DNA from: a phage | Length of the DNA: 43,319 nt | Sequence record: PX907400.1 | Direction: 5' to 3' (one strand) | Made by a program: the position numbers and the translations under genes | Part shown: in pieces, positions 1 through 43,319 of the stretch | How the letters are laid out: every line of letters begins with the position of its first letter | How positions within the stretch are numbered: position 1 is the stretch's first letter | The notes under the pieces: model-generated | Database searches by the model: none | What the model was told of the DNA's origin: nothing | Seen by the model: the letters and a program-made list of their open reading frames with translations, nothing else

Positions 1-99
1 GGCGGCCCCCGCCGCCTTGGTAAGCCCGTTCAGTTGTGATGTGGTTTTATCGACGCCGGTCGATGATACTCGTACTATCAAGCTAGCGGTATCAGCCAT
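1..99 (-). CDS. tail tape measure protein, first 33 codons (gene continues across the window boundary into 41142..43319)
   Basis: ATG at 99..97 overlaps the stop of the upstream chaperone ORF (ATGGCTGA); the frame is open to position 1 and in frame with the ORF running off the other window end. Confidence 0.5.
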   Translation of the reverse strand, partial: MADTASLIVRVSSTGVDKTTSQLNGLTKAAGAA

Positions 100-424
100 G
101 ATTTCTACCTTCAAAGATTGCTTCTAAGCCCATGATAATGTCTATCTCGAACAGGCTAAGCTGTTTTTGCGTAACATCGAGATAGGCTTTCAGGTCTTGC
201 CACGTAACGGATTCTCTTGCGAACAATACTACAGCGTCCTCGCGCACGTGTCGCGTAAACTTAATGTCGCAGTACGTCTCGAAGGTGGATATAAAAAGGG
301 GCGGGCATTCTGGCCCACCCCGTCGCGCTGCACGTTTTTTCTTATCGATTACACCCATCGCGATAAGCGCCTGTTCGTGTCCGTCGGCTATAGAATCAAA
401 CTCTCTGATTTTATGCTTATCCAC
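92..424 (-). CDS. tail assembly chaperone, -1 frame extension ORF (gpT-like), probably expressed as a G-T fusion
   Basis: Open -1 frame overlaps the last codons of ORF 457..873 and sits between the chaperone and tape measure genes; GGAAAAG near the G stop. Confidence 0.5.
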   Translation of the reverse strand: MDKHKIREFDSIADGHEQALIAMGVIDKKKRAARRGGPECPPLFISTFETYCDIKFTRHVREDAVVLFARESVTWQDLKAYLDVTQKQLSLFEIDIIMGLEAIFEGRNHG

Positions 425-456
425 AAACTCATAGGTGGCGAACCTGTACAGCGCGT

Positions 457-873
457 CTACTTTTCCTGTAATGCTTTGCGCTCAGCGTTATGGAACGCCG
501 CTACCTGTGTGCCTAATGCCTTGAACTGGTCCAGCAATTTGTTAAATGCTTCTTTAGAGAAAGGCTCATCAAAGCTCCAGCCGTTTACGACTTCTGCCGC
601 GAGTTGCCGGTTGAGGTCTTCCGCCAGTTCGTTAATAGCCAGGTTATATTCAGTATAGTCGCCGGATTCTTTGGCGGCTTTTTCCAGTTCTTCGAAACGC
701 GCCAACCCGCGACGGTACGCAATAATGAAAGCACGCCCCGCTTTAACGGCGGCATCCGCATCTGGATTTACAACGTTAAGCCACTCACCGGAGTCTTCGC
801 CATTCGGCAGGAGAATCGGCATCTTCTTGCCCGCCAGTGCTTTCTCTTCGAAATAAAAATCAGAAAGTTTCAT
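457..873 (-). CDS. tail assembly chaperone (gpG-like)
   Basis: 138 aa ORF directly upstream of the tape measure start, ATG at 873, lambda G/T-like arrangement. Confidence 0.55.
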   Translation of the reverse strand: MKLSDFYFEEKALAGKKMPILLPNGEDSGEWLNVVNPDADAAVKAGRAFIIAYRRGLARFEELEKAAKESGDYTEYNLAINELAEDLNRQLAAEVVNGWSFDEPFSKEAFNKLLDQFKALGTQVAAFHNAERKALQEK

Positions 874-981
874 TCTTTAATCCTTTGGTTAAGAGGTTAC
901 AGGTTAACGATAAATGCGCCAGACGGGAACCACCCGCTTTTCGTGTGCGACACTAGGCGCAAAATTATTCTATCACATTAC

Positions 982-1010
982 TTGCACACCCCAATATAAT
1001 AGGGTACTAT
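982..1010 (+). promoter_or_regulatory. sigma70-like promoter (-35 TTGCAC, 17-nt spacer, -10 TACTAT) with embedded AATAG-N4-CTATT operator
   Basis: Same architecture recurs at 20134..20162 and 21460..21489 upstream of minus-strand genes. Confidence 0.4.
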
Positions 1011-1040
1011 TCACTTACCCCAACAATGGAGGGATTTAAA

Positions 1041-1232
1041 ATGTCAAGTTTACCAGTTTCCTTAATTCTGTTTGCACTTCTCGTTTATTTTGCGCCTTTC
1101 CTGGTTGCGTACTTCCGTAACCATAAAGCGAAGTTAGCGATATTCATGGCTAATCTGTTTCTTGGCTGGGCGCTGCTGCCGTGGGTCTTTATTTTAATCT
1201 GGGCGTGCAACTCGAATGTTAACGAGAAGTGA
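1041..1232 (+). CDS. superinfection-immunity-like small membrane protein (Imm family-like)
   Basis: Two hydrophobic helices with FLGW...W...LIWA pattern; GGAGGG Shine-Dalgarno before ATG 1041 (track ORF starts at 1026). Confidence 0.5.
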   Translation: MSSLPVSLILFALLVYFAPFLVAYFRNHKAKLAIFMANLFLGWALLPWVFILIWACNSNVNEK

Positions 1233-1270
1233 GCTAGTATAGGACAAATCCTAAACACGAGGAAGTAAGT

Positions 1271-2401
1271 ATGGCCCAGAAGAAAATAACCGACGAACAG
1301 TTGCAGGAAGAATTGAACGCCGGGATGAAGAATATCGATATAGCTCGTAAATACGGCATCTCTGACCGCGTTATCCGTATCCGTAAAGCGAAGCTGGCTA
1401 AGAAAGGCGTAGGCCACGGGCGCGACGTTAGTCACCTTGTGCCGGACGGCTACAAGATTAAAGGAACGTCGTCGCTGGTGGACGAGTTCGGCAACACTAA
1501 GTTGCAATGGGTTAAGACCGACACCGATGCGGAACGTCAGGTCGAGTTAATGAAGGCCGTAATCGAGGGCATGAAGTCGGAGATTACCCCAGTTGCTCCT
1601 GTTAAAGCGACTCGGGCCAAACGTGACGATAAACTACTCAATCTTTACACTGTATCTGATTTCCATCTCGGTATGCTGGCATGGGCAGACGAGAGCGGCG
1701 ACGACTGGGACATGAAGATTGCAGAAGACCTGTTCTCTCGGTGGTTTGATGCCGCGTTTCAGAAAGCGCCTGACGCCGGAACAGGAGTTATTAACCTGCT
1801 GGGTGACCTTGCGCACTTCGATAGTCTGGACGCCGTTACCCCCGCAAGTGGTCATGTTCTTGATGCGGACACGCGCTATCAGAAACTGGTACGCTACATG
1901 ATTCGTATGGTACGTCGTGTTGTCGATATGGCCCTCGCTAAGCATAAAACTGTTCGCTTGCTTATCGTGCAAGGGAACCACGACGAAAGCGGAATGATTT
2001 GGTTAGCTGAGATGTTCAGCACGCTATATGACAATGAGCCGCGTGTGTTCGTCGATACGTCTCCAGATGTTTACAAGATGGTGCAACACGGCAAAACGAC
2101 ATTGTTCTTTCACCACGGGCATAAAGCACGCTTCGACGCTATCGAACCGGTTATGATTGCCAAGTTCCGCAAAGCGTTCGGCGAGAGCGTTTATAGCTAC
2201 GCCCACGTGGGTCACCTGCACCACCAAAAGATTGTAGAAAGCCGTAACATGATTGTTGAGCAACACCGCACTCTCGCGGCTAAAGATGCATATGCCTCCC
2301 GCGGTGGGTGGATGTCGGGCCGCAGTGCAAATGTAATTACTTATAGCGCCGAATATGGTGAGGTCGCACGTTTAACTATTTCACCGGAGATGCTGGGATG
2401 A
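1271..2401 (+). CDS. calcineurin-like metallophosphoesterase with N-terminal HTH domain
   Basis: Motifs DFH, GDLAH, GNHDE, HHGH, GHLHH; N-terminal HTH-like segment; AGGAAG Shine-Dalgarno. Confidence 0.7.
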   Translation: MAQKKITDEQLQEELNAGMKNIDIARKYGISDRVIRIRKAKLAKKGVGHGRDVSHLVPDGYKIKGTSSLVDEFGNTKLQWVKTDTDAERQVELMKAVIEGMKSEITPVAPVKATRAKRDDKLLNLYTVSDFHLGMLAWADESGDDWDMKIAEDLFSRWFDAAFQKAPDAGTGVINLLGDLAHFDSLDAVTPASGHVLDADTRYQKLVRYMIRMVRRVVDMALAKHKTVRLLIVQGNHDESGMIWLAEMFSTLYDNEPRVFVDTSPDVYKMVQHGKTTLFFHHGHKARFDAIEPVMIAKFRKAFGESVYSYAHVGHLHHQKIVESRNMIVEQHRTLAAKDAYASRGGWMSGRSANVITYSAEYGEVARLTISPEMLG

Positions 2402-2883
2402 AAGATATTGTGATTTTCGATTTAGACGGGACATTGGCGGACGGTACACATCGTTTACACCTGCTGCCGAAAGATAACTACAACGAAACATGGGCGTGGA
2501 AACCATTTAACATGGCGTGCAAAGATGATGAACCAATTAGAGATAACATCGAGCTGTGTAACGCCCTTAATCGCCGCTATGCCGTTATTATTTTAACGGG
2601 TCGCAGTGATGACGCAGAAAAAGAAACAAGAATGTGGCTGCAGCGCCACCGCGTCGAATTTTATCAGTTAATCATGCGCAGCAAACACGACAACAGAAAA
2701 GACATCGTAATTAAGGAAGAGGTGCTACGTGCTATCGGGTTAGAAAGAATCTTGTGCGCGTTCGACGATTCGCCTGCGGTGATTAAACATTTCCGCAGCT
2801 TAGGAATCACGACACACGCGGTTACGGAATACGGCTGCAACGGTACTTCTACACACTTAAAATCACACGGGAGCGATAAATAA
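2398..2883 (+). CDS. HAD-family phosphatase resembling the T4 Pnk 3'-phosphatase domain
   Basis: N-terminal DLDGTL (DxDxT) motif, TGRS and KEE motifs; ATGA overlap with the upstream gene. Confidence 0.65.
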   Translation: MKDIVIFDLDGTLADGTHRLHLLPKDNYNETWAWKPFNMACKDDEPIRDNIELCNALNRRYAVIILTGRSDDAEKETRMWLQRHRVEFYQLIMRSKHDNRKDIVIKEEVLRAIGLERILCAFDDSPAVIKHFRSLGITTHAVTEYGCNGTSTHLKSHGSDK

Positions 2884-3437
2884 TGGCTAAGGTAATCATC
2901 CTTAACGGACCTGCGGGATGCGGCAAAGATACGCTCGCTAGGGCGCTGGTAGAAATGGGTTTTGCGAAAGGAACCACCAGCTTCAAGAATCCAATGTTCA
3001 ATATCGCTCTTGCGGCATTAGGGCCAGATGCGTATCACGAGTTCCTCGACGGCTACGACGACCGGGCACGTAAAGAAAAGCCAGAAGGTTTCCTTAATGG
3101 GTTGTCTCGTCGTCAGTTCATGATTGCTATCTCTGAACAATTCATTAAACCGGTCCTCGGCAGCGATTATTTCGGTAAGTATCTCGCTGAAAACTTGCCC
3201 GACGGCGACGAAGTTTTTATAGTGTCCGACGGCGGGTTTGCCAGTGAAGTAGCCCCTATCGTCACCGCGGGTCATGATGTAAGAATCGTTCGCTTGCACC
3301 GAGAAGGCTATACGTTTGACGGGGATAGCCGGGGATATCTGTACGATATTGGTGGTGTTGAAGATTGTGATGCGTACATCATACCGGGGGACGTTAAATC
3401 TAACGTGATAGACATTGCTTTAAAATTAGGTTTGTAA
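2883..3437 (+). CDS. P-loop kinase, dNMP kinase-like (T4 gp1-like); a polynucleotide kinase role is not excluded
   Basis: Walker A GPAGCGKDT; overall resemblance to T4 gp1; start overlaps the upstream stop (TAATG). Confidence 0.65.
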   Translation: MAKVIILNGPAGCGKDTLARALVEMGFAKGTTSFKNPMFNIALAALGPDAYHEFLDGYDDRARKEKPEGFLNGLSRRQFMIAISEQFIKPVLGSDYFGKYLAENLPDGDEVFIVSDGGFASEVAPIVTAGHDVRIVRLHREGYTFDGDSRGYLYDIGGVEDCDAYIIPGDVKSNVIDIALKLGL

Positions 3438-3440
3438 GAA

Positions 3441-3467
3441 AAAGGCCCCTCTCGGGGCCTTAGTTTT
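3441..3467. terminator. bidirectional rho-independent terminator between convergent genes
   Basis: AGGCCCC-TCTC-GGGGCCT stem-loop flanked by T-runs on both strands. Confidence 0.6.
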
Positions 3468-4632
3468 ATGCGTAGGTGATACGCTGGATAACAATAGACG
3501 ACTGATACTGATTGCCAGTAGCCTGGCCTTCGATGGACTGAGTGATTGACTCAGGCCCGCCAATCTCAGGTGTAACCGCGGTAAGTTCTGCACGTTTCAA
3601 GCTGAAAGACATAGCCCCGTTTACCCCCGCCAGAATAGAGTTAATCTCTACCTGCTGCTCGTTGATAAACTTCTGAATCATAGCCATGTCGTACAGCTTA
3701 CCGGAGATGGAGAAGGTGTTAGCCGCGCGGCTACGCTCCACAAACGCCACGTTAGTGTTGCCGAGTTCGAACTGTGCGGACGCGCTGTTGTCGTTGGTGA
3801 TGGTCAGGCTGTCGCAACGCAACGGCGTAGAACCGTCGAACACAGAAACATCGACCGAGGAGAACGGCTCGTCACCAAACGTAACAGAGGAGAAATCAGA
3901 ACCAGACGGCTGCGTGGTGAGAATCTCCTGACTGCGACCGATGAACGGGAAGCTGCCAGTTACCATAGCGTTAACAGCCTGTTCGATGGTAAAACCAGAA
4001 ACTTCCACGCCTTTGGTTAGTGTGTACGCGTCAGTCCCGCCGCACTGGCCTTTGTACCAGGTGAGAATAGAGAACGTCTTGCACTGGCTTCCCGTTTCCA
4101 GTTTATCCCCTGTCTTAGCGGCGGTAGTTACTGTCTCTGTGGTCAGGGTATGCTGGATACCCGCCCCGGTCACTACCAGTGCCTCTACTGCAGTTACGAT
4201 AAACGGTTTTGCGTTGTCACCGGTTAAGTCGGTAAACGCAATCAGGTCGCCCACTTCAACGCCGTCAGAAATAAAGCTACCTTCGGCACGGGTAAAGGTC
4301 TTGCCGGCAGGCGCGACGGTAATTGATAGCCTGGTCAGAGAACTACCGGATTGCCATGTAGAGCCTAAAGCACCCGCCAGCCAGTCGTCCTGGCTTTTCG
4401 AGCTAAGCTCAATAGCGTATTCTCCGCTAACCTGCTTGTTACCGGTGCGGATTGACGTAGTTTCACGGCTGCCGTCCAGTTCGTTGGAGGTCAGCGTGTC
4501 GCGAGTAATAGCAGGAACGCCACCTGTGTTACGCAACGGCGACCAGACAGGGTTGTCTGGTGTTACGCCCGGGACAGTCTCCGCCACATAGAATTGCGCG
4601 GTAGTCGCGCCCTTAAAAGGAGTTGTAGCCAT
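3466..4632 (-). CDS. major tail protein (tail tube), putative
   Basis: Position after neck genes and before the tail chaperones; ATG 4632 with AAGAGG Shine-Dalgarno (track gives GTG at 4638). Confidence 0.55.
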   Translation of the reverse strand: MATTPFKGATTAQFYVAETVPGVTPDNPVWSPLRNTGGVPAITRDTLTSNELDGSRETTSIRTGNKQVSGEYAIELSSKSQDDWLAGALGSTWQSGSSLTRLSITVAPAGKTFTRAEGSFISDGVEVGDLIAFTDLTGDNAKPFIVTAVEALVVTGAGIQHTLTTETVTTAAKTGDKLETGSQCKTFSILTWYKGQCGGTDAYTLTKGVEVSGFTIEQAVNAMVTGSFPFIGRSQEILTTQPSGSDFSSVTFGDEPFSSVDVSVFDGSTPLRCDSLTITNDNSASAQFELGNTNVAFVERSRAANTFSISGKLYDMAMIQKFINEQQVEINSILAGVNGAMSFSLKRAELTAVTPEIGGPESITQSIEGQATGNQYQSSIVIQRITYA

Positions 4633-4634
4633 AT

Positions 4635-5051
4635 TCACAGCCTCTTGGTGAATGCAATAAAGTTAATTGACAATGGTCGTTTGGCCCATCCGTTTTCTAC
4701 AATCAGCGGCCCCAGGCTAACCGATTGAACCTCGGCGCAGATGTCGTTACGAGAAAATGACTTACCTGCTTTGAATGCCGTGTTAAGTAAGTCTGCCATT
4801 TTATTGATTGGCGCGCTACCTTTCACCGATGCGTAGTTAATGTCGACCTGATAAACACCCGCGCGTTGTTCCGTGAAGAACAAATCTGCTTGCTCGGTAT
4901 CCGCCAGTAACATGTAACTTGCCAGATATGGCGTATCGGTTGACGTCGGCGCGTCGATGTTTTCAAGCGCGACATTGATGCCGTTGGCGGTTCCGAAGGC
5001 TACCAGCGGAACATCGAACGCTTTTGTTAAGTCCTCAAAGTAGCCCATCAT
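4635..5051 (-). CDS. tail completion/terminator-like protein, putative
   Basis: 138 aa ORF in the neck region, overlapping its neighbours. Confidence 0.4.
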   Translation of the reverse strand: MMGYFEDLTKAFDVPLVAFGTANGINVALENIDAPTSTDTPYLASYMLLADTEQADLFFTEQRAGVYQVDINYASVKGSAPINKMADLLNTAFKAGKSFSRNDICAEVQSVSLGPLIVENGWAKRPLSINFIAFTKRL

Positions 5052-5443
5052 TTCACCTTGTTGGCTTCTTCGTTAATGAGTTGCTGGAAGCGGGACACAT
5101 TAGTCCTGACAACCCCGGCGGGGGCCTGTTGCGACCAGCCATACTCCAGCCGTTGTGCATACGGCAGATTATTTGTCAGCGTGAACTCGCGCCAGTCTGT
5201 AGCTTTAAGCACGAAACTTGTAGCGTTTCCGGTTGCCGTGTTTCCTGATTTATCCGTAGCGTCTGTAATTCCGGAAGCGGGAGTGCCGCCAGACGCCATC
5301 CAGTTCATACGAAAGCGACCTGTATCTACCGGACTTGCCTTTATGATAGCGGAAAACAGTTTGATAGACACCTGACGCATCACCTTCTCGGGGTTCTTCT
5401 TCGCCTTTTCCACGAACTTAGAGACATCAAGCGCGAAACTCAT
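5048..5443 (-). CDS. HK97 gp10-like head-tail joining protein, putative
   Basis: PVDTGRFR motif recalled from the gp10 family; position in the neck module. Confidence 0.45.
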   Translation of the reverse strand: MSFALDVSKFVEKAKKNPEKVMRQVSIKLFSAIIKASPVDTGRFRMNWMASGGTPASGITDATDKSGNTATGNATSFVLKATDWREFTLTNNLPYAQRLEYGWSQQAPAGVVRTNVSRFQQLINEEANKVK

Positions 5444-5799
5444 TTTCTCACCTGAATAAAATACGCCACGACATCATCGTTAACCATCTTCTTCTCGATA
5501 GCTACGACAGACCATTGCTCGCCGCCGAATTGTACCTTGTCTTCCATTTTTGGCACGACACTGCAATCCGCTTTAACAACCATGTCTCCCGCCTGAATGG
5601 TTGTGCCGTTAACCAAGCCCGAGTTAACCGGAACGGGTACGGCTTTCAGCGGCAGCACTTCATCATCTGACCAGATGTATTCGCCGAGAACTTCATCCCA
5701 CACTTTCGAGCCAGCGCGAACCAGAGATACCGTGCTGCCGAATTTGGCTAGCAGGCGTGTACCCACGCCCTGCATACGTTTACTAAAGGCGGTGCTCAT
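5440..5799 (-). CDS. head-tail connector protein, putative
   Basis: ATG 5799 with GGAGG Shine-Dalgarno (the track ORF extends to 5853 without one). Confidence 0.4.
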   Translation of the reverse strand: MSTAFSKRMQGVGTRLLAKFGSTVSLVRAGSKVWDEVLGEYIWSDDEVLPLKAVPVPVNSGLVNGTTIQAGDMVVKADCSVVPKMEDKVQFGGEQWSVVAIEKKMVNDDVVAYFIQVRK

Positions 5800-6413
5800 T
5801 ACGCGGCCTCCAGTCTCGAGATAACCAGTAATGTCGAAGGTGCTGTACCCCATGCGGTCACTGTTGCGGCCTGCGGATATACGCCGCCGAAGTTTGTCCC
5901 AGCGCTGTCTCGCATAATCTGAACGTCAAATGTTTGTCCGGAGGTTGGGTTAATAACTACACGGGATTCAATAGGGATGGTAGTTTCCGCGCTAACCAGT
6001 TTCGTAGCTGCCGGCGAGCCGTACTGAGCGCCGTTTACCAGAATGCGTGACGACAAGATAGACGTGCCGCTGGCTCCGGTTCTCCCAGCCTGTAGCTTAA
6101 TGCGAACGGCATAGTTGCCCGCGGTATTGAAAGTTACCAGACCCGCGGCATTAATCATGACAGGGTCAGAGGCACTACCCTGCGCTGCACCGAAGGTTAG
6201 TTGCAACGCGGTATCGACCGCGGACGGAGCCTGAACGACAGTAGATGCCGCACGTAGCACCTCAACCTCTTTCGCGCCAGGGTTGGCATAAATAGGCGAG
6301 TCAGCCATTTTAGTGAGAACACCGCGTAACTTCTCAGGGGTGATTAGCCCGGTTGTGTTATCCGGCAATTCAGACCCGATTAGCGTAAATATCTCTGTTT
6401 TAGTCTTCGCCAT
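5799..6413 (-). CDS. hypothetical virion protein
   Basis: 204 aa ORF in the late operon. Confidence 0.4.
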   Translation of the reverse strand: MAKTKTEIFTLIGSELPDNTTGLITPEKLRGVLTKMADSPIYANPGAKEVEVLRAASTVVQAPSAVDTALQLTFGAAQGSASDPVMINAAGLVTFNTAGNYAVRIKLQAGRTGASGTSILSSRILVNGAQYGSPAATKLVSAETTIPIESRVVINPTSGQTFDVQIMRDSAGTNFGGVYPQAATVTAWGTAPSTLLVISRLEAA

Positions 6414-6415
6414 TT

Positions 6416-6928
6416 TTAACCCCGGTACACGTTAAACGAGAAGCCATTGTTAAGGCCTCCGCAAAGAAGCGGGCGCAATGCATCATCGGCTGCGGTGATT
6501 GATGTAGTAGCGCCAGAACTGCCGTTGTTGAAATAGGTGACGGTTACTGCGCCCTCTACGCGCTCAGTCTGTACTGAACGCCAGTCCGAGTTGGCACGCA
6601 CCTCTGTGCCTGCGCCGTATGTTACCGCGGCGATTACCTGTGCGAGAATTACCTGCTTAGGGATTACATTGTTCGCCACAGGGAAGCCGTTCAGAGTCAC
6701 CCCTGTGCGCGGGTACGCCAGCGACTGCTCTGCTGACACACGGCGACCGCACATCTGAGGTTCAGACAGGCCGACGTATGTAGCACCATTTCGCAGGGCC
6801 ACCTCTGCGGCGGTATCGTCGACAGGTAACTCAAGACCATAATTAGCCGCTAACGTGCGGGCGTCAGCCAGGCTAATGTAACTGTCGGCATTAGGGACGA
6901 TTTCACCCGTTTCCACGATTAGCGGCAT
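6416..6928 (-). CDS. hypothetical virion protein (head-tail adaptor region)
   Basis: 170 aa ORF, GAGGAA Shine-Dalgarno. Confidence 0.4.
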   Translation of the reverse strand: MPLIVETGEIVPNADSYISLADARTLAANYGLELPVDDTAAEVALRNGATYVGLSEPQMCGRRVSAEQSLAYPRTGVTLNGFPVANNVIPKQVILAQVIAAVTYGAGTEVRANSDWRSVQTERVEGAVTVTYFNNGSSGATTSITAADDALRPLLCGGLNNGFSFNVYRG

Positions 6929-6931
6929 AAA

Positions 6932-7111
6932 TTATTCCTCAGACTTACGGCGACGACGCTTAGTGCCACCGCCGTTGTTGTGCGCTTCTTCGTTGTCCGG
7001 TTGGGTCGCAACCAGTTCATCCGCTTCTACAACACCGCGCACGGGTATCACCTGACCATCAACCATATCAACGTGGGTGTACTTTTCGCGGATTACATAA
7101 TTATCTGCCAT
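6932..7111 (-). CDS. small basic protein (59 aa)
   Basis: ATG 7111 with AAGGAAAGG Shine-Dalgarno; C-terminal GGGTKRRRRK; below the track length cutoff. Confidence 0.35.
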   Translation of the reverse strand: MADNYVIREKYTHVDMVDGQVIPVRGVVEADELVATQPDNEEAHNNGGGTKRRRRKSEE

Positions 7112-7147
7112 GACCTTTCCTTATTACGGCCCCGAAGGGCCGCTGTA

Positions 7148-7498
7148 TTAAGACACAGTTGCTACAGTGCTGCTGGAGATAATATTACCATACACATCGT
7201 GAACAACCACTTTATACGTGCCGGAATCGGTAGTAGCGAGCGAAGTTTTCTCGTAGGTGTCGGCGGTAGCGCCAGGGATAGCGTTGTTATCTTTGTACCA
7301 CTGGTATGTGTACGGGGCCAGACCGCCGGTTACGGCTACAGTAAGGGTCATCGTCCGCCCCGTAGACTTGGTAGTGGTAGCGGCAAGTGCGGTAGAAAAA
7401 GATGCGGGCGAGATATTCGCCATATCGATTTCAACCTGACCATCGGCAGGAGAATCATCAGAAACACCAGTAATACGACGTTTGATTACATCAACCAT
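7148..7498 (-). CDS. Ig-like domain protein (capsid decoration-type)
   Basis: TYQWYKDN...DSGTYKVVV resembles an I-set Ig-like domain. Confidence 0.5.
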   Translation of the reverse strand: MVDVIKRRITGVSDDSPADGQVEIDMANISPASFSTALAATTTKSTGRTMTLTVAVTGGLAPYTYQWYKDNNAIPGATADTYEKTSLATTDSGTYKVVVHDVYGNIISSSTVATVS

Positions 7499-7510
7499 TT
7501 TTAAGCTCCT

Positions 7511-7816
7511 TTAGCTTACAGTTCCTGCATTTTTAAGCGCAGTCAACAGATCTGCTACGGTAGTGTGCAGCGCGGTTACATCAGTTCGAAGTTTGTTGTA
7601 CTCGGCTACAAGGGCATCGAACTCGGCCTTAGTCAGGTCCGCAGCGGACTGCGACCCGGCGGCAGCGGCAGCGGTAATGGCCGCGGGGGCGGCTACAGTA
7701 GCTGACTTTTTAACCCCACCAACTACGCTGGTAGTAGCCGGCGTTACTGGGATGTCAAAGTCGCCGAAGTCGACATTCTGAAGGCTGCGAGGCAAGCCTT
7801 TTCCGGTCTTAGCCAT
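7511..7816 (-). CDS. hypothetical head protein
   Basis: 101 aa Ala-rich ORF after the capsid gene, AAGAGG Shine-Dalgarno. Confidence 0.45.
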   Translation of the reverse strand: MAKTGKGLPRSLQNVDFGDFDIPVTPATTSVVGGVKKSATVAAPAAITAAAAAGSQSAADLTKAEFDALVAEYNKLRTDVTALHTTVADLLTALKNAGTVS

Positions 7817-7840
7817 AATTTACCTCTTAGTAAATGAAAA

Positions 7841-7858
7841 GAGGGACCGAAGTCCCTC
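7841..7858 (-). terminator. stem-loop/terminator downstream of the major capsid gene
   Basis: GAGGGAC-CGAA-GTCCCTC hairpin followed by a T-rich run on the minus strand. Confidence 0.4.
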
Positions 7859-7875
7859 TCGATTATATCTTAACC

Positions 7876-8925
7876 TTAAGCCCCGACACCAGTTACCAGG
7901 AAGGCAATCGGTACATGCTTACGGTCAACCACACGGTTCCAGTTGGAGGCGTTCGCCAGGTCCTGCCAGGAAGCGGAGCGGGCGACAGTCTCGGTGCCGT
8001 TGCCGGTGATTACCGCGCTGGTGAAGCTGTAGCCCAGTGGGTGCAGCAACCAGGTCTTACGGGTCCACAGGGTTTCAACGCCGCCACCATTGCCGCGGGA
8101 CGCTTCACGTTCGTATTCCAGCGGGTTGGACGGGTTGCCTTCACCATAACCGATGGCACCGTTGCCAAAGATGATGGAGATGAACTTACGGCTTGGACCA
8201 GTACCAACTACAGTCATGCTGTCGTCAACAATCACACGGTAGCCCTGGTAGCTAGCAAACATGGTGTTGTTGTCAGCGTCGCGAATGAAGTCGATAAGCT
8301 GCTGCTTACGCGCCTGTGCATAAACGAAGCTGTGCATCGCGATAGCGCCCAGCACCTCACCACCGTTACCCATCAGAGCATCGCCCATAGTCTGAGTGGC
8401 GTCGATGAACGCACCTGCGTCGAAGCCCAGAGTAGCGGACACGTCGATAACCATATCGTTCTGCGTATGGTAAGCATCGGTAGCAGCTACGTTGTCGTTG
8501 TACAGACCGAGCGCGGTAGCAATCAGACGGCGTTGTGCCTGACGCTGCCAGAAGTTATCCAGACGGGACGCTACGGATTGCAGAGGGTTCTGGCTGGTCA
8601 GTTCGACAGTCAGGTCCGCCTGACCGAAACCTTCGTTCAGGTACGCAACGCGGGCCATCATCTCGCCAGTCTGCACATTACGCGGGGTAGCGATGTCCTG
8701 ATAAACATCGTTCGAGTAGTTAGGCTCGATAGAAGTATCAATCGCTTTCCAGAAAGGAATGTTGGCGACGTTGGACGGACCGCGAGCAATCTCGGCAGCG
8801 TACGGAGTCGGGGTCAGAATACCAGACTGGAAGAACGCGGTTTTTTCTACCGGGTCCTCGGTCATATAAGACGCCAGGACCGGGATGTTGCCAGTTACGA
8901 TATCGCCGATAGTGGTAATTGCCAT
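7876..8925 (-). CDS. major capsid protein
   Basis: 349 aa ORF directly after the scaffold gene, followed by a hairpin; called from position and size. Confidence 0.65.
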   Translation of the reverse strand: MAITTIGDIVTGNIPVLASYMTEDPVEKTAFFQSGILTPTPYAAEIARGPSNVANIPFWKAIDTSIEPNYSNDVYQDIATPRNVQTGEMMARVAYLNEGFGQADLTVELTSQNPLQSVASRLDNFWQRQAQRRLIATALGLYNDNVAATDAYHTQNDMVIDVSATLGFDAGAFIDATQTMGDALMGNGGEVLGAIAMHSFVYAQARKQQLIDFIRDADNNTMFASYQGYRVIVDDSMTVVGTGPSRKFISIIFGNGAIGYGEGNPSNPLEYEREASRGNGGGVETLWTRKTWLLHPLGYSFTSAVITGNGTETVARSASWQDLANASNWNRVVDRKHVPIAFLVTGVGA

Positions 8926-8927
8926 TA

Positions 8928-9683
8928 TTATTTCCTCAGGGCTTTAAGTTGCCGTTCAAATTCGGCAGGGTTCGATTTATACAGGGCTAAACGCTCTGCT
9001 TCACTCATGTCTTTAAACGCTGGTGCGGCCCCGCCGCCTTTGCTACCGGAAGCCCCGCCGCCGGAAGCTGCATTTGCTTTAATCAAATGCGAAAACGCTT
9101 TATGTTCGCGCAGGTATTTGCGGAACTGTTCCGGGTCAGTTGTGACTACGTTGCCATCCGCGCCGACAAACTTAGTAACCACATCATCACCTTCAAACTC
9201 AGTCTTAACGAACGGCGCGAGAATGTCTACTGCTTCCGGGGTAATGAAGTCACCCGCGAAAGAACCTAACACCGCTTTGCGTTCGCTGCCGAGGATGCGC
9301 TCTGCCATTCTGGAGATGCGACCATCTTTCTCGGCTAACACCGGGTCATACTGGCTACGAATCGTCTTTTCGAACTCGTCCATCTTACCGGCGGCTTTCA
9401 GGGCCTCCTGGTGCGCACGCTGCCGCTCTTCTTCGGCCTCTTTTGCTTTACGAGCGGCTTCTTTCTTCTCGTTCAGCAATGCTTCCTGGTTAGCCTTAAG
9501 CCCGGCGACTTCTTTCTCAATCAGCGCCTGCACTTCTTCGGCTGTGTACATTTTAGGTGCGTCACCGCCGCCTGATTTATCTTCTGCTCCAGCTTCTTCC
9601 TGGAACGGATAACGTAAAAAACGATTCATAGTCAGTATGTCCCCTGGACGTTGGAACCCGGGCCACCCGGATTTACATGTCAA
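8928..9683 (-). CDS. scaffolding protein
   Basis: Charged, helix-rich protein upstream of the capsid gene; track start is TTG at 9683, alternative ATG at 9629. Confidence 0.5.
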   Translation of the reverse strand: MTCKSGWPGFQRPGDILTMNRFLRYPFQEEAGAEDKSGGGDAPKMYTAEEVQALIEKEVAGLKANQEALLNEKKEAARKAKEAEEERQRAHQEALKAAGKMDEFEKTIRSQYDPVLAEKDGRISRMAERILGSERKAVLGSFAGDFITPEAVDILAPFVKTEFEGDDVVTKFVGADGNVVTTDPEQFRKYLREHKAFSHLIKANAASGGGASGSKGGGAAPAFKDMSEAERLALYKSNPAEFERQLKALRK

Positions 9684-9711
9684 GAATAAATTATTCCAAC
9701 ATGCAAGGCAA

Positions 9712-9975
9712 CTATTCCAGAATATTCCTCACATAATCCTGCAACTGGAATACTTTCAGGCGCAGTTGCCGTGCGCATTCGGCGTTCCGGACGTCGGTAG
9801 CTAAATCCTCGTCAGCGTCGCTACTTGGCGGCGCCAGTTTGCACGGCGGCTGCATCATCGTCGTATCCGGGGATGGAATTGGCGTTTGCGACGGCGCGGG
9901 ACTTGAGCTGCACGCGCTCAGGGTCAAAAGCGCACACGCTGCGACCAGGCGTTTTAATGTACTTAACGACTTCAC
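9712..9975 (-). CDS. o-spanin (Rz1-like lipoprotein)
   Basis: Signal peptide with lipobox LSAC, Pro-rich mature part; overlaps the Rz ORF in another frame; GTG start with GAGGTGA Shine-Dalgarno. Confidence 0.65.
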   Translation of the reverse strand: MKSLSTLKRLVAACALLTLSACSSSPAPSQTPIPSPDTTMMQPPCKLAPPSSDADEDLATDVRNAECARQLRLKVFQLQDYVRNILE

Positions 9976-10207
9976 GTGTGATCACCTCTGATTTCGTCTT
10001 GCCTTCGTTGTCAGCGGCTGCGGCCTTTGATTCATCCTGCTGCTGCCGTTGTGTTTTCTTCGCTAACTCAGCCTGTGCTTTCTGCTGTTGCTGCGAAACG
10101 AGATTCGCCCGGCCTTCGTTCCAGCCGCTGTGATACTGGTAGATGCCGTGTGCGTAAGCCAGGATGATAAAACATGCCCCCGCTACGACAGTTGCTTTAA
10201 GATTCAT
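9821..10207 (-). CDS. i-spanin (Rz-like)
   Basis: N-terminal transmembrane segment then Q/A/E/K-rich coiled coil; an Rz1-like ORF overlaps its 3' half. Confidence 0.65.
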   Translation of the reverse strand: MNLKATVVAGACFIILAYAHGIYQYHSGWNEGRANLVSQQQQKAQAELAKKTQRQQQDESKAAAADNEGKTKSEVITREVVKYIKTPGRSVCAFDPERVQLKSRAVANANSIPGYDDDAAAVQTGAAK

Positions 10208-10227
10208 GTTTCCCCTTTCTCGATAAG

Positions 10228-10424
10228 TAAAGCCCCGCCTTAAAGCGGGGCGCTAGTCCTTATCATTTAAACATAGAAACGGCGTAATCTCAGTAAACCA
10301 GTTACTTTTTACACAAGCAATAGAGTAAGGCCCTTCCGAACGCGTCAGCGCAACTACACTCGGACTTAACGTCCGGCTCCGTTACCTGCCGCGCCGCGGT
10401 CGCTTGTTCATACTTCACAAGCTC
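10228..10424 (-). ncRNA. putative sRNA or structured leader (copy A of a duplicated element)
   Basis: Conserved promoter then ~110-nt block shared with 21655..21752; GCTTGT...ACAAGC hairpin and a covarying hairpin; ends at GCCCCGC...GCGGGGC stem. Confidence 0.3.
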
Positions 10425-10430
10425 AGGTGG

Positions 10431-10459
10431 AGCTTAGCACATTTTTGGTGAAAAGTCAA
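10431..10459 (-). promoter_or_regulatory. sigma70-like promoter (-35 TTGACT, 17 nt, extended -10 TGcTAAGCT)
   Basis: Identical -35 and -10 hexamers and spacing at 21759..21787; palindrome AACTATTCGAATAGTT overlaps the -35. Confidence 0.45.
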
Positions 10460-10521
10460 CTATTCGAATAGTTTATTCCAACATTTACAATTGAGTGGAA
10501 TAACTGGAATAATCACAGGCA

Positions 10522-10544
10522 CTAAAAAGCCCCTTTCGGGGCTT
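10522..10544 (-). terminator. rho-independent terminator after the Ig-like gene
   Basis: AAGCCCC-GAAA-GGGGCTT stem followed by TTTTT on the minus strand. Confidence 0.55.
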
Positions 10545-10548
10545 CGGT

Positions 10549-11010
10549 TTATTCTGGCTTAGTAACCTTCGCCGCTTTACTGACGGCCTCTACCCCATCG
10601 GCATCGGTGACTTTAACGAAGTATTCACCGACAGCATTAACCGTCAGAGACAAAGCCTCTTCTGGGGCGTTTACCACTTCCTTGCCGTCTTTGTACCAGG
10701 TCAGTACACACGGCGCTTTACCTGCCTTAACTTCGACGGTGATGGTGGCGCTACCGTCGACCAGCTCGGTGTCTTTCGGTTGCACCGAGAAATACACGTC
10801 ACCTGCATCCGCCAGATACGGAATTTCATAAAGCATGCCCGCCGCGGGTAACGCAATACCGGTTTTATCTGCAAACGGCATATCGTCTTCGGGTGTACCG
10901 AGTACACTTTCATCATCAATAAACACCACGTTCTCTCCAGAGCCAGACACGCGGGCGTACTGGACTACGCGACGTGACGGTACATCAGTTACTTTGAAAA
11001 AGCCCATCAT
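10549..11010 (-). CDS. Ig-like domain protein
   Basis: CVLTWYKDGKEV...GEYFVKV resembles an I-set Ig-like domain. Confidence 0.5.
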   Translation of the reverse strand: MMGFFKVTDVPSRRVVQYARVSGSGENVVFIDDESVLGTPEDDMPFADKTGIALPAAGMLYEIPYLADAGDVYFSVQPKDTELVDGSATITVEVKAGKAPCVLTWYKDGKEVVNAPEEALSLTVNAVGEYFVKVTDADGVEAVSKAAKVTKPE

Positions 11011-12086
11011 TAATCCCCTTTCAGATAATCAGCAACACGTTTATCGAGTTCCGCCATCTGCTTAAGCGTGAGCGGATTCCCGAAACCATCTACAGATATT
11101 ACGCGAAACTCTTCCGGCGGTATACCGCTGTTACGGAAAATCTTACCTCGCACCGGGCCGAGCGCCTGGTCCTGAAACCACGCCGGTTGTTGTTTAAGGA
11201 ACTCGTAGTAAGTGGTATCCGCGCTTACTTGCGTTCCGCCATCAGCACCTTTGGCAGCACGTTTTGCGCCTGCATCAAGGAAGTCGAACTCTGAGCTAAT
11301 TACAGGTGCTGTGGTACTTCGACAATTCGGATGGGCTGGCGGCGTAGGGCCTTTACCGATTTCCCATGTCATGCCATCTCTGGCCTTGCATATCGTGCTG
11401 GTACGGCTGTCCAGTGTTGACACCCATTCGTATTTCTCGATGATGTCGCTGTTCTGCCGATAAGTCTCGTTGCGGGCTTCGTTAGATACGTGTGAAAGTG
11501 CGGTGCGGATTACGGTAGCGGCATTGCGCTCTGAGATGTCCGCCAGCCCGCCGGAGCCAACAACGCTCTTGATAATCTGCCGTGTTGTCTGGCCCTGTAC
11601 AAACCCCATCTTAACGCCAGTTACTAGGCGCGACACTTCTGTTTCACCCCAGCCTTCCATAAGTTTCGTGAAATCTGCTGGCTTGTCGCTTAAAGCCAGC
11701 GGTTGGAACACAGCGGCGGACCACACCTGCTCAGCGGTAGGGGTAACAAATTCCGTGTTAACGTTAGCCGCGAGTGTCTTCACACCCCACTCGGCCTCGT
11801 ACGCCGCCAGTTCCTTAAGGTCTTCTGTCAGCTTCGTTTGCCAGTCACCGGTTAACCCGGTCAGTGCTTCTTCTAGGTCGCGTAACAATTTATTCAGACG
11901 TGCTGTGCTTCGCCCGTCGTCGCCGAACAACAACACCTGCCGTTTGATTTCATCGCGCATCTCCTGAATGAATGGTGCTAGGTCTTTCACCTCACCAGAT
12001 GCGGTGCGTTGCAGCCAAATCTGGTGACTGATTAATGATGTCAGTAAGCTCATAAATAAACCCTGTGGCGCTAAAGTTAATAGCAT
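11010..12086 (-). CDS. head morphogenesis protein (phage Mu F-like / SPP1 gp7-like)
   Basis: C-terminal STLDSRTSTICKARDGM...HPNCRST block typical of the Mu F family; follows the portal gene. Confidence 0.7.
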   Translation of the reverse strand: MLLTLAPQGLFMSLLTSLISHQIWLQRTASGEVKDLAPFIQEMRDEIKRQVLLFGDDGRSTARLNKLLRDLEEALTGLTGDWQTKLTEDLKELAAYEAEWGVKTLAANVNTEFVTPTAEQVWSAAVFQPLALSDKPADFTKLMEGWGETEVSRLVTGVKMGFVQGQTTRQIIKSVVGSGGLADISERNAATVIRTALSHVSNEARNETYRQNSDIIEKYEWVSTLDSRTSTICKARDGMTWEIGKGPTPPAHPNCRSTTAPVISSEFDFLDAGAKRAAKGADGGTQVSADTTYYEFLKQQPAWFQDQALGPVRGKIFRNSGIPPEEFRVISVDGFGNPLTLKQMAELDKRVADYLKGD

Positions 12087-12096
12087 ATTATAAGAA

Positions 12097-12112
12097 AGCC
12101 CCTTTCGGGGCT
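12097..12112 (-). terminator. stem-loop between the portal and head morphogenesis genes
   Basis: AGCCCC-GAAA-GGGGCT followed by TTTCTT on the minus strand. Confidence 0.35.
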
Positions 12113-12122
12113 ACAGGTGGAC

Positions 12123-13604
12123 TTATTGCTGGGTGGCATCCTGCTGTTGCGCCGACTGCGGAATCTCGCCAGTTACCTGAGTAACAGCGCCTAACGGCAC
12201 AGGTGCATCCTCAATAGCCGTTGTAATCTCCTCGTCAGTCCAGTCAGTTACCCCAGCCTTACGCAACGCGGCGTAGTAAGCAGTTGCCGGTAGTAAACCG
12301 GCATTAATGTCTGCCATCCACTGCGCACGGTCCTGAGCGGTCATTGGTTGCAGGAAGAATTCCATATTCAGCTTGAACTCAATTTCCGTTCCTTCGCGTA
12401 GACCCAGCATCGCAGCCACCCAACGCAACGCTTCGGTGTACGCCATGCTTACGTTACGCGCAATGGTTGCCATTACGGACGTATCGGCAGCACGTTGCAG
12501 GCGAGCGGATTCGGCGGTGATTTGCTGCGTAGGCGTGATAAGCTGTGCACCAATCTGGATTGCCTGATTCTCTTTATCCAACATGTTCTGTTTGGCGAGG
12601 TTATTCTCTCCCGCCTGGACCAGAAACGCGTTGCCGCCGTAGCCGATATTGTGGCCAGAACGTGAACCCATACGTACGCCGTGGGGGTTGGCCTCTTTCC
12701 ATTGCACCATGCTCATGTTCTCACCGGGGGCGATGAACAGAGTGGGCTGGCCTACAACGAAGCTAGATTCCTCATTGTCTGCGCTGTTGCGAAAATGCCC
12801 GATATTAAGCTCAGCTAACGGCAGCAAAGGCGCGTCATCAACCGTCGCGTCGTTGTTGCTGGCCCCGATGAACGTGAACGGGATTTTACCGCGCAACTGT
12901 TCGCCCAGTTCCGGGAAGATTTCTATTACTTCGTCTTGCGCGCCGCCTTCCGCATCGAATCGGTATATGCGCTGACGGTAGCGCCCGTCAATCAAGTCGA
13001 GAACGCGGTATTGTTCCCCAGACTTGGTTTCAAACTCGGCTCCAGGTTCTGAATATTCCCATACCTCACGCAGCACTACCATCGTAACGCGGTTAACAGA
13101 GCCTACGCGAGTGAGTCGCCAGTTGATGATGTTCTCTGCGGTATAGAATGCGATGACCGGGTTTAATAATCCGGCGTTCTGTTCGGCTGCCGTCGCTGCC
13201 GCTGTCTCCGGCGCATCCACCAGTAAACCGCCACGACCCACCGAGTCAATCTCCATCAGCGTATCCTGCGCGTGCTGCCACAGGCCAACACCCGAGCCAT
13301 CGGCATTGCGTAACAGGTATTCCAGTTCACGTGGAATAATCTGCTCCGGGTCTTTTCGCATTACCGAGCCAACCATACCCGACAGGGTACGCTTGGTGAA
13401 ATTGTAGCAGATAGCGCCGTTCTCGTATTCTTCCTGGCGCTGGACTGCATAAGTTGGGTCCGGCTCGTTCTTCCCGACGTTTCGCAGATAGCGGATAAGG
13501 TCACCCTCCAGTGCGTGGCGCACCTTCTGCCATTTATCGAAGTGATGCAGCCATTCCCGGTGTTTTGTCTTAACACCCTGATTCTGACCGTTCATAGTTA
13601 ACAT
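12123..13604 (-). CDS. portal protein
   Basis: 493 aa ORF immediately after the large terminase; AAGAGGA Shine-Dalgarno; called from position and size. Confidence 0.65.
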   Translation of the reverse strand: MLTMNGQNQGVKTKHREWLHHFDKWQKVRHALEGDLIRYLRNVGKNEPDPTYAVQRQEEYENGAICYNFTKRTLSGMVGSVMRKDPEQIIPRELEYLLRNADGSGVGLWQHAQDTLMEIDSVGRGGLLVDAPETAAATAAEQNAGLLNPVIAFYTAENIINWRLTRVGSVNRVTMVVLREVWEYSEPGAEFETKSGEQYRVLDLIDGRYRQRIYRFDAEGGAQDEVIEIFPELGEQLRGKIPFTFIGASNNDATVDDAPLLPLAELNIGHFRNSADNEESSFVVGQPTLFIAPGENMSMVQWKEANPHGVRMGSRSGHNIGYGGNAFLVQAGENNLAKQNMLDKENQAIQIGAQLITPTQQITAESARLQRAADTSVMATIARNVSMAYTEALRWVAAMLGLREGTEIEFKLNMEFFLQPMTAQDRAQWMADINAGLLPATAYYAALRKAGVTDWTDEEITTAIEDAPVPLGAVTQVTGEIPQSAQQQDATQQ

Positions 13605-13616
13605 TGAATAATCCTC

Positions 13617-14867
13617 TTAAAGTGCGAAAGTCACAGGGATGTTGATTACTGGTTTAACCACCGGCATCTCGTAAACTACAGGATAGCCAAGCGCATCTGC
13701 CATATGGTCGATAATGCCGTCTTTAGCTGGCTCTCCGTTGTCGTCGTACGCCTGTTGCTCCAGCGTCTTGGCTATCTCCGGGCATAAGTGGTCGTTAACC
13801 CACAGCTTACCTTTTTCCAGCGCGGTATTCACGGCTAAAACACGGTCTTTAACTGGTGGGTTGGCGGATTTAGCCCGTACATCGAAACCGGCCTGCTGGA
13901 GTAGGGCGATGTCAGAGATGGACGCCGAGTTGGTCTTGCGGTTCTTGCCGCTGGCGTCCGGGTACACGACGATGCGGTGGCCTTGCGACTTCCACTTCTC
14001 AGTAATTACGCGCACGGTATCCGGTGTATCGAACAGGCCTTTCAGTTCTGCTACCGCGTGCCAGCCGTCTTTACGTTGCACATACACGGCGCTTGCGTTC
14101 TTCGTAACGTTGAAGTCCTGCCCGATGTACAACGTGTCGCCCGGTTGAATTACCTCTTTGCTGCGGTGCTTACGGCGGTCATATGCGTAATACACGCTGC
14201 CGGAGGTAAGGTTGACGAACTCACCATTCAGATACGCGTTAATCAACTGCGCCGGATAAGTCTCGGTCAGCGAACTAATGTAGTCAGGTGGCAGGAATCG
14301 CGCGTTCTCGTGTGTAGAAGCCTGCACCATCGAGTAACTCGGCGTCGGGTTCTCTTTGAACTTGGCGTAGACGAACTTGAACCCTTCCGGTGTCGTGGTG
14401 ACAGAGATGTGGTTAATTACACCAGGAATAACAAGACGCATACGGGCGACAATTTTGTTCCACGCCAGCTCAGCTTTCTCACGGCTCAATACATCAAGCT
14501 CATCCACAACCGCAGCAGCGATTTTGAAGCCGACTATCGAGCCTGGGTTATCCATAGAACGGCAGATAACTGTACCGAGCACCGTCTTACCGCGAGTAAC
14601 CACGACTTCTTTGTCGCCAGATTTAACCAGCACATCGAGTCCGAGCAGGTTAGCGGCTTCCTCAAATGTCGGGTAGAAGATGTCACGGATAGCCGGGTAT
14701 GTCGGACCGAAGTAACCCAGGCGCGTACCTGGATGCTTGAGCATAAACGTAAGCAGGTCAAGGCAGCCAACAAATGTCTTTCCGCTGCCGAAGCCGCCGA
14801 CATATGCCTTATATTTGTTATCACAATTCAGGAACAGCGCCTGCGGTGCGGATAGCTGAATACTCAT
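13617..14867 (-). CDS. terminase large subunit
   Basis: Walker A GGFGSGKT near the N-terminus; start overlaps the small subunit stop. Confidence 0.8.
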   Translation of the reverse strand: MSIQLSAPQALFLNCDNKYKAYVGGFGSGKTFVGCLDLLTFMLKHPGTRLGYFGPTYPAIRDIFYPTFEEAANLLGLDVLVKSGDKEVVVTRGKTVLGTVICRSMDNPGSIVGFKIAAAVVDELDVLSREKAELAWNKIVARMRLVIPGVINHISVTTTPEGFKFVYAKFKENPTPSYSMVQASTHENARFLPPDYISSLTETYPAQLINAYLNGEFVNLTSGSVYYAYDRRKHRSKEVIQPGDTLYIGQDFNVTKNASAVYVQRKDGWHAVAELKGLFDTPDTVRVITEKWKSQGHRIVVYPDASGKNRKTNSASISDIALLQQAGFDVRAKSANPPVKDRVLAVNTALEKGKLWVNDHLCPEIAKTLEQQAYDDNGEPAKDGIIDHMADALGYPVVYEMPVVKPVINIPVTFAL

Positions 14868-15409
14868 TCCTCTACCTCACCCATATTCGTTGTTACAATT
14901 TTACCTACAGGCTCTGCAACACTAAAAATAATCTCGGTCGGTGCCGTTTCTTCGGTGGATTCAACTGGTTTCTCTTTGCCGAGGCCCAGCTTAGCGGCAG
15001 CAAATGTAGCCGAGATTCCCGCGGCCCCTGTCTCAGTGAAGTATGCCTCTTCCAGTGCCTGTGCGGTCTCCCAGGCTTCTGCGAATGCTGGAATCTCACG
15101 CAGCCATAGCTTAATAATAGGGATAGTGACGCCGATGTGTAAGGCAAAGCGGGCCAGTGACGGCGGTTTATCCTGAATCAGCGGGCGTTCGTCACCCTTA
15201 GACGTAGGCACGAGTTCCCACGACGTGCGGTCGAAGAACTCGATTAACGCGTCGCAATAGTCCGGGTCCCACAACGCTGCGGAATTACGGGACGATTGAT
15301 AAAGGCTCTGTTTACCGCGCGGTCGTTTACGGCGGCGGTTTGCGCTAACAGCTTCTTCATGTGCAGCTTGCACCACCTCTGGCGATGGCTGCTTGAGTTT
15401 CAGCTTCAT
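14864..15409 (-). CDS. terminase small subunit, putative
   Basis: Directly upstream of and overlapping the large terminase; ATG 15409 has GAGGGG Shine-Dalgarno (track ORF extends to 15448). Confidence 0.5.
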   Translation of the reverse strand: MKLKLKQPSPEVVQAAHEEAVSANRRRKRPRGKQSLYQSSRNSAALWDPDYCDALIEFFDRTSWELVPTSKGDERPLIQDKPPSLARFALHIGVTIPIIKLWLREIPAFAEAWETAQALEEAYFTETGAAGISATFAAAKLGLGKEKPVESTEETAPTEIIFSVAEPVGKIVTTNMGEVEE

Positions 15410-15507
15410 AGAATCCCCTCGCATATGCGTCTGACCATCAGAGCGCATCAGACGCGCCCTACGCGTCTAAAGGGATTATATAAGGGGATTGGGCGGGATG
15501 TACAGAA

Positions 15508-15528
15508 AAGCCCTCGGTAGAGGGCTTG
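15508..15528 (-). terminator. rho-independent terminator ending the minus-strand early/lysis transcript
   Basis: AAGCCCTC-TACC-GAGGGCTT stem followed by TTTTCT. Confidence 0.45.
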
Positions 15529-15628
15529 TATCAGTTGTATAGGCCGTGGCGTGGTACTCTTTTACCGTCGCCGCCGTAATGGTCGTTAGCTACGGGAATG
15601 GCCCAGGCGTTAGGGATGATTAGTAGTC

Positions 15629-15787
15629 TCATTTGAAGAAACCATCCTTGACAAGCTGACGGTATAGTTTAGCTGCGTAACGCTCTGCCTGGCCTTTGCG
15701 CCGAAATATTTTCCCATTAACTGAATACTTATTTAACTCTGGCTCGTACCAAACTTGGTTGTCGATGAACTCCAGAATACTAATCAT
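15629..15787 (-). CDS. hypothetical small protein (52 aa)
   Basis: ATG 15787 overlaps the upstream stop; below the track cutoff. Confidence 0.3.
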   Translation of the reverse strand: MISILEFIDNQVWYEPELNKYSVNGKIFRRKGQAERYAAKLYRQLVKDGFFK

Positions 15788-16044
15788 TCCCCACTCCCCT
15801 CTTTAGCAATACGTTGCTCTGTTTTAGTAATACCCCGGCGCGTGAATAACACCGGGCTTGTCTTAACGTGCGTCATCAGACGATTGTTATAAATTACATG
15901 GCGTTCACAATCGACGTCTTTGCTGTACTTCGCAATCGTCATTTCGTTGATGCCGGTTTGTCGGCATGTCTCCGCCATCGTGCCAAATTCTTTAATCAGG
16001 TTCGGAATGCTGGTAATCATCCTAAGAAATTCCTCGTTGTCCAC
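15784..16044 (-). CDS. HTH DNA-binding protein, putative
   Basis: 86 aa with an HTH-like segment (TMAETCRQTGINEMTIAKYS). Confidence 0.4.
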   Translation of the reverse strand: MDNEEFLRMITSIPNLIKEFGTMAETCRQTGINEMTIAKYSKDVDCERHVIYNNRLMTHVKTSPVLFTRRGITKTEQRIAKEGSGE

Positions 16045-16211
16045 ATCGCATTCGGATATTTATTATCACGGTCCTGTACCACAGCAATCATGTTTCCGCG
16101 TTGCACAAGGCAGAAGTGCCGTTGCTGCTCACCATTGTACCGGCGCCAGATTGCTTCTTCGATTGCCGCATTAATGTCACTGAACACTGTCTCTACCCCA
16201 CATAAACCCAA
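16017..16211 (-). CDS. hypothetical protein (start uncertain)
   Basis: Track ORF with TTG start; a 31-aa hydrophobic ORF (ATG 16268) overlaps in another frame. Confidence 0.3.
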   Translation of the reverse strand: MGLCGVETVFSDINAAIEEAIWRRYNGEQQRHFCLVQRGNMIAVVQDRDNKYPNAMWTTRNFLG

Positions 16212-16273
16212 TCAATACGCCGATAAAATAACCTGCTGCGACAAGGCCAATAACCACCTCAAGACTCATACTC

Positions 16274-16456
16274 TCACCCCACTATCTCATCACCGAGCCA
16301 CGCCGTTTCTCGTATATCGTCGACCACACAAGCGGCGTGCTCACGGCTAATTGCAAAAATGTAGAAGCTGAACTTCTTCCCGTCGGCGTCGATGTGGTTA
16401 ACCGAGTATGGTTTCCACAGGACGCCATCGATAACTACGGGTTCAGGCGCTTTCAT
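16274..16456 (-). CDS. hypothetical protein
   Basis: 60 aa ORF in the early gene array. Confidence 0.4.
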   Translation of the reverse strand: MKAPEPVVIDGVLWKPYSVNHIDADGKKFSFYIFAISREHAACVVDDIRETAWLGDEIVG

Positions 16457-16691
16457 ACGCTTTACCGCATTTTAAGCATGTGACTCGATGCTCCCCATCA
16501 ACTAAATGCAGGCGGTAATCATGCTCGCAGGCGTTCATCTTTTCCTCTTCTCCTCTCAACAACATGAGAAGAACCTTAAATGCGGCTAACTGGTACTCAC
16601 CGTTAATCGACAGTTGCCCGCCTAGCGTCTGTTTCTCCGACTCAAGCACCAGAATACGGCGCTCGAGCGATGCGATTGTGATTTTAGGCAT
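16443..16691 (-). CDS. zinc-ribbon protein, putative
   Basis: C-terminal CEH...C.KCG; ATG 16691 chosen over the longer track ORF. Confidence 0.4.
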   Translation of the reverse strand: MPKITIASLERRILVLESEKQTLGGQLSINGEYQLAAFKVLLMLLRGEEEKMNACEHDYRLHLVDGEHRVTCLKCGKAYESA

Positions 16692-16929
16692 GACGCTGTA
16701 CCCCGCATTTAATACACTGCCTGCACATATCCTTCGGATTGTAGTCGAACTCATGTTCGCACTTGTTCAGGTTGAAGCGGTTAATCAGTTCACGGCGCGT
16801 CTCATAAAGCGACTCAACCATTTGCTCAGCTACAGCGATTTTAGTATTCAGGACGTGCATCACATGGCTAATGTCTGCGCCGCCGTTAACGGCCTCAACC
16901 ATCATCTTTTCGTATTCACGGTCAGTCAT
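16684..16929 (-). CDS. zinc-ribbon protein, putative
   Basis: C-terminal CEH...CRQCIKCG. Confidence 0.45.
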   Translation of the reverse strand: MTDREYEKMMVEAVNGGADISHVMHVLNTKIAVAEQMVESLYETRRELINRFNLNKCEHEFDYNPKDMCRQCIKCGVQRHA

Positions 16930-17083
16930 TTTTACACTCTCCCCACATGCGATTGAGATACTTGTTCTTGTCCGGGCCGGGGAAACTGTTACGTTTCATC
17001 AGTTCCTCGCGTGTCGGGAACGGGGTGTGACTGACTTTACGGCCTACTCGTAATGGCTGGCTTACTTGACCTTGTTCGCTCAT
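16922..17083 (-). CDS. hypothetical small protein (53 aa)
   Basis: ATGA overlap with the upstream gene; below the track cutoff. Confidence 0.35.
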   Translation of the reverse strand: MSEQGQVSQPLRVGRKVSHTPFPTREELMKRNSFPGPDKNKYLNRMWGECKND

Positions 17084-17229
17084 TTCTTCTCTCCTGCATA
17101 AGCTTCTTTCAGTGTTTGCATCGCAGCGAACCAGAACGCGTCCGCTGGAATGCTGTTGCTCAGGTTACTAACGGCGATGCGTGCCATCAGTTGTGCGTCT
17201 TTGAATGCTTCGATGTCTGTGATTTTCAT
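17080..17229 (-). CDS. hypothetical small protein (49 aa)
   Basis: ATG 17229 abuts the upstream gene; stop overlaps the next ATG. Confidence 0.35.
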   Translation of the reverse strand: MKITDIEAFKDAQLMARIAVSNLSNSIPADAFWFAAMQTLKEAYAGEKK

Positions 17230-17426
17230 TAGTTATTCTCCAGTATTTCTAACGCTTTCACGAGGTAACGTTTACGTAAAACATCAGTCTGCGCGCTATT
17301 AGCCCTGCGTATGTAGCCCGCAGCAGCCTCCATCTGTAGTTTTTCCACCGAACCATCCCCTATAACTGATGCGATACATTTAACTTCGAGTTCTTCGGTT
17401 ATTTCTATCGTCGATACGTTGCCCAT
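17229..17426 (-). CDS. hypothetical protein
   Basis: 65 aa ORF, first gene after the promoter at 17461..17489. Confidence 0.45.
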   Translation of the reverse strand: MGNVSTIEITEELEVKCIASVIGDGSVEKLQMEAAAGYIRRANSAQTDVLRKRYLVKALEILENN

Positions 17427-17460
17427 TTCTCTCTACTCCGTTCTCGTTGTCGATGGAGTA

Positions 17461-17489
17461 AATATAATAGGGTCTAAGGTAATAGTCAA
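17461..17489 (-). promoter_or_regulatory. sigma70-like promoter (-35 TTGACT, 17 nt, -10 TATATT)
   Basis: Hexamers at correct spacing; contains ATATAATAGGG also seen at 992..1004. Confidence 0.35.
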
Positions 17490-17511
17490 CTAGTCATTAC
17501 AGAAAACAGAT

Positions 17512-17544
17512 AAAAAAAAATCCCGGCTGGGTAAGGGCCGGGAT
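17512..17544 (-). terminator. rho-independent terminator after the endolysin gene
   Basis: TCCCGGC...GCCGGGA stem followed by T9 on the minus strand. Confidence 0.6.
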
Positions 17545-17608
17545 AAAACTGGAGAGCAGAGGGATGGAACAGGAGGTGATTTAAGTATCGTCGGATTAGT
17601 CTCAGGTG

Positions 17609-18115
17609 TCAACCTTTCACCGCGCGACCAATAGCCTCAGCCTCCCGCCACGGTTTACCGTCAAACAACGCCAGACGACCAGCGGTACGGCGACGCAGGC
17701 CGAGCACAGGTTCAAGTTTACCGGTCTTATGGTTGCGCTGGTTAATGAACTGGCTCAACTTGTGCCGTAAGGTCGCGGTGTCCCCCTGCCGTAGCGCCTT
17801 ACCCGTGCCAGTAGTACCTGCAATCACTCCAGCGCCAGCGTTATACACCAGGTCGCATACTGCATCGAACTGTGCCTGTGTAAGCGAATGGTGTGCTGCT
17901 GCGTCAACAGCAGCTACAGCCTTAGCCATATCGCGATTCAGTAACAGCAAGCCCTGTCCTGGTGTGATGGTCTTACCTGGTGTTACGTCTGGCCCGTAGT
18001 GACCATAACCAATAGTCAGGTACTTCTCGTTCGGCGTAGCGCGATACGCAGTTCCGCGGAATCCCTCAAACGCAGCGGTAAAATGCAACCCATTATCTGA
18101 AATGTTTCGAGACAC
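17609..18115 (-). CDS. endolysin (phage lysozyme-like)
   Basis: EGFRGTAYRATPNEKYLTIGYGHY lysozyme motif; GTG 18115 with GGAGGA Shine-Dalgarno. Confidence 0.75.
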   Translation of the reverse strand: MSRNISDNGLHFTAAFEGFRGTAYRATPNEKYLTIGYGHYGPDVTPGKTITPGQGLLLLNRDMAKAVAAVDAAAHHSLTQAQFDAVCDLVYNAGAGVIAGTTGTGKALRQGDTATLRHKLSQFINQRNHKTGKLEPVLGLRRRTAGRLALFDGKPWREAEAIGRAVKG

Positions 18116-18365
18116 GCTTATGTCCTCCGTACGACAGCCACGCCTGACGAATCTGGCGCAGCGCAACTAATGTGATTAATGTCTCAGGCAGCGTAGGTGA
18201 CATGCTGCCCTGTAACAGGTGGATACATCCGGCGGCACAGACGATAGCAGTCAGGATATAGAGAACACGCCCGAACAGCCCGTCGTCCACGCGTTCATTA
18301 TACACGTTGAACAGGGACGAAGCGCCCATTGAAAGCATTGTGACAAACCAGAATAGCTCAGTCAT
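18093..18365 (-). CDS. small membrane protein (second holin or antiholin-like)
   Basis: Two hydrophobic segments; ATG 18365 with AGGAGGA Shine-Dalgarno; lies between holin and endolysin. Confidence 0.5.
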   Translation of the reverse strand: MTELFWFVTMLSMGASSLFNVYNERVDDGLFGRVLYILTAIVCAAGCIHLLQGSMSPTLPETLITLVALRQIRQAWLSYGGHKRVSKHFR

Positions 18366-18666
18366 GCGGTCCTCCTGGGAGGGCAATATCGCCGCCCGAT
18401 ACGATGCCAGAAAGGCGGGAATAGATAGGCATCCAGAGAATGGCAATGATGAATCCGAGGCCGGCTATCTCACGCTCACCGGTAATACCGAACCATTGAG
18501 CGGCAAGAGGTGCACCGAAAATAGCACACGCGAAGCCGGTGAGAAGAAATACCAGTCCGTCAATCGGCCCGGATATAGACTTTTTATGTTGTCTTAGCCC
18601 GACCAATCCACCGACCAGTGCGGCAGCGAGAAGCCACCCCGTCACTGTTTCAGTAAATTTATCCAA
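18358..18666 (-). CDS. holin
   Basis: 102 aa with multiple transmembrane segments, upstream of the endolysin; TTG start with GGAGGA Shine-Dalgarno. Confidence 0.55.
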   Translation of the reverse strand: MDKFTETVTGWLLAAALVGGLVGLRQHKKSISGPIDGLVFLLTGFACAIFGAPLAAQWFGITGEREIAGLGFIIAILWMPIYSRLSGIVSGGDIALPGGPHD

Positions 18667-18741
18667 GATGAATCCTCCAGGTGCGTATTAAGTATGCAGT
18701 AACTGGAGGATAGCACGGTTAGGAATTATCCTAATAGTTGT

Positions 18742-19035
18742 TTATTTATGTCTCCAGATGTATTGTCGTCTCTGTGGTTTCGTCGGAATATCATCGTATC
18801 CAAGCGATTTCCAGTAATTAAATAGCCGATTAGCGATTGCTGCGCGTTCCTGTGTTTTAAACTCACCGAGATTCACAGCCTTCCCGTTCTGGAATCCACA
18901 GGCGCGTACCGCTTTGCGTCTGGCCTGAATCTCGGGGTACAGAGCGTTACGGCGGCGCTTGTGTATACGCGTATTCGCTCTCGGCGACAGCGGCGCAAGG
19001 CCGCTTCGTTTCAGGATGTCAGTTGCTAACGACAT
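18742..19035 (-). CDS. AP2-like DNA-binding domain protein, putative
   Basis: NLGEFKTQERAAIANRLFNYW resembles an AP2 domain; ATG 19035 overlaps the upstream stop. Confidence 0.4.
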   Translation of the reverse strand: MSLATDILKRSGLAPLSPRANTRIHKRRRNALYPEIQARRKAVRACGFQNGKAVNLGEFKTQERAAIANRLFNYWKSLGYDDIPTKPQRRQYIWRHK

Positions 19036-19307
19036 CACTCCACCCCTTCCAAATGTGTAACTGACCCACAGTTCGCGCACTCAACGTAATCCGGGAACTG
19101 GTCCTTGTATTTCTGTAACTCAGCGTTTACTTCTGCCAGTCTTGACACAAGCCCCTCTATTTCCATGTCCGTAGTGGTTATGTAGTCCTGGAAACTGCCA
19201 TCCAGTTCCTTGTAATCTTCGTAGCGAACCACCTCGACCCAATCTTCGTAGAATGCGTCGCCGCCTAATTCAGTCCCTCGTGCTTCATATTTACGAACCA
19301 TAATCAC
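19035..19307 (-). CDS. hypothetical protein
   Basis: 90 aa acidic ORF with C-terminal CANCG. Confidence 0.45.
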   Translation of the reverse strand: MIMVRKYEARGTELGGDAFYEDWVEVVRYEDYKELDGSFQDYITTTDMEIEGLVSRLAEVNAELQKYKDQFPDYVECANCGSVTHLEGVE

Positions 19308-19507
19308 TTCCCCTGTTTACCAAGTCGCTTAGGTGAGCAGATAGCGCGTACCTCTGAATCGTTGGGCTTGTCGCCCTGAAACAGGAAGTGCGCGTTCTCT
19401 GCGGTGCGTGCCGCTGACTGGCACGCCTCCATCGAATAAAACGTTTCTGATGCCGCTAGTTGCATCTGGCCCGCCGACAGTACCCAGATAAATAAGATGC
19501 TGGTCAT
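19304..19507 (-). CDS. hypothetical protein
   Basis: 67 aa ORF with overlapping start and stop. Confidence 0.4.
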   Translation of the reverse strand: MTSILFIWVLSAGQMQLAASETFYSMEACQSAARTAENAHFLFQGDKPNDSEVRAICSPKRLGKQGK

Positions 19508-19917
19508 TTCAGTTTAGCCCCGCAATCAAGACACTTTTTAGTAAAACCCGGCGCAAAGCCTTTGCGCAAACCGACGGTATTAGCGTGTTGGCAATCGCTC
19601 AATTCCGATTCTTGCTTACCGCATTTAGCGCAAATGAAGTAGTCCCCTTTTTCATCTAGCGCCCAATCATGCTCGCATTCCTGGGTATCCTCTTTACGGC
19701 AACCGGATTGCTCCTGTTTGCGGATAAGTTTGTACGCCTCCACGTCGCCCGTAGCTTTGACCAGCGCCATATGTAGCTCCTTAATCTGCGCCGACGCATC
19801 ACGTAACTGATTCTTAAGTGACTGCACCCCATGCGCCAGGTCTTCGCACCGGTTGTTATTTACCTGATGCCGTAGCTGGTCAATCAGGTGCTCGAATACT
19901 TCGTTTTTGTTACTCAT
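19504..19917 (-). CDS. zinc-finger protein, putative
   Basis: CAKCG...C...CLDCG cysteine pairs; N-terminus MSNKNE is identical to the next gene. Confidence 0.5.
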   Translation of the reverse strand: MSNKNEVFEHLIDQLRHQVNNNRCEDLAHGVQSLKNQLRDASAQIKELHMALVKATGDVEAYKLIRKQEQSGCRKEDTQECEHDWALDEKGDYFICAKCGKQESELSDCQHANTVGLRKGFAPGFTKKCLDCGAKLK

Positions 19918-20102
19918 GATACGTCTCCTACTAACACAACCTTCATGATACCGCGTTCACCTTTCTCACCAGCACGAAGCCACTCACGCGCAACTTTCTC
20001 ATCAGTGAACACGAATTTAGGTACGTGCTTCCCGTCAGAGGCGATAACCCACGCCGACCATACTGGGGTAACTTTAATCAAATGCTCGTTTTTGTTACTC
20101 AT
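19914..20102 (-). CDS. hypothetical protein
   Basis: 62 aa; GAGAGGGGA Shine-Dalgarno; flanked by 17-nt direct repeats. Confidence 0.45.
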   Translation of the reverse strand: MSNKNEHLIKVTPVWSAWVIASDGKHVPKFVFTDEKVAREWLRAGEKGERGIMKVVLVGDVS

Positions 20103-20133
20103 ATTCTGTCTCCCCTCTCGTTCGTGTAAATGA

Positions 20134-20162
20134 ATAGTAGCCTATTATATCTTAGTGTGCAA
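20134..20162 (-). promoter_or_regulatory. promoter (-35 TTGCAC, 17 nt, -10 TACTAT) with AATAG-N4-CTATT operator
   Basis: Same architecture as 982..1010 and 21460..21489. Confidence 0.4.
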
Positions 20163-20169
20163 GTAAATT

Positions 20170-20343
20170 TTATTGGTGTGTTATAGAGTCGATGAACGCA
20201 AGTAACTCCCTTTCCGCTTCTGCTTCTCTTTCTTCAAGCGACCAGGTAGCGGATTCATCTGTTGCCGTTGCTAAATCGGTTTTTACGTCAATCATCGTGT
20301 CGATTAACGTTATTAGTCGTTCAGCCTGTTCTTTAGTAATCAT
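20170..20343 (-). CDS. hypothetical small protein (57 aa)
   Basis: ATG 20343 with GGAGA Shine-Dalgarno; the S-rich track ORF 20192..20404 is its antisense. Confidence 0.4.
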   Translation of the reverse strand: MITKEQAERLITLIDTMIDVKTDLATATDESATWSLEEREAEAERELLAFIDSITHQ

Positions 20344-20477
20344 TGTTGCATCTCCTGCAATAGTCGCTTCGATTGTTGCGTTTGATGAAAGTGTCGCTTT
20401 TTGACGACACTAAGTTAAAGTTGTACGCTGCTGTGTAGCAGCGTAAGTCACTCAGTAAAACCTTAAACTATTGAACA

Positions 20478-20681
20478 TCACACTTCCGGCGGCTCTGGTA
20501 ACGGCATCCAGTGGGTTACATCTTTAATGGGGGCATCGCTGTCATACTCCAACGCCGCCATGTAGAACCCTTTGTGGCTGGAATAAGAAATACCTGATAT
20601 TACAATCCCGTCTGAACAGGCAACAATGATGTCGTCCGTTTCTTCCGGCATCCGCCCACTGCACTTAATCCACTCACCCAT
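20478..20681 (-). CDS. hypothetical protein
   Basis: 67 aa ORF. Confidence 0.45.
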   Translation of the reverse strand: MGEWIKCSGRMPEETDDIIVACSDGIVISGISYSSHKGFYMAALEYDSDAPIKDVTHWMPLPEPPEV

Positions 20682-20684
20682 AAA

Positions 20685-20828
20685 TCACCCCTTATTCATC
20701 ACAGATTGCACGCCAGCTTTCCACGCCCGCCACGCGAGACGCGTCTTAACGTTCAGGTACTCTTTCTTTGAACCCTTGTTAACCGGCAGACCCTCGACGA
20801 CGGCCCACCGTTCGAATGCTTCTCTCAT
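20685..20828 (-). CDS. hypothetical small protein (47 aa)
   Basis: ATGA overlap with the upstream gene. Confidence 0.35.
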   Translation of the reverse strand: MREAFERWAVVEGLPVNKGSKKEYLNVKTRLAWRAWKAGVQSVMNKG

Positions 20829-20980
20829 ACCAGAGCCTCACATTCATCCCGATACACGAACAATAACGACCCTTTGTACTCAATCATAAAACCATAATGG
20901 TTGATGCTGAACGCCGGAAAAACATCACCTACCGAGATACCGAAATCTATAAGCCTGCGGTCAGTTATACGGATTCGCAT
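20825..20980 (-). CDS. hypothetical small protein (51 aa)
   Basis: TAATG overlap upstream and ATGA overlap downstream. Confidence 0.35.
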   Translation of the reverse strand: MRIRITDRRLIDFGISVGDVFPAFSINHYGFMIEYKGSLLFVYRDECEALV

Positions 20981-21234
20981 TAACGGCAACCTCCCTCAGA
21001 GTCGTCGGCACGAGCATCATGATTCGATGCCGTTGTGAATGAGGCAGAAACAGCATTGACCCTGCTAACGGTTAAAGTTTCTCTTACATCGTCATTTAAA
21101 TCCCATTCATCACCGTCTTCGTCTAAAACATATCGACGGCCGTCGGAATATACTCCGGACGAATATCTGTTACCTTTAACAAACCAATCCTGCACATCCT
21201 GGCTGGATTCAATACAAATTAGTTCTTCCATCAC
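20980..21234 (-). CDS. hypothetical protein
   Basis: 84 aa acidic ORF. Confidence 0.45.
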   Translation of the reverse strand: MMEELICIESSQDVQDWFVKGNRYSSGVYSDGRRYVLDEDGDEWDLNDDVRETLTVSRVNAVSASFTTASNHDARADDSEGGCR

Positions 21235-21425
21235 GTGTTATCCCCTTTGAATTTAAAATTGTTGCCGATGAGTGTTAAATTATCGCGTAAGGCGAAACCA
21301 GGTTTCTTTCTTACCAGACCCCATACGTCGACCAGATTATCCTCGTCATACTCGTTCTCGTCCTGCAACACTAATACATATTGTTCTCCGCGTTTAGTTT
21401 TCACCAACTGACCTTTCTTAAACAT
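21231..21425 (-). CDS. hypothetical protein
   Basis: ATG 21425 with GAGGAG Shine-Dalgarno (track gives GTG at 21434); first gene after the promoter at 21460..21489. Confidence 0.45.
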   Translation of the reverse strand: MFKKGQLVKTKRGEQYVLVLQDENEYDEDNLVDVWGLVRKKPGFALRDNLTLIGNNFKFKGDNT

Positions 21426-21459
21426 AACCCTCACTCCTCTGTCTCGTTTCGATAAGTGA

Positions 21460-21489
21460 ATAGTATCCTATTATGTTGGGGGTGTGCAA
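21460..21489 (-). promoter_or_regulatory. promoter (-35 TTGCAC, 18 nt, -10 TACTAT) with AATAG-N4-CTATT operator
   Basis: Same architecture as 982..1010 and 20134..20162. Confidence 0.4.
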
Positions 21490-21544
21490 GAGATTAGTTA
21501 CGTTGCCGTTGTGATTCTTTCGTTTAATGGGGTAGCGAGCGAAA

Positions 21545-21752
21545 CGAAACGAACGTGGTGCCGAAGGCACCAAGAGTGAGTGAGTGAGCTTGCGGTTCTA
21601 ACCTACGGCAAATCAGTAACTTAGATATTTAGGCGGGAATTACAATAGACTTTGGCCCTTCCGAATGCGCCAGCGAGCCTCACTCCACACGTCAAGACGT
21701 GCTCGTTTCGCCTGCCGCGCACCGCGGTCGCTTGTTCATACTTCACAAGCTC
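21545..21752 (-). ncRNA. putative sRNA or structured leader (copy B of the duplicated element)
   Basis: Conserved promoter then ~110-nt block shared with 10329..10424; ends near the GGTGCC-GAAG-GGCACC hairpin. Confidence 0.3.
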
Positions 21753-21758
21753 AGGACG

Positions 21759-21787
21759 AGCTTACCATATTTCTTAGTAAAAGTCAA
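21759..21787 (-). promoter_or_regulatory. sigma70-like promoter (-35 TTGACT, 17 nt, -10 TAAGCT)
   Basis: Identical hexamers and spacing to 10431..10459. Confidence 0.45.
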
Positions 21788-21834
21788 TACAAGTAGCATC
21801 TTTTGCGCCTTAGTAACTTTGTGTGGTGTTTTGG

Positions 21835-21863
21835 TTGCTTTTACAAAGTTACCGCCTTATACT
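21835..21863 (+). promoter_or_regulatory. sigma70-like promoter (-35 TTGCTT, 17 nt, -10 TATACT) for the rightward operon
   Basis: Hexamers at correct spacing about 30 nt upstream of ATG 21893. Confidence 0.4.
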
Positions 21864-21892
21864 TCGGTATATCTTACATAGGAGAACGTGAA

Positions 21893-22063
21893 ATGACTAT
21901 CAATGAAGTTGCAGAATTAATCGGTGTCACCCGCCAGACAATTAATAACTGGATTAAGAGTGGAAAGTTTCCAGATTGCGGCGTTAAAGTAATGGGCCGC
22001 CGGATGCCGGGAACATTCGACCGTAATAAAGTTGAAGCGTGGATTAAGGAGAACGTGAAATGA
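21893..22063 (+). CDS. AlpA-like HTH transcriptional regulator
   Basis: MTINEVAELIGVTRQTINNWIKSGKFP HTH; GGAGAA Shine-Dalgarno (track ORF starts at TTG 21803). Confidence 0.6.
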   Translation: MTINEVAELIGVTRQTINNWIKSGKFPDCGVKVMGRRMPGTFDRNKVEAWIKENVK

Positions 22064-22293
22064 TTGGGCGTATGGGTTGTAGCTTCCGCGAAGACGGCAG
22101 CATTAAATATTATTTCAAGATTGCGTCAAATATAACCGACGATGTGTGTTATGTAGAACTTTTCCCTTATAACTTTTGTGGACCCACTAAAATAGTTAAA
22201 TTTTCTATAGAGGATATCCTTGATTGCAGTTTTTACCGTAGCGAAGGAGAGTGGGTTAATGCGGTGCGTAGACAAAAGAAACCCCAACGCTAG
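22060..22293 (+). CDS. hypothetical protein
   Basis: 77 aa, ATGA overlap with the upstream gene. Confidence 0.45.
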   Translation: MIGRMGCSFREDGSIKYYFKIASNITDDVCYVELFPYNFCGPTKIVKFSIEDILDCSFYRSEGEWVNAVRRQKKPQR

Positions 22294-22343
22294 AACGTCG
22301 GGGCTAAAGTACAAATCATCAAAGTAAGCACAAGGATTATACA

Positions 22344-22472
22344 ATGACGAAGTTAATAGTTCCACAGCTACGCCGCCAGAAACACGGCGCTGATTTCTTC
22401 GCACCGGTAAAGATGAACCGCGCAATGCGCCGTATGCAGGAAGCCTTAGAACGTGCGGAGAAAAAGAAATGA
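22344..22472 (+). CDS. hypothetical small protein (42 aa)
   Basis: AAGGA Shine-Dalgarno; stop overlaps the primase-helicase ATG. Confidence 0.3.
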   Translation: MTKLIVPQLRRQKHGADFFAPVKMNRAMRRMQEALERAEKKK

Positions 22473-24730
22473 ATATTGTTTTTGCAACGCTGCGTAACAC
22501 ATTCGATAAAAACCCTGTAGCGCGTGAAATGCCGCTGGAGCAGTTCGTAGAGTATGTCTGTGATACATCGAAGCGTTTATCCGTGGACCCGTCGTGGACT
22601 AAGGAAGAGTACGACGCCGCCAAGATTAAACAGAAAGCTATCGCACCTGTTGGTGGTCGCCGTAAGAACGCGATTCTGGAAGACAGTGTGGTTAAGTTCG
22701 ACTTTGACCATCTCAACCGTACTCAGTACCGCAACCTGACACGCAAATTTAAGAATGCGCCGTTCTTCAACATTCTGCATACAACGGCGTCACACCGGCA
22801 CGCGTGCAAAAACGGGGGTTACGCCTTCCGCGTTCTGGTTCCGGCTCGCACGCCGTTTAACTCTAACGATGCGTGGATGGTGCAACGTGCTATTTGTGCC
22901 GAGTTAGAAATAGACGAAGCATTGCGCGACCACTGCACGGAAGACGGCAATCGCCTTATCTACCTGCCGCATAAAGAGTCAAAGATAACGGTTACAGAAG
23001 GGCGGGTTATCCGTGCTGAGCGGTACATCAAGAAAGCCGAAGAGATGGGATTGCGTAAGCGTGAAGCTAAGACGCTTGCTGCCGATGAGCACGGGCTTAA
23101 CGCAGATATAGCCCATTTCTGCGAAGCTGAGTTAGGTCTTGACGCTCTATCTTCCGGCCGCGGGTACGAAGTGCCTTGCCCTAACGAACACCTGCACACC
23201 GGAAAAGGTTCCACCAGCATTATGCTTGACGGTAAAGAAGTGCGCTTCGTGTGCCAGCACACAAACAACGGCGCTTGCACTGAACTTAATCGTCGACAAC
23301 ATTTGGCCTTGCGTATGTGCGGACTGCCAGACGAGCTTAACGTAGACAAGCAACCTATCAGTATTAACAGCATTCGTGCGGCTTTGCCGGATTTACCGGA
23401 CGAAGAGATTGAGGAATTGCACCGCACAGAGAACGAAGAGCCTGTAACTTGCACGCTGGAAGACCTTGAAGACGAGCCGGAAGTAGAAAAAGAACCTGCT
23501 TACTCCGTCGTAGACGGCCTTATGCAGACTAATGAATCCTTCTACATTTGCGCAAAGTCCCACACTGGTAAGTCAACATTTAGTATGGCGATTGACGCCG
23601 CTATTGCCGCTGAAAAAAGATATGCGTTCGGCGGGGCTGAGGTCGCAGAAGGACATGCGTTCATTTTTGCGGGTGAAGGTGCGCAGTCGTTCGAGCGACA
23701 TAAAAAGTCTTTGCAGATTGCCCTCGGTGATAGCCTGGACCGCTTGCACATTATCGATTGTGTCGCCGATGGGTGTAATTTACTTGATGAGGCGTGGCGC
23801 CGCCAGGCGGTGAGAATGATGCGCCGTGTTGCCGGTGAAGAGAAAATTGTAAAGGTTACGTTTGATACCCTACAAACTTGCATACCGGGCTTCGACGAAA
23901 ACGATAACAGGTCGATGAAAGAAGCGGCGCAGGCGCTTAACGAAATAGCGGCAACGCTTAACGCTGCGGTCGGCGCTATGGTGCACCCGACTAAAAACAT
24001 CGACGAAACAGTACCGTCCGAAAACGGCATGATGCCGAAGGGTGGGAGCGACTTTCACAACTCCATCGATAACGGGATGTTCCTGCATAAACCAGACAAC
24101 GACAATAACTTAGAGATAAATCTGTATCACATAAAGAACCGAAACGGAGAACGGCAGAAAGCCAGAGGGTTCGTAATACAGAAGATTCAGATAGCGGAGC
24201 CCCCAGAAAAGAAAGAACCAACTCACAACTTCATGGGACTCCCGGAAGGGTACAGTAGTGACGATGTACGAGATTTTGACGCAGGAAATCCGCACATCGA
24301 TGTCTTTGTTAACTTTAACTCCTTCTCTGTCTTCGTGAAGAAAGTAGAAGGTATGACCGACGAACAGAAGGAAGCCGTTAAAGAAAAGGTAGGCCAGTTC
24401 GAGAAACTGGACACCAAAGAAGCTACGGTTATTTACGCATTGGGTAAATTGCAGGAGCAGGGCGACGACAAGCGGGGGTTTTCCATGTCAGCTATCGTCA
24501 AAGCAGCTAAAGAAGATAGTTACGGCGTACCGATTAACGCTAATAACGACCTTCGAAAGAAACTGGAAGAGATGCACGAGGCTGGGGTTATCGTCTCAGG
24601 CCTGGATAACAACAACAGGCCTATCCCTAAGCAATACCGGTTGCCGTGGGGTATAAACGACAACAAGATCCCGAAGACGATATACGAACCGAATGAACTG
24701 TTAACAGTGACAGAGGAGGATTTAGAATAG
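22469..24730 (+). CDS. replication protein: primase-polymerase-like N-terminal domain fused to a RecA/DnaB-like ATPase
   Basis: DFDH and SHRH motifs, Cys/His zinc-binding cluster (CPNEHLH...C), Walker A AKSHTGKST. Confidence 0.6.
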   Translation: MNIVFATLRNTFDKNPVAREMPLEQFVEYVCDTSKRLSVDPSWTKEEYDAAKIKQKAIAPVGGRRKNAILEDSVVKFDFDHLNRTQYRNLTRKFKNAPFFNILHTTASHRHACKNGGYAFRVLVPARTPFNSNDAWMVQRAICAELEIDEALRDHCTEDGNRLIYLPHKESKITVTEGRVIRAERYIKKAEEMGLRKREAKTLAADEHGLNADIAHFCEAELGLDALSSGRGYEVPCPNEHLHTGKGSTSIMLDGKEVRFVCQHTNNGACTELNRRQHLALRMCGLPDELNVDKQPISINSIRAALPDLPDEEIEELHRTENEEPVTCTLEDLEDEPEVEKEPAYSVVDGLMQTNESFYICAKSHTGKSTFSMAIDAAIAAEKRYAFGGAEVAEGHAFIFAGEGAQSFERHKKSLQIALGDSLDRLHIIDCVADGCNLLDEAWRRQAVRMMRRVAGEEKIVKVTFDTLQTCIPGFDENDNRSMKEAAQALNEIAATLNAAVGAMVHPTKNIDETVPSENGMMPKGGSDFHNSIDNGMFLHKPDNDNNLEINLYHIKNRNGERQKARGFVIQKIQIAEPPEKKEPTHNFMGLPEGYSSDDVRDFDAGNPHIDVFVNFNSFSVFVKKVEGMTDEQKEAVKEKVGQFEKLDTKEATVIYALGKLQEQGDDKRGFSMSAIVKAAKEDSYGVPINANNDLRKKLEEMHEAGVIVSGLDNNNRPIPKQYRLPWGINDNKIPKTIYEPNELLTVTEEDLE

Positions 24731-24740
24731 GCAAAAAGAA

Positions 24741-24757
24741 AGGGGCGTTAAGCCCCT
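24741..24757. terminator. stem-loop/terminator between convergent genes
   Basis: AGGGGC-GTTAA-GCCCCT with T-rich flank on the minus strand. Confidence 0.4.
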
Positions 24758-24963
24758 TCACCGAACGCCAGCCACTTAGCGTCTACTTGCAGCACTTCCG
24801 CCAGTTTAAACAGCGTCGCCGGGCGGACGTCCTGAGTTACCCCAAGTGCCAGCTGGTTAATCGCGCCCTGGGAAACACCGGCCAGGACAGCCAGACGGCG
24901 TTGGGAAATGCCGAGTTCTTTACGGCGCTGTTCTACGCGGATGCCTAGTTCAGATGGTTGCAT
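24748..24963 (-). CDS. XRE-family HTH transcriptional regulator (Cro/CI-like)
   Basis: ISQRRLAVLAGVSQGAINQL HTH; divergent from the rightward operon; AAGGAG Shine-Dalgarno. Confidence 0.65.
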   Translation of the reverse strand: MQPSELGIRVEQRRKELGISQRRLAVLAGVSQGAINQLALGVTQDVRPATLFKLAEVLQVDAKWLAFGEGA

Positions 24964-24983
24964 GTCAATTACTCCTTAGTCAG

Positions 24984-25012
24984 TTGATATGTGAATAGTA
25001 CCATATTAATTA
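24984..25012 (+). promoter_or_regulatory. promoter/operator-like element (TTGATA + GTGAATAGTACCATATTA)
   Basis: Degenerate copy of the operator in the divergent region; direction uncertain. Confidence 0.3.
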
Positions 25013-25027
25013 TTTTAGAAAAGCCCA

Positions 25028-25056
25028 TTGACACGTGAATAGTTCGCTATTATAGT
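25028..25056 (+). promoter_or_regulatory. sigma70 promoter (-35 TTGACA, 17 nt, -10 TATAGT) with AATAG-N4-CTATT operator in the spacer
   Basis: Near-consensus hexamers; same architecture at 27724..27752 and 31430..31458. Confidence 0.55.
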
Positions 25057-25087
25057 TAACCCATACCAAACGAGAGGAGAGAAACAA

Positions 25088-25606
25088 ATGTTAGACCAAT
25101 TCTTAAAATTACTGGAACGTTTCGTAGTTGCGCATGAACTGATTGCCGCTAACAGCGAGAAACCACAAAACGGCAAATCAGTAGGTGAATTAACCGTTGA
25201 TGTTGCGGTAACTGGGGTAGAGACAGTTAAAAAAGAACTGGCTAAAGCACTTGAAGAAGTAGAGAAGGCGAAAGAAATCCCGGTTGAAGGTGAAGACATC
25301 GTCGACACTAAACCAGCAGAAGAAGAGAAGCCGAAACGCAAGCCGCGTAAATCTAAAGTAGAGGAACCGACGCCAGAACCGGAAGAGAAGGAAGAAGTAG
25401 ATTACCAGTCTCTGCGTGACCAGATTCAGGCTATCGACGATGCAATTAATGAAGGTCCGAGCGACGCCGCGTGCGATGATTCCGATGAACTGCTGGAAGA
25501 GTTCACCGGTAAGAAGATGAAGATTGCCGCGATTAAAGACGAAGACCTTGCCGAATACCTGGAACGCCTGACGGCAATCAAGAACAAGTATTTCGAAGAA
25601 GAATAA
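25088..25606 (+). CDS. acidic early protein of unknown function
   Basis: 172 aa rich in E/D/K; first gene downstream of the promoter at 25028. Confidence 0.5.
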   Translation: MLDQFLKLLERFVVAHELIAANSEKPQNGKSVGELTVDVAVTGVETVKKELAKALEEVEKAKEIPVEGEDIVDTKPAEEEKPKRKPRKSKVEEPTPEPEEKEEVDYQSLRDQIQAIDDAINEGPSDAACDDSDELLEEFTGKKMKIAAIKDEDLAEYLERLTAIKNKYFEEE

Positions 25607-25649
25607 TTATCCCACGGCCTTCGGGCCGCTTTAACTGAGGGTCGGGATT

Positions 25650-26048
25650 ATGAAATACGAAGAAATGAGTGATTTTGAAATTAATTGTGCGGTGGCAGTT
25701 GTATTAGGTTTAAGTGAACACCTGTTCTTCCCTTCTGGAACTGATTACTTCGACAGTGATACAGATGAGTCAGATATGGGGCCGATATGGCAAACAGGCA
25801 GGTTGTGGGTTAAAGGTTTAAGAGCATCAAACGGTAACCTATTCAACCCTTGCAATAATGTAGAGCAATCATGGCCTATCATTATTAAAAACAGAATTGG
25901 CACAATTCCAGCTCCAGATAATGGATTGTGGAAGGCTGCGCACAGAAAGGTAGGCAATGATGATACACCATACCATTTTACTCAAGATAAAAACCCACTC
26001 CGCGCCGCTATGATTGTTTTCATGAAAATGCAGGGGGTTGCGGAATGA
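25650..26048 (+). CDS. hypothetical protein
   Basis: 132 aa ORF. Confidence 0.5.
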   Translation: MKYEEMSDFEINCAVAVVLGLSEHLFFPSGTDYFDSDTDESDMGPIWQTGRLWVKGLRASNGNLFNPCNNVEQSWPIIIKNRIGTIPAPDNGLWKAAHRKVGNDDTPYHFTQDKNPLRAAMIVFMKMQGVAE

Positions 26049-26317
26049 TTTATCAACTCTACCGCGGCATCGACCGACGGGATAGCACAGAGGCGTTGTG
26101 GTTGTTGCGTGCGCCGTCAGGTGCGCACCAGATGGAAGAGATGGCCTACCTTGGAAAAATACCGAAGCCGAAAGATATAGGCCGTCACCTGTCGCAGATT
26201 AAGCGCACGACTTTCGTTAAAAGTGACTTTTATGTCTTCGAGTCGATGTATAGCTGGGCTATGCATTGCGACCATAAGACGCGGCATTTAATCGACCAGT
26301 GGGAGGTCAGGGTATGA
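26045..26317 (+). CDS. hypothetical protein
   Basis: 90 aa, ATGA overlap. Confidence 0.45.
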   Translation: MIYQLYRGIDRRDSTEALWLLRAPSGAHQMEEMAYLGKIPKPKDIGRHLSQIKRTTFVKSDFYVFESMYSWAMHCDHKTRHLIDQWEVRV

Positions 26318-26472
26318 CGAACCGTAAAGCGCGACTTCTATTTGTTAGACGTCACCAGCCTTTTCGAGTGAGTAACTCAACTTGGCTGGTCATCTTCAAC
26401 CGTAGTGGCGACACGTGCGCCTGCAAACGTAAAACGCGTAAAGCTAAATGGGGTGTGGGGTTAAGAGCATGA
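26314..26472 (+). CDS. hypothetical small basic protein (52 aa)
   Basis: GGGAGG Shine-Dalgarno; ATGA overlaps on both sides. Confidence 0.3.
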   Translation: MTNRKARLLFVRRHQPFRVSNSTWLVIFNRSGDTCACKRKTRKAKWGVGLRA

Positions 26473-27716
26473 AACTAAAAGAACGCGGCGGCAATAACGA
26501 TGTGCACGCCTTACTGTCGCCGTCTGGAGCTAAAAAGTGGTTAACCTGCCCCGCATCACTGGCCTGTGAAAAAGATATTCCTAACACGTCAGGTAAAGCG
26601 GCGGTATTAGGCACAGCTATGCACACCATAGCTGAGATGCACCTTAACCAGTACATCAAAGGCACTGCGCTGCCGTTAGCGCGTGAAGTTGGCGCGTATG
26701 TACTGGATGAAGGAAAAGGCCAGATTAAGGCGCTAATCAGCCCAATGAAAGGCTCGGTACTGATTACCGCCGACATGATTGAACAGGTGCGCAAGTACAC
26801 CGACTACTGCAAAGCGATTATCGACGTTGCAACTTACGCAAAGCTGGAGATGCGGGTAAATCTTACTGAGGTGCTGCATCCGGGTTACGAAGGCGTTGAG
26901 ACATTCGGAACCGCCGACATTGTTGCCGTTCAGGAACTGGCGAACACCGACGAGCACATGCTCATTATTGGCGACCTTAAAACTGGACGGCATCGTGTTG
27001 AAGCGAAAGAAAACAAGCAGCTTATGCTTTACGCTCTCGGTGTTTATCGCCGACTCAAGAGACGTTATAACATCACAGTAGTGCGCCTGGTCATCTTCCA
27101 GCCGTACGCGGGGGGTGCGTCAGAGTGGGACATCTCGGTCGAAGGTCTGGAACTGTTCGCTAAGTTCGCACAGAAACGGGCACTGTTAGCGCTTGATGCT
27201 TATTTCCGTGGAAAGAAGAACCTGAAAGCGTCGGACTTTAAACCGTCGGTCGATGGTTGCCAGTGGTGCCGGTTCTCTGAACAGTGTGCCGCGCGTACAA
27301 AGACGGTTAATTCTGTACTGGCGGAAGAACTTGAAGACGACTTTGTGCTGGAACTGACGACGGAGCAACTCGTAGTTGAGTATGAGAAGTTGCCGCTGTT
27401 GCGCCAGCACATCGACAAGGTTGAGAAAGCGATGTCCGCCGCATTGCATTCCGGTAAGAAAGTGCCAGGGTACAAACTGGTAGAAGGCCGCCCGGGTAAT
27501 CGTGCGTGGAAAGATGCCGATGCGATTGAAGTGTCACACGGCGACATTCTCAAAAAAGAGGTATTGATGTCCCCTACGGAGGCAGCAAAAGTTCTTTCTG
27601 CGGATGAGATGGCAGCGCTTGAGCCGTTTATTACCCGTAAGCCAGGCGCACCATGTGTCGCAACGGCAGGCGACAAACGTCCTGAGTGGAATCAGGTTAG
27701 TGAAGAAGATTTATAA
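26448..27716 (+). CDS. PD-(D/E)XK nuclease with Cas4-like Cys cluster (DUF2800-like)
   Basis: N-terminal CPASLAC, C-terminal CQWCRFSEQC, GDLKTG and QLMLYALGVY motifs; alternative start at 26469. Confidence 0.6.
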   Translation: MGCGVKSMKLKERGGNNDVHALLSPSGAKKWLTCPASLACEKDIPNTSGKAAVLGTAMHTIAEMHLNQYIKGTALPLAREVGAYVLDEGKGQIKALISPMKGSVLITADMIEQVRKYTDYCKAIIDVATYAKLEMRVNLTEVLHPGYEGVETFGTADIVAVQELANTDEHMLIIGDLKTGRHRVEAKENKQLMLYALGVYRRLKRRYNITVVRLVIFQPYAGGASEWDISVEGLELFAKFAQKRALLALDAYFRGKKNLKASDFKPSVDGCQWCRFSEQCAARTKTVNSVLAEELEDDFVLELTTEQLVVEYEKLPLLRQHIDKVEKAMSAALHSGKKVPGYKLVEGRPGNRAWKDADAIEVSHGDILKKEVLMSPTEAAKVLSADEMAALEPFITRKPGAPCVATAGDKRPEWNQVSEEDL

Positions 27717-27723
27717 TAAAGTG

Positions 27724-27752
27724 TTGACACCTGAATAGTTAGCTATTATAGT
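27724..27752 (+). promoter_or_regulatory. sigma70 promoter (-35 TTGACA, 17 nt, -10 TATAGT) with operator
   Basis: Near-identical to 25028..25056. Confidence 0.55.
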
Positions 27753-27805
27753 TCTAATCACTGGCCGGGCAGTTCCCGGAGTAAACTGAAAAGCGAGAAA
27801 TCACG

Positions 27806-28432
27806 ATGGGTATTAAACTGAATCTGCGTAAAGTAAACACTGCATGGGTTAACGTATTCGAACGCGAAAAAGACCGTGAAAACGATGATGGCTCAATCAC
27901 TAAAGGCCAGTACAGCGCGACTATCATCCTGCCGTCTGACCACGCACAAATCGACGCGCTCTACGACACCGTTTACGCTGTGGTTGAAGAAGCGTTGGGC
28001 GCAGCTGCCGCTGAGAAGTGGATGAAGTCAAACTACGGCGAAGGTAAGCACATGGATAAATGTGCGATTAAAGACATTGCCGAGCGCGACAATCCGTTTG
28101 AAGACTTCCCGGAAGGCTTCTACTTCAAGGCGAAGGCACAGAAACAGCCACTGATTGTAACCTCTAAAAAAGGCGAGACTCAGGTAGAACAGGACTTCAA
28201 TGTAGACGGCGAACAGATTGAAGGTGAACAGGTTTACAGCGGCTGCGTCGCTAACGTAAGCGTTGAAATCTGGTTCAGTCAGAAATATAAAGTCCTCGGC
28301 GTTAACCTGCTGGCGATTAAATACATTGGCGAAGGCAAAGCGTTTGGCGGTTCTAAAGTAGCCGCAAGCGTCAACGACCTGGAAGACGACGAAGAAGATG
28401 AAGCACCGCGCCGCGAACGTCGTCGCCGCTAA
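27806..28432 (+). CDS. ssDNA-binding protein (DUF2815-like), putative
   Basis: Acidic C-terminal tail DLEDDEEDEAP; sits between the nuclease and polymerase genes. Confidence 0.5.
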   Translation: MGIKLNLRKVNTAWVNVFEREKDRENDDGSITKGQYSATIILPSDHAQIDALYDTVYAVVEEALGAAAAEKWMKSNYGEGKHMDKCAIKDIAERDNPFEDFPEGFYFKAKAQKQPLIVTSKKGETQVEQDFNVDGEQIEGEQVYSGCVANVSVEIWFSQKYKVLGVNLLAIKYIGEGKAFGGSKVAASVNDLEDDEEDEAPRRERRRR

Positions 28433-28452
28433 TATCTGAATCAATTTAACTA

Positions 28453-28475
28453 AGGCCCTTCATTGGGCCTTTTTA
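28453..28475 (+). terminator. rho-independent terminator
   Basis: AGGCCC-TTCATT-GGGCCT followed by TTTTT. Confidence 0.6.
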
Positions 28476-28491
28476 CTAAGGGTCGAAAATA

Positions 28492-28647
28492 ATGTTTTTC
28501 TGTAAACACGTTTATCGCTATATGAAACCGCTTCCTTGGTACGCGGATGAGTACCGGGCCGGGTACAGGCATGTGGGGATTTGCCGTGATTGTATGAAAA
28601 TAAGACTCAGCGAAACGAAGGCACTGGATTTAAGGAAAAAGAAATGA
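28492..28647 (+). CDS. small zinc-ribbon-like protein (51 aa)
   Basis: CxxH...CxxC; stop overlaps the polymerase ATG (ATGA). Confidence 0.3.
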   Translation: MFFCKHVYRYMKPLPWYADEYRAGYRHVGICRDCMKIRLSETKALDLRKKK

Positions 28648-30824
28648 GCTACTTATACCTGGACTTTGAAACATTCTCCGAAGCCGATTTAAAGAAAGTC
28701 GGTTCCTACGCTTACGCCGAACACCCAACCACCGAAGTGCTTATCTGCACATATGCTTTTGACGACGAGCCTGTACAGGTATGGGACTGCACCGACGGCA
28801 GCGACATGCCGGGGGATTTGCATCGCGCGTTACGCCGTCTGGTGAAACCAAATAGTCGCATTAAGATGGTATGGCACAACGGCTCAATGTTCGACAGGCT
28901 CATCATGAAACACTGCTGGGGCTTTGATATTCCCGTAAGCAACACCATTGATACGATGATTTGGGCGTTTCGTCACGCGCTGCCGGGTTCACTTGATGCG
29001 CTGTGTGAAGTGCTTGGCGTGTCTGCTGACAATGCAAAAGATAAACGCGGCAAGGCGCTGATTCAGCGTTTCTCTAAACCGACACCGAAGAATTACAAAA
29101 TCCGCCGCTACACCGCAGAAACACACCCGGACGAGTGGGCGCTGTTCATCAAGTACGCCGTGAGCGACATCACTGCGATGCGTGAAGTCTTCCATAAGCT
29201 GCCGCGTTGGGGTAACTCTGAGTTCGAAGACCGTGTACTGGAACTGGACCAGTTAATCAACGACCGCGGGTTTAAGGTTGACGTTGCACTGGCGGAAGCC
29301 GCTACTGAAGCCGTGGAGAAACACAAAGCGCAGTTACAGGAGGAAGCCCAACGCAAATACGGCGGCTCGCTTACTGGTAAGGACTTTCTGCCGATTCTTC
29401 GTGAACTCGCCCCTGCACACCGCATACACAACGCACAGAAGTCGACGCTTAACGACCTGCTGGCGGACGATGATTTACCGGACGACGCACGCACAGTTAT
29501 CGAAATGCGCCTCGGGGCCGCGTCCACCGCGTCAACGAAATATAACCCGCTGCTGTTGGGCCGCTCGTCTGACGACCGACGCCGTGGTTGCATACAATAT
29601 GGTGGAGCTAAGCGTACGTTACGGTTTGCAGGTAAAGGCTTCCAGCCGCAGAACCTCGCGCGCGGGTACTATCACGATGATGAACTGGATAAAGGAATTT
29701 CTGCGTTACTTAAGGGCCGCGCTCATCGTCGATTTGACGTAGCCAAGCTAACGGCATCTACCGTTCGTAGCTGCATCATACCGGAAACTGGACATAAGTT
29801 TGTCGTTGCCGATTACTCTAACGTCGAAGGCCGCGGGCTTGCGTGGCTGGCGGGGGAAGAAACCGCGCTAGATACGTTCCGTGCCGGACTGGATATTTAC
29901 TGCGTAACCGCGGGTAAGATGTTCGGTATGGAGCCGGATTACATTAAGAAAGAACGTAAAGATTTGCGCCAGATTGGTAAGGCCTGCGAACTTGGGCTTG
30001 GCTATGCGGGCGGTGTCGGCGCATTCGTACAGTTCGCCAAGAACCTTGGCCTTGACCTGGTTGATATGGCAAAAACAATGGATGGGACTTTCCCCGACCA
30101 CATCTGGGCTGCTACCGCACGTGGATATGAGTGGGCGCGTATTCAGGAAGCCAAGCGACCACCACGTCCAGGTGAAAAGGATGACCGACCATCATATATT
30201 CTTGATAAGAAAGTGTGGCGTACCTGTGACGCTATCAAGCGCATGTGGCGCGAGTCTCACCCGGAAACAGTAGCTTTCTGGCGAGATATTGAAGACGCAG
30301 CTATGGCAGCTATCCGCAATCCAGGTAAAGAGTTCACTGCAGGGCCTCGCGGCGTTAAGTTTTCACGCAACGTAGAGACAGACAACAACGGCAACAAAGT
30401 CGCCGGTTGGTGGTTGCGCATGACGTTGCCGTCGGGCCGCGTTATGTCTTATCCAGGTGTCGGGTTAAGCGTGTCGAAAGAGACAGACGAAGACGGGAAG
30501 GTGTCCACTAACGTCCGCATCAAGTACCAGGGCGAAAACCAGTTAACACGGCAGTGGGGCTTCCAGTACACATATTCCGGTAAACTCGTGGAAAACTGCA
30601 CTCAGGCGCTGTGCCGTGATTTGTTGGCTAATGCGCTGCTTAACGTAGAAGCAAACGGCTATCCGATTGTGCTTCACGTACACGATGAGATTATCTGCGA
30701 GACACCAGATTTACCAGAATACAATGTTGCAGAACTGGAACGATTGATGTGCGAATTACCAGAGTGGGCCGAGGGGTTCCCTCTTGTAGCAGAAGGCGCG
30801 GAGATGAAGCGTTATGCCAAGTAA
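28644..30824 (+). CDS. family A DNA polymerase with 3'-5' exonuclease domain
   Basis: Exo motifs DFETFS, HNGSMFD, YAVSD; polymerase motifs DYSNVE, KACELGLGYAGG, HVHDE; ATG 28644 with AAGGAAAAA Shine-Dalgarno. Confidence 0.85.
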   Translation: MSYLYLDFETFSEADLKKVGSYAYAEHPTTEVLICTYAFDDEPVQVWDCTDGSDMPGDLHRALRRLVKPNSRIKMVWHNGSMFDRLIMKHCWGFDIPVSNTIDTMIWAFRHALPGSLDALCEVLGVSADNAKDKRGKALIQRFSKPTPKNYKIRRYTAETHPDEWALFIKYAVSDITAMREVFHKLPRWGNSEFEDRVLELDQLINDRGFKVDVALAEAATEAVEKHKAQLQEEAQRKYGGSLTGKDFLPILRELAPAHRIHNAQKSTLNDLLADDDLPDDARTVIEMRLGAASTASTKYNPLLLGRSSDDRRRGCIQYGGAKRTLRFAGKGFQPQNLARGYYHDDELDKGISALLKGRAHRRFDVAKLTASTVRSCIIPETGHKFVVADYSNVEGRGLAWLAGEETALDTFRAGLDIYCVTAGKMFGMEPDYIKKERKDLRQIGKACELGLGYAGGVGAFVQFAKNLGLDLVDMAKTMDGTFPDHIWAATARGYEWARIQEAKRPPRPGEKDDRPSYILDKKVWRTCDAIKRMWRESHPETVAFWRDIEDAAMAAIRNPGKEFTAGPRGVKFSRNVETDNNGNKVAGWWLRMTLPSGRVMSYPGVGLSVSKETDEDGKVSTNVRIKYQGENQLTRQWGFQYTYSGKLVENCTQALCRDLLANALLNVEANGYPIVLHVHDEIICETPDLPEYNVAELERLMCELPEWAEGFPLVAEGAEMKRYAK

Positions 30825-30945
30825 ACTGATTATCGCGGTACTGGCGGGATTTGCTGCCGGTGTCTACTGTCACGAGGGTCAATACGGCATGATGGTCGCC
30901 ATATTAGGCATGTTCATCGCAATTTATCTGTGGGTGCTGGAATGA
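30814..30945 (+). CDS. small membrane protein (43 aa)
   Basis: Hydrophobic; overlaps the polymerase 3' end and the next ATG. Confidence 0.3.
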   Translation: MPSKLIIAVLAGFAAGVYCHEGQYGMMVAILGMFIAIYLWVLE

Positions 30946-31031
30946 AAATCTACTGGTTTTATGAAGAAGACTGTCGAATCTGTCCGCGCTGCGGTATTGA
31001 ACATACGAAACTGGAGGGGTGCGTACTATGA
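30942..31031 (+). CDS. zinc-ribbon peptide (29 aa)
   Basis: CRICPRCG; ATGA overlaps on both sides. Confidence 0.3.
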   Translation: MKIYWFYEEDCRICPRCGIEHTKLEGCVL

Positions 31032-31180
31032 CAATGTTTGTATTTCGGACGATAGTAACCATGCTCGCACTGTTACTCGGGGCGGGAATAGCCGCGATGT
31101 TCTGTTACGGCCTGTTCTTTAAGTTTGCCGGTGTTGCCGTTCTAGGCGGGGCGTTTATAACTTGGGTTCTGCGCTCATGA
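31028..31180 (+). CDS. small membrane protein (50 aa)
   Basis: Hydrophobic; stop overlaps the VRR-NUC ATG. Confidence 0.3.
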   Translation: MTMFVFRTIVTMLALLLGAGIAAMFCYGLFFKFAGVAVLGGAFITWVLRS

Positions 31181-31461
31181 CCCCGGAAGGCAAAATACAG
31201 AAATACGCAAAAGAGCGATTCGAGGCCATTGGTGGCCTCGTTCGTAAGCTCTCCTACGAAGGACGTTCGGGTGCCCCTGACCTGCTGGTAATTCTCCCCG
31301 GCGGCATAGTCTGGTTCGTCGAGGTGAAGAAAGACGAAAACACGAAGCCAGACCCGCACCAGATACGTGAGCACGAGCGGATGCGTAAACGTGGTGCGAA
31401 TGTTTTTGTCGTTGGTTCGTTTAAACAGGTTGACGACCTAATAGCGAGCTATTATAGTTAG
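31177..31461 (+). CDS. VRR-NUC domain nuclease
   Basis: PDLLVILPGG...FVEVKK PD-(D/E)XK core. Confidence 0.6.
   Translation: MTPEGKIQKYAKERFEAIGGLVRKLSYEGRSGAPDLLVILPGGIVWFVEVKKDENTKPDPHQIREHERMRKRGANVFVVGSFKQVDDLIASYYS
31430..31458 (+). promoter_or_regulatory. sigma70 promoter (-35 TTGACG, 17 nt, -10 TATAGT) with operator, embedded in the 3' end of the VRR-NUC gene
   Basis: Same architecture as 25028 and 27724. Confidence 0.5.
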
Positions 31462-31491
31462 TCATACACCAACAATATAAGGAATTGAGAA

Positions 31492-31683
31492 ATGAAACAC
31501 GAATATGACCGCAAACCAGCACGTGACATCGTACCTGGCGATATGATTTTCAACGTTAAGACCCGCCACCCTGTTGCCGTTGATACGGTGTACGTCGAGT
31601 CAAACGGTAAACTGGTTATCGAAGATGTAACCGGTAACGTTACGGCGTTCGGTCGTAAAGAGTTAGTTCTGGTGGCGAAATGA
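31492..31683 (+). CDS. hypothetical protein
   Basis: 63 aa, AAGGAA Shine-Dalgarno. Confidence 0.45.
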   Translation: MKHEYDRKPARDIVPGDMIFNVKTRHPVAVDTVYVESNGKLVIEDVTGNVTAFGRKELVLVAK

Positions 31684-32609
31684 ACTATTACAATGAATGG
31701 GATAAAGGCGCAGCCGCGTGGCTGCGTGAGTTGATAAAACAGGGACACATACCTTTTGGAGTTGTAGATGAAAGAAGCATTACCGAAGTTAAGCCAGAAG
31801 ACCTTGACGGGTTCACCCAGTGTCATTTTTTCGCGGGTATCGGCGGCTGGCCTCTCGCGCTCAGACTTGCGGGAGTTTCGGAGGATACGCCTCTCTGGAC
31901 GGGAAGCCCGCCTTGCCAACCGTTTAGCACGGCAGGAAAACAACTCGGACAGTTCGACCCGAGACACCTCGCGCCGGTCTTCCTCGACCTCATCAGCGAG
32001 TGCCGCCCTCCAGTCATCTTTGGGGAGCAGGTTGCGGCAGCAATTGCAAAATCGTGGATGTGCGATTTACAAGCTCACCTGGAAGGAGAAGACTACGCCG
32101 TCGGGTTTGCTGTACTCCCAGCTTGTAGCGTCGGCGCACCGCACAAAAGAGAACGACTCTTCTTTGGCGCGCACAGACTGGCCCACACCGGCGGTATCAC
32201 TGATAACAAACGACGTGAACATGCGCAGCACAGACGGCAGGACGAAACCGAACAAACTGGGATGGGCCGCTGCGATGGCGGCTTGGCCTACTCCGACAGC
32301 GAACGACTACAGGGGGAGCGGAGAGACAGTGATTCGCAAGGACGGGAAGGACAGGACATTCGACAGGCTGGACTACTCGACGGAGCAGGGTCTGAAAATA
32401 ACACAACCAATCCGCATCACGGCTTCTGGTCAGATACTGACTGGCTCGGATGCCGGGATGGAAAATTCAGGCCAGTTGAACCCGGCGCATTCCCGCTGGC
32501 TAATGGGATACCCGCCAGAGTGGGACGATTGCGCGGTTATGGCAATGCCATCGTCCCGCAAGTAGCCGCTGAATTTATAAAGGCATTCATGGGGGCGGTA
32601 AATGAGTAA
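31680..32609 (+). CDS. DNA (cytosine-5) methyltransferase, apparently frame-disrupted
   Basis: Frame 0 has motifs FFAGIGG, PCQPFS, GEQV, HKRERLFFG and C-terminal YGNAIVPQV; the overlapping +1 ORF 31768..32565 has WPTP repeats and LNPAHSRWLMGYPPEW. Confidence 0.6.
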   Translation: MNYYNEWDKGAAAWLRELIKQGHIPFGVVDERSITEVKPEDLDGFTQCHFFAGIGGWPLALRLAGVSEDTPLWTGSPPCQPFSTAGKQLGQFDPRHLAPVFLDLISECRPPVIFGEQVAAAIAKSWMCDLQAHLEGEDYAVGFAVLPACSVGAPHKRERLFFGAHRLAHTGGITDNKRREHAQHRRQDETEQTGMGRCDGGLAYSDSERLQGERRDSDSQGREGQDIRQAGLLDGAGSENNTTNPHHGFWSDTDWLGCRDGKFRPVEPGAFPLANGIPARVGRLRGYGNAIVPQVAAEFIKAFMGAVNE

Positions 32610-34026
32610 GTTTCAAAGGCGCGAATACCAGAAGCTCATGACTTCGTTCATGCTGCGGCACCATCGCTGCAATATCTGGGCGAGCATGGGCAGCGGTAAG
32701 TCGGGGTCAACGTTGTGGGTTCTCAATCGACTGTTCCGTAATGGGCAACTTAATGACGACGACCGAGTGTTAATTCTGGCTCCTTTACGTGTTGCGTCCG
32801 GTACGTGGCCCGCAGAACAGGCACGTTGGAACTTCCCCTGTCTGAGTGTCGTAGACGCAACCGGTTCAGAGAAGCGCCGTATCGCGGCGCTGGAGTCAGA
32901 TGCTAACGTGGTGTGCACAAACTACGAAGTTATCGAGTGGCTTATTGACTACTACGGCAAAGACGACTGGCCTTTCACAGTTATCGTTGCCGATGAGAGC
33001 ACGAAGCTGAAATCGTTCCGTAGCCGTTCTGGGGGTAGCAAGCGGGCAAAGGCGCTTAGCAAGGTAGCATTCGGTAAGGTTAAGCGTTTTATCAACCTGA
33101 CCGGTACACCGTCGCCTAACGGACTTAAGGACCTGTGGGGGCAGAACTGGTTTATAGACGCGGGCGAGCGCCTCGGTTCTTCGTATACAGCGTTCACCGA
33201 CCGCTGGTTCAACTCTGTACAGAAAGGCAAATCGGCGATGGCGCGTGAGTATCACGCCCGCCCGGGTGCGGATACCGAGATTCATCAGAAGATGAAGGAC
33301 ATTAGTCTCACGATTGACGCTGCCGAGTGGTTCGGTTGCGAAGCGCCGATTATCGTACCGGTTGAAATAGACCTGCCGAAGAAAGCACGCCAGGCGTACA
33401 TCGATATGGAGGAGAAGTTATTCGCGGAACTGGAGAGCGGGGAAGTAGAAGCGGCTAACGCCGCAGCGAAGACGTCAAAGTGTTTGCAGATTGCATCCGG
33501 CGCCGTATATGTGTCAGGGCCGGACGGTGAGGCAACGAAAGACTGGGAGAAAGTGCACGACACGAAACTGGATGCGCTGGAGTCAATTGTTGAGGAGTTG
33601 CAGGGTGCGCCGTTACTAGTCGCCTATCAGTTCAAGCACGAACTGGAGCGCATCCTCAAGCGCTTCCCGCAGGCGCAGGCTTTTGCAAAAGGCGCGAAGG
33701 GCAATAAGCAGATGGAAGCGTGGAACCGCGGCGAAATCGAGATTTTGTGCGTCCACCCTGCGTCAGCCGGTCATGGTTTGAATTTACAGGACGGCGGACA
33801 CCATCTGGCGTTCATCTCGCAAGGCTGGAACCTTGAACACTATTTGCAGGTTGTCGAGCGTATAGGCCCTGTCCGCCAGAAACAGGCAGGTCATGAGCGC
33901 CCGGTGTTCCTCTATCACATCGTTGCAAAAGACACGCTGGACGAGGTTGTTGCCGCGCGTACTGACGAGAAGAAATCCGTCCAGGAAGAGTTGCTTAACT
34001 ACATGAAGAGACGAGGTAAGAAATGA
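32602..34026 (+). CDS. SNF2-family (DEAD/DEAH-like) helicase
   Basis: GSGKS P-loop, VIVADEST box, C-terminal helicase motifs (HGLNLQ...QVVERIGPVRQ). Confidence 0.7.
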   Translation: MSKFQRREYQKLMTSFMLRHHRCNIWASMGSGKSGSTLWVLNRLFRNGQLNDDDRVLILAPLRVASGTWPAEQARWNFPCLSVVDATGSEKRRIAALESDANVVCTNYEVIEWLIDYYGKDDWPFTVIVADESTKLKSFRSRSGGSKRAKALSKVAFGKVKRFINLTGTPSPNGLKDLWGQNWFIDAGERLGSSYTAFTDRWFNSVQKGKSAMAREYHARPGADTEIHQKMKDISLTIDAAEWFGCEAPIIVPVEIDLPKKARQAYIDMEEKLFAELESGEVEAANAAAKTSKCLQIASGAVYVSGPDGEATKDWEKVHDTKLDALESIVEELQGAPLLVAYQFKHELERILKRFPQAQAFAKGAKGNKQMEAWNRGEIEILCVHPASAGHGLNLQDGGHHLAFISQGWNLEHYLQVVERIGPVRQKQAGHERPVFLYHIVAKDTLDEVVAARTDEKKSVQEELLNYMKRRGKK

Positions 34027-34226
34027 ATAATGAGTTTGATATTGACGCCTGCAACGAATTGGTAAAATCTGCTCTTAATGCCCGCGAGCAACTTCTTGCT
34101 ATGCAGTTAAAGCGAGAAATAAAACGTATCAAGGAACTTGAAGAGGAGGTTCTACGACTACGGCAGCAAAGAGACGCCGCTAACGCACAACTGGCGTTTG
34201 TACTGGAGAAGCTATCAGAAGAGTAG
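34023..34226 (+). CDS. small coiled-coil protein
   Basis: 67 aa helix-rich, last gene of the rightward operon. Confidence 0.45.
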   Translation: MNNEFDIDACNELVKSALNAREQLLAMQLKREIKRIKELEEEVLRLRQQRDAANAQLAFVLEKLSEE

Positions 34227-34228
34227 AG

Positions 34229-34257
34229 AAAAGGCCCCGTTTGGGGCCTTAGTTTTC
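34229..34257. terminator. bidirectional rho-independent terminator
   Basis: AAGGCCCC-GTTT-GGGGCCTT with T-runs on both strands; overlaps the tailspike stop. Confidence 0.6.
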
Positions 34258-37209
34258 TTTATCTTCTAGTGCTGCCAGCCTCTTCTCGAACTCGCGCATC
34301 TTCTTACGCTGATAGGCAATCTCTATGAAGAACATCTGGTCCGCCCTAACTCCCCATCTGCCGCCGGGAGGGGATACTTGTACAGTCTGGCCATCTTCAT
34401 CAATATCATACGCAGCTTCAATTGAGTCGTAGCACAAGAAAGCATATTTACAACTGGTAGAATCTTTCTCCATAAGCCCATGGTTGACCAAGATGTCTCG
34501 CACATCTTGGGCTATCACACCGAAGTGTATCCTTGCAGTGTCACCCTTGATTGCTAGGCTTTCAAGCCACTTAAAAGATATTACATGTATATCTTCCCAT
34601 GCGGTAAGGAGTTGTCCCTCAATTTCCTCTTTGTTCGTCTTAAGTGTACCATCAGACGTGTTTATCGTACCGGTGGTCGCGTACACCGTAGTCCACCTAT
34701 TAACTGCCGAACCTAAAGACACTCGCGAGTCTAAGTAAGGAAGGAAATTGTTGTATGAGTAGAAGCCTCCTGACGCATACATAATAGCCCTGTTAGGCTT
34801 TGCATGGTTTGCCCCGTACAGTTGCAGCAACGCACCATCGGAACGGGATGCACCATCACCACCGCTAACTATCAGTCTTTGAGCCGATGGGGTTTTAGTG
34901 GGGACTGTTTTTGAAATCAGCCCGTAATCACCATCAAACCGTGCGCGCACGGCAGACTGTTGTGTACCATCGTATTCCAGCCCCGTTACATGCAGGGAGT
35001 ACACGCTTACATCATTGTCAAACGTTAAAGGTGCTTCTACATGGCGTACACCATCTACCCCCATGGCGACAGGTATTGTACGGTTAGGAGTTGCTCCGTA
35101 TTTGAAATCACGTGATACGTACGGGTGGTCTTCAATCTTTATCCGGTAGCTATATAAGTCAGCCGGATGCCCATCATGTTTGTACCATAACCTCGCACTG
35201 TTATCCCCTATGCTCCAGGGAGAGAAGAAGTCTTCCCCACCAAAGATATAGTACAACCAGCCATCTTTAACACAGACCGAGCCGACGCCGACAGCAGAGT
35301 TAACGATATGACCCTGGTATATTTGGTCGGTAATATTAAACCACTGAACATCATCTAAAGATGAAGGCCAGGACGACACATTAACTTTGCACATAAAGGT
35401 CCTCGGATACGAACCTTCATAGCGGCTGTCCTGCTCGCCACCTTCCCACTCACCAAAGGCACGTTCTGTACCAAAGATGTAGAGATAGTCACCTACTTTA
35501 GCGAACGGAAGATTGGAGTGATGTACATTGTTCGGAAATCGCAAGTAGCTCCAGTTTTGCCCAGAATCGGTGCTCATCGCCAGTGTAGAGCCAGGGGAAG
35601 TGGGTAATGTGCCGCGTGTGGTAAGGTATAACACACCACCATAACTTTTCACACACGGCTCAGAAGCGTTATCAGCGTATGCCTGAGCGACAGTGCGACG
35701 AACGAATACGCCAGGATTGTCATACACGTTACTAAAATACAAGACACCGAGACGCCTAGGGGACACATCGCCGTTGTGATAGCCGACAGCGATAGTGTAG
35801 TTAACATCATCTATAGCCGCAAAACTATGTGTCTCCGTGACACACAAATCAGCGTTAGGGGAGTATGCTACCCCAGGCAATTCGGTAATTTCCCACGGGC
35901 TGTCCCAGAATCGCGTTGCGAAGTTCCAGGTAACACCCGCATTGTTTATGGTGGAACTCGCCGGGCTTGAGAGCGTAACAGTGAACGTATTTCGGTTAAT
36001 TATAGACGAAACCGTCATATTACCCGATACGCCAGTTGCCGATGTATTAGAGAAGTTAACCGCATCTCCTGCTTTTAGGCCATGATTTTCTATGACAATG
36101 GTAGCAGTAGTGGAGCCAGAACTAATAGTTATTCCGCCGGTTGGGTGTCTAAAATACGGCATTGGGCGTGACCAAAGTTCTGCCTTCTTCATCCGCATAT
36201 TAGATAAGTAGCGGGTTTCTATAACTGCATATAATCGGTTGCCGCACGTACCCATGCTCATGCAGTGGTAGTTAACTCTGTCCGTAGGAACACTAGCATT
36301 ATAGTCAGCATGGATTGGAGTCAACCACTCAGGCATTGACCAAGTCTGCCCGTCGTCTCCAGAGCGAACCCAAGCTACATGTAAGTTTTGAACACCATGT
36401 CGTTCGCCCGCCATAAACGGGGCGTAAATAACATGGTCGTAGACGAAAGTTTTATCCTGCGTCCATGCGTTGTAGAACGGGGCATCCGTCACCTTAGTTA
36501 GTGAGCCGTTAAAGAAGCCATCAGCTACATAAGTAAGCGGTTGCCCGGCTACGCGCTCGTAAACGAATGCAGCATTCTTAAATTTACTAATGTCAGGTAA
36601 TTGGGAAACTTTATAAGTCAAACCCCTGCCGTCTATAATCCAATTGTTGGGGGAAGCTGCTAATACATTAAAAATAGATTGAGTATCATCAGTTACGCCG
36701 TCACCCACGGCGCCCCATGCGCGCGGGTCGTATTCGTCCTTCCATCGCGCCACATGTAAATCTGGGTACAGAATTGCACCGTTTACATCAGATATTTGCT
36801 GCCGCAGTATGACCGACCCGACAGGCTGCCACGCCCCATCTGCCACGCCACCGGTGGACTGCGGAGAAGATGACGCCGGGATAATTTTTGGTAGAGCACC
36901 CAACCAATAGTACCAATCCCCGTCACCGCCAGAGGACGACGGCCACAAAACTGCGGTGTTTCGGTCGTTAGCGGATAGTGTACCGCCTGACGTGAAATCA
37001 AAATCTGCCAGTTTAAAACCAGCATCACGCAACACGGCAGGTAACGTCTTCTGGGTCTGTCCAGTAACCTGATTTGTCGCGTAATCAATATCGGCACCAC
37101 CGGCGACACCGCCGGATTTGCCAGTGATAACCTCGGCCTCGAAAATCTGATGTTTCTTGGCGGTTTGTAAATCCGCCAGGCTTAAAACGTCACCGCATCC
37201 GCTTGACAT
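34249..37209 (-). CDS. tailspike with sialidase-like Asp-box beta-propeller and C-terminal intramolecular chaperone (peptidase S74-like)
   Basis: Asp-boxes SGDDGQTWS and STDSGQNWS; C-terminal SDGTLK cleavage-type motif and chaperone-like tail; AGAGGA Shine-Dalgarno. Confidence 0.7.
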   Translation of the reverse strand: MSSGCGDVLSLADLQTAKKHQIFEAEVITGKSGGVAGGADIDYATNQVTGQTQKTLPAVLRDAGFKLADFDFTSGGTLSANDRNTAVLWPSSSGGDGDWYYWLGALPKIIPASSSPQSTGGVADGAWQPVGSVILRQQISDVNGAILYPDLHVARWKDEYDPRAWGAVGDGVTDDTQSIFNVLAASPNNWIIDGRGLTYKVSQLPDISKFKNAAFVYERVAGQPLTYVADGFFNGSLTKVTDAPFYNAWTQDKTFVYDHVIYAPFMAGERHGVQNLHVAWVRSGDDGQTWSMPEWLTPIHADYNASVPTDRVNYHCMSMGTCGNRLYAVIETRYLSNMRMKKAELWSRPMPYFRHPTGGITISSGSTTATIVIENHGLKAGDAVNFSNTSATGVSGNMTVSSIINRNTFTVTLSSPASSTINNAGVTWNFATRFWDSPWEITELPGVAYSPNADLCVTETHSFAAIDDVNYTIAVGYHNGDVSPRRLGVLYFSNVYDNPGVFVRRTVAQAYADNASEPCVKSYGGVLYLTTRGTLPTSPGSTLAMSTDSGQNWSYLRFPNNVHHSNLPFAKVGDYLYIFGTERAFGEWEGGEQDSRYEGSYPRTFMCKVNVSSWPSSLDDVQWFNITDQIYQGHIVNSAVGVGSVCVKDGWLYYIFGGEDFFSPWSIGDNSARLWYKHDGHPADLYSYRIKIEDHPYVSRDFKYGATPNRTIPVAMGVDGVRHVEAPLTFDNDVSVYSLHVTGLEYDGTQQSAVRARFDGDYGLISKTVPTKTPSAQRLIVSGGDGASRSDGALLQLYGANHAKPNRAIMYASGGFYSYNNFLPYLDSRVSLGSAVNRWTTVYATTGTINTSDGTLKTNKEEIEGQLLTAWEDIHVISFKWLESLAIKGDTARIHFGVIAQDVRDILVNHGLMEKDSTSCKYAFLCYDSIEAAYDIDEDGQTVQVSPPGGRWGVRADQMFFIEIAYQRKKMREFEKRLAALEDKEN

Positions 37210-37221
37210 ATAGAGTCCTCT

Positions 37222-39777
37222 TTAATTAAAACCATTGCTGAATCCGTCGGAGAAACCGCTGCCGTATGGCGCGACGCCGTCGTATTTGTAGAATCCGTCG
37301 TCATAGTTGTAGCCAGTAATCTTGACCGTGCGGTCGTCGCCAGGGTCGATTGAAGAAACAACTATCTTCTGAGCATTATGCCTTGCTTCGTTGCCGAATG
37401 AAAACTCAGTTTTTAGTGCGCTATTCCCCGTGTAGATTGCTTCTTCCGGCGCGGAGAGCATAATCACTTCGCGGTCGTGGCTTCCTTTGATAACGGAGAT
37501 ACTCTGTACAGAGCCATCGCGCTTCTTGAGGATGATGGAGTGGTCATCACCCGGAGTAAACGTAACCGGCTGTGACAGTGTCAGCGTAAGCCCATTAACG
37601 GCAGCAACATAGCCGTCCTGTGGCGCAATACGCGAGCCTTTAACTACGCTGATTACACCGCCTGGAGTAGCGAGCGCACCTTCTTCGGTAGCTTCAAACT
37701 CTACGACAACTTTACTTAACGCATTGCGCTGATAGCGACGCCACGCCAGCCAATACGCCTGCTGATAGTTACGTACGCCCTTCGATTCGTATTCCTCTGT
37801 ATTTGCCCCGAGTTCTTCCGGGATGTAAATCGTTTCCCGTACGTTAGTATCCGGGTCGATGTATGAGAACGACAGGCTATCGTAGGTTGTCGAATCGTTG
37901 AACGTGCGGGTCCATTTCTCGGTACCGGTAGTTTTGCTGCGGTGGGTGAACACCATTTCAGGCCCCGCGACAGGACGGTCGAATCGCAGCATAATATCCG
38001 CACCTTTACGGTACGCAGTACAGAAAACGGCTTCCGCTATGGTCTGGACGATGTCCTGCATGGTTGTGTCATAGTCGTCGAACGTGTAGCAGAATTGCCC
38101 TGCTAATTCACTTCCGAAATAGGACTCAATTTCTTCCTGCACAGCAAGTAACTTGTCCATGTTTGCCGTTGTCAGTTCCAGATTGCCTACTGCGGGGTCG
38201 CGCGCCAGTCGAATTAGAGATTGTACGGCTTGCGTGTTCGGTGTCATTACTGTATCGAATACCCCATTGCCGAGGTATTTGTAACACATCTCGGTTGCAA
38301 TCATGCGCAGTTCCGGGTTGTCTATGCTGGCGGCACGCGGCGTCTGTTTACGGGTGCAATGTACGGTAGTTCTGTTGCCGTAGTGTGGAGTGGTGTCCAG
38401 AGACTGCCCATACAGGTTAATGAATGTTATCTCGTCGCTTACCGTACCGTCGTAGTCTTTATCGAAATTAGTTACACGACGCATACGGGCGCGGAAACGG
38501 GATGCGGTCGGCAATTGCCCGTAGATAGACGTACCGACGTAATCCGTATTGTTGCCTGTAATTGTGGCCTGTACCGTGTAAATATCGCTCAACGGGTTAC
38601 GCTGAGAATCAATCATCTGGTACTGGAGTTCCACCGTTACACTGGTGCGGTTATAGCCTCCGTCGTATTTGTAGAGGCCGTTCTGCCCGGCAACGTTAGC
38701 AAGTACCCGGTCAACCTCTCCGCGCACCATGTAATACCAGTCCGTAAGAGATACGTCATAGGTGTTGCTTGGGCCTATAAACGTATCCGAACGCTCTGTA
38801 AGTGCGTAAGTCTCTCCGTTATTAAGGTTGCCCCAGTTACCTATATCCCCGACGTACAACCGAACCTCAAAGTCGTCGACGTATAAAACTTCAAACGAGC
38901 CGTTCAGGTTAGTGACGTCCTTAACGTCGAAATTGCTCAACACTGCGACATCACCAACACTAAGAAACTCAGAAAAAGCAGAGTCGCCTGACGGATCATA
39001 GATGTAGCCAGTGTTTGAAATACGTTTAGCTGTGCCGTCGGCGCTTGGGTTAGCTCCGATGTCGTTTGGCGCTTTCAGCACAATACCGTCAACGTCGTCG
39101 TTGGAGTATGTCACATAGAGTTTCTGGTCAATGACGTCGCCGATTTGTAGTTGCGGAGATGCGGTGTTGTTCGGTGACGTATACGGCGCATATACGGCAA
39201 CAGATGAACCTGTGATGTCGCTTATCAGGGTGTCGCCCTCTGTGACGCCATCAGCCTCAATATGCAGATGTCCGCGCCCTGCGTCATAGTACGAATACTC
39301 CAGCAAAGCACCAGTGGAGTTGAACGCCTTATACGTCTGCATCAGGTCATTAGGGATTGTCTGCACAGTCCCGCAGATGTCATAGGAGCGCTCGTAAGGG
39401 CGTGGTTTGTTTGAGCGGTCTGTGAGGCTGTTATTTGGTGATGTTGTCTGGTTGTTAGTCGCCGTGTAGTTGGCGTTGGCGGCCGTGTTCAGGCCAAACA
39501 ACTTGGCGATTGGCTTAAGGATAAAACCAAACACCTTACTAACCGCACCGAGCGCCCCGCTACCCGCACCCTCAATAATGTGGTACACAGCGTCTTCATC
39601 TTTAAGCGCGTCGAAGTCGTCGGTGACATCAGTATCATCGCCAATCTCGCCCAGGTAGACGCGCACCGGCACGCCGTCCTGGATACGGTTAACGACAAAC
39701 TCCATCGGCATCCCGACGTGTTTTGTACGGTCAAAAGCGCCATCAGCGTTTCGCGTGTAGTGCAGGATTATCGCCAA
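37222..39777 (-). CDS. tail tip / host specificity protein (gpJ-like)
   Basis: 851 aa ORF after the NlpC/P60 gene in lambda-like order; TTG start with GGAG Shine-Dalgarno. Confidence 0.5.
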   Translation of the reverse strand: MAIILHYTRNADGAFDRTKHVGMPMEFVVNRIQDGVPVRVYLGEIGDDTDVTDDFDALKDEDAVYHIIEGAGSGALGAVSKVFGFILKPIAKLFGLNTAANANYTATNNQTTSPNNSLTDRSNKPRPYERSYDICGTVQTIPNDLMQTYKAFNSTGALLEYSYYDAGRGHLHIEADGVTEGDTLISDITGSSVAVYAPYTSPNNTASPQLQIGDVIDQKLYVTYSNDDVDGIVLKAPNDIGANPSADGTAKRISNTGYIYDPSGDSAFSEFLSVGDVAVLSNFDVKDVTNLNGSFEVLYVDDFEVRLYVGDIGNWGNLNNGETYALTERSDTFIGPSNTYDVSLTDWYYMVRGEVDRVLANVAGQNGLYKYDGGYNRTSVTVELQYQMIDSQRNPLSDIYTVQATITGNNTDYVGTSIYGQLPTASRFRARMRRVTNFDKDYDGTVSDEITFINLYGQSLDTTPHYGNRTTVHCTRKQTPRAASIDNPELRMIATEMCYKYLGNGVFDTVMTPNTQAVQSLIRLARDPAVGNLELTTANMDKLLAVQEEIESYFGSELAGQFCYTFDDYDTTMQDIVQTIAEAVFCTAYRKGADIMLRFDRPVAGPEMVFTHRSKTTGTEKWTRTFNDSTTYDSLSFSYIDPDTNVRETIYIPEELGANTEEYESKGVRNYQQAYWLAWRRYQRNALSKVVVEFEATEEGALATPGGVISVVKGSRIAPQDGYVAAVNGLTLTLSQPVTFTPGDDHSIILKKRDGSVQSISVIKGSHDREVIMLSAPEEAIYTGNSALKTEFSFGNEARHNAQKIVVSSIDPGDDRTVKITGYNYDDGFYKYDGVAPYGSGFSDGFSNGFN

Positions 39778-40133
39778 AATTCAATCTCCGTGTACGTGTC
39801 TCTGAGGTCCGCCAGCCTGTCAAGCCGTACCTGACGGGAAGCAAGCTCGCAATGGCTAACCATCCCGTCGAAGTATACTCCTGCATGCCACACGATACGA
39901 CCACCACGGCGATACCCCATAAGCACCGCACAGAAGTTTTCAGGCTTATCAATTTTTGTAAGCCCCTTCGTGTTGCGATGCCCTTCGTCAAACGCGTCGT
40001 TAATTGCCGTTGGGCTTGTAACATCGAAAGCCGGGGTTTCTAACCCGGCGTCCGCACGTACAATGCGCACGTGATGCCAGCAATTGCGTTTGCGAAAGTC
40101 GTAAGGTATTCCCGTGTAGTCGTTAATATTCAT
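39768..40133 (-). CDS. NlpC/P60-like tail assembly protein (gpK-like)
   Basis: Catalytic-type NCWHH and WHAGVY motifs. Confidence 0.5.
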   Translation of the reverse strand: MNINDYTGIPYDFRKRNCWHHVRIVRADAGLETPAFDVTSPTAINDAFDEGHRNTKGLTKIDKPENFCAVLMGYRRGGRIVWHAGVYFDGMVSHCELASRQVRLDRLADLRDTYTEIEFWR

Positions 40134-40645
40134 GTGGTCAACAGGCCGCGTAATAACGGTATCTCTTTAGGTGTCATCAGTATACCAGTGCTTCGTTGGT
40201 TCAGCATAGGCGTACCAACATCCGCAGAGAACTCGCCTTTCTCCTGGTTAATGGCCTGCAACTCGTACACGACAGGACCGTCAGCGGGATAAGACAGGTC
40301 GGTGCTGACATAACGGCGGAAGACGAACTTCGGCAACTCGGTGTTACTCATCGGGATTTTATCCATCTCATCATCCAGTTGATTGAGAATATCCGGTAAA
40401 GTAAACGAGGTCGTCTGGTCCATATCACTGTTGTTAGCGGCACCCGACGCCTCCATCGGGGTAGGTTCGAACGTGATTGTTTCGCCCGTCTCCAGTGTTG
40501 CCGTAAGTTCCTGCAGCCCGCGCACAAGATAGTACGTCTTCGATAGCAACGGGTGACTGATTTGCAACGTGATGTAGTCCATCTCGCCGTCGGGATTTGA
40601 GGCCAGCTTACGGCGATAGGCTGCTTCTACTGATTCCTGACTCAT
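40130..40645 (-). CDS. minor tail protein
   Basis: ATG 40645 overlaps the upstream stop (track gives TTG at 40660). Confidence 0.45.
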   Translation of the reverse strand: MSQESVEAAYRRKLASNPDGEMDYITLQISHPLLSKTYYLVRGLQELTATLETGETITFEPTPMEASGAANNSDMDQTTSFTLPDILNQLDDEMDKIPMSNTELPKFVFRRYVSTDLSYPADGPVVYELQAINQEKGEFSADVGTPMLNQRSTGILMTPKEIPLLRGLLTT

Positions 40646-41142
40646 TGCATCGGGTCCCAAATTCGTGGAAACGTTGATTGTGCAGTTCCGTAGGCTTTAA
40701 GGAAACACCCCAGCCCGTCACCATAGCAACCGTACAAATCTGGCAGATTGTTAATCAGGCACTGGTTCTCAAGGTCCTGGAACGGCGATTTCTCGGCGGT
40801 TGCCGTGAAGGTGATTGTCCAGTTAATCCCGTCTTCGGTGGACTCGGCGATAGTGGACGTAATGGTTACCTGATAATCTTCGATGCCCATGCCGAAGTCG
40901 TGCGCCATCCAGAAACTTGACGCACCGCCGTCTACTTTTTCGAGGAACGACAGAAACGCCTGTCGCCCCATTGCGGATGTAATCAGGGTTACGCTAACAG
41001 GGAACACGTCGTAATACGTGTCACGGCCCTGACGCACCCCGCCACCGGCTAAATCTACACTCCAGACGTTGTTACGTCTGGTCATTGAGTAGCCTTTCGA
41101 TACAATTGGCTTAAGGCTACGTGGGAAATATAAGTCGCTCAT
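40642..41142 (-). CDS. minor tail protein
   Basis: 166 aa immediately after the tape measure gene. Confidence 0.45.
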   Translation of the reverse strand: MSDLYFPRSLKPIVSKGYSMTRRNNVWSVDLAGGGVRQGRDTYYDVFPVSVTLITSAMGRQAFLSFLEKVDGGASSFWMAHDFGMGIEDYQVTITSTIAESTEDGINWTITFTATAEKSPFQDLENQCLINNLPDLYGCYGDGLGCFLKAYGTAQSTFPRIWDPMQ

Positions 41143-43319
41143 TATTTAAACCCCGGCGCATTTCTTGTGGCTTTGCGGGCCTTGCTAATCTTGCTGTTGC
41201 TGTTCTGCAAAGAGGCAGCCACCTGCTCCTCGATGATGATTCGCAAACGGCCTTCATCATCTTGCTCAGTGGATACGTTGCCGATTTGAGAACTCGTGTT
41301 GTTTACGATAGTAACATTAGACGGGCCGGAAGAAGACCCGTTTTGCCCCATAATTTCTTTCATCTGCTGTGCTGTGCGAACACGAGATGCGCCAGCCGGC
41401 ATAATAACTTCTGGTTTACCGCGTTCTGCGATGGTGGAAGCCTGCCCTGCGGATAACTGTCCGCCCTGTTCACGCGCGGACCGGATAGCGGAAACCTGCG
41501 CCATACCTGCACCAACGGCAGCGGCAGCGGCTACAGGGGCCAGGAACGGGCCAACTACAGGGATAGCTGCCGTTGACTTGTACGCCTCAATAGCTGCGGT
41601 GTACGTGGCGATAGTGGCCTGTACGATAGCGAATGCCTTGTACGCGCCAGAAGCCTCACCCAACGCAGACCCGATGTTTGAGGCCATGTTACCAAAGGCC
41701 GTTGCCGTTGCATCGGCACGTTTGGTTGCGTATTGCTCGTTGATGGCGTTAAGAGCGGCCTGATACTGCTTCTCGCTAATCAAACCCTGCTCGCGGTACT
41801 TATCCGCTACCGCCAGTTTCTGCTGTTCCTGGATGTCGAGAAGCTCAAGCTCAGTAGCGTTCTGACCCATAATCTGAGCCATGAAGTCGTCGCCTTTCTG
41901 CTGCTTTTCCTGGGCTTCTTTCTGGCGTTTATCCAGTTCATCTTGTCGTTTTTGCCCGGCTTCGAGGACGATAGCTGTTTTAGCCTGTTCGTATTCTTTC
42001 AGCGACAGCGCGCCCTGGCTGTAGAACTCTTTTGCCTTAGCCAGTTTCTGCTGTTCCTGCGCGTCGATAGCCTTTAACTCATCGTTGTTCTGGCGAGCCA
42101 AAGTGTCGAGGTAATCCTGCGCCTGATTCCGCAATTGTTCTGCTTTCTTGGCGGCGGCTTTTGCTGCTTTATCGTCGGTGTTTCCTGCCCCGCCAGTTCC
42201 GCCCTTTTTATTAACAAGACTGGCTAAGTCAATTTCTTGCTTCTTGCGCTCGTCGTACTGCTTGCGCTGTTCCTCAATTTCTTTCTTACGCTGCTTAGAC
42301 CTGTTGGTAATGGCCTGTGATTCTGCCTCTGCGCGTTTTATGCTAGCGGCGTACGCGGCGTCGGCCTCTGCGGTCAGGTTTTTAAATGTTAGCGCCGCCG
42401 TTTTGCTCGGGTCAAACACGTCGGCAAGGGTCTGCCCTAACGCTACAGCGTAATCGTCGATGCGCTGGAACCACGCAATAACCTCGTGAAATGTCTGCTG
42501 GATGTCCGGCAACCACTCACGGATGGCATCCGGTATAGTCCCCAGCGAGTCAGACATATCAACGGATTTGTCCTCGGTATCGAATGCCAGGTCATTCAGG
42601 GCGTCAGAAATAAACTTGAACGATTCATTGAACAGTGTCACCCAATCCTGGAGCGTGGCGGCTATCTCATTAGACGCGATGGCGTCGGTAAGCGCCGTGA
42701 TAGCGTCTTCCGCTGTGGCCGCTTGCTCACCTACGGCGTCGCCAAAACCAGACTGCGCCACCGCAAGAACAAGACCGTCGAAGGAGTCGGCGAGGCTCGA
42801 TAACTGGCCGTCTAGCGTCTTAGAGCGCGTCTCCATCGCCCCGGCAAAATCGGTGTTGCCGATATTCAGGAGGTATTTCTGAATCTCTTCGGAGTTCTTC
42901 TTAACCGTGGTCGTTACGCCGCGGAACGTGAACGAAACTGTATCTGCCTGTTGCGACGACTTGATGCCGAACTCTTTTAAGCGCTCAAATTCAAATGTAC
43001 TGGCGTCGGCAACTGCCTCAATCATCTGATTAAGGTCTTTACCCATAGCCGCCGCGGTGTTGCCGTAGGAGATTAACGCCTCTTTGCTGGGGTTCAGACC
43101 GAGCGCAACGAGCTTGGTAAACCCCTCTACCGCCTGATTGAGACCGTACGGGGTCTCTTTTGCAAACTGTTGCAGGACGCTGAAAGCCTTAGCCGCGTTC
43201 TCGGCGCTCCCGGTCATCGTGATGAGGCCGGAGTTCAGCTTATCGAAGTTTCGCTGGGAATCCACCAGCGCGCTGAACACCTGCTTAGCGGTTTCCAGAC
43301 TGACAACGGCGGCGGCGGC
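41142..43319 (-). CDS. tail tape measure protein, C-terminal ~725 codons (5' end lies at 1..99)
   Basis: Long Ala/Gln/Lys-rich helical protein upstream of the minor tail genes; frame stays open past the track start 43280 to the window end. Confidence 0.7.
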   Translation of the reverse strand, partial: AAAAVVSLETAKQVFSALVDSQRNFDKLNSGLITMTGSAENAAKAFSVLQQFAKETPYGLNQAVEGFTKLVALGLNPSKEALISYGNTAAAMGKDLNQMIEAVADASTFEFERLKEFGIKSSQQADTVSFTFRGVTTTVKKNSEEIQKYLLNIGNTDFAGAMETRSKTLDGQLSSLADSFDGLVLAVAQSGFGDAVGEQAATAEDAITALTDAIASNEIAATLQDWVTLFNESFKFISDALNDLAFDTEDKSVDMSDSLGTIPDAIREWLPDIQQTFHEVIAWFQRIDDYAVALGQTLADVFDPSKTAALTFKNLTAEADAAYAASIKRAEAESQAITNRSKQRKKEIEEQRKQYDERKKQEIDLASLVNKKGGTGGAGNTDDKAAKAAAKKAEQLRNQAQDYLDTLARQNNDELKAIDAQEQQKLAKAKEFYSQGALSLKEYEQAKTAIVLEAGQKRQDELDKRQKEAQEKQQKGDDFMAQIMGQNATELELLDIQEQQKLAVADKYREQGLISEKQYQAALNAINEQYATKRADATATAFGNMASNIGSALGEASGAYKAFAIVQATIATYTAAIEAYKSTAAIPVVGPFLAPVAAAAAVGAGMAQVSAIRSAREQGGQLSAGQASTIAERGKPEVIMPAGASRVRTAQQMKEIMGQNGSSSGPSNVTIVNNTSSQIGNVSTEQDDEGRLRIIIEEQVAASLQNSNSKISKARKATRNAPGFK

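Follow-up and report, generated by a model that had tools for sequence, protein, structure and literature searches.

Phages of the genus Kagunavirus (Guernseyvirinae) already serve as a phage-therapy model for K1 E. coli, and their complete genome records span 40.8-45.8 kb. The genomes of K1ind1, K1ind2, K1ind3 and P AB-2017 measure 41-43.5 kb, their records begin at the large terminase gene, and their tape measure protein (TMP) is 757 aa long; the records of the three K1ind phages and of K1G were deposited as circular. In both of the full-length gene tables that were compared (K1ind2 and K1ind3), the gene at the position of the small terminase straddles the record origin. Packaging has been described for the Guernseyvirinae-like phage Shashou, for which PhageTerm predicted a pac mechanism (PMC6776780), and for the Jerseyvirus SeF1, which has 'redundant, random, permuted' ends (PMC9409062); for the Kagunavirus fBC-Eco01, no obvious or detectable termini were reported (PMC9825357).

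The DNA analysed here, which we refer to as the window, is the whole of phage record PX907400.1 at its full length of 43,319 nt; unlike the records of K1ind1-3 and P AB-2017, it begins inside the TMP gene. By nucleotide comparison, the window is a distinct new phage of the known genus Kagunavirus (Guernseyvirinae). Megablast gave 92-94% identity over 81-95% of each window half to K1G, fTaEco01 and MirsaeidiM_Esher4; coverage multiplied by identity comes to approximately 80% (a rough product), with the ICTV genus line at about 70%, and the gene order of the K1G/K1ind type is conserved. The best overall match, MirsaeidiM_Esher4 (PQ579973), is 92.3% identical over 90% of window positions 1-25000 and 94.5% identical over 81% of positions 25001-43319. 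As the product of aligned fraction and identity for this phage (again a rough estimate, of about 80%) lies below the 95% phage species line, the window represents a distinct member of the genus. K1 phages of the K1G and fTaEco01/fKuEco01/UTI89UKE1 type show 93-94% identity over 93-95% of positions 25001-43319, which contain the endosialidase tailspike, tail and replication genes, but their similarity is lower in the left half of the window and in the region where its two ends meet (94.7%). K1ind2 is fully collinear with the window in gene order and nearly identical to it in TMP (99.6%) and in the large terminase subunit (99.5%), but differs at other loci: its tailspike matches that of the window over the N-terminal 139 aa only (68%), its helicase-primase is just 32% identical, and its ORF23 has 466 aa where that of the window has 166.

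When the window was aligned by blastn with the circular genome of K1ind2 (42,765 bp), the alignment passed exactly once round the circle: window position 1 corresponds to K1ind2 position 14817, from which the match descends to 1, resumes at 42765 and brings window position 43319 to 14815. Of the 45 K1ind2 proteins, 43 were matched in the window, 41 of them near full length, and all follow the same order round the circle. The window (1..43319) can thus be described, from the blastn alignment and the collinear proteins, as one full turn of a Kagunavirus genome, opened in the TMP gene and in reverse orientation with respect to K1ind2. Its length of 43.3 kb falls within the range of complete Kagunavirus records, and it has collinear genes for packaging, head, connector, tail, lysis and replication. 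These results support the view that the window is probably a complete genome, as the preliminary description had proposed; its statement that all core modules are contained in 43.3 kb likewise held.

Alternatively, the window could have been taken from a larger replicon, be it a chromosome with a prophage, a phage-plasmid or a concatemer, in which case the matching frames at its ends would be coincidental or would derive from a tandem copy. Such DNA can occur in bacterial assemblies, as illustrated by CP088689.1, a related phage genome of 44,086 bp that is filed as an E. coli 'plasmid'; however, that record is itself genome-sized. The window covers a complete circular relative a single time, with neither surplus DNA nor a lost segment at the join. 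Pfam scans of all six-frame ORFs of 150 aa or more found no integrase, recombinase or transposase domains, the sole related item being a 56-aa HTH_17 protein, and the same scans of the window revealed no partition gene. Window positions 1-25000 had no megablast match among 5,426 complete E. coli genomes. We consider an origin in a larger replicon extremely improbable, and the prophage or excerpt reading was rejected on the basis of the single-turn mapping to K1ind2, the collinearity, the lack of a match for positions 1-25000 among the 5,426 complete E. coli genomes and the absence of an integrase domain from those ORFs. The absence of an integrase had also been noted in the preliminary description, and the phage is predicted to grow lytically on E. 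coli.

The genes described here lie on the minus strand. The putative small terminase subunit (TerS; 14864..15448) matches phrog_3064 'terminase' (E = 9e-73) and has 98.5% identity to its K1ind2 counterpart, the gene lying across the origin of the K1ind2 record. It is followed by the large subunit (TerL; 13617..14867), which contains the Pfam domains Terminase_6N and Terminase_6C, matches the PHROG for terminase large subunit and has an exact sequence common to K1G and P AB-2017, and by the portal protein (12123..13604; Pfam DUF4055), which is 99% identical to the K1ind2 portal. An endosialidase tailspike, predicted to act as a K1 capsule depolymerase and carrying a C-terminal intramolecular chaperone domain, is encoded at 34249..37209 (Pfam End_N_terminal, End_beta_propel with E = 1e-221, End_beta_barrel, End_tail_spike and Peptidase_S74). 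Tail tube and TMP genes are present and a sheath gene is absent, as judged from Pfam and the comparison with K1ind2, which would indirectly fit the siphovirus morphology of the genus. Rfam and tRNA scans of the window gave no matches.

Near the start of the window, two minus-strand ORFs form a tail-assembly-chaperone pair of the G/GT type. The G part (457..873) matches Pfam Phage_TAC_4 (E = 8e-6) and is 97.8% identical to the K1ind2 chaperone, and the second ORF (92..424), the putative T part, matches Pfam Phage_TAC_18 (E = 7e-19). From the coordinates, the second ORF is in the -1 frame relative to the first, and a joined chaperone CDS with the same 782-nt span is annotated in K1ind2, K1ind1 and K1G. 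The gene that we assign as TMP is a long ORF immediately downstream of this pair with its -1 frame relation, which is the place where the preliminary description had expected it. Residues 52-219 of its product match Pfam TMP_3 with E = 1.4e-9 and a score of 38.4 bits that falls just short of the curated cut-off (41), and the product is 99.6% identical over its full length to the K1ind2 protein annotated as TMP.

The TMP gene is divided between the two ends of the window. Its 5' part (1..99, minus strand; codons 1-33) starts with an ATG at 99-97 and continues without a stop codon for 33 codons to base 1, where it ends on a codon boundary; apart from the number of GGC units, this part is the same in K1ind1-3 and P AB-2017. 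The stop codon of the second chaperone ORF is the TGA at 94-92, and the junction of the two ORFs reads ATGGCTGA. The ATG at 99 had been described as overlapping the chaperone stop, with an ORF in frame to position 1: the open frame stands, but it is the ORFs that overlap, by 8 nt, and the ATG lies outside the stop codon itself. At the far end, the 3' part (41142..43319, minus strand; codons 34-758 and the stop codon at 41142-41144) has no stop in frame from 43319 down to that codon, and the GTG at 43280 is merely the first start codon within a frame that is already open. The distance from 43280 to 43319 is 39 nt, or 13 codons; base 43319 is therefore the first base of a codon and both ends share one frame, in agreement with the preliminary description. 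Joining the ends yields an ORF of 2,277 nt and 758 aa. By rough arithmetic, an open stretch of 33 codons has a chance of about 0.2, as (61/64)^33, and a frame match of 1/3; taken alone, the open frame and the frame match are weak evidence for contiguity.

Homology across the join decides the case for contiguity. A synthetic junction query made from the last 1,500 nt and the first 1,500 nt of the window aligned as a single piece, with 100% coverage and 97.4-98.5% identity, to P AB-2017, K1ind1, K1ind2 and K1ind3, in which the junction region (tape measure, chaperones, superinfection-immunity gene and metallophosphoesterase) is likewise in one piece. At least 80% of the query was covered by 43 phage records. 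A shorter query of 120 nt was spanned in one piece by all 35 of the phage records that matched it, and three IMG/VR contigs run across the junction as well. In a tblastn search, residues 1-757 of the K1ind2 TMP aligned across the join as a single HSP with 99.6% identity. In independent genomes of related phages, the two ends thus lie side by side without loss or duplication, the sole discrepancy being 3 nt in a (GGC)n tract. These alignments support the claim, made in the preliminary description, that the last and first bases of the window are contiguous inside the TMP gene. A 49-mer specific to the window returned one related IMG/VR contig (41,294 bp, 91-98% identical) and had no match in GTDB genomes; no independent copy of the exact junction was found with this 49-mer in IMG/VR and GTDB or with the exact TMP in a collection of 15 billion proteins. 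Exact copies of the joined 758-aa TMP, its 757-aa variant, the tailspike and the helicase-primase were all absent from the protein collection; of the sequences looked up, it contained TerL alone.

The break sits between TMP codons 33 and 34, inside an alanine-encoding (GGC)n tract. Four GGC units form the 3' end of the window (43308..43319; Ala codons GCC on the coding strand), and two more form its 5' end (1..6), where GGCGGC is the same as the last 6 bases and continues the tract. The joined tract of the window is (GGC)6; all eight aligned relatives have five triplets there, as an uninterrupted (GGC)5 in three of them. Over the 120-nt query, each of the 35 phage records is 3 nt shorter than the window, and the three IMG/VR contigs are likewise 3 nt shorter at the joined tract. 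This is most simply explained by an overlap of one GGC between the ends, in which case the true TMP would have 757 aa as in the K1ind phages and P AB-2017, which have one Ala codon fewer at the join. The earlier figure of about 758 aa thus fits the joined ORF as written, but the protein may have 757 aa, as the window carries one GGC more than every relative. Because of the 3-nt excess, the junction is not fixed to the base; the reading frame is preserved with either five or six GGC.

It is also conceivable, though we hold it to be the less probable course, that the extra GGC is real and lengthens the N-terminal Ala tract by one residue, with a TMP of 758 aa and a contig end that perhaps arose from tract length variation or poor coverage. 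The window as given does join in frame to encode 758 aa, triplet repeats are prone to slippage, and the tract tolerates change, being degenerate in some relatives (AGC or GCA in place of GGC). This has to be set against the deficit of exactly 3 nt in all 35 phage records and all three IMG/VR contigs; moreover, an arbitrary cut in a 43-kb genome would be unlikely to hit the one 18-nt stretch that bears an indel unless the break and the tract were causally linked, and such a link would make the contig end the least reliable sequence. We think it decidedly unlikely that the length of the tract is heterogeneous (5 or 6 units) within the phage population, which could explain a contig end at this place instead of chance; if true, the tract would be a slippage-prone microsatellite within an essential tail gene.

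Whichever number of GGC units is correct, the two ends share no direct terminal repeat and no assembler k-mer overlap beyond the 6-nt GGCGGC inside the triplet tract. That a gene spans the ends of the window, with neither fixed ends nor a terminal repeat in the assembly, shows that the window as written is, as far as its sequence goes, a rotated form of the circular map. In circle closure, in having a gene across the ends and in lacking a terminal repeat, it resembles Salmonella phage P22, which packages by the headful mechanism, and Shashou and SeF1, for which this mechanism is predicted, and its TerS/TerL pair adjoins the portal gene as in these phages. By analogy with its relatives, the virion DNA would be circularly permuted and terminally redundant. 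We attempted to assign a packaging class from TerL and dropped this as uninformative: there was no sequence match to solved terminases among PDB sequences, and the score of 53 bits against the PBSX-family model was well under the cut-off of 105.

A different possibility is that the genome is complete and its ends are neighbours, but that molecules in the virion terminate at defined sites in another part of the map, with cos ends or short direct terminal repeats that would probably lie close to the terminase genes. The break in TMP would then be no more than an arbitrary choice of the assembler or depositor. Some Kagunavirus records were deposited as linear; however, these begin at differing places, as arbitrary cuts would. 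The text of the fBC-Eco01 paper mentions cos recognition, in a generic description without data (PMC9825357), whereas PhageTerm and the other reports on relatives point to pac, to redundant and permuted ends or to no termini, and defined cos or direct-terminal-repeat ends are not reported for the subfamily in the literature on these relatives. TerL is without a clear class, and a collapsed direct terminal repeat would not show in a one-copy assembly. On balance, we regard fixed ends as unlikely.

It is highly probable, in our judgement, that the window is a complete phage genome in linear notation, and that its first base directly adjoins its last on a circular map that, as inferred from relatives, is closed through headful packaging. 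Under headful packaging, the terminase (TerS 14864-15448, TerL 13617-14867) would begin on replicated concatemers, at a pac site, and then cut by headful measure. Initiation at pac followed by headful cutting would give a sequence that closes into a circle, and the headful cuts would leave virion DNAs circularly permuted, with terminal redundancy. A circular assembly, opened at some arbitrary place, would result from the reads of such a permuted population. The place of the break has no biological meaning, and ends that split TMP are an ordinary outcome of how such phage genomes are assembled.

The value of these results is mainly practical, as the window adds one further endosialidase-bearing, integrase-free Kagunavirus and raises no new question. 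Because the record is opened inside the TMP gene, this gene will be called as two fragments or as a truncated ORF of 712 aa from the GTG at 43280. The record is best rotated so that it opens ahead of the small terminase gene, at about 15448 on the minus strand; the conventional map start would lie just upstream of this position.

The tail tape measure protein (TMP) gene lies on the minus strand and is split between the two ends of the window. Its start codon is an ATG at 99-97; the chaperone ORF upstream (92..424) stops at a TGA at 94-92 (sequence there ATGGCTGA), and the two ORFs share 8 nt. The stretch from 99 to 1 reads as 33 sense codons, with a codon boundary at base 1. At the far end, nothing interrupts the minus frame between 43319 and a stop codon at 41142-41144, and the called ORF 41142..43280 starts only at the first GTG within a frame already open; since 43319 − 43280 = 39, a codon begins at base 43319. 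Joined end to start, the ORF has 2,277 nt and encodes 758 aa. By itself this geometry is weak evidence for contiguity: by our own arithmetic, the chance of a 33-codon open stretch is ~0.2 and that of a frame match 1/3.

We placed the last 1,500 nt of the window before the first 1,500 nt and compared this synthetic junction with related phages. It aligned in one piece over 100% of its length to the Kagunavirus Escherichia phages P AB-2017 (98.5% identity) and K1ind2 and K1ind3 (both 98.4%), and 43 records covered at least 80% of it. In all cases the annotation beneath the matches was tape measure protein, tail assembly chaperone, superinfection immunity and metallophosphoesterase. The K1ind2 TMP (757 aa) gave a single tblastn HSP across the join in the circularised window (99.6% identity), and three IMG/VR contigs also traverse the junction. 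Thus the window ends are neighbours, contiguous within the TMP gene with matching frames, as the preliminary description had proposed.

The join itself falls in a triplet repeat. The window ends in (GGC)4 and starts with (GGC)2, giving (GGC)6 when joined (43308-43319 plus 1-6), an alanine run in the TMP N-terminus; GGCGGC forms both the first and the last six bases of the window. All eight aligned relatives have five triplet positions in this tract, uninterrupted as (GGC)5 in three. A 120-nt junction query matched 35 phage records, and all of them lack 3 nt relative to the part of the query that aligned: their span is 117 nt, except in three records where 119 nt of the query aligned and the span is 116 nt. 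A gapped pattern scan of IMG/VR allowing 12-21 nt recovered the 15-nt form alone, and on K1ind2 and three IMG/VR contigs the window ends overlap by 3 nt. We lean towards one redundant GGC common to both ends. Alternatively, the window phage may have a real one-alanine expansion. In relatives the TMP gene usually measures 2,274 nt (757 aa); those of RP180 and GZMU_E2010 have 2,271 and 2,280 nt. The frame is preserved with either GGC count. The ~758 aa first estimated for the joined protein agrees with the joined ORF, but the relatives' one fewer GGC makes 757 aa somewhat the likelier length. It is unlikely that an arbitrary cut fell by chance in the sole indel-bearing 18 nt; break and tract are therefore probably causally linked, for example because a GC-rich triplet repeat is poorly covered or varies in length.

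Against the circular K1ind2 record (42,765 bp), window base 1 corresponds to 14817 and the alignment descends to 1, wraps to 42765 and reaches 14815 at window base 43319, exactly one turn. The window matches 43 of the 45 K1ind2 proteins in conserved order (for 41, over nearly the whole length), and its 43,319 bp falls within the 40.8-45.8 kb of complete records among the matches listed. This bears out the earlier view of a complete genome with all core modules. Matched to K1ind2 proteins, consistently with Pfam and PHROG scans, were genes for packaging (small and large terminase subunits, TerS and TerL, and portal), head (SPP1-gp7/Mu-F-like head protein, decoration proteins, scaffold, major head protein), connector (adaptor, neck, terminator), tail (tail tube, chaperones, TMP, four distal tail proteins, tailspike), lysis (spanins, holins, endolysin) and replication (helicase-primase, family A polymerase, exonuclease, ssDNA-binding protein, SNF2 helicase, C5 methylase). 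A 592-aa open frame on the strand opposite the scaffold and major head genes (7834-9612, +) has no Pfam match and is most likely a shadow ORF.

A temperate phage, or an excerpt of a larger replicon, was rejected. A six-frame Pfam scan of all ORFs of at least 150 aa found no integrase, recombinase or transposase domain, in line with the earlier report that integrase is absent, and window 1-25000 had no megablast match among 5,426 complete E. coli genomes. The small early ORFs yielded nothing beyond an HTH_17 protein, DUF551 and a weak match to NinH. The sole 'plasmid' match, CP088689.1 (PLSDB; 44,086 bp, 87% identical across 69% of window 1-25000), is genome-sized and itself a related Kagunavirus phage; filed as a non-mobilizable plasmid from E. 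coli from human blood, it may come from a carrier state or from phage DNA that contaminated a bacterial assembly. Neither tRNA genes nor Rfam matches were found in the window. The HTH_17 protein (excisionase/AlpA-type helix-turn-helix, 56 aa, 21893-22063, +), which opens a plus-strand operon in this genome without integrase, is presumably a transcription regulator.

The window is a closed circular map written out as a rotated linear sequence, and no terminal repeat was found in it. Headful packaging from concatemers would yield terminally redundant, circularly permuted virion DNA and a circular map. For Shashou, a Guernseyvirinae-like phage, PhageTerm predicted pac packaging (PMC6776780). The ends of Jerseyvirus SeF1 are redundant, random and permuted, and genes spanning contig ends were noted in such assemblies (PMC9409062); Kagunavirus fBC-Eco01 lacks obvious termini (PMC9825357). 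This literature on relatives supports headful packaging. TerL has a Terminase_6N/6C match, a sub-threshold PBSX-family match and no sequence match to solved structures, a combination that does not discriminate between packaging classes. Headful packaging is likely for the window phage, whose virion DNA, to judge from the same relatives, would be physically permuted; fixed ends elsewhere (cos or DTR) are improbable. It is routine for the arbitrary origin of a circular phage assembly to fall inside a gene and split it.

Sequence similarity places the window in Kagunavirus (Guernseyvirinae). Its two halves matched 499 and 534 phage records, the best being the Escherichia phages MirsaeidiM_Esher4, K1G, fTaEco01 and UTI89UKE1 (92-94% identity over 81-95%), with no identical record in the collections searched. 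Coverage multiplied by identity against the best relative is ~80% (a rough figure of our own), which lies within the genus range and under the 95% usually taken as the species line. The phage adds a new member to this well-known genus. Its mosaicism is of the usual kind, resembling the K1ind phages around the junction and K1G in the endosialidase tailspike. The tailspike (34249-37209, −) is a complete endosialidase: it has all four endosialidase domains and a Peptidase_S74 chaperone. Its resemblance to the K1ind2 spike is limited to the N-terminal 139 aa, the adaptor (68%), and dependence on the K1 capsule is predicted. The helicase-primase (22469-24730, +; AAA_25 domain) is 32% identical to that of K1ind2, in the C-terminal part only, and is flanked by genes 97-99% identical to K1ind2; the region is a swapped replication module, and an IMG/VR contig of 41,294 bp carries the window's allele (98%). 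Just downstream of TMP, the product of a 166-aa gene (40642-41142, −) matches the 466-aa K1ind2 ORF23 over the N-terminal 162 residues of ORF23 alone; ~0.9 kb of K1ind2 is missing from the window.

Several non-coding elements were also observed. One of ~145 nt, with no Rfam match, occurs twice in direct orientation (10318-10459 and 21643-21787; 79% identity over 147 nt); K1ind2 and K1ind3 have the first copy only, between spanin and head-decoration genes, and the second lies between divergent genes, ahead of the replication operon. Five 30-nt plus-strand repeats (21449, 24984, 25028, 27724, 31430), each with TTGACA, 17 nt and TATTAT, lie 5' of plus-strand replication-module genes and are probably the phage's own sigma-70 promoters. 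Three similar GC-rich hairpins between A and T runs (3440-3467, 10524-10551 and 34229-34256; pattern AAAAGGCCCC...GGGGCCTT...TTTT) stand at gene-block boundaries and look like bidirectional intrinsic terminators.

Follow-up and report, generated by a model that had tools for sequence, protein, structure and literature searches.

Organisation of the locus

The window considered here, the whole of a 43,319-nucleotide stretch of phage DNA (sequence record PX907400.1), is on nucleotide similarity that of a Kagunavirus of the K1G/K1ind-like kind; its bases 1-1300 share 97.6% nucleotide identity with Escherichia phages K1ind2, K1ind3 and P AB-2017, and 94-97% with many other Kagunavirus genomes (Guernseyvirinae). 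tRNA genes were sought in the window and none were found. The features that concern us are the following:

457..873, minus strand: G-like tail assembly chaperone ORF of 138 amino acids (ATG 873-871 to TAG 459-457)
460..466, minus strand: candidate shift site G_GAA_AAG (core A_AAG 463-460; AAG 462-460 is the last sense codon of G)
457..459, minus strand: zero-frame TAG, directly 3' of the shift site; proposed 'shifty stop'
482..484, minus strand: -1 frame TGA, the 5' limit of the 22-nt interval in which the shift must occur
92..460, minus strand: T part, -1 frame (GTA 460-458, 122 sense codons, TGA 94-92)
92..873, minus strand, join(873..460, 460..92): predicted G-T fusion CDS of 260 amino acids (junction ...ALQEK/VDALYRF...)
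424..426, minus strand: GTG, the first canonical start codon of the T frame (codon 13 after the shift)
1..99, minus strand: 5' end of the tape-measure gene (ATG 99-97), which continues past the left end of the window

The chaperone pair and the tape-measure gene all lie on the minus strand, with the G and T ORFs directly upstream of the tape-measure gene and T overlapping G in the -1 frame. As the tape-measure ATG lies at 99-97, ATGGCTGA overlaps the T stop (TGA 94-92). The corresponding gene is annotated as tape measure in K1ind2, fTaEco01 and Bas74. The next tail gene upstream of G is the tube gene (3466..4638, minus strand; Phage_tube_2, E=4.5e-40), itself preceded by the tail terminator gene. 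Between tube and G sits a 2.4-kb block of four genes on the opposite strand (1026..3437, plus strand), which encode a superinfection immunity protein, a metallophosphoesterase/exonuclease, a polynucleotide kinase and a dNMP kinase; opposite-strand genes are arranged in the same way between tube and chaperone in K1ind2. Because these four genes break the tube-chaperone-tape measure order, the genes from G to the tape measure must be served by a separate promoter within 874..1025.

The 138-residue G-like chaperone is the product of standard decoding. It matches Pfam Phage_TAC_4 (E=8.2e-6, 26.5 bits against a cut-off of 21.1), and the product of the downstream -1 frame matches Phage_TAC_18 (E=9.7e-19, 67.7 bits against a threshold of 27); a Pfam search of both parts gave no match to any other chaperone family, and a search of solved structures gave no relevant match. 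The pair as a whole matches phrog_15027 ('tail assembly chaperone'), in which the G part occupies positions 1-138 of 259 (E=8e-72) and the T part positions 139-259 of 259 (E=2e-69). Since both parts align end to end to one 259-position family, that family was built from fusion proteins.

Reading frames across the junction

The original prediction, made from the letters of the sequence and a list of its open reading frames, placed a -1 frameshift at the end of G. Its description of the site is accurate: G does end CAG GAA AAG TAG, read directly at 468-457 (CAG 468-466, GAA 465-463, AAG 462-460, TAG 459-457); GGAAAAG (466-460) is indeed one base away from the lambda sequence GGGAAAG; and the site holds the shift-prone A_AAG, at 463-460, which the literature ranks as the best tetramer in E. 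coli. It had further described the -1 frame as open across the end of G and as continuing through the ORF at 92..424 to overlap the start of the tape-measure gene. That frame proves to be open from 481 through 122 sense codons to TGA 94-92; the ORF at 92..424 lies in the same frame, and the overlapped start is the ATG at 99-97. Across the junction the -1 frame reads ...ACA GGA AAA GTA GAC GCG CTG..., and the +1 frame through the region is full of stops. By our own arithmetic, an open stretch of 122 codons would arise by chance with a probability of ~0.003 under uniform codons.

Comparison of six divergent lineages over the 35 codons right after the stop gave a pN/pS of 0.39 for the -1 frame, the other two frames having 1.43 and 1.37; this pattern of substitution indicates that purifying selection acts on the -1 frame as early as the first codon past the stop. 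The residues at the junction are themselves conserved as K-V-x-A-L-Y/C, and V1, A3 and L4 are invariant in a nine-sequence alignment of T.

Conservation of the site among relatives

Relatives were gathered in two ways: 31 IMG/VR loci were recovered through the G protein (49-99% identity) and 78 loci through alignment of the T part (38-100% identity). In all 31 of the former, A AAG is followed by TAG or TAA, with a -1 ORF of 121-122 codons after the stop except at one locus cut by the end of its contig; AAAG stands at the junction in 78 of the 78 T-based loci. The overlap of the -1 ORF, which the original prediction had proposed to check in related phages, recurs there, as does the A_AAG, and the prediction's assertion that this is the conserved position for tail chaperone frameshifting also stands, with the ORFs directly before the tape-measure gene, both products in chaperone families and A_AAG at every T-based junction.

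What precedes the tetramer is far less constant. The heptamers of the T-based loci are GGAAAAG (61), CGCAAAG (9), AGCAAAG (3), AAAAAAG (2) and, once each, GGGAAAG, GGCAAAG and GTCAAAG, so that the codon before AAG may be GAA, GCA, GGA, AAA or UCA. A canonical X_XXY_YYZ heptamer is found in only 3 of the 78 relatives, and the G_GAA_AAG of the window is not of that form. The stop codon directly after A_AAG is TAG at 56 of the 78 loci and TAA at 21; it is read by RF1 as UAG in three quarters of loci. The sole relative whose stop does not adjoin A_AAG is L086 (IMGVR_UViG_2162886012_000023), which reads C GCA AAG TTA TAG. As the preceding codon varies, the conserved signal, as these alignments present it, is the tetranucleotide A_AAG together with a TAG or TAA stop and not a lambda-like heptamer.

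The space in which a shift could take place also narrows among relatives. The distance from the -1 frame stop to the zero-frame stop is 22 nt in the window, 16 nt in some Kagunaviruses and 7 nt at loci L025 and L026; with an overlap as short as 7 nt, a shift site common to every lineage has to fall within the last two codons. CGC_AAA_GCA was considered as another slip site within the 22-nt overlap, and was rejected as it needs a mismatch at the first position and is excluded by the 16-nt and 7-nt overlaps.

Beyond these samples, Vibrio, Pseudomonas and Serratia phages (L037, L038 and L039, with G at 27-31% identity) keep a -1 ORF before the tape-measure gene. A PKGS motif is shared by the -1 frames of these three, their candidate shift sites differ, and the two parts are annotated as separate hypothetical genes.

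A proposed frameshift on A_AAG

Taken together, these sequence comparisons lead us to read 873..92 (minus strand) as a Kagunavirus tail-assembly chaperone pair with a G/GT-type -1 frameshift on A_AAG, from which a fusion protein is predicted; we put the probability of this reading at roughly 85%. The G/GT-type shift originally proposed survives in all of its sequence-level predictions, and what falls away is the lambda-like heptamer as the unit that is conserved. Most ribosomes would stop at TAG 459-457, having made the 138-residue G-like protein. A minority would slip back by one nucleotide on A_AAG (463-460), with tRNA-Lys re-pairing from AAG to AAA, and would then read GUA GAC GCG CUG and onwards to give a G-T fusion of 260 residues ending at TGA 94-92, over the start of the tape-measure gene. 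The predicted Glu-C peptide spanning the fusion junction is KVDALYRFATYE. By analogy with gpG and gpGT of lambda, the abundant G would coat the tape-measure protein and the T domain of the rarer GT would recruit the tail tube protein, with both G and GT absent from the virion. We infer the occurrence, efficiency and sub-mechanism of the shift; the efficiency is probably a few percent or less, a low value which fits the ~30:1 ratio of G to GT needed in lambda.

As to how the ribosome might slip, we somewhat favour a single peptidyl-tRNA-Lys slip with a stop codon waiting in the A site, because the P-site codon varies and no RNA stimulator could be detected. The peptidyl-tRNA-Lys, paired with AAG in the P site while UAG or UAA is slowly decoded in the A site, would slip to AAA, after which GUA would be decoded. 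According to the literature, no other tetramer in E. coli comes near A_AA.G in its tendency to shift, which is put down to the single tRNA-Lys of this host, as it reads AAA as well as AAG and re-pairs cognately. Reporter assays place tetramers that lack a stimulator barely over background, at ~0.15%. Since unstimulated tetramers are barely shifty, the near-universal adjacent stop is the obvious candidate stimulator, and the idea of a 'shifty stop' is cited in a review (Atkins 2016).

A simultaneous slip of two tRNAs on the heptamer, from GAA to GGA in the P site and from AAG to AAA in the A site, would make the stop irrelevant, and is a possible variant of the same frameshift to which we give rather less credence. 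tRNA-Glu on GGA would, we reason, keep two Watson-Crick pairs and a central G:U, and one relative carries the lambda heptamer G_GGA_AAG and two carry A_AAA_AAG, both of which are highly shift-prone in E. coli. Yet C_GCA_AAG, A_GCA_AAG and G_UCA_AAG stand at the same position in other relatives and allow no re-pairing in the P site. A slip that made no use of the stop would also sit poorly with a stop that is adjacent at 77 of the 78 loci and is TGA at none of them, though with TGA, too, the -1 frame would retain Val (as GUG). Among the stops of a rough gene set from the window, TAG is the rarest (6/56, ~11%) and TGA accounts for ~39%; set against this general use, the absence of TGA at the junction is a weak hint.

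Returning to the single-tRNA slip favoured above, stimulators of the kinds known from other systems were sought around the site. Folding of 111 nt of the window downstream gave a value within those of shuffled controls (z=-0.02); 57-nt segments from seven lineages showed nothing beyond shuffles, with z ranging from -0.79 to +0.49 across all folds; and a consensus fold of 12 representatives had three pairs and no covariation. A search of window positions 1..1300 against Rfam frameshift elements returned none at a permissive threshold, and neither the dnaX-type nor the IS3/IS911-type arrangement (a stem-loop or pseudoknot 5-9 nt after the site, an SD-like sequence 10-14 nt before it) is present. 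Two further candidates were rejected. AGGA, as an upstream SD-like stimulator, is wrongly spaced at 1 nt from the site and lacks conservation. The block GCGCTGT that follows the stop is invariant in the first 12 representatives, but Jerseyvirus-like phages have GCGTTG and other variants occur; the block is therefore best explained as Ala-Leu codons with host-preferred usage. This phage group forms a clean natural series in which A_AAG is fixed, the P-site codon is varied, a UAG or UAA is adjacent and no structure was detected; as such, it could be used to test how strongly -1 slippage in E. coli is stimulated by a stop codon on its own.

Annotation in public records

The tail chaperone -1 frameshift site at this locus is real but ordinary, and has been annotated in near-identical phages since 2010. 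A joined CDS spanning 782 nt, 'ORF21B', stands beside a 138-residue 'ORF21A' in RefSeq NC_041898 (K1ind2) and GenBank MT711527 (fTaEco01). To locate the deposited proteins, fusions were built from K1ind2 and fTaEco01 DNA with the junction at Lys (...ALQEK/VDALY...) and looked up as exact sequences in protein collections. The K1ind2 fusion was found as ADA82419.1, ADA82468.1, YP_009597354.1 and UniProt D2XJT9, and the fTaEco01 fusion as ADA82267.1 and YP_009168804.1 (both K1G) and QNO11738.1 (fKuEco01), so that a fusion with the junction EK/VD is on deposit for K1G and K1ind2/3; a fusion shifted one codon earlier (QGK junction) was absent from the collection on exact look-up. The 260-residue fusion predicted for the window differs by three residues from those of K1ind2 (ADA82419.1/YP_009597354.1) and K1G (ADA82267.1/YP_009168804.1). 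The ORF21A/ORF21B pairs of K1G, K1ind1, K1ind2 and K1ind3 (GU196277-81; NC_027993, NC_041897, NC_041898) belong to the same genus and have the same CAG GAA AAG TAG; they show no difference of substance from the window, and their joined CDS is likewise a prediction. The literature on Guernseyvirinae phages yielded no experimental GT product, in vivo ratio or assembly requirement.

Public records disagree, with T joined to G in some and a separate gene in others. In the records of Bas74, SETP7 and Shashou, T is a separate CDS of 119 residues with a CTG or TTG start six bases after the G stop (945..947 in Bas74, L002; 1323..1325 in Shashou, L036; 1323..1325 in SETP7, L040). The announcement of Shashou, whose site matches that of the window exactly, reports 'no canonical slippery sequence' there. 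The present analysis settles the conflict between this statement and the joined-ORF records; the appropriate annotation for the window is the 260-residue fusion as join(873..460, 460..92), and the 'hypothetical protein' of 110-119 residues produced by automatic pipelines should be dropped.

Could T be translated on its own?

The separate entries imply that T is an independent gene which starts just after the G stop, either at CTG 451-449 with AGGA at 467-464 or at the GTG at 424, and the Shashou record does mark AGGA as a ribosome-binding site. We consider such a gene improbable. The window and most lineages have CTG as the proposed codon, TTG appearing only in Jerseyvirus-like ones, and AGGA is lacking wherever the site is CGCAAAG or AGCAAAG. 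The GTG at 424, which the original prediction had put forward as the rival start, is not preceded by an SD sequence, and most lineages lack it. More generally, no positionally conserved ATG, GTG, TTG or SD sequence was found within the first 40 codons of T, a stretch that in three lineages contains no such start codon at all. Moreover, conserved codons lie ahead of any proposed start: the Val codon, which takes its G from AAG and its TA from the stop, does not vary, and nearly all relatives keep the Ala-Leu two codons past it. Coding constraint from the first codon, conservation across the junction and the lack of a conserved start argue strongly against independent initiation and reinitiation alike.

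Reinitiation, in which ribosomes that terminate at TAG would scan locally and restart on a near-cognate codon of the T frame, is more improbable still. The stop adjoins the T frame, and overlapping or abutting genes are common in the operon, as at the T/tape-measure junction; against this, no restart codon is conserved, and A_AAG as the last codon at 78 of 78 loci would be left without explanation. Transcriptional slippage on the A run can be set aside as having a negligible probability, for although four A are present at the site of the window, the GCAAAG lineages have three, and the homopolymers known to cause slippage of RNA polymerase are far longer.

Likeness to other frameshift systems

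The frameshift on A_AAG proposed here has a counterpart in lambda, where gpG and gpGT are likewise two chaperone products of overlapping ORFs directly upstream of the tape-measure gene, made by a -1 shift onto A_AAG near the 3' end of G. The lambda site is the canonical heptamer G_GGA_AAG and lies a few codons before the G stop, whereas the P-site codon in the window is GAA, varies among relatives, and is part of a site immediately followed by the stop. The locus differs from lambda, too, in that its proteins are of the Phage_TAC_4 and Phage_TAC_18 families and in having the 2.4-kb opposite-strand block between tube and G. G would be expected to outnumber GT greatly here, as it does in lambda, for which G:GT is ~30:1 (Levin 1993; Xu, Hendrix and Duda 2004, 2013, 2014, summarised in PMC5009743).

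Natural precedents for a site of the form NNA_AAG are provided by Bacillus cdd (A_CGA_AAG) and the IS1222 transposase (G_CGA_AAG), in which tRNA-Lys moves from AAG to AAA and the P-site codon has no canonical re-pairing; their biological context differs, and IS elements usually add a downstream structure, whereas none is detectable here. Serratia phage Tlacuache has GGC CGA AAG as its candidate site, a CGA_AAG of the IS1222/cdd type. Burkholderia phage KL1 gp18/gp19 resembles the window in having a predicted tail-chaperone -1 site immediately upstream of the zero-frame stop, and is unlike it in its canonical GGGAAAC, its TGA stop and a proposed downstream stem-loop.

Other features of the region

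The T ORF contains a terminator-like hairpin at 289..321 (minus strand), which on the mRNA strand reads GGGGUGGGC-CAGAAU-GCCCGCCCC followed by UUUUUAUAU. Its stem (321..298) has 9 bp, 8 of them G-C pairs, and RNAfold gives -20.6 kcal/mol. It lies ~136 nt 3' of the shift site and is therefore too far away to stimulate the shift. Among 37 distinct relatives, the three outer pairs switch among G-C, A-U and C-G, and these switches alter the amino acids encoded by each arm. The share of paired cells is 74.5%, compared with 67.4% for shuffles, and none of 500 shuffles matches either the observed pairing value or the covariation score. Pairing is preserved in all of the Kagunavirus stem variants, and the hairpin is weak or absent in Jerseyvirus-like and some other lineages. 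One possible role is that of a partial terminator or a 3' stabiliser, within a stretch translated by few ribosomes. A broader and more speculative proposal, which we think unlikely, is that Guernseyvirinae would use a minimal, structure-less signal of A_AAG and UAG or UAA whose efficiency would be set by release factor competition (RF1 for UAG), and that the hairpin at 321..289 would act as a partial intrinsic terminator or 3' stabiliser setting the ratio of G to tape-measure transcript, with frameshifted lead ribosomes counteracting it.

The leader of the G gene (963..899, minus strand) matches Rfam RF02996, the int-alpA RNA, over its full length, at 31.8 bits (E=2e-4), just under the gathering score of 35.8. 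The same match occurs 25-90 nt upstream of the G start in three divergent relatives, at 33.8 bits in L012, 33.5 in L021 and 32.5 in L036 (Shashou).

The RefSeq record of K1ind2 holds a second joined CDS, ORF14A/14B, named 'tail completion or Neck1 protein' and corresponding to ~5048..5799 (minus strand) of the window. Its junction in the window, at 5440..5446, is AGA AAA TGA, an A_AAA tetramer and stop with an ATGA overlap. The downstream ORF has its own ATG, with GGTGAG upstream, and a weak HK97-gp10-like match. Given the ATGA overlap, the separate ATG and the GGTGAG, ordinary translational coupling is at least as likely at this junction.

Follow-up and report, generated by a model that had tools for sequence, protein, structure and literature searches.

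A candidate Cro-like repressor and a dispersed 14-bp palindrome on host-type promoters of a virulent Kagunavirus

Introduction

What would a virulent phage do with a gene of the repressor/Cro kind, and with one palindrome recurring on promoter-like sequences along much of its genome? The question is raised by a window of 43,319 nt, i.e. the whole stretch of DNA analysed, which is the genome of a Kagunavirus (Guernseyvirinae), a virulent siphovirus of E. coli. An RNA polymerase gene was found neither in the ORF list of the window nor among the annotations of three related genomes; CI, an integrase or an excision/lysogeny module were likewise found neither among the ORFs of the window nor in annotated relatives. 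In other words, the combination that defines a lambdoid immunity switch, namely a CI-type repressor with a C-terminal oligomerisation/cleavage domain, Cro and lysogeny functions, is not the one found in this window.

An earlier note on this DNA had proposed at least seven promoters of two classes sharing an AATAG-N4-CTATT inverted repeat under one dimeric regulator, most likely either an XRE-like or an AlpA-like protein, with class I assigned to plus-strand genes labelled 'early'. The motif itself is already published, since PHIRE on phage fBC-Eco01 gave seven copies with the consensus tgAATAGTa-ccTATTat-T, termed phage-RNA-polymerase promoters (PMC9825357), and seven PHIRE promoters were also reported for phage Golestan. 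Regarding expression, literature searches did not find a mechanistic study of Guernseyvirinae transcription, and the sole Kagunavirus RNA-seq study classed most replication genes as 'middle' and is too coarse to reveal shut-off (PMC12645636).

Results

The motif AATAGNNNNCTATT has exactly six matches in the window, at 998, 20133, 21459, 25038, 27734 and 31440. Shuffled sequence gives a mean of 0.03 for exact AATAG-N4-CTATT and none of 100 shuffles reached six, while allowing one mismatch raises the count to 11 against 0.93 expected. In an unbiased census of all 5-N4-5 palindromes, covering four genomes of two genera (the window and three relatives), AATAG came first in the window (6), Bas71 (7), Schulenburg (7) and Jerseyvirus S100 (5); k-mer counts, swamped by codon bias, did not help in finding motifs. 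When scanned with a PWM, the six sites score 19-21 bits and are followed by 24994 (14.8), 17481 (14.1) and 10451 (14.1), after which scores fall to about 10. The six sites and 24994 have in common an asymmetric extended motif, (g/t)GAATAGT-N3-CTATTATA, which in the class II promoters is inverted relative to the direction of transcription. A family of at least seven members stands with the six exact copies and 24994, and becomes larger if 17481, 10451 and 18733 are counted.

Nearly all recognisable promoters of the phage carry the palindrome. All six exact sites are located on sigma-70-type promoter-like sequence, with a gene block that has ribosome-binding sites following closely, and the predicted promoters present their -35 and -10 hexamers at a separation of 16-18 nt ahead of a gene, as sigma-70 promoters do. 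The two architectures described earlier are both recovered with their common 14-bp palindrome: in class I, it is within the spacer, about -25 to -12, and in class II over the -10, about -20 to -7, in the orientation opposite to class I. A third arrangement occurs in S100, i.e. TTGCAT, 7 nt, then the operator. Because the two classes set the 14-bp palindrome differently with respect to the -35 and -10, and in opposite orientations, it is, as judged from this placement, an operator rather than a promoter element. The class I promoters, with 10-11 of 12 consensus positions, are the best three sigma-70 matches in 17-35 kb, whereas class II (TTGCAC/TACTAT) agrees at 7 of 12 and was missed by the consensus scanner, yet is conserved and correctly placed; given this poor match, class II promoters could need an activator.

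Among the class I promoters, 25028-25056 (+) reads TTGACA-17-TATAGT, carries a consensus operator (25038..25051) in its spacer, is divergent from the XRE gene and is predicted to drive genes 25088-27716. The same hexamers and spacing are found in 27724-27752 (+), with a consensus operator at 27734..27747, upstream of a block encoding an ssDNA-binding protein and a DNA polymerase. The third promoter lies where it had been placed, at 31430-31458 (+), but its -35 had been given as TTGACA and actually reads TTGACG (TTGACG-17-TATAGT); its consensus operator (31440..31453) falls within the final codons of a VRR-NUC ORF (31162-31461), and the promoter would drive a block comprising a small gene, a C5-methylase and a helicase.

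The class II coordinates and hexamers all agreed with those proposed before, the operator being over the -10 in each case. The operator at 998..1011 (AATAGGGTACTATT, consensus, 20.4 bits) is on promoter 982-1010 (+), TTGCAC-17-TACTAT, which is predicted to drive a cassette starting with a superinfection-immunity gene (1026-1232). On the minus strand, the consensus operator at 20133..20146 (19.0 bits) belongs to promoter 20134-20162, TTGCAC-17-TACTAT, upstream of small genes from 20102 down, and has an orthologous site in Bas71 and Schulenburg. The one at 21459..21472, also consensus, belongs to promoter 21460-21489 (-), TTGCAC-18-TACTAT, upstream of small genes from 21434 down, and its 14 bases recur unchanged in 18 of 19 related loci picked without regard to the site. 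The promoter at 998 has an alternative reading, ATCACA-17-TATAAT at 972-1000. As a true -10 for class II, this TATAAT inside the spacer was rejected, being unconserved at the other class II sites and in relatives, and it is kept only as an alternative for that one promoter.

Upstream of the XRE gene, the copy at 24984-25012 had been regarded as a degenerate class I promoter, a reading that is not retained. Its weak operator (24994..25007, AATAGTACCATATT, one perfect half-site) reads AATATGGTACTATT on the minus strand, and because it has the class II orientation on that strand and is directly upstream of XRE, it is more likely the gene's own minus-strand promoter than a spare class I copy. The G-to-T 'mismatch' makes an extended -10, TGgTACTAT (24995-25003), and the degenerate form is invariant in 35 sequences, the Jerseyvirus counterpart being AATAGTACAGTAAT. 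An alternative or additional promoter for XRE is TTCACG-16-TAAAAT at 25039-25012. Instead of the three tandem operators that separate a divergent PRM and PR, the interval from XRE to gene 25088 contains two sites, 44 bp apart, all others being single and dispersed.

Three further minus-strand sites are counted as weak variants, putatively on late or lysis promoters. At 17481..17494 (ACTAGTTGACTATT, one mismatch), the -35 TTGACT of promoter 17489-17461 (-), TTGACT-17-TATATT, is made up by the centre and right half of the operator; the site comes after a terminator behind the lysis genes, upstream of small genes and terminase, and is conserved in 11 of 13 related loci. The variant at 10451..10464 (AATAGTTGACTTTT, one mismatch) also contains TTGACT, a possible -35, and is upstream of a spanin, scaffold and capsid block. 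It constitutes the 3' end of copy 1 of a 150-nt repeat; neither Rfam nor tRNA searches gave a match in the window or in this repeat, and the MAFFT alignment of the repeat was not structure-consistent between its two paralogue types. At 18733..18746, AATAAACAACTATT (9.8 bits) is in the spacer of the predicted promoter 18754-18725 (-), GAGACA-18-GATAAT, upstream of holin genes, where most relatives carry the symmetric AATAA-ACCG-TTATT.

Conservation was followed over the region of promoter 25028-25056 in 35 sequences chosen via the XRE protein, without reference to the motif. At site 25038, differences amounted to 0/350 in the half-sites, 0/210 in the -35 and 1/210 in the -10, against 18/140 (13%) in the operator centre, 28/140 (20%) in the linker and about 3% in other intergenic positions; operator centres vary both among sites and among orthologues. 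Since intergenic regions are well conserved genus-wide, invariance of the half-sites alone would be weak evidence, and the argument rests on their contrast with the centre and linker. Fixed half-sites around a variable centre, next to a variable linker, are what a dimer site would be expected to display, and the single dimeric regulator proposed earlier appears the best reading of this pattern.

Beyond the genus, the palindrome is retained across genera whose flanks have diverged. Cornellvirus PhiSTP1 preserves the promoter architecture, and its motif takes a variant form, ATTAG-N4-GTAWW, giving six matches against 0.30 expected, for a pattern set after four of the sites had already been seen. 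The top palindrome of PhiSTP1, CGCTA-N4-TAGCG, was treated as chance, all its copies being in coding sequence and devoid of promoter context.

The protein encoded beside the 24994 and 25038 sites (24748..24963, minus strand) is an XRE of 71 aa, matching HTH_3 (PF01381) at 48.1 bits for a cut-off of 23. Its best PDB sequence match is 434 Cro (E 4.9e-7, 71 vs 71 aa, query 6-68 aligned to chain 4-64). The AF2 model (pLDDT 79.6) predicts five helices, at 5-17, 21-28, 32-39, 48-57 and 62-66, helices 2-3 forming the HTH, and Foldseek gave TM values of 0.73-0.80 to 434 Cro/repressor, SinR, C.AhdI and P22 c2, all of which bind palindromic operators as dimers. In 434, Gln28 reads the outermost A of an operator that is likewise 14 bp long; the Gln aligned to this residue is kept in every Guernseyvirinae XRE compared (four lineages). 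With its 5-N4-5 geometry in 14 bp and a conservation pattern as for a palindromic dimer operator, the motif is a candidate site for an XRE dimer. A terminator-like hairpin (24739..24759, minus strand) overlaps the XRE stop codon, so the gene is probably a one-gene transcription unit.

The XRE gene is at the same position in Kaguna-, Jersey- and Cornellviruses and in Hafnia phage TS33, and is present in all Guernseyvirinae genomes examined; about 500 GenBank records contain it. Kagunavirus XREs are 77-100% identical overall, and their helices 2-3 are invariant within the genus, in step with the invariant half-sites. Between Kaguna- and Jerseyvirus, identity is 52% and the recognition helix changes from SQGAINQL to SQSLITHL, yet both have AATAG/CTATT; the Jersey and Cornell helices are similar but the motifs differ, so that helix and operator do not covary cleanly across genera. 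When XRE homologues were sought widely, in the hope of a temperate relative carrying AATAG operators, only Kagunavirus-type proteins (77-99% identity) came back. The one distant IMG/VR match, L166, was discarded as a relative, its context being unrelated and high-GC, and in Klebsiella phage RCIP0098, a true lambdoid homologue that has both CI and cII, the operators are of the 434 type, with ACAA.

Discussion

What has been observed is the motif, where it sits, how it is conserved and the homology of the protein, and several readings can be built on this. Of the two regulators named in the earlier note, the XRE holds up as a full-length 434 Cro homologue beside two operators in all Guernseyvirinae examined, and it is, on circumstantial grounds, the most likely operator-binding protein. 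The AlpA/excisionase-like HTH_17 protein (21893..22063, plus strand; Pfam E 6e-10) is disfavoured. Small proteins of the HTH_17/Xis/BldC type have no module for dimerisation, and their typical targets are direct repeats, bound head-to-tail, rather than 14-bp palindromes. In PhiSTP1, whose promoter architecture and related motif persist, the search for a homologue came up empty (best HMM E-value 0.37), so that protein and operator family co-occur in Kaguna- and Jerseyviruses but not across lineages, and no operator adjoins the gene. That a real operator should be bound by this protein is quite improbable, even though it has an HTH and keeps 78-80% identity from Kaguna- to Jerseyviruses, whose motif cores are identical, where the XRE is at 52% with a changed recognition helix, and even though _008 of Kagunavirus K1B4, an HTH gene among only four 'early' genes, is probably its counterpart, as deduced from gene order (PMC12645636).

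Binding by some other factor, either a small phage protein such as the weakly NinH-like 15784-16044 or a regulator of the E. coli/Salmonella host, is unlikely, albeit less so than binding by the AlpA-like protein. Many small ORFs of the phage are without a Pfam match and the motif is unchanged across different hosts and divergent XREs, but the XRE is the sole conserved protein of the right kind adjoining operators, a link to a host regulon was not found, and the motif change of Cornellvirus is genus-specific though its host is the same as that of Jerseyvirus. The ACTAGTTAACTATT variants of some relatives resemble the TrpR operator core, ACTAGTTAACTAGT, a lead for a host factor and not a test; TrpR needs CTAG, against ATAG in the consensus here.

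The palindrome could also have no dedicated binder, being either a relic of duplicated promoter modules, as suggested by the asymmetric flanks common to the seven copies (gtGAATAGT...CTATTATA), or the outcome of -10-like hexamers that overlap, as they do in symmetric bidirectional promoters; the class II -10 (TACTAT) does take in part of the right half-site. This is very improbable, for half-sites are fixed while centre and linker change, the palindrome outlasts its flanks across genera, and site 18733 displays in most relatives a symmetric double change (AATAA...TTATT), as for a dimer site. Besides, class I half-sites form no -10 and the opposite strand of class II is without a usable -10/-35 pair. 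Symmetric bidirectional -10 elements were similarly rejected as the source of the palindrome, TAnnnT being on one strand only and class I half-sites forming none. Hardly credible at all is a promoter for a phage-specific or modified RNA polymerase, the reading published with the seven PHIRE copies of fBC-Eco01 (PMC9825357) and applied to the seven of Golestan. It would call for a phage polymerase and a fixed, oriented sequence, whereas no such gene is in the ORF list of the window or annotated in the three relatives, and the palindrome, set within sigma-70 -35/-10 pairs, faces either way with respect to transcription and occupies at least three positions; a polymerase recognition element would not vary in this manner. 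From these sequence features, the published reading is regarded here as a misreading.

The preferred reading, a probable one, is an autoregulated Cro-like repressor, the XRE dimer, shutting early and middle promoters through AATAG-N4-CTATT operators on host sigma-70 promoters. We infer XRE binding to the motif, repression on binding and graded affinities. The genome would be transcribed by the host sigma-70 RNA polymerase, with the 14-bp operators sited where a bound protein would exclude the polymerase. Each recognition helix of the dimer would read one AATAG half-site, leaving the central 4 bp uncontacted. The XRE gene, a single-gene unit divergent from the first class I promoter, would be expressed from its own promoter with a half-perfect operator. 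As XRE rises, it would act first through the consensus operators, closing the early, replication and cassette promoters; its own promoter, and perhaps the lysis and late promoters with their weak variants, would be closed only at higher levels.

A bolder version, which is doubtful, would have the whole temporal programme of this virulent family run by one Cro-sized repressor and graded operators, with the order of shut-off set by affinity alone, as the 'Cro-only' descendant of a temperate immunity region. If true, the weakened sites would be deliberate, both on the XRE gene's own promoter, where the base change doubles as an extended -10, and on lysis and late promoters, two of which have their -35 inside the operator.

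For E. coli/Salmonella therapy and biocontrol, Guernseyvirinae (Kaguna-, Jersey- and Cornellviruses) belong to the most frequently isolated phages. The proposed model would account for the recurrent 'repressor' or 'Cro' annotations in these virulent phages, which raise therapy safety questions though the lysogeny module is absent, and would correct the phage-polymerase-promoter label of the motif. It is also concrete and cheap to test, involving one protein, one 14-mer and 7-10 promoters.

Comparison with known systems

The proposed circuit is an ordinary kind of gene timing and not a new principle of regulation. The closest parallel is phage 434: the XRE has the 71 aa of 434 Cro, aligns over its full length and is modelled with the same five-helix fold; the operators are alike in their 14 bp, conserved outer bases with an outermost A and variable centre, which is uncontacted in 434; and in both cases there are operators between promoters that diverge, one of which serves the regulator itself. 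The differences are nonetheless several. The phage described here is without a CI partner, integrase or lysogeny module, its half-site is AATAG instead of ACAA, and single operators are scattered over 7-10 promoters and about 30 kb, where 434 has three in tandem at both OR and OL. Besides, the XRE gene occupies a cI-like position, divergent from the early operon, yet encodes a Cro-sized protein.

One repressor acting on many scattered, promoter-associated operators is known from P1 C1, the 'stoperators' of mycobacteriophage L5 gp71 and the conserved inverted repeats of the phiC31 c repressor, and the present proposal, one phage repressor with promoter-associated operators genome-wide, resembles them. 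P1, L5 and phiC31 are temperate and their repressors maintain lysogeny, the P1 and L5 sites being asymmetric and bound by monomers, whereas the phage here is virulent and its site, unlike those of P1 and L5, palindromic. C.AhdI and C.BclI, among the best structural matches, are likewise small XRE-fold dimers that autoregulate from palindromic boxes on their own promoter; these C proteins control one operon from tandem boxes, as activator and repressor, while many promoters and no restriction endonuclease are involved here. Finally, the PHIRE promoters of fBC-Eco01 and Golestan are the same motif in about as many copies, seven, described in those papers as polymerase recognition and, on the evidence gathered here, better read as an operator over host-type promoters.

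Genome identity and gene content

Megablast with 20-32 kb of the window matched 465 phage records, the best being E. coli Kagunaviruses at 93-95% identity (e.g. fTaEco01, MirsaeidiM_Esher4); several hundred Salmonella Jerseyviruses came next. On these matches, the window is essentially the whole genome, circularly permuted, of a Kagunavirus, i.e. a siphovirus of the Guernseyvirinae. In annotated relatives, the terminase-to-tail genes lie on one strand and the replication module (helicase-primase, exonuclease, Gp2.5/Enc34-type ssDNA-binding protein, DNA polymerase I, C5-methylase and helicase) on the opposite one; lysis genes and many small ORFs are also present, and no integrase, CI-type repressor or RNA polymerase was found in the three annotated relatives examined. 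The three points of gene-block convergence (3440-3467, 10524-10551 and 34229-34256) each carry a nearly identical GC-rich hairpin, AAAAGGCCCC-N4-GGGGCCTT, having T-runs on both strands; these are probably bidirectional terminators.

One putative operator in two promoter classes

The putative operator, the 14-bp palindrome AATAG-N4-CTATT (AATAGNNNNCTATT), is present in exactly six copies in the window against 0.03 expected, a number reached in none of 100 shuffles; with one mismatch allowed, 11 matches were found against 0.93 expected. The promoter family described in the earlier note is confirmed, and the coordinates given there for both classes are correct. A census of all 5-N4-5 palindromes put the half-site AATAG at the top in the window (6), in Bas71 (7), in Schulenburg (7) and in S100, a Salmonella Jerseyvirus (5); apart from it, only GCCCC recurred, as part of terminator hairpins.

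Class I promoters (25028-25056, 27724-27752 and 31430-31458, all +) read TTGAC(A/G)-17-TATAGT, with the operator at spacer positions 5-18, and are the top three sigma-70 matches within 17-35 kb. Class II promoters (982-1010, +; 20134-20162, -; 21460-21489, -) read TTGCAC-17/18-TACTAT, and the last six bases of their -10 region fall within the operator. Every one of these promoters has a ribosome-binding site and a correct-strand gene 15-45 nt downstream. A longer asymmetric motif, (g/t)GAATAGT-N3-CTATTATA, is common to all copies and is inverted relative to transcription in class II; one protein-sized element thus serves in either orientation and at two different positions. A third spacing is found in S100, namely TTGCAT, 7 nt, then the operator.

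The class I promoter at 31430-31458 is located inside the last codons of a VRR-NUC ORF (31162-31461, +; Holliday-junction resolvase-like), and the same bases are therefore both coding and regulatory. P998, the class II promoter at 982-1010, has an overlapping alternative reading at 972-1000 (+), ATCACA-17-TATAAT, with a perfect -10, which would put the operator at about -9 to +5; the remaining class II sites do not conserve this reading. In the P998 cassette, the leading gene (1026-1232, +) encodes a protein of the superinfection-immunity (Imm) family (Pfam E 2.4e-13) and lies between the genes for tail tube and tail chaperone, in a variable 'moron' slot where relatives carry other cargo.

Weak and variant operator copies

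With a PWM built from the six consensus sites, these scored 19-21 bits, followed by the sites starting at 24994 (14.8), 17481 (14.1) and 10451 (14.1) and then a drop to about 10, the shuffle maximum averaging 12.7 bits. The copy at 24984-25012, previously taken for a degenerate class I copy, is instead in class II orientation on the minus strand, 31 nt upstream of the start codon of the XRE gene, where it reads AATATGGTACTATT, i.e. the class II -10 (TACTAT) preceded by TGg. The apparent mismatch, a single G-to-T change (AATAG to AATAT), therefore creates a TGn extended -10, TGgTACTAT (24995-25003, -), in a promoter without recognisable -35, and 35 relatives all carry this half-perfect operator unchanged, weak form included. 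The 24994 copy probably belongs to the XRE gene's own promoter. A second candidate XRE promoter, TTCACG-16-TAAAAT, lies at 25039-25012 (-).

The variants at 17481 and 10451-10464, with one mismatch each and both ahead of structural-gene blocks, read A(C/A)TAG-TTGA-CT(A/T)TT on the minus strand, the centre and right half forming the -35 hexamer TTGACT. At 17481, operator and predicted promoter together span 17461-17494 (-); the promoter (TTGACT-17-TATATT, 10/12 consensus positions) directly follows the terminator closing the lysis genes and precedes small genes and the terminase. Both sites may exemplify a third arrangement, in which the operator covers the -35. A weak promoter preceding the holin genes (18725-18754, -) carries an operator-like 14-mer in its spacer (site 18733, 9.8 bits), which in most relatives is the symmetric AATAA-ACCG-TTATT, with one and the same position altered in each half-site. 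Between a terminator hairpin and the gene for the small terminase subunit lies a promoter-like site (15504-15475, -; TGTACA-18-TATAAT; covered by two related loci only), which has no operator and is a candidate constitutive or late promoter.

A repeated non-coding element of about 150 nt is present in two direct copies (10315-10465 and 21640-21790, +; about 85% identity), two copies per genome being kept in Kaguna- and Jerseyviruses. Compensatory changes were recorded, one pair being C:G in seven, U:A in four and A:U in three sequences, with G:U pairs on the plus strand only and one hairpin in which the sequence is replaced and the pairing retained. The invariant 3' part can form two mutually exclusive hairpins (GCTTGT/ACAAGC and AAGCTC/GAGCTT) and can also be read as a promoter, TTCACA-18-CATATT; no Rfam, tRNA or tmRNA match was found for the element. 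Copy 2 immediately precedes the AlpA-like/helicase-primase operon, which alone among the major transcription units has no promoter carrying an operator. Possible roles for the element are those of a non-coding or leader RNA, a priming/origin signal, or a second type of promoter-operator.

Conservation of the putative protein-binding site

Thirty-eight IMG/VR loci were retrieved via the XRE protein, and so unselected for the motif, and their XRE-to-class I intergenic region was aligned (35 unique sequences, differences counted from the consensus). The class I operator half-sites showed 0/350 differences, the -35 0/210 and the -10 1/210, against 18/140 (12.9%) in the operator centre, 28/140 (20%) in the operator-to--35 linker, 8.4% in the class I leader and about 3% in the remaining intergenic DNA. 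The centre of class I operators is free to vary among orthologues (TTCG, TTCA, TTAG, CGAG, CGAA, CAAA, CGGA and others). A further set of loci was retrieved via a class I pattern; the class II site 21459, which played no part in that selection, was identical in 18 of 19 of them.

[quoted passage not shown] No gene for a phage RNA polymerase was found in the window, nor in any of the three relatives examined. Conserved half-sites around a free centre, together with the symmetric double change at 18733, form the signature of a dimeric HTH protein; neither a polymerase element nor a duplication relic would account for them.

Identity of the candidate regulator

Only three DNA-binding candidates were recovered by Pfam among the small proteins of the window, namely XRE (24748-24963, -; HTH_3, 48 bits), the AlpA-like protein (21893-22063, +; HTH_17) and a NinH-like protein (15784-16044; sub-threshold match). 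Of all solved structures, phage 434 Cro matches XRE best, in a full-length alignment (E 4.9e-7), and the AF2 model of XRE, a five-helix bundle (pLDDT 79.6), superposes on 434 Cro/repressor, SinR, C.AhdI, HipB and P22 c2 with TM 0.7-0.8. 434 Cro binds as a dimer to 14-bp operators with a variable centre, and its Gln28 reads the outermost A; all Guernseyvirinae XREs compared (four lineages) have Gln at the aligned position. A 45%-identical protein is encoded as cro in a lambdoid Klebsiella phage, beside cI and cII and with 434-type ACAA operators, so that the protein family is a true Cro lineage. Two operators 44 bp apart adjoin the XRE gene, which has its own terminator and is found at the same position in Kaguna-, Jersey- and Cornellvirus as well as Hafnia phage TS33; helices 2-3 of the protein are invariant across Kagunavirus XREs (77-100% identical).

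The AlpA-like protein, the other regulator initially put forward, shows 78-80% identity between Kaguna- and Jerseyviruses, and no homologue was found in the Salmonella Cornellvirus PhiSTP1 (best E-value 0.37). There, the class I architecture is kept with a variant motif, e.g. TTGACAtagaATTAGTACAGTATTATAGT; the non-palindromic ATTAG-N4-GTAWW is present in 6 copies against 0.30 expected, at orthologous promoters (10615, 14245, 14308, 17319, 17935 and 31656). Of the two proteins, XRE is thus favoured by its homology to 434 Cro and its flanking operators, and the AlpA-like protein is disfavoured by its absence from PhiSTP1. The XRE gene of PhiSTP1 immediately precedes the helicase-primase gene and has the same direction. 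There is no clean covariation of recognition helix with operator: Kaguna (SQGAINQL) and Jersey (SQSLITHL) XREs share the same operator core, whereas the similar Jersey and Cornell (TQSAISHL) helices go with different cores. Provided that the site is an operator, XRE is quite probably its binder.

Proposed mode of action and relation to known systems

The operator overlaps a surface needed by the polymerase, about -25 to -12 in class I or -20 to -7 in class II, and spacers are 17-18 nt, while those of MerR-type activation are 19-20 nt; repression would therefore be the expected outcome of operator occupancy. The six consensus operators would control the superinfection-immunity/phosphoesterase cassette, two small-gene blocks and three blocks of replication and recombination genes; weaker variants are found at XRE's own promoter, at that of the lysis genes and at two that precede structural genes. 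The simplest model would be a Cro-like negative feedback, in which accumulating XRE turns off early and middle transcription and curbs its own synthesis only at higher concentration, and weaker sites may remain open longer. In the one Kagunavirus RNA-seq study, on K1B4, four early genes include an HTH gene and most replication genes are 'middle', at time points too coarse to show shut-off (PMC12645636). From gene order, this early HTH gene is probably the AlpA-like one.

The observation of the earlier note is confirmed, and its interpretation, partly supported, is sharpened by favouring XRE, by assigning 24994 to the regulator's own promoter and by the additional weak sites. No study of repressor-operator control in Guernseyvirinae was found in the literature searched. 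Unlike a lambdoid immunity switch, the present system has neither CI nor tandem triple operators nor lysogeny genes. Phages P1, L5 and phiC31 have dispersed-operator repressors, to which the present system bears a functional likeness, here, however, in a virulent phage; in its working, it would resemble 434 Cro and its operators.

Follow-up and report, generated by a model that had tools for sequence, protein, structure and literature searches.

A two-component spanin pair of the Rz/Rz1 type in the head module of a Kagunavirus genome, and the conserved candidate promoter, RNA-like element and terminator-like hairpin upstream of it

Two overlapping open reading frames on the minus strand of the phage sequence PX907400.1 (43,319 nucleotides, the whole of which is referred to here as the window) very probably encode the two-component spanin of the phage, which, as read from the sequence, would perform the last step in lysis of the Gram-negative host. 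The pair and its placement in the head module are already known for this phage group, so that the result confirms existing annotation; the pair is ordinary because it has been annotated and published before, its odd position among head genes included. The unusual part lies directly upstream, where a conserved promoter and a structured RNA of about 113 nt, absent from Rfam, precede an intrinsic terminator abutting the Rz start codon. The case for a spanin function is built on protein architecture, on similarity to families already annotated and on the surrounding genes; the class of two-component spanins follows the definition of Summer et al. 2007 and Kongari et al. 2018. The features of the pair are as follows:

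9821..10207, minus strand: Rz-like i-spanin gene, 128 aa, ATG start (ORF, phrog_2536, K1G gp06, hydropathy)
10212..10219, minus strand: Shine-Dalgarno-like sequence GAAAGGGG, 4 nt 5' of the Rz ATG (direct reading)
9712..9975, minus strand: Rz1-like o-spanin gene, 87 aa, GTG start (ORF, phrog_5672/phrog_1267, K1G gp07)
9985..9988, minus strand: Shine-Dalgarno-like sequence GAGG, 9 nt 5' of the Rz1 GTG and within Rz (direct reading)
9821..9975, minus strand: Rz/Rz1 overlap of 155 bp with Rz1 in the +1 frame, an 'overlapped' architecture (coordinates)

The window derives from a Kagunavirus (Guernseyvirinae) and is 97% identical to phage K1G across 9000-11000, with protein identities of 95% for Rz and 98% for Rz1. 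In the K1G record both genes are annotated as "Rz-like spanin", gp06 corresponding to Rz and gp07 being entered as 'Rz-like spanin; overlapping gene'. Kongari et al. 2018 assigned K1G to the 'Jersey' i-spanin and o-spanin families of the overlapped class, with gp06 and gp07 (YP_009168786/7) as its members; the families also include Jersey, SETP3, SE2, K1H, K1ind1-3, HK578, EP23, JL1, SO-1 and SSL-2009a (PMC6139136). For phage Jersey, a 155-bp Rz/Rz1 overlap was reported, and Cys45 and Cys67 are conserved in the o-spanins of the family (PMC6139136). The present pair shares with these families the overlapped arrangement, the length of the overlap, both o-spanin cysteines and the same neighbours, and nothing substantial sets it apart from them, beyond a few amino-acid substitutions. 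The proposal of the earlier note that a Rz/Rz1 spanin pair is encoded here is borne out by the PHROG families, the K1G annotation, the overlapped architecture and the match to the 'Jersey' families.

Rz was matched over its full length (residues 1-128) to phrog_2536, 'Rz-like spanin', with E=4e-56. Its N-terminus is hydrophobic, the top 17-residue Kyte-Doolittle window covering residues 3-19 (mean 1.94), and the hydrophobic segment is kept in an alignment of five genera; together with the phrog_2536 match and the K1G annotation, this agrees with its previous description as a Rz-like protein with a transmembrane segment. The sequence contains a stretch rich in Q, A, K and E, and a single-sequence AlphaFold2 model has one long helix at residues 3-83, with pLDDT values of 76-87 over the first 60 residues and low confidence in the C-terminal half. 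On this model, the coiled coil of the earlier note is a putative feature, the prediction being of one long helix. Rz is predicted to consist of a single N-terminal transmembrane domain and a mainly helical periplasmic domain, as is characteristic of i-spanins, with a periplasmic cysteine at position 92. Its Shine-Dalgarno-like site reads GAAAGG(G/A)G in all Kagunavirus copies.

Rz1 starts 232 nt past the Rz ATG in the +1 frame, with a stop codon two codons 5' of its GTG, and was matched to phrog_5672 (E=4e-28) and phrog_1267 (E=3e-20). Its sequence opens with MKSLSTLKRLVAACALLTLSAC, followed by SSSPAPSQTPIPSPD, and combines a signal peptide, whose n-region is basic (K2, K8, R9) and whose h-region is hydrophobic, with the lipobox LSAC, in which Cys22 is the predicted site of lipidation and is followed by Ser, and thus not Asp, at +2. 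The mature protein of 66 residues is rich in proline (9 Pro in the 87 aa, forming a Pro-rich linker), carries extra cysteines at 45 and 67, and has a conserved C-terminal part, which in the 'Jersey'-family o-spanins is predicted to be helical (PMC6139136). The earlier reading of an out-of-frame lipoprotein gene overlapping Rz therefore stands, on the lipobox Cys22, the proline content, the +1 frame and the 155-bp overlap. Of the ORFs in the window with a sequence passing the lipoprotein-signal filter, Rz1 alone is not accounted for by a real gene in another frame. When the whole window was searched for further lipoproteins, for a u-spanin and for a second spanin of any kind, the matches were confined to alternative-frame ORFs inside real genes; one of these, at 39743-40024 (minus strand), has no PHROG match and overlaps the frame of a minor tail protein.

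In relatives, Rz1 was located with an automated finder and, at several loci, by eye. The geometry of the two genes is the same throughout, with overlaps of 125-173 bp, and i-spanin and o-spanin always occur together. The Rz1 ORF, the lipobox cysteine, a PPC motif and the second cysteine are invariant in five genera at 44-66% identity, the invariant residues including L19, C22, P44, C45 and C67. The lipobox is LSAC (Cys22) here and LASC (Cys23) in many other Kagunavirus isolates; wherever an o-spanin was detected or read in the five genera it was either kept or moved by one residue, and it was lost in none.

The N-terminal segment of Rz would anchor the protein in the inner membrane and extend its largely helical domain into the periplasm, while Rz1 would be lipid-modified at Cys22 and, as predicted from the Ser at +2, sorted to the outer membrane. 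Following the lambda paradigm, the C-terminal parts of the two proteins would bind to each other in a complex spanning the periplasm, which homotypic disulfides could stabilise, the available periplasmic cysteines being Rz Cys92 and Rz1 Cys45 and Cys67. The peptidoglycan mesh would keep this complex inactive until holin and endolysin had removed the wall, whereupon it would fuse the inner and outer membranes. For subunit binding and a role in outer-membrane disruption the support is indirect: the same two families fill the spanin slot of canonical lysis cassettes in two more distant loci (L061 and L065), where phrog_2536 and phrog_5672 directly follow holin and endolysin.

Like lambda Rz/Rz1, the pair would comprise a type-II inner-membrane protein and an outer-membrane lipoprotein encoded in the +1 frame, with periplasmic cysteines and a Pro-rich o-spanin. 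In contrast to lambda, where Rz1 is fully embedded, Rz1 here runs past the end of Rz, the mature o-spanin has 66 residues instead of 40 and includes the conserved C-terminal part, the pair lies apart from holin and endolysin, and sequence similarity is not detectable. Accordingly, BLASTP of Rz against lambda Rz (the lambda sequence being entered by hand) returned no match, and neither lambda Rz (PF03245 Phage_lysis) nor Rz1 was matched in Pfam at E<=0.01; the sole match was to DUF2514, with 16.6 bits where 26 are required. With the P2 LysC model (NF038368 P2_Rz1), Rz1 scored 19.2 bits (E=0.001), a distant resemblance below the curated cut-off of 27 bits. The T4 pair PseT.3/PseT.2 includes an o-spanin of much the same length (83 aa), for which a helix at the C-terminus is predicted; its genes are separated and of a different sequence family, whereas those of the present pair overlap.

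The gene neighbourhood and the remaining lysis genes were located as follows:

11010-12086: head-morphogenesis gene (Mu F-like), upstream neighbour of Rz
10549-11010: Hoc-like decoration gene, upstream neighbour of Rz
8928-9683: scaffold gene, downstream of Rz1
7876-8925: major head protein gene, downstream of Rz1
18358-18666, minus strand: holin (phrog_2359/phrog_2508, for the two holins jointly)
18093-18365, minus strand: second holin/antiholin (phrog_2359/phrog_2508, for the two holins jointly)
17609-18094, minus strand: lysozyme-type endolysin (phrog_7, Pfam PF00959 Phage_lysozyme)

Rz and Rz1 therefore lie between the Hoc-like gene and the scaffold gene. The earlier note had them between the head-morphogenesis and scaffold genes, which is right for the scaffold gene downstream and for head morphogenesis on the upstream side, but the gene immediately upstream is the Hoc-like one. 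Its claim that the pair sits in the head module at a distance from holin and endolysin was verified: the block of holin, holin and endolysin (18666-17609) is on the same strand, about 7.4 kb upstream, and its assignment is backed by the K1G annotation as well. No spanin candidate adjoins this block, the ORFs at 17490-17612 and 17229-17426, just 3' of the endolysin, having neither a family match nor a lipobox.

The same order, portal, head morphogenesis, (Hoc-like), Rz, Rz1, scaffold and capsid, was found in all Guernseyvirinae loci with enough flanking sequence. In Dhillonvirus-like loci, Rz/Rz1 directly follow the head-morphogenesis gene, and in Dhillonvirus the end of that gene lies within the start of the Rz ORF, leaving no intergenic space. 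As the displaced site is common to Guernseyvirinae and Dhillonvirus-like phages and the distant members occupy ordinary cassettes, either a relocation before the split of the two groups or a transfer of the cassette would explain the distribution. Divergence and mosaicism in the head module, which is conserved elsewhere, are greatest in the spanin genes. Spanins genetically separate from holin and endolysin were explicitly described in the genome announcement of Schulenberg, a different, Guernseyvirinae-like Escherichia siphophage, which thereby anticipates the present observation (PMC6763661), and the displaced position is implicit in the paper on phage Golestan (PMC7203180). T4 has all of its lysis genes dispersed; in the present phage, by contrast, the two holins and the endolysin stay together as a cassette and the spanins alone are displaced.

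The DNA between the Hoc-like gene and Rz contains the following features, listed in the direction of transcription:

10527..10544, strand not assigned: bidirectional terminator-like hairpin directly 3' of the Hoc-like gene (repeat family D3)
10431..10459, minus strand: candidate sigma-70 promoter, TTGACT, 17 nt, TGc-TAAGCT with an extended -10 (direct reading)
10318..10430, minus strand: copy A of the conserved, structured RNA-like element, its core about 113 nt long, lying between promoter and terminator (repeats, covariation)
10232..10251, minus strand: intrinsic-terminator-like hairpin, GCCCCGC-TTTA-AGGCGGGGC, then TTTACTTAT as T-tract (scan, compensatory variants)

Since the totals of the promoter and terminator scans did not exceed those of shuffled sequences, sites were trusted only if conserved or covarying across genomes. 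The repeat unit of copy A (10318-10459) lies just 5' of the hairpin at 10251-10232, so that the order previously noted, an sRNA-like copy A and then a terminator directly 5' of Rz, was recovered. Repeat families D2 and D5 link copy A to a copy B at 21643-21787. Single-sequence folds were marginally better than those of shuffles (z = -2.2 for copy A and -1.8 for copy B), and covariation was therefore relied upon: compensatory changes occur at five base pairs, and pairing holds in 97% of cells, compared to 32-47% with slid partners. No Rfam family was matched by the element, either in the window at gathering thresholds or in 10150-10600 at E<=10, and ARAGORN found no tRNA or tmRNA.

Of 39 distinct sequences of copies A and B, 38 retain the -35 hexamer of the candidate promoter, the exception having CGACTT; no variation was seen in TAAGCT, in the 17-nt spacing or in the TG, though the upstream flanks of A and B differ. 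A simple promoter scan missed the site because the -10 matches at just three of six positions. The hairpin before Rz, which ends 24 nt 5' of the ATG, has seven G-C pairs in a stem of eight, the highest number at any terminator-like site scanned between 3300 and 22500, and heads the list of that scan; its stem is kept by compensatory variants in L087 (CCCTGC/GCAGGG) and Jerseyvirus SE2 (CCCGGC/GCCGGG). The hairpin at 10527..10544 is one of three similar copies in the window; the scan called it on the plus strand, and the minus strand reads AGCCCCGAAAGGGGCTTTTT. Across nearly all Kagunavirus-type loci the intergenic stretch 5' of Rz is 93-99% identical (83% in L033), including loci whose Rz proteins are merely 66-77% identical, and Jerseyvirus SE2 has a related arrangement of promoter, RNA and terminator. 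In an alignment with Serratia and Klebsiella relatives, the terminator hairpin before Rz was not found.

Rz and Rz1 would be transcribed leftward with the morphogenesis genes, either from the conserved promoter some 250 nt upstream, via the structured leader and past a leaky terminator, or from a start farther upstream by read-through. The strong-looking terminator 24 nt 5' of the Rz ATG weighs against this account. The same elements could mean that the pair is under its own control, with a leader of promoter, structured RNA and terminator gating Rz/Rz1, scaffold and capsid, and with spanin dosage or timing set apart from that of holin and endolysin, as the earlier note suggested. The conserved TTGACT-17-TGnTAAGCT site, the covarying core, the hairpin with its T-tract, the near-identity of the intergenic stretch and the related arrangement in SE2 speak for such separate control, and the hairpin 3' of the Hoc-like gene would shield the unit from upstream transcription. 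We nevertheless consider it somewhat unlikely. The lysis genes all share a strand and belong to a single leftward gene array, and copy B, with its promoter and RNA (21787-21643) followed by a hairpin (21572-21556), heads the holin/endolysin array; this position argues for shared control or, alternatively, for a stand-alone small RNA gene without a link to the spanins. A further promoter-like site lies after copy B and before the next gene, as would be expected of an independent RNA gene. Relatives do without the arrangement, the pre-Rz hairpin being absent from those of Serratia and Klebsiella and the intergenic space from Dhillonvirus. In a time-course transcriptome of the Kagunavirus K1B4, the lysozyme, Mu F-like and capsid genes were placed in one temporal class, 'middle', the spanins being given without individual values (PMC12645636).

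The parallels drawn for a spanin leader are the pR'-6S RNA-tR' region of lambda and the cis-acting put RNAs of HK022. On the late transcript of lambda, too, lysis genes are neighbours of head genes, preceded by a promoter, the short terminated 6S RNA and a terminator. The lambda spanins need to be present only when endolysin acts, and the physical separation of spanin genes is thus no sign of special control. More specifically, the RNA might be a cis-acting leader working by processive antitermination or attenuation, comparable to HK022 put and lambda 6S/tR'; alternatively, it might be a small RNA of the phage. In either case it would coordinate the separated lysis halves and the capsid genes in Guernseyvirinae, which we regard as unlikely.

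A quite different function is conceivable for two proteins encoded among head genes, with 7.4 kb separating them from holin and endolysin, and scoring below the family thresholds of the experimentally studied lambda, P2 and T4 spanins. They could be a membrane protein and a lipoprotein without a part in lysis, acting for instance in superinfection exclusion, as T5 Llp and Cor, or as a membrane-associated assembly factor, and the 'Jersey' spanin families include, to our knowledge, no genetically tested member. We hold this to be very improbable, because both families occur in the textbook order of holin, endolysin and Rz/Rz1 in L061 and L065, because i-spanin and o-spanin are invariably found together in their overlapped geometry, and because the phage would be left with no other gene for outer-membrane disruption if the pair were excluded. 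The conserved periplasmic cysteines match the rule for spanins, and T4 provides a precedent for unlinked spanin genes (PMC6139136).

The two-gene reading was also examined by codon-position diversity in 34 distinct Kagunavirus sequences. In the non-overlapping parts of both genes, third positions are more diverse than positions 1 and 2 by a factor of 3-6: 0.156 compared to 0.048 and 0.043 in the Rz-only part, and 0.178 compared to 0.048 and 0.028 in the Rz1-only part, the 109 nt past the Rz stop codon. Inside the 155-bp overlap, diversity tracks the Rz frame. That Rz is the sole gene, and 'Rz1' a chance open frame in GC-rich sequence with a fortuitous lipobox, could appeal to the GTG start and to the overlapping ORFs of similar length that are common in the window (several in antisense or alternative frames, of 40-100 aa, nearby), but is almost certainly wrong, given the third-position bias of the Rz1-only part, the invariance of the ORF, lipobox cysteine, PPC and second cysteine in five genera, the survival of the lipobox through a one-residue shift, the significant PHROG matches, and the standing of Rz1 as the only lipoprotein candidate not accounted for by a real gene in another frame.

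For the spanin pair itself, the present analysis adds that its displacement is common to Guernseyvirinae and Dhillonvirus-like phages, and that the spanin genes are the part of the head module with the greatest divergence and mosaicism. As the lysis genes of a phage need not be contiguous, automated annotation should scan whole genomes, beyond the vicinity of the endolysin, for pairs of i-spanin and o-spanin genes. Among the features described, experimental work may be worthwhile only for the conserved RNA-like element upstream.

A 12-mer, ATGTTGGAATAA, present at 10484-10473 and 9702-9691, was considered as a general late-promoter motif and rejected, because it is not enriched (four occurrences with up to two mismatches in the window, compared to 3.07 expected) and is retained at both sites in Kagunavirus loci only, and not so in Jerseyvirus. 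Its two sites flank the block of promoter, RNA, terminator, Rz and Rz1.

A 2-kb query around Rz/Rz1 matched 482 phage records, the best of them being Escherichia phage K1G (Kagunavirus, Guernseyvirinae) 97% identical along the whole query. In RefSeq, K1G gp06 and gp07 correspond to the two ORFs of the window and are each labelled 'Rz-like spanin', gp07 with an additional 'overlapping gene' remark. The Rz-like protein and the overlapping, out-of-frame lipoprotein ORF with lipobox LSAC, as proposed in the earlier note, were both recovered:

9821-10207, minus strand: Rz, ATG start, 128 aa
9712-9975, minus strand: Rz1, GTG start, 87 aa, +1 frame relative to Rz, 155-bp overlap with Rz

As a stop codon lies two codons upstream of the Rz1 GTG and a GAGG 9 nt upstream, this GTG is the only workable start; K1G Rz1 uses the same one. 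The N-terminus of Rz is hydrophobic (best 17-residue hydropathy window at residues 3-19), followed by a Q/A/K/E-rich stretch and a single periplasmic Cys at position 92. A single-sequence AlphaFold2 model, comprising one helix over residues 3-83 with pLDDT 76-87 across the first 60 residues and a low-confidence C-terminal half, supports a predicted membrane anchor plus helical domain. Rz1 reads MKSLSTLKRLVAACALLTLSAC followed by SSSPAPSQTPIPSPD..., with the lipobox Cys at position 22, Ser at +2, nine prolines and additional Cys residues at 45 and 67.

Both ORFs matched PHROG profiles named 'Rz-like spanin' (Rz, E=4e-56; Rz1, E=4e-28 and 3e-20). The 496-nt locus was compared among 34 distinct Kagunavirus versions without gaps: at codon positions 1, 2 and 3, nucleotide diversity was 0.048, 0.043 and 0.156 where only Rz is encoded, and 0.048, 0.028 and 0.178 where only Rz1 is; with diversity thus peaking at the third position outside the overlap, each frame is under purifying selection where it stands alone. 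Within the overlap, the periodicity tracks the Rz frame, which fits the part of Rz1 encoded there, its signal peptide and linker, being undemanding. An alignment of Rz1 from five genera (Escherichia, Salmonella, Serratia and Klebsiella phages and a Dhillonvirus; 44-66% identity) revealed as invariant the lipobox Cys, a P-C motif, D-x-D-x-D-L, the second Cys and a C-terminal L-R...V..LQ...R pattern. The Kagunavirus lipobox, either LSAC (Cys22) or LASC (Cys23), is present in all isolates where the o-spanin was found.

For neither Rz nor Rz1 was a Pfam match to lambda Rz/Rz1 obtained, BLASTP yielded no alignment between Rz and a lambda Rz sequence, and Rz1 scored under the cut-off of the P2 LysC model. 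The 'Jersey' i-spanin family and its matching o-spanin family, of the overlapped class, were defined by Kongari et al. 2018 (PMC6139136), with K1G, K1H, K1ind1-3, SETP3, SE2, HK578 and others as members, a 155-bp overlap in Jersey and constant o-spanin Cys at 45 and 67. The window pair shows the same overlap and the same Cys45/Cys67 and, lacking similarity to lambda Rz/Rz1, thus belongs to a known spanin family other than that of lambda. It is correctly identified and already known, being annotated in GenBank/RefSeq and classified in the main spanin survey. In several Jerseyvirus records, e.g. SE2 gp37, the Rz1 annotation is shortened to the last 47 residues.

The pair had been placed between the head-morphogenesis and scaffold genes, far from holin and endolysin. 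The location stands, with the refinement that a Hoc-like decoration gene intervenes between the Mu F-like head-morphogenesis gene and Rz; scaffold and major head protein follow downstream. The distance also holds: the lysozyme-type endolysin and its two neighbouring holins occupy 18666-17609, 7.4 kb upstream on the same strand. No other lipoprotein or spanin candidate was found in the window. The window proteins were mapped onto 80 related loci from IMG/VR, where all Guernseyvirinae loci with enough flank have the order portal, head morphogenesis, (Hoc-like), Rz, Rz1, scaffold, capsid, and about 15 Dhillonvirus-like loci have Rz/Rz1 directly after head morphogenesis. The pair also follows head morphogenesis in the annotated records of SE2, Tsm2, 37P2 and phage bob. 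Two more distant loci (L061 and L065, 36-56% identity) have the textbook order holin, endolysin, Rz/Rz1, which is the best contextual evidence here for this family doing the spanin job. The separation of the pair from the lysis cassette has already been noted in print: a genome announcement states it for Escherichia phage Schulenberg (PMC6763661), in Golestan, the spanins are ORF7/8 and the holins/endolysin ORF66-68 (PMC7203180), and T4 is the classic case of spanins unlinked from other lysis genes (PMC6139136). In the record of Escherichia phage bob (Dhillonvirus, L005, NC_073072.1), the i-spanin is unannotated and the o-spanin ORF labelled 'hypothetical protein'; a 119-aa Rz-like ORF at 2673-3032 overlaps the end of the head-morphogenesis gene.

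Rz and Rz1 are conserved genes belonging to a known spanin family; one product carries the signals of an inner-membrane protein, the other those of an outer-membrane lipoprotein, and periplasmic Cys are conserved. By analogy with the lambda paradigm, reportedly the work of the Young laboratory (which PMC6139136 cites), they would join via their C-termini into a periplasm-spanning complex, which would be restrained by the cell wall and would fuse inner and outer membranes once the endolysin has removed it. Because such a complex would be passively restrained until then, spanin genes should need only late expression, and would therefore tolerate a location apart from the holin.

A copy of the sRNA-like element and a terminator precede the pair, as previously reported. 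On the minus strand, the features from the Hoc-like stop codon to the Rz ATG are, in order:

10544-10527, minus strand: GC hairpin, then TTTTT, after the Hoc-like stop codon
10459-10431, minus strand: promoter-like site, TTGACT, 17 nt, TGc-TAAGCT
10430-10318, minus strand: conserved core of about 113 nt (copy A)
between core and next hairpin, minus strand: variable stretch
10251-10232, minus strand: hairpin GCCCCGC-TTTA-AGGCGGGGC with TTTACTTAT

The Rz ATG, preceded by GAAAGGGG, follows 24 nt past the last hairpin. Copy B of the core (21787-21643, same strand, 85% identity to copy A) has the same promoter-like site ahead and its own hairpin downstream (21572-21556). Across 39 distinct IMG/VR copies, the promoter hexamers and their spacing hardly vary, and the core has compensatory changes: in a 16-sequence alignment, both partners change in five pairs, the share of paired cells is 97% (32-47% with slid partners), and the covariation score exceeds those of all 500 shuffles. 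The terminator stem upstream of Rz has compensatory variants too. Given this conservation and covariation, the upstream element is real and, judging from sequence, probably RNA, perhaps the product of a free-standing small RNA gene or else a leader that controls Rz/Rz1, scaffold and capsid. Rfam gave no match for the core. Nearly all Kagunavirus-type loci share 93-99% identity in the intergenic stretch (one locus, L033, has 83%), including three loci with Rz only 66-77% identical, and Jerseyvirus SE2 has a related arrangement. In a pattern scan, the core turned up across many Kagunavirus contigs, frequently with two copies in one contig. As units, the cassettes span 10225-10460 and 21556-21790 (minus strand), each with promoter-like site, core of about 113 nt and, further downstream, a GC-rich hairpin.

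Copy A abuts the Rz start, and the earlier note had considered that Rz/Rz1 may be controlled separately from holin and endolysin. This appears unlikely: copy B, located in the divergent control region heading the leftward array, stands ahead of the holin and endolysin themselves, the lysis genes all run in the same direction on one strand, and several more terminator-like hairpins are interspersed in this array (12112-12097 and 7860-7839). A Kagunavirus time-course transcriptome, which does not report the spanins, also counts against it, with lysozyme, Mu F-like and capsid genes all of the 'middle' class (PMC12645636). The conserved RNA-like cassette at the spanin start, with its paralog, is the only open lead here.

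An exact 12-mer, ATGTTGGAATAA, at 10473-10484 and 9691-9702 (minus strand) flanks the block of promoter, RNA, terminator, Rz and Rz1. Several GGAATA/TATTCC half-sites surround both copies, among them an inverted pair TTATTCCA...TGGAATAA upstream of the promoter. Kagunavirus loci retain the two copies of the 12-mer, Jerseyvirus does not; the 12-mer may serve as a binding site for a protein or be the scar of a recombination event. Mosaicism of the head module, relative to window 9712-11010, is seen in L039, L040 and L048, where the Hoc-like gene is Kagunavirus-type (89-93%), as is the intergenic element (94-95% nt), but Rz (66-77%) and Rz1 (60-64%) are Jerseyvirus-type; the scaffold and capsid that come next are 91-94% identical. 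Within this block, the two spanin genes diverge most and behave as a cassette that can be exchanged. The gap between Hoc-like gene and Rz ranges from about 345 to about 1100 nt in close relatives (L008, L011-L014, L016, L017, L026, L028, L029, L036, L040, L048 and others), with the conserved element always adjoining Rz; the space between Hoc-like gene and RNA element is an insertion hot spot. Homing endonuclease genes occur near this locus in K1G and relatives.

Strong sigma-70-like promoters (TTGACA-N17-TATTAT) with a palindrome AATAGT-N-CTATT (repeat family D1, inverted pairs I1/I2) probably serve as the promoter/operator set for early genes. The -35 region of the copy A promoter is overlapped by a similar palindrome, CTATTCGAATAG. 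Bidirectional terminator-like hairpins of nearly identical sequence, AAAAGGCCCC-loop-GGGGCCTT, flanked by T-runs on either side, occur in three copies (repeat family D3):

21449-21478, 24984-25013, 25028-25057, 27724-27753 and 31430-31459, plus strand: sigma-70-like promoters
978-1024 and 20120-20166: the same promoter family, inverted
3440-3467, 10524-10551 and 34229-34256: D3 hairpins, at module boundaries

Follow-up and report, generated by a model that had tools for sequence, protein, structure and literature searches.

The genome analysed here carries, in two operon leaders, a promoter-coupled element that the sequence comparisons identify as a real RNA family, undescribed in the sources that we searched and of a generally known kind, the phage leader RNA. 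The comparisons show a strand-specific, conserved RNA fold predicted to stand at the extreme 5′ end of the transcripts, and the element probably sets how far or how stably the long operons behind it are transcribed. The window, i.e., the whole analysed stretch of 43,319 nucleotides (PX907400.1), is a Kagunavirus (Guernseyvirinae) genome, complete or nearly so; Escherichia phage K1ind1 shares 97.8% identity with the 1 kb surrounding the finding, and matches to that segment occur in 300 records of phages from E. coli, Salmonella and hosts related to these. The Guernseyvirinae (Kagunavirus, Jerseyvirus) that host the element are virulent siphoviruses, not lambdoid phages; they are among the commonest E. 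coli and Salmonella phage isolates and serve as therapy candidates and synthetic-biology chassis. No transcript-level data or mapping for this phage group were found in the literature. The element is absent from the genome papers, the Kagunavirus time-course RNA-seq paper and the BASEL collection paper. Searching the whole window against Rfam (release 15) gave no match at the gathering threshold, the best sub-threshold matches over both leaders reaching 13–16 bits versus thresholds of 35–55.

A Duplicated Promoter-Leader Cassette

The duplication within the window is genuine and far beyond chance. The promoter pattern TTGACTTTT-N6-AAATNTGNTAAGCT occurs solely at the two core promoters PA and PB (Table 1) and not once in 100 shuffles, while the 21-mer GCTTGT-GAAGTATGA-ACAAGC, corresponding to the first hairpin, is restricted to the two HP1 positions and is likewise missing from the shuffles. 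The original prediction, made from the sequence of the window, was therefore right that a block is repeated, that both copies lie on the minus strand behind the same promoter (TTGACT, 17 nt, TAAGCT) and that they share GCTTGT-N9-ACAAGC; its estimate of about 85% identity was too high, as we obtained 78% (116 of 148 aligned columns) over the cassette. This identity is unevenly distributed: the first 46 transcribed bases reach 92% and the 3′ part 85%, whereas the distal hairpin falls to 57%. The shared block extends exactly from the -35 hexamer to CUAUUG, and its flanks are unrelated: the 100 bases on either side are 48–50% identical between the sites, which we take as the background of a forced global alignment.

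The cassette is headed by what reads as a sigma-70-type core promoter, TTGACT-17 nt-TGnTAAGCT, in which TTGACT agrees with the consensus hexamer at five of six positions and TAAGCT at three (T1, A2, T6), with TGn and the 17-nt spacing in addition. A simple promoter consensus scan missed the site because of this low agreement at -10. Among the homologues, TTGAC(T), the extended -10 TG and TAAGCT are near-constant and the spacer varies, the exceptions being TCGACT in K1ind1 and TAGACT/TACGCT in Jerseyvirus. At both PA and PB, the RNA element begins 2–3 nt past the inferred transcription start, which for PA falls near 10424. The TTATTCC repeats upstream of PA are conserved, found at site A and not at site B, and the same motif precedes the Jerseyvirus copies; they are probably binding sites of a regulator. 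The palindrome ACTATTCGAATAGT, which abuts the -35 hexamer of copy A and is absent at copy B, has the same half-sites as the operator family of the phage (D1). Together, the conserved repeats and the palindrome suggest that PA is a regulated late promoter.

According to the K1ind1 annotation, copy A is situated between the terminator of the Hoc-like head-decoration gene and Rz/Rz1, which are followed by genes for the scaffold, major head protein, adaptor, neck, tail terminator and tail protein. In turn, copy B is located in the divergent region between a small helix-turn-helix gene and a minus-strand operon containing (K1ind1 annotation) small early genes, two holins, endolysin, terminase, portal and head morphogenesis genes. 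The operons headed by the element are 7–12 kb long. Nothing specific ties it to spanin function or lysis timing, as had been proposed for testing: it heads the whole Rz-to-tail operon, and copy B stands before another operon.

Table 1. Positions of the cassettes, their parts and neighboring features in the window (PA, PB, core promoters; HP1, first hairpin).
Feature	Position	Strand	Details
Cassette, copy A	10318-10459	-	core promoter + ~107 transcribed bases
Cassette, copy B	21643-21787	-	core promoter + ~107 transcribed bases
Predicted core promoter PA	10431-10459	-	-35 TTGACT 10459-10454; 17-nt spacer ending TGc; -10 TAAGCT 10436-10431
Predicted core promoter PB	21759-21787	-	TTGACT 21787-21782; 17-nt spacer ending TGg; TAAGCT 21764-21759
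Upstream repeats, copy A	10473-10512	-	TTATTCC x2 (10512-10497), inverted TGGAATAA (10480-10473)
Perfect palindrome	10459-10472	.	ACTATTCGAATAGT; one base in common with -35 of copy A
HP1, copy A	10402-10422	-	5′-terminal hairpin GCUUGU-GAAGUAUGA-ACAAGC
HP1, copy B	21730-21750	-	same sequence as in copy A
Long bulged hairpin, copy A	10336-10399	-	~64 nt; P2a, P2b, P3, P4, P5
Long bulged hairpin, copy B	21661-21727	-	P2b GGUGCGC/GCGCAUU, P3 CAG/CUG, P4 CGA/UCG, P5 CACGU-CUUG-ACGUG
Tail, copy A	10318-10335	-	AAGGGCC-UUACU-CUAUUG; no predicted fold; marks end of duplicated block
Tail, copy B	21643-21660	-	AAGGGCC-AAAGU-CUAUUG
Leader A, 3′ half	10252-10317	-	AU-rich; no counterpart duplicated at site B
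Leader A hairpin	10232-10251	-	GCCCCGC-UUUAAG-GCGGGGC, then UUUACUUAUC; ends 24 nt before Rz ATG
Leader B hairpin	21556-21572	-	UGGUGCC-UUC-GGCACCA; (CUCA)3 before, C-rich G-poor stretch after
Second, operator-type promoter, site B	21460-21489	-	TTGCAC, 18 nt, TACTAT; between leader B and first early gene
Rz ATG	10207	-	
Rz-scaffold-capsid-neck-tail operon	10207 down to ~3466	-	gene names from K1ind1 annotation
First early gene ATG	21425	-	downstream of leader B
Small helix-turn-helix gene	21893-22063	+	
Internal terminator-like hairpin	12112-12097	-	after portal gene
Internal terminator-like hairpin	7860-7839	-	after capsid gene
Strong bidirectional terminators	10544-10527; 3461-3442		end the units

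Distribution, Conservation and Origin of the Two Copies

Four IMG/VR scans and several GenBank searches yielded 69 instances of the element, 43 of them distinct, which represent two types. The K type, to which the window belongs, has HP1 of the form GCUUGU-N8/9-RCAAGC and is found in Kagunavirus and some Salmonella phages; copy A matches 181 GenBank records, 179 of them at ≥90% identity. The J type (Jerseyvirus) is preceded by the promoter TAGACT, 17 nt, TACGCT and has UACGCU-UUC-AGCGUA as HP1 at the same position, and it retains the K-type core ACCGCGGNGCG...CGCNUUCGGAAGGGCC; its region matches 373 records, a figure that includes partial matches from K-type records. A copy at site A is present in essentially all Guernseyvirinae records searched. 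Roughly one K-type record in four also has the second copy, at site B (181 records gave 224 matched places). When R1, a model derived from the element, was run on the complete K1ind1, K1G and Jersey genomes, it detected the site-A copy alone. The IMG/VR scan with the core pattern, HP1 left out, returned Guernseyvirinae-type elements plus one chance match (L069) within a GC-rich coding region.

The base of P2 is near-invariant across the two genera. Each type is also near-invariant, and resembles the other, at the bulged C of P2, the two G-U pairs, the junction (G/GG), the internal loop and the tail; the common K-type variant has an internal loop of GGAGC facing GAGUGUA, the J type one of UGAAGC facing UAGCGUAAC. 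Salmonella phage SLMP1 has lost the distal half (P3–P5) by a clean deletion between two ACGC repeats, which leaves P2b capped with a tetraloop. Across a 1.5-kb stretch compared at 25 distinct site-A loci, variation is lowest in the intergenic leader, with a mean pairwise diversity of 0.02–0.045, against 0.05–0.16 for Rz and 0.37–0.63 for the Hoc-like gene. The 3′ half of leader A is conserved like the element itself (mean pairwise diversity ~0.023).

In K1ind1, K1G and Jersey, site B is occupied by a different leader, with the promoter TTGACA, 17 nt, TAAGGT or TAAGTT, which has in common with leaders A and B the tail motif GGGC(C)-RAGCU-NUAUU and, downstream, ...CUGAUUU.GCCGUAG.... When site B of the window is compared with K1ind1, homology restarts at CUAUU and rises to near-identity closer to the first gene; copy B accordingly arose when recombination placed an A-like cassette in the early leader. 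Exchange in the opposite direction is seen at locus L040, where a core of the site-B type lies within an otherwise site-A leader. This exchange and the recombinant copy B show the core behaving as an autonomous, interchangeable module.

A Conserved RNA Fold Supported by Covariation

The predicted architecture consists of the 5′-terminal HP1, a gap of 0–2 nt (GA in Kagunavirus, 0 nt in Jerseyvirus), the long bulged hairpin P2–P5 and an unfolded tail, AAGGGCC-N5-YUAUUG; six divergent variants, each folded singly, gave this identical architecture. P2–P5 comprises ~22 pairs interrupted by bulges and an asymmetric internal loop. From its base, the copy A hairpin runs through P2a (CCG/CGG), a bulged C, P2b with two G-U pairs, P3 (CAG/CUG) and P4 to the internal loop GGAGC/AGUGUA (GAGUGUA in the common K-type variant), and is capped by P5, CGGAC-GUUAA-GUCCG. 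Different hairpins at this position of the two copies, taken as a compensatory change, were a main point of the original prediction. They do differ (CGGAC-GTTAA-GTCCG in copy A, CACGT-CTTG-ACGTG in copy B), but are only the tip of a ~64-nt hairpin whose lower helices covary too; the CCGCGG-rich segments noticed in both copies turn out to be the base of its P2.

From 30 distinct K-type sequences in a plain MAFFT alignment, RNAalifold recovers HP1, P2 (the helix joining the CCGCGG region to CGCGUUCGG), P3 (CAG/CUG) and P4. With the 43 distinct sequences of the two genera aligned to the model, 95.5% of the pair cells hold standard pairs versus 81.7% after shuffling, compensatory change on both sides is seen at 16 of 28 pairs, and the covariation score is 0.333 versus 0.115 (none of 500 shuffles reaches 0.333), figures that lean towards the structure since this alignment was fitted to it. 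Sliding the 3′ partners by 1–3 columns lowers the standard pairs to 30–41% and the score to 0.018–0.057. The same key compensatory events are seen in the unfitted MAFFT/RNAalifold alignment. One P2b pair, e.g., appears as C-G (21 sequences), U-A (17) or A-U (three); P4 occurs as GUAAC/GUUAC, GGAAC/GUUCC or GAAAC/GUUUC; and P5 as GGGAC/GUCCU, CGGAC/GUCCG, CACGU/ACGUG, GGUGC/GCACU, GGGGC/GCCCU or GUGCC/GGCAC, with GGGCGU/ACGCCC or GGGCGC/GCGCCC in the J type. Compensatory change of the kind expected for an RNA structure, as had been proposed, is thereby borne out.

G-U pairs account for 121 cells (10.7%), including two conserved adjacent ones in P2b, and standard pairing amounts to 95.5% on the sense strand versus 85.8% on the antisense strand. 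Due to these G-U pairs, the transcribed sense pairs better than its complement, which argues for an RNA made from the minus strand and not a DNA palindrome. Folding energies compared with shuffles are modest (z from +0.1 to -3.7), and the case for the RNA fold is one of covariation, not thermodynamics. A third small hairpin in the tail (AGGGC...GYUCU) was considered and dropped, as its folding energy does not surpass that of shuffles in any of the 23 tail variants. The folding might proceed in two steps, with a local hairpin CCGC-NNN-GCGG forming first and later yielding to the long-range P2; one variant (L026) retains the local hairpin via a double change (CCGU...ACGG).

Coding Potential of the Element

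Several GenBank records annotate a hypothetical protein across the element, and nominally each of the six variants examined has an open frame of 32–41 codons. The original prediction that open reading frames in the block are not conserved thus needs amending, in that a frame is there in every variant, and stands in that the frame is not gene-like. That the element encodes a protein of 32–41 residues ending in ...AFGRAxxYC... seems to us scarcely credible. The AFGR frame is open in six of six variants and has a GTG, ATG or TTG start in five; yet the start codon and the N-terminal half shift with 1-nt indels among near-identical variants (GTG ...VKYEQ versus ATG ...MNKRP, and in Jersey a start within the distal hairpin), the candidate starts lie inside HP1 and no Shine-Dalgarno sequence precedes them. 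The two codons after GCC vary non-conservatively (I/K/E/G/V/L at the first, L/V/I/F/P/G at the second), the C-termini differ, and the conserved peptide is the mere translation of the most conserved RNA motif. A mini-ORF, with an SD-like GGAAGGG and UUG 10 nt downstream, was rejected as well: it spans 1–10 codons with no conserved peptide, and CUG replaces UUG in two Jerseyvirus variants. Judged from these variants, the element is unlikely to be a coding sequence.

Leader Hairpins, Internal Terminator-Like Hairpins and a Second Promoter

The GC-rich stem that had been placed about 25 nt before the Rz start is the leader A hairpin (Table 1). In Kagunavirus, the site-A leader hairpin has eight pairs, seven of them GC, and is followed by a U-rich run (UUUACUU in the window), so it looks like a terminator. 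In Jerseyvirus, the hairpin is kept and followed by UUAGCGUAU, without a U-run, and hence is probably not an intrinsic terminator. The features of an intrinsic terminator are weak at the leader B hairpin of the window, the 130 nt past which contain 26% C and 18.5% G. The early leader of K1ind1, which is of the different type, has the same layout, a hairpin and then UUUAGUU. An attenuator, with alternative terminator and antiterminator pairings, was considered: the leader hairpins at A, B1, B2/B5 and in Jerseyvirus differ completely while the element is constant, which makes a classical attenuator switch unlikely.

The second promoter of site B falls into the operator family D1, in which at least seven promoter-like sites share a spacer palindrome, AATAG-N-CTATT. 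AATAG/CTATT operators are widely used by the phage. This motif was listed among "phage promoters" in an earlier genome paper (PMC9825357).

Comparison With Known Leader RNAs

The put RNAs suppress terminators in cis without a protein factor, in dependence on the zinc-binding domain of the polymerase β′ subunit. As in phage HK022, where two similar copies per phage lie each in a leader just past a major-operon promoter, both copies of our element lie downstream of PA and PB, while most relatives are single-copy. HK022 putL forms two adjacent stem-loops from the 5′ end of the transcript, with stem I starting at +3 (PMC9378689). The likeness extends to the size of ~70–110 nt and to two adjacent GC-rich bulged stem-loops at the 5′ end; those of put are about one unpaired base apart, and HP1 and P2–P5 fit this broadly, with different stem proportions. 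In contrast to put, the second hairpin of the element is far longer than the first and is followed by a conserved, apparently unstructured tail, the hosts are virulent siphoviruses, and no similarity in sequence or structure is detectable. Model R1 found no match in the HK022 genome at E ≤ 10. A model of putL and putR (R2) recovers both put sites (E of 1e-21 and 3e-19) and finds no match at 10318-10425 or 21642-21753, its reach being limited as it consists of two sequences only. Rfam gave no match to the HK022 put regions and apparently has no put family. We think that the element may be put-like by its mode of action, and we do not claim its membership of the put family.

The lambda nut sites (boxA and boxB, acting with N) are similarly duplicated, conserved RNA signals in two operon leaders, composed of a hairpin and a linear motif, but the hairpins of the element are far larger than boxB. 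No boxA (GCUCUUUAACAA or CGCUCUUA) was matched within three of 12 mismatches in either leader, and boxA matches in the whole window number 44 versus 38 ± 6 by chance. Searches of nine small early-operon and two divergent-operon proteins against PHROGs and Pfam recognized no N-like or other antiterminator protein, although most of these proteins have no known function and a novel factor might be among them; the annotations of K1ind1, K1G and Jersey list no antiterminator, including any Q homologue. The lambda late leader comprises PR', qut, the 194-nt 6S RNA and tR', ahead of the lysis and morphogenesis genes. Site A resembles it in the succession of a promoter, a ~200-nt leader and a terminator-like hairpin, then Rz/Rz1 and head-tail genes in one operon; the conserved part of our element is, however, a folded RNA and not a DNA site within the promoter. 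Just downstream of the -10, a repeat of its hexamer is perfect in Jerseyvirus only (TACGCT-ACC-TACGCT); the Kagunavirus counterpart reads TGAGCT, without the key A at position 2. We give low weight to a possible sigma-dependent pause at this repeat.

Among other processive antitermination systems, EAR is likewise a structured leader RNA. Another such system is conAn of pLS20-type plasmids (PMC8191782). Like the element, both are structured 5′ leader RNAs of long mobile-element operons, and they permit read-through of several terminators; unlike it, they stem from Gram-positive elements, and conAn needs a partner protein. The RNase III processing hairpins of T7 and lambda and the 5′ stabilizer hairpins are irregular, repeated and placed in phage leaders. 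Our element shares with them a conserved internal loop, covarying stems and a hairpin at the extreme 5′ end, but differs in having two copies only, both at transcript starts, and in conservation that reaches beyond the hairpin. Two further resemblances were discarded. To the RfaH ops site (GGCGGTAGnnTG), GCGGCAG in P2/P3 and GGCGGCAGTTTA in the K1ind1 early leader are similar by eye, with C at the essential position T6. The stem CCCCGC/GCGGGG of the leader A hairpin also occurs in the type I-E CRISPR repeat, which raised the idea of mimicry; the flanks differ, the Jerseyvirus hairpin is different, and we regard the resemblance as chance.

Possible Functions of the Element

We tentatively favor, at rather less than an even chance, a put-like modification of the elongating polymerase in cis, leading to read-through of the leader hairpin and the internal terminators. 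On leaving the polymerase, the nascent RNA would fold; the sequence-constrained P2 base and the tail would alter their own elongation complex, directly or via a further factor; and the altered complex would read through the GC-rich leader hairpin and the terminators inside the 7–12 kb operons. A link to processive antitermination is plausible by analogy, and it is possible, if doubtful, that the element constitutes a new, sequence-unrelated class of promoter-coupled antiterminator RNA acting put-like on the host polymerase without a dedicated protein. Consistent with polymerase modification are the two-stem layout at the transcript 5′ end, as in putL (PMC9378689), and the two similar copies, each just past a promoter heading a separate long operon. 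The core is autonomous, as judged from L040 and the recombinant copy B; the RNA structure is real and specific to one strand, and its constraint goes beyond pairing (bulged C, tandem G-U, internal loop, tail); nothing in the surrounding 1.5 kb varies less than the site-A leader; terminator-like hairpins lie downstream (10251-10232, 12112-12097, 7860-7839); and no antiterminator protein was recognized among the proteins scanned or in the annotations. Against it stand the failure to find similarity to put in either direction, the Jerseyvirus leader hairpin without a U-run, the different leader of most relatives at site B, the loss of the whole distal domain in SLMP1 and folding energies only modestly better than those of shuffles. 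Moreover, the early genes at site B are served by a proximal promoter of their own, which leaves no obvious need for read-through from PB, and partly read-through internal terminators are common in phages without an antitermination system.

A module of mRNA stability or processing that sets the half-life and level of the operon mRNA is, in our view, a possible but questionable alternative. The 5′-terminal hairpin would shield the triphosphate end from 5′-end-dependent decay, or processing, e.g., by RNase III, whose action is known in the T7 early and lambda N leaders, could take place in the long irregular hairpin, which has a conserved internal loop. HP1 keeps its distance of 2–3 nt from the inferred start in both genera despite a completely different sequence, P2–P5 (~22 pairs, bulges, asymmetric loop) resembles phage RNase III substrates, and the cassette precedes the most highly expressed late genes (scaffold, capsid). 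A stabilizing hairpin, however, needs no conserved sequence, whereas the P2 base, the bulge, the G-U pairs and the tail are near-invariant; the element lies 100–300 nt upstream of the first ribosome-binding site; and the genome has only two such hairpins, both at transcript starts, while those of T7 are found between genes.

Somewhat unlikely, in our view, is a stand-alone noncoding RNA of ~190–260 nt with its own promoter, ending at the leader hairpin. Its action in trans would be that of an sRNA that pairs with its targets, or of a decoy or platform to which a host or phage protein binds, and the downstream genes would be expressed by incidental read-through. At site B, the operator-type promoter between the leader hairpin and the first gene makes promoter, element and hairpin look like a unit of their own; the K1ind1 early leader repeats the layout of a hairpin and UUUAGUU; conservation over the full ~200 nt of leader A exceeds that of the adjacent genes; and in the K type the leader hairpin has a U-rich tail. 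Yet at site A the 24 nt between the hairpin and Rz offer no space for a promoter, so the late operon must be transcribed through the hairpin, and a U-run is missing from the hairpins of Jerseyvirus. Nor is the complementarity with other transcripts of the phage convincing: base-pairing targets sought within the phage gave chance-level matches only, the best being one 14-mer with ~0.1 expected. A signal at the DNA level, i.e., operator palindromes around the promoter or a conserved linker promoting recombination between modules, would explain the inverted repeat AAGCTC-N5-GAGCTT covering -10 to +5 in both copies, the palindromic nature of HP1 itself, the wide use of AATAG/CTATT operators, and the shared tail GGGC(C)-N5-CTATT as a recombination joint where homology to the other leader type resumes. 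We hold it to be improbable, as the P2–P5 pairing is kept through double changes and G-U pairs (A-C mismatches on the other strand), which a duplex DNA site would not select, and the P2 arms are 60 nt apart.

Significance of the Element

The element heads the capsid-neck-tail operon and is the most conserved stretch of the 1.5-kb surroundings of site A. One family of factor-independent antiterminator RNAs is known in phages so far, to our knowledge; if polymerase modification proves true, the element would, as far as we know, be the second. Since the cassette is portable (promoter and ~107 nt), it would then also serve as a compact genetic part by which read-through could be transferred. Should it turn out to be an sRNA or a module for stability or processing, it would still be a new RNA family, present in several hundred deposited genomes, whose annotation as such should supersede the "hypothetical protein" labels over the element.

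Sequences flanking the promoters

We found that the -35 hexamer of copy A is adjoined by a perfect palindrome, ACTATTCGAATAGT, upstream of which lie two TTATTCC repeats and an inverted TGGAATAA. These sequences are kept in Jerseyvirus and are not present at copy B, which suggests that the late promoter is controlled by a factor. The half-sites of ACTATTCGAATAGT are those of the AATAG/CTATT family described below, but face outward.

At least seven promoter-like sites of this family occur in the window, with the palindrome AATAG-N3-5-CTATT placed within the promoter spacer (e.g., TTGACA, 17 nt, TATAGT). The palindrome looks like a common operator for a phage regulator. The motif also appears in the PHIRE output for phage fBC-Eco01, where it is listed among "phage promoters" (PMC9825357); despite this label, these phages encode no RNA polymerase. 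The main transcription units end at three copies of a bidirectional terminator.

Both copies of the element further carry an inverted repeat, AAGCTC-N5-GAGCTT, which stretches from the -10 hexamer as far as +5; its arms are invariant and its centre varies. Jerseyvirus instead shows an exact repeat of its -10 hexamer, TACGCT, 3 nt downstream, where it constitutes the 5' arm of the 5'-terminal hairpin HP1. The repeats at this position could represent an operator or a sigma-dependent pause signal, or could have arisen by chance.

Table. Coordinates of features in the window and in other phages
Feature	Position (strand)	Sequence
Palindrome, copy A	10459-10472	ACTATTCGAATAGT
Repeats, copy A	10473-10512	TTATTCC (twice), inverted TGGAATAA
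Promoter-like sites	24984-25013, 25028-25057, 27724-27753, 31430-31459 (+)	AATAG-N3-5-CTATT
Further sites, same family	978-1024, 20120-20166, 21446-21481	AATAG-N3-5-CTATT
Bidirectional terminators	3440-3467, 10524-10551, 34229-34256	AAAAGGCCCC-loop-GGGGCCTT
Inverted repeat at -10	10419-10435, 21747-21763	AAGCTC-N5-GAGCTT
Local hairpin	10387-10399, 21715-21727	CCGC-NNN-GCGG
Tandem repeat, leader B	21575-21588	(CTCA)n
Complementary segment, leader B	21605-21618 (-)	UACUGAUUUGCCGU
Its match in ORF 25088-25606	25170-25183 (+)	
Early leader, K1ind1 (L065)	34985-35400	
Early leader, Jersey (L066)	38860-39240	
Reduced element, SLMP1 (L043)	1464-1528	

Possible alternative folding, and leader B

The 5' strand of helix P2 can by itself form a local hairpin, CCGC-NNN-GCGG (five pairs in copy B), which is mutually exclusive with the long-range P2. 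In one element variant (L026), a double change (CCGU-GUC-ACGG) preserves the hairpin and weakens P2. On the evidence of this single event, the hairpin could serve as a switch or arise as an intermediate of co-transcriptional folding.

In leader B, the hairpin is closely preceded by a short (CTCA)n tandem repeat of three units in the window and seven in locus L042. The 130 nt past the hairpin are C-rich and G-poor (26% C vs. 18.5% G), a composition that would fit a Rho entry site. Leader B also contains UACUGAUUUGCCGU, a segment that most of the B-type leader sequences keep largely intact and that the K1ind1 and Jersey early leaders retain in part. It is perfectly complementary over 14 nt to plus-strand sequence inside an ORF, with about 0.1 such matches expected by chance.

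Possibly related leaders and a minimal form

Phages lacking copy B, as exemplified by K1ind1 and Jersey, possess another kind of structured early leader, 260-330 nt long, with a putative promoter (TTGACA, 17 nt, then TAAGGT in K1ind1 or TAAGTT in Jersey) and a terminator-like hairpin of its own at the end. A further hairpin within this leader has internal-loop sequences, CGAAAACGAGC...GAAGUGUUAGG, similar to those of the element, and leader and element share the tail motif GGGC-RAGCU-NUAUU; the early leader may be a distant paralogue.

In Salmonella phage SLMP1, a natural deletion between two ACGC repeats has removed the entire distal domain P3-P5 but spared HP1, the P2 base and the tail. This version represents a ready-made minimal form of the element, usable experimentally.

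What the first reader, a model, noticed from the sequence alone, without database searches (positions are those of the whole stretch)
19901..20102. Short direct repeats spanning start codons flank small early genes
The 17-nt sequence TCGTTTTTGTTACTCAT (minus strand: ATGAGTAACAAAAACGA, start codon plus 5 codons) occurs at 19901..19917 and 20086..20102, so genes 19504..19917 and 19914..20102 share the N-terminus MSNKNE and gene 19914..20102 is bracketed by the repeat. Likewise the 16-nt GGAGAACGTGAAATGA occurs at 21881..21896 and 22048..22063, bracketing the AlpA-like gene. Such repeats could drive gain or loss of small genes by recombination.
Basis: seen in the sequence. Interest (0 to 1): 0.4.

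Follow-up and report, generated by a model that had tools for sequence, protein, structure and literature searches.

The report
Start-codon repeats flank swappable phage genes
Two exact 17-base repeats in this E. coli phage (genus Kagunavirus) are duplicated ribosome-site/start-codon junctions at the edges of small early genes; related phages show one bracketed gene is an optional cassette that comes, goes and changes neighbours at that junction, which is an ordinary but clean case of phage gene shuffling.

Summary
Both repeats are real, exact and non-random; the second is 17 nt, not 16. The window is a Kagunavirus (Guernseyvirinae).

Repeat 1 (ATGAGTAACAAAAACGA) is the start of a conserved early gene (MSNKNEVFE…), copied onto the 5' end of an optional 62-aa gene.
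- Between a conserved leftward promoter/leader and this start, relatives carry nothing (4 genomes, a single 17-mer, exactly the predicted deletion product) or at least 18 different inserts.
- The 62-aa gene occurs behind three different upstream neighbours, always joined through this start.
- In other phages a homologue sits in a second promoter slot, bracketed by a 15-nt leader repeat. The window holds the empty allele of that slot.
- The junction carries a start plus stops in both other frames, so upstream cassettes terminate inside it.

Repeat 2 behaves differently.
- The downstream copy is a near-universal junction followed by three unrelated alternative genes.
- The upstream copy is specific to one clade.
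- The HTH gene is never missing.

So the gain/loss idea is supported for repeat 1 and not for repeat 2. Many cassettes lack flanking repeats, so repeats are products and occasional substrates of short-homology recombination, not a requirement. This is a new member of a known kind (lambdoid boundary sequences, T4 PeSLs). Interest is modest.

The parts
20086..20102 (-). Promoter-proximal copy of the 17-mer ATGAGTAACAAAAACGA: start codon plus codons 2-6 of the 62-aa cassette gene
   Evidence: Exact match. In empty-slot relatives the same leader runs straight into this sequence followed by the VFEYL gene body.
19901..19917 (-). Distal copy of the 17-mer: start plus codons 2-6 of the conserved 137-aa MSNKNEVFE… gene. 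Its ATGA also supplies the TGA stop of the 62-aa gene.
   Evidence: 11-mers from this start region are found in about 18-25 of 39 relatives.
19914..20102 (-). 62-aa optional cassette gene (no Pfam or PHROG family)
   Evidence: ORF. Homologues are 60-63 aa at 65-97% identity. Interior 11-mers are present in only 3-8 of 39 relatives. There is no family hit.
19504..19917 (-). 137-aa 'VFEYL' gene (PHROG 6094, function unknown). Its first ~18 codons are conserved across the genus while the rest is mosaic (109-230 aa in relatives).
20103..20162 (-). Conserved leftward sigma-70-like promoter (TTGCAC-17 nt-TACTAT, with the palindrome AATAG-N4-CTATT) and 5' leader ACACGAACGAGAGGGGAGACAGAAT. This forms the left border of the cassette slot.
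   Evidence: Read from the sequence. The same motif precedes the slot in all relatives. 11-mers from it are found in 21-32 of 39 relatives. Promoter function is inferred, not tested.
21880..21896 (+). Upstream copy of AGGAGAACGTGAAATGA: Shine-Dalgarno, spacer and start of the HTH gene, lying in the 5' leader of the rightward early transcript
   Evidence: Exact only in the window, Esher4, L011 and L016. It is 14-15 of 17 in L012-L015 and absent from three other leader types.
22047..22063 (+). Downstream copy: the last codons of the HTH gene (…KENVK*), which also serve as Shine-Dalgarno and ATGA start/stop overlap for the next gene
   Evidence: Conserved in nearly all of the 32 close relatives and followed by three unrelated genes, or by none.
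21893..22063 (+). 56-aa HTH_17 / excisionase-type early regulator, a core gene present in every relative examined
22060..22293 (+). 77-aa gene (MIGR…, PHROG 27179), one of three alternative genes docked at the HTH 3' junction
   Evidence: Interior 11-mers are found in about 3 of 39 relatives.
25068..25090 (+). Empty allele of a second cassette slot: a single copy of the leader AAACGAGAGGAGAGA-AACAA-ATG in front of the 172-aa gene 25088..25606. In L063-L065 a homologue of the 62-aa gene is inserted here between two copies of AAACGAGAGGAGAGA.
27806..28432 (+). Gp2.5-like ssDNA-binding/annealing protein, a candidate catalyst of short-homology recombination
   Evidence: PHROG 112, E 1.2e-41; Pfam PF10991. 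Annotated the same way in Bas71. A role in recombination at these sites is inferred.
26448..27716 (+). PD-(D/E)XK exonuclease (DUF2800), the candidate partner of the annealing protein
   Evidence: PHROG 69, E 4.7e-122; Pfam PF10926 and PF12705. The role is inferred.

Best explanation
**What the repeats are.** They are duplicated translation-initiation junctions (Shine-Dalgarno, start codon and first codons) at the edges of small promoterless gene cassettes in the early operons of a Kagunavirus.

**The slot (shown).** A conserved promoter/leader and the conserved 5' end of the next core gene delimit a 'slot'. In different phages this slot is empty or holds different translationally coupled cassettes.

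**The 62-aa gene (shown and inferred).** Its first 17 nt are a copy of the start of the resident gene it sits in front of, and its last codons and stop are read from that gene's ribosome-binding site and ATGA. The duplication is therefore the footprint of an insertion made by recombination inside the initiation region.

**Inferred mechanism.** The event was either an unequal crossover between co-infecting phages or Campbell-type integration of a small circle carrying one copy. It was probably catalysed by the phage's own Gp2.5-like annealing protein and exonuclease, using 8-17 nt of homology.

**Consequences (inferred).** Once present, the two copies allow three things: precise loss of the cassette, its transfer behind any other cassette that precedes the same start, and, through the shared leader AAACGAGAGGAGAGA, its transfer to a second promoter slot.

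**Why the junction is kept (shown in sequence, function inferred).** ATGAGTAA holds a start in frame 1, TGA in frame 2 and TAA in frame 3. Whatever is inserted upstream therefore terminates inside it and stays translationally coupled to the next gene.

**The HTH repeat.** Its downstream copy is the same kind of junction, with alternative genes docked after it. Its upstream copy is a clade-specific relic in the 5' leader, and no gene loss is seen there.
For: **Statistics.** Both repeats are exact and unexpected: 5 repeats of at least 17 nt against 0.035 expected.

**The slot.** The distance from the conserved promoter to the VFEYL gene body is 46-49 nt in L014, L036, fEg-Eco19 and CR01 (empty slot, one 17-mer) and 159-491 nt in the others, with at least 18 different contents. 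A BLAST search with the predicted deletion product gives one-piece matches to CR01 and fEg-Eco19. Most other records match in two pieces separated by inserts of about 118 nt and upwards.

**Mobility of the 62-aa gene.**
- It is rare: 18 phage records (RefSeq duplicates included) and none of the close IMG/VR loci.
- It lies behind the leader in the window, fFiEco02/03, K1G and Esher4; behind the MKDYSEV cassette in NTEC3, 590B, phiEc4 and L060-62; and behind the MFLECK cassette in SZH-1. The 185-nt spacing is constant throughout.
- The variant of the left copy follows the upstream neighbour. ATGA[AG]YACTAAAAACGA follows MKDYSEV whether the next gene is the 62-aa gene or VFEYL, because its first 11 nt encode the MKDYSEV C-terminus and stop. 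This confines the joint to the 6-8 nt AAAAACGA.

**Second slot.** In L063-65 a 78%-identical homologue is inserted after the rightward promoter, between two copies of AAACGAGAGGAGAGA (215 nt start to start). The window has the uninterrupted single copy at 25068-25090. A second cassette family (…FGAPQEVCTKHKFVLS…) also occurs in both slots.

**Other flanking duplications.** The two-gene cassette of L003, L005 and L035 is flanked by a duplicated CGAGAGGAGAGRCAGAAKATG.

**Termination inside the junction.** 31 of 36 distinct occupied slots end their last cassette within the first 11 nt of the VFEYL ORF: 11 at ATGA, 16 at +6..+8 and 4 at +9..+11.

**Regional pattern.** 11-mers from gene junctions are shared by 25-36 of 39 relatives, while those from gene interiors are shared by 0-9.

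**HTH 3' junction.** The identical GATTAAGGAGAACGTGAAATGA is followed by three mutually unrelated genes.

**Enzymes.** The window encodes a Gp2.5-like annealing protein and a PD-(D/E)XK exonuclease.

**Precedent.** PeSL-flanked ORFans in RB49, replaced by a single PeSL in phi1, and the mini-circle model (PMC2839356). Short conserved flanking sequences in lambdoid phages and annealase-driven mosaicism (PMC2327257).
Against: - No recombination event was observed directly. All evidence is comparative, and the direction (gain or loss) cannot be read from an empty slot.
- The long exact repeat is not a conserved property. Only the window and fFiEco02/03 have 17-18 nt. The other carriers share 3-8 consecutive bases.
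- Many cassettes have no flanking repeat beyond 4-6 nt. Examples are MGWYGSW, MYKYLTV and MKDYSEV in the left slot, the 75-aa gene in the right slot, and the 50-aa gene inserted before the HTH gene in L039. Exchange can therefore proceed through the longer conserved flanks (the ~60-nt promoter/leader and the ~55-nt VFEYL 5' end) or by illegitimate joining followed by selection for intact genes.
- The right-hand joint of the L063 insertion is not explained by simple homology.
- For the HTH repeat there is no presence/absence polymorphism at all.
- The significance test on flanking-repeat length uses related, non-independent genomes.
Confidence: 0.7

Rival explanations
1. Passive scar only. A single old illegitimate insertion 17 nt into the VFEYL gene created the duplication. 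All later reshuffling used the longer conserved flanks (leader and VFEYL 5' end) or fresh illegitimate events filtered by selection. Under this view the 17-mer itself has never served as a crossover site and does not destabilise the gene.
For: Most cassettes lack flanking repeats. The repeat is degenerate in most carriers of the 62-aa gene. N-termini of the 62-aa family vary (MFNSNE, MVNSNE, MGNSSE, MNTKNE), as expected if they have drifted since an old event.
Against: Placing non-homologous upstream cassettes (MKDYSEV, MFLECK) in front of the 62-aa gene requires a joint between nt 11 and nt 17 of the start, at the same breakpoint each time. The left-copy variant tracks the upstream neighbour. 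The same gene family is bracketed by a different local initiation-region repeat in a second slot.
Confidence: 0.2
2. Convergent selection on translation. Both genes independently acquired the same strong initiation region (SD, spacing, ATG and A-rich early codons) because it maximises expression. Under this view the identity has nothing to do with recombination.
For: The repeats consist of SD, start and A-rich codons. Many early leaders in these phages resemble each other (GAGAGGAGAGACAGAAG-ATG).
Against: Identity of 17 of 17 at synonymous and spacer positions is far beyond functional constraint. No other gene start in the window carries either motif, even with 2 mismatches. Homologues of the 62-aa gene function with quite different first codons. 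Convergence also does not explain empty slots with a single copy.
Confidence: 0.04
3. A shared cis-regulatory operator. The duplicated initiation region would be bound by one translational repressor or small RNA (RegA-like control) that co-regulates the two adjacent genes.
For: The repeats cover the ribosome-binding window of two neighbouring early genes in each case.
Against: There are only two copies of each motif in 43 kb. There is no Rfam match. The repeat is absent or degenerate in most relatives that carry the same genes. No candidate regulator was identified.
Confidence: 0.04
4. Tandem gene duplication followed by divergence. Under this view the 62-aa and 137-aa genes are paralogues that retain only a common N-terminus.
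For: BLASTP aligns MSNKN---EHLI with MSNKNEVFEHLI (E 0.01). The shared 5' homology may therefore extend to about codon 10-13, with a 9-nt indel.
Against: There is no similarity beyond residue ~12. The lengths are 62 versus 109-230 aa. The 62-aa family is well conserved internally and unrelated to VFEYL proteins. It also occurs in a second slot next to a different gene. At most the first ~40 nt were duplicated, not the whole gene.
Confidence: 0.02
5. Target-site duplication left by a transposable element or homing-endonuclease cassette.
For: Direct repeats flank an inserted segment. NTEC3 carries a homing endonuclease gene two genes away.
Against: The 185-nt insert encodes only a 62-aa protein with no family match. 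There are no terminal inverted repeats. A 17-nt duplication is atypical for transposases (own knowledge). The window has no endonuclease gene here, since the genes overlap at 19504-19507 and 19914-19917.
Confidence: 0.01

Closest known systems
PeSL (promoter-early stem-loop) cassettes of T4-type phages (Arbiol et al. 2010, PMC2839356; Comeau et al. 2014, PMC4122927)
   Same: Short repeated regulatory sequences flank small ORFan genes in hyperplastic early regions. A close relative has a single copy of the repeat in place of repeat-ORF-repeat. Recombination between the flanking copies is proposed to delete the gene and release a circle that can re-insert at another copy. This matches the filled and empty alleles seen here at two slots.
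   Different: PeSLs are composite promoter-plus-terminator units with conservation spread over about 100 bp, so they carry their own transcription signals. Here the repeated unit is 15-28 nt of ribosome-binding site, start codon and first codons, the cassettes are promoterless and translationally coupled within an operon, and the duplicated sequence becomes part of the coding sequence of both genes. Mini-circles were shown physically for PeSLs and were not tested here.
Short conserved boundary sequences between modules of lambdoid phages (modular evolution; summarised in Martinsohn et al. 2008, PMC2327257, which cites earlier work)
   Same: Short sequences conserved among related phages at gene borders, with unrelated DNA on one or both sides. 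Exchange is attributed to homologous recombination in these flanks and to phage annealases that tolerate short or diverged homology.
   Different: That work concerns temperate phages with Red-beta/Rad52-type recombinases. This is a virulent siphovirus with a Gp2.5-like annealing protein. Here the junction is also duplicated within one genome on both sides of a cassette, and it has a start-plus-two-stops design.
Deletion between short direct repeats in T7 and T4 (classical genetics; own knowledge, not retrieved here)
   Same: Direct repeats of roughly 10-20 bp a few hundred bp apart are known substrates for spontaneous precise deletion during phage replication. T7 uses a gp2.5 protein of the family found here (gp2.5 role in recombination: PMC2553585 abstract).
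   Different: No rate is known for Kagunavirus. The evidence here is comparative, not experimental.
Integron gene-cassette arrays
   Same: Promoterless cassettes accumulate directly downstream of a resident promoter at a defined insertion point, and the same cassette family can occupy different arrays.
   Different: There is no integrase and no attC or attI structure. No recombinase gene is listed in the annotated genome of the relative Bas71, and there are no inverted repeats at the borders. The resemblance is one of layout only.

Membership tests
Short conserved junction ('boundary') sequences mediating modular exchange in phages | A short sequence at a gene border is conserved among relatives while adjacent gene interiors are not | tested here: met
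   11-mer sharing is 25-36 of 39 relatives at junctions against 0-9 of 39 in gene interiors. The HTH 3' junction is conserved in nearly all of the 32 close relatives.
Short conserved junction ('boundary') sequences mediating modular exchange in phages | Unrelated alternative genes adjoin the same junction in different genomes | tested here: met
   At least 18 slot contents occur upstream of the ATGAGTAAC… start. Three mutually unrelated genes follow GATTAAGGAGAACGTGAAATGA.
Short conserved junction ('boundary') sequences mediating modular exchange in phages | Recombination actually occurs within the junction | not testable with these tools
   This is inferred only from breakpoint mapping, which places the joint within nt 11-17 of the start. 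Crosses or deep sequencing are needed.
PeSL-type mobile regulatory cassettes | The repeat unit is a composite sigma-70 early promoter plus stem-loop terminator of about 100 bp | tested here: not met
   The repeat units are 15-28 nt of SD, start and codons. No promoter or terminator match lies at the distal copies. Only the left border of each slot is a promoter.
PeSL-type mobile regulatory cassettes | repeat-ORFan-repeat in one phage corresponds to a single repeat in a close relative | tested here: met
   The window (filled) compares with L014, L036, CR01 and fEg-Eco19 (single 17-mer). L063 (filled) compares with the window (single AAACGAGAGGAGAGA).
PeSL-type mobile regulatory cassettes | Excised mini-circles carrying one repeat plus the ORF | not testable with these tools
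   Requires outward-facing PCR or sequencing of phage DNA.
Transposon or IS target-site duplication | The element encodes a transposase and has terminal inverted repeats | tested here: not met
   There is no Pfam or PHROG hit for the 62-aa protein and there are no terminal inverted repeats.
Integron cassette system | A tyrosine-recombinase integrase with attI/attC sites | tested here: not met
   No integrase is annotated in the complete genome of the relative Bas71. No attC-like inverted repeats flank the cassettes. The whole window was not scanned protein by protein.
   The best Pfam hit is HTH_17, PF12728 (E 2.4e-10), followed by YfeC-like and MerR-type HTH families. The hit list names no AlpA family. 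It is a related excisionase/MerR-type HTH.

The most novel reading that the evidence does not exclude
Kagunaviruses may run a dedicated, integrase-free cassette-docking system.
- Each early promoter would be followed by a standard initiation junction (leader AAACGAGAGGAGAGA…ATG, or ATGAGTAA with a start and stops in both other frames) that acts as a universal acceptor.
- Promoterless ORFs would circulate between slots and between phages as small circles or fragments carrying one junction copy.
- They would be integrated and excised at high frequency by the Gp2.5-like annealase and its exonuclease.
- This would be a translational-level analogue of PeSLs and integrons, and would explain the whole 'conserved junction, variable interior' pattern of the early region.
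Probability: 0.15. Interest if true: 0.6.

Novelty: new member of a known kind. Interest (0 to 1): 0.3.

Why it matters
**What it offers.** This is a compact, well-delimited natural example of how small accessory genes of virulent phages are gained, lost and moved.
- There are two promoter-proximal slots.
- Filled and empty alleles differ by exactly one cassette plus one copy of a 15-17-nt initiation sequence.
- One cassette family is seen in four different contexts.

**Why it could be useful.**
- Such early ORFans are where anti-defence and host-takeover genes are usually sought, so knowing the slots and junctions tells annotators where to look for variable cargo in the roughly one hundred sequenced E. 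coli Kagunaviruses.
- It also gives engineers natural insertion sites, with built-in translational coupling, for therapeutic phages of this genus.

**Limits.** It does not reveal a new principle. Short-homology modular shuffling is established for lambdoid and T4-type phages.

Tried and rejected
- **Chance.** Rejected by simulated-sequence statistics.
- **Known RNA element or tRNA at the repeats.** None found.
- **Transposon-like structure.** No inverted repeats and no transposase-like protein.
- **Whole-gene paralogy of the two MSNKNE genes.** Only the first ~12 residues align.
- **HTH deletion variants.** A BLAST search with the predicted deletion junction found no one-piece match in 42 records, so no loss of this gene is seen.
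- **A near-identical genome for dating the event.** None exists in the phage collection; the best is Esher4 at 92% identity over 90% of 25 kb.
- **The third close repeat (41812/42040).** It lies inside the tape-measure gene and is unrelated.
- **Are flanking repeats universal?** They are not. Many cassettes share only 4-6 nt, which is why the claim is limited to 'product and occasional substrate'.
- **Literature on this in Guernseyvirinae.** Searches found only genome reports. The classical T7 papers on direct-repeat deletion are not in the library.
- **Not attempted.** Structure prediction of the 62-aa protein, because its function does not bear on the repeat question.
Full report
**1. Observation**

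The minus-strand 17-mer ATGAGTAACAAAAACGA is present exactly twice, at 19901-19917 and 20086-20102, with no further copy at up to 2 mismatches. It supplies the start and first five codons of two adjacent, overlapping ORFs: 20102..19914 (62 aa) and 19917..19504 (137 aa). Ungapped similarity extends to 28 nt at 86% and includes the Shine-Dalgarno GGAGAC.

The second repeat is exact and one base longer than reported: AGGAGAACGTGAAATGA at 21880-21896 and 22047-22063. It brackets the 56-aa HTH gene 21893..22063.

The window has five exact direct repeats of at least 17 nt, where 0.035 are expected. Only three repeats of at least 13 nt have copies within 300 nt of each other, and the third lies inside the tape-measure gene.

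**2. What the window is**

The region matches Escherichia phages of the genus Kagunavirus (Guernseyvirinae). The closest genome, MirsaeidiM_Esher4, is about 92% identical over 90% of the first 25 kb, so there is no near-identical relative.

The repeats lie in the divergent early control region, between the lysis and small-gene side and the replication genes (annotation of the relatives).

**3. Anatomy of the left slot**

In every relative, a conserved leftward sigma-70-like promoter (TTGCAC-17 nt-TACTAT, overlapping the palindrome AATAG-N4-CTATT) and a leader …ACACAAACGAGAGGAGAGACAGAAG precede this operon. Further downstream lies a gene whose first ~18 codons (MSNKNEVFEYLIDQLRQQ) are conserved, while the rest of the gene is mosaic (109-230 aa). 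After it comes a conserved 67-aa gene.

The stretch between leader and VFEYL gene is a variable slot:
- The distance from promoter to VFEYL gene body is 46-49 nt in four genomes: IMG/VR loci L014 and L036, and phages fEg-Eco19 and CR01. In these the leader is fused directly to a single ATGAGTAACAAAAACGAAGTATTC.
- The distance is 159-491 nt in the others, with at least 18 distinct contents of one or two small genes.

A BLAST search with the predicted product of recombination between the window's two 17-mers gave one-piece matches to CR01 and fEg-Eco19. Most other records matched in two pieces separated by inserts of about 118, 129, 159, 300 and 400 nt and more.

**4. The 62-aa gene as a mobile cassette**

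The gene is rare. It occurs in 18 phage records, counting RefSeq duplicates, and in none of the close IMG/VR loci. It is well conserved: 60-63 aa, 65-97% identity, and a constant 185-nt spacing to the next start.

It occurs in three contexts in the left slot:
- directly after the leader: window, fFiEco02/03, K1G, Esher4, L066, L067;
- after the 42-aa MKDYSEV cassette: NTEC3, 590B, phiEc4, L060-62;
- after the 72-aa MFLECK cassette: SZH-1.

The sequence of the left copy follows the upstream neighbour, not the gene that follows it:
- Leader and MFLECK contexts carry ATGAGTAAC…, as they do when the VFEYL gene follows directly.
- The MKDYSEV context carries ATGA[AG]YACTAAAAACGA in both cases. Its first 11 nt encode the C-terminus and stop codon of MKDYSEV.
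- The joint between MKDYSEV and the body of the 62-aa gene must therefore lie between nt 11 and nt 17 of the start, within AAAAACGA. That is a crossover at 6-8 nt of homology, with the same breakpoint (…ACGA|GCATTTG) in every context.

Only the window and fFiEco02/03 have a 17-18-nt exact repeat. Here the left copy equals the start found in empty-slot phages. This is what is expected if the cassette entered an empty slot with the left crossover inside the recipient's VFEYL start. That step is an inference.

BLASTP suggests the shared 5' homology may reach codon ~10-13 with a 9-nt indel (MSNKN---EHLI; E 0.01). There is no similarity beyond that, so the two genes are not paralogues.

**5. A second slot, with the window as the empty allele**

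A 78%-identical homologue (P0006, 63 aa) is encoded in three metagenomic contigs (L063-65) at a different place. It lies after the rightward promoter that follows the helicase-primase gene and a divergent HTH_31 gene.

There it is bracketed by two copies of AAACGAGAGGAGAGA, each 5 nt before an ATG, 215 nt apart. The window has the uninterrupted site, …CCAAACGAGAGGAGAGAAACAAATG, at 25068-25090 in front of gene 25088..25606.

The left joint in L063 carries the left-slot form of the leader (…GAGAGACAGAGATG). This suggests the cassette moved with its own initiation region, through the 15 nt that the two leaders share.

Most relatives have this second slot empty. Others hold a 75-aa gene of the …FGAPQEVCTKHKFVLS… family, a 37-aa gene, or another insert. 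The 75-aa family also occurs in the left slot (L002, K1ind1), so at least two cassette families use both slots.

**6. Why the junction is conserved**

ATGAGTAA contains a start codon in frame 1, TGA in frame 2 and TAA in frame 3. The variants ATGAATACTAA and ATGAATAA keep this property.

In 31 of 36 distinct occupied slots the last cassette terminates within the first 11 nt of the VFEYL ORF: 11 at ATGA, 16 at +6..+8 and 4 at +9..+11. The junction thus accepts an upstream ORF in either alternative frame and keeps it coupled to the next gene. The function is inferred from the sequence.

The 62-aa ORF itself borrows its first codons from this junction, and it borrows its last four codons and stop from the VFEYL ribosome-binding site (…GTAGGAGACGTATCATGA).

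**7. Generality and limits**

A profile of 11-mer sharing with 39 relatives shows the same pattern across the whole early region. Junctions (C-terminal codons, ribosome-binding site and N-terminal codons) are shared by 25-36 genomes, while gene interiors are shared by 0-9.

Some cassettes are flanked by duplicated initiation sequences. One example is CGAGAGGAGAGRCAGAAKATG around the two-gene cassette of L003, L005 and L035.

Many are not. Slot-gene starts share a median run of 6 nt with the VFEYL start, against 4 nt for downstream genes. Values above 8 nt occur in only four cassette types. That test uses related genomes, so its P value is not a probability.

The 50-aa gene inserted between leader and HTH gene in L039, and the 75-aa gene in the right slot, have essentially no flanking repeat. 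Flanking repeats are therefore footprints, and sometimes substrates, of recombination in initiation regions. They are not a prerequisite for exchange.

**8. The HTH repeat**

The downstream copy (…WIKENVK* = GATTAAGGAGAACGTGAAATGA) is conserved in nearly all of the 32 close IMG/VR relatives (L011-L042). It is followed by three mutually unrelated genes (MIGR 77 aa, MKGV 96 aa, MTEF 77 aa) or by none. It is a genuine mosaic boundary at an ATGA overlap.

The upstream copy exists only in one leader type:
- exact in the window, Esher4, L011 and L016;
- 14-15 of 17 in L012-L015;
- absent from three other leader types.

The HTH gene is present in every relative. The predicted deletion junction was never found in one piece.

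The upstream copy is best seen as a relic of a past exchange that brought the junction sequence into the 5' leader. I could not reconstruct that event.

**9. Mechanism**

The following points are shown:
- filled and empty alleles differ by one cassette plus one repeat copy, at two slots;
- there are context swaps with a fixed breakpoint;
- the phage encodes a Gp2.5-like ssDNA-annealing protein (27806-28432) and a PD-(D/E)XK exonuclease (26448-27716), as annotated in Bas71.

The following points are inferred:
- these proteins catalyse annealing at 8-17 nt of homology during replication or co-infection;
- this produces unequal crossovers or Campbell-type insertion and excision of one-repeat circles, as proposed for PeSLs (PMC2839356) and for annealase-driven mosaicism (PMC2327257).

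**10. Alternatives**

- Convergent optimisation of initiation regions cannot give 17 of 17 identity at free positions, and it cannot explain the empty alleles.
- A shared translational operator is unsupported. There are two copies only, the repeat is absent in most relatives, and there is no Rfam match.
- Transposon or homing origins lack any supporting feature in the window.
- The serious rival is the 'scar only' view, under which the repeat has never been used again. The fixed breakpoint in three contexts, and the second slot, argue against it, but only experiments can settle the point.

**11. Comparison and verdict**

This works like the short boundary sequences of lambdoid phages and like T4-type PeSLs. 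It meets the first two defining features of the boundary-sequence class; the third, recombination within the junction itself, could not be tested here. It is not a PeSL, because the repeat unit has no promoter-terminator composite.

I found no description of it for Guernseyvirinae in the searchable literature. It is a new member of a known kind.

It is a tidy and useful example for annotating or engineering Kagunaviruses, but it would not surprise a specialist. Interest is 0.3.

Noticed in passing
window 10318-10465 and 21643-21790: A non-coding direct repeat of about 150 nt, with a 34-nt exact core (CCGCGGTCGCTTGTTCATACTTCACAAGCTCAGG) and about 80% identity overall. The second copy lies in the divergent early control region and is also present in relatives. 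There is no Rfam match, and single-sequence folds are not significant (z -0.5 to -1.7). However, a hairpin at the same position has a different sequence in the two copies.
   Followed up: partly
window +982, -21489, -20162; and 24984, 25028, 27724, 31430 (+): Two families of sigma-70-like early promoters share a palindrome, AATAG-N4-CTATT, overlapping the -10 region: TTGCACAC…ATAATAGGnTACTATTC and TTGACAcGTGAATAGTTCGCTATTATAGTT. This looks like a common operator for one regulator.
   Followed up: no
window 20685-21434 (minus strand genes): Genes of the other leftward operon have conserved N- and C-terminal codons (MFKKGQLV…NFKFKGAK, MEEL…DSEGGCR, MRIRITD…ECEVL, MREAFERW…) but almost unrelated interiors in different phages. 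The mosaic joints therefore lie inside the genes, a few codons from each end.
   Followed up: partly
L007 and L050 (K1H, K1G), homologues of window gene 20825..20980: The MRIRITD gene carries a tandem triplication of an 8-codon unit (RITDRRLI ×3) in K1G, K1H and Esher4-like phages, against a single unit in the window.
   Followed up: no
proteins P0010, P0011, P0003 (metagenomic relatives of the 62-aa gene): Natural fusion or frameshift variants. P0010 joins the first 21 residues of the 62-aa protein to the C-terminus of the 67-aa MTSILF protein, which means a deletion removed the whole VFEYL gene. P0003 and P0011 are read-through or frameshift forms. This shows that illegitimate deletions also occur in this region.
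   Followed up: no
L052 4150-4623 (phage NTEC3): A homing-endonuclease gene is inserted between the VFEYL gene and the 67-aa gene in NTEC3. In the window these two genes overlap (19504-19507). Endonuclease-induced breaks could add to local recombination in some relatives.
   Followed up: no
window about 24750-24965 (minus strand): A Cro/CI-type HTH gene (HTH_31 in the L063 annotation) is transcribed divergently from the rightward promoter pair at 24984 and 25028, in a phage otherwise annotated as virulent.
   Followed up: no
window 41812-41864 and 42040-42092: A 20-nt exact (53 nt at 74%) direct repeat inside the 712-aa tape-measure gene 41142..43280 (-), reflecting an internal coiled-coil repeat (…DIQEQQKLA… / …DAQEQQKLA…). 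It is unrelated to the finding.
   Followed up: yes
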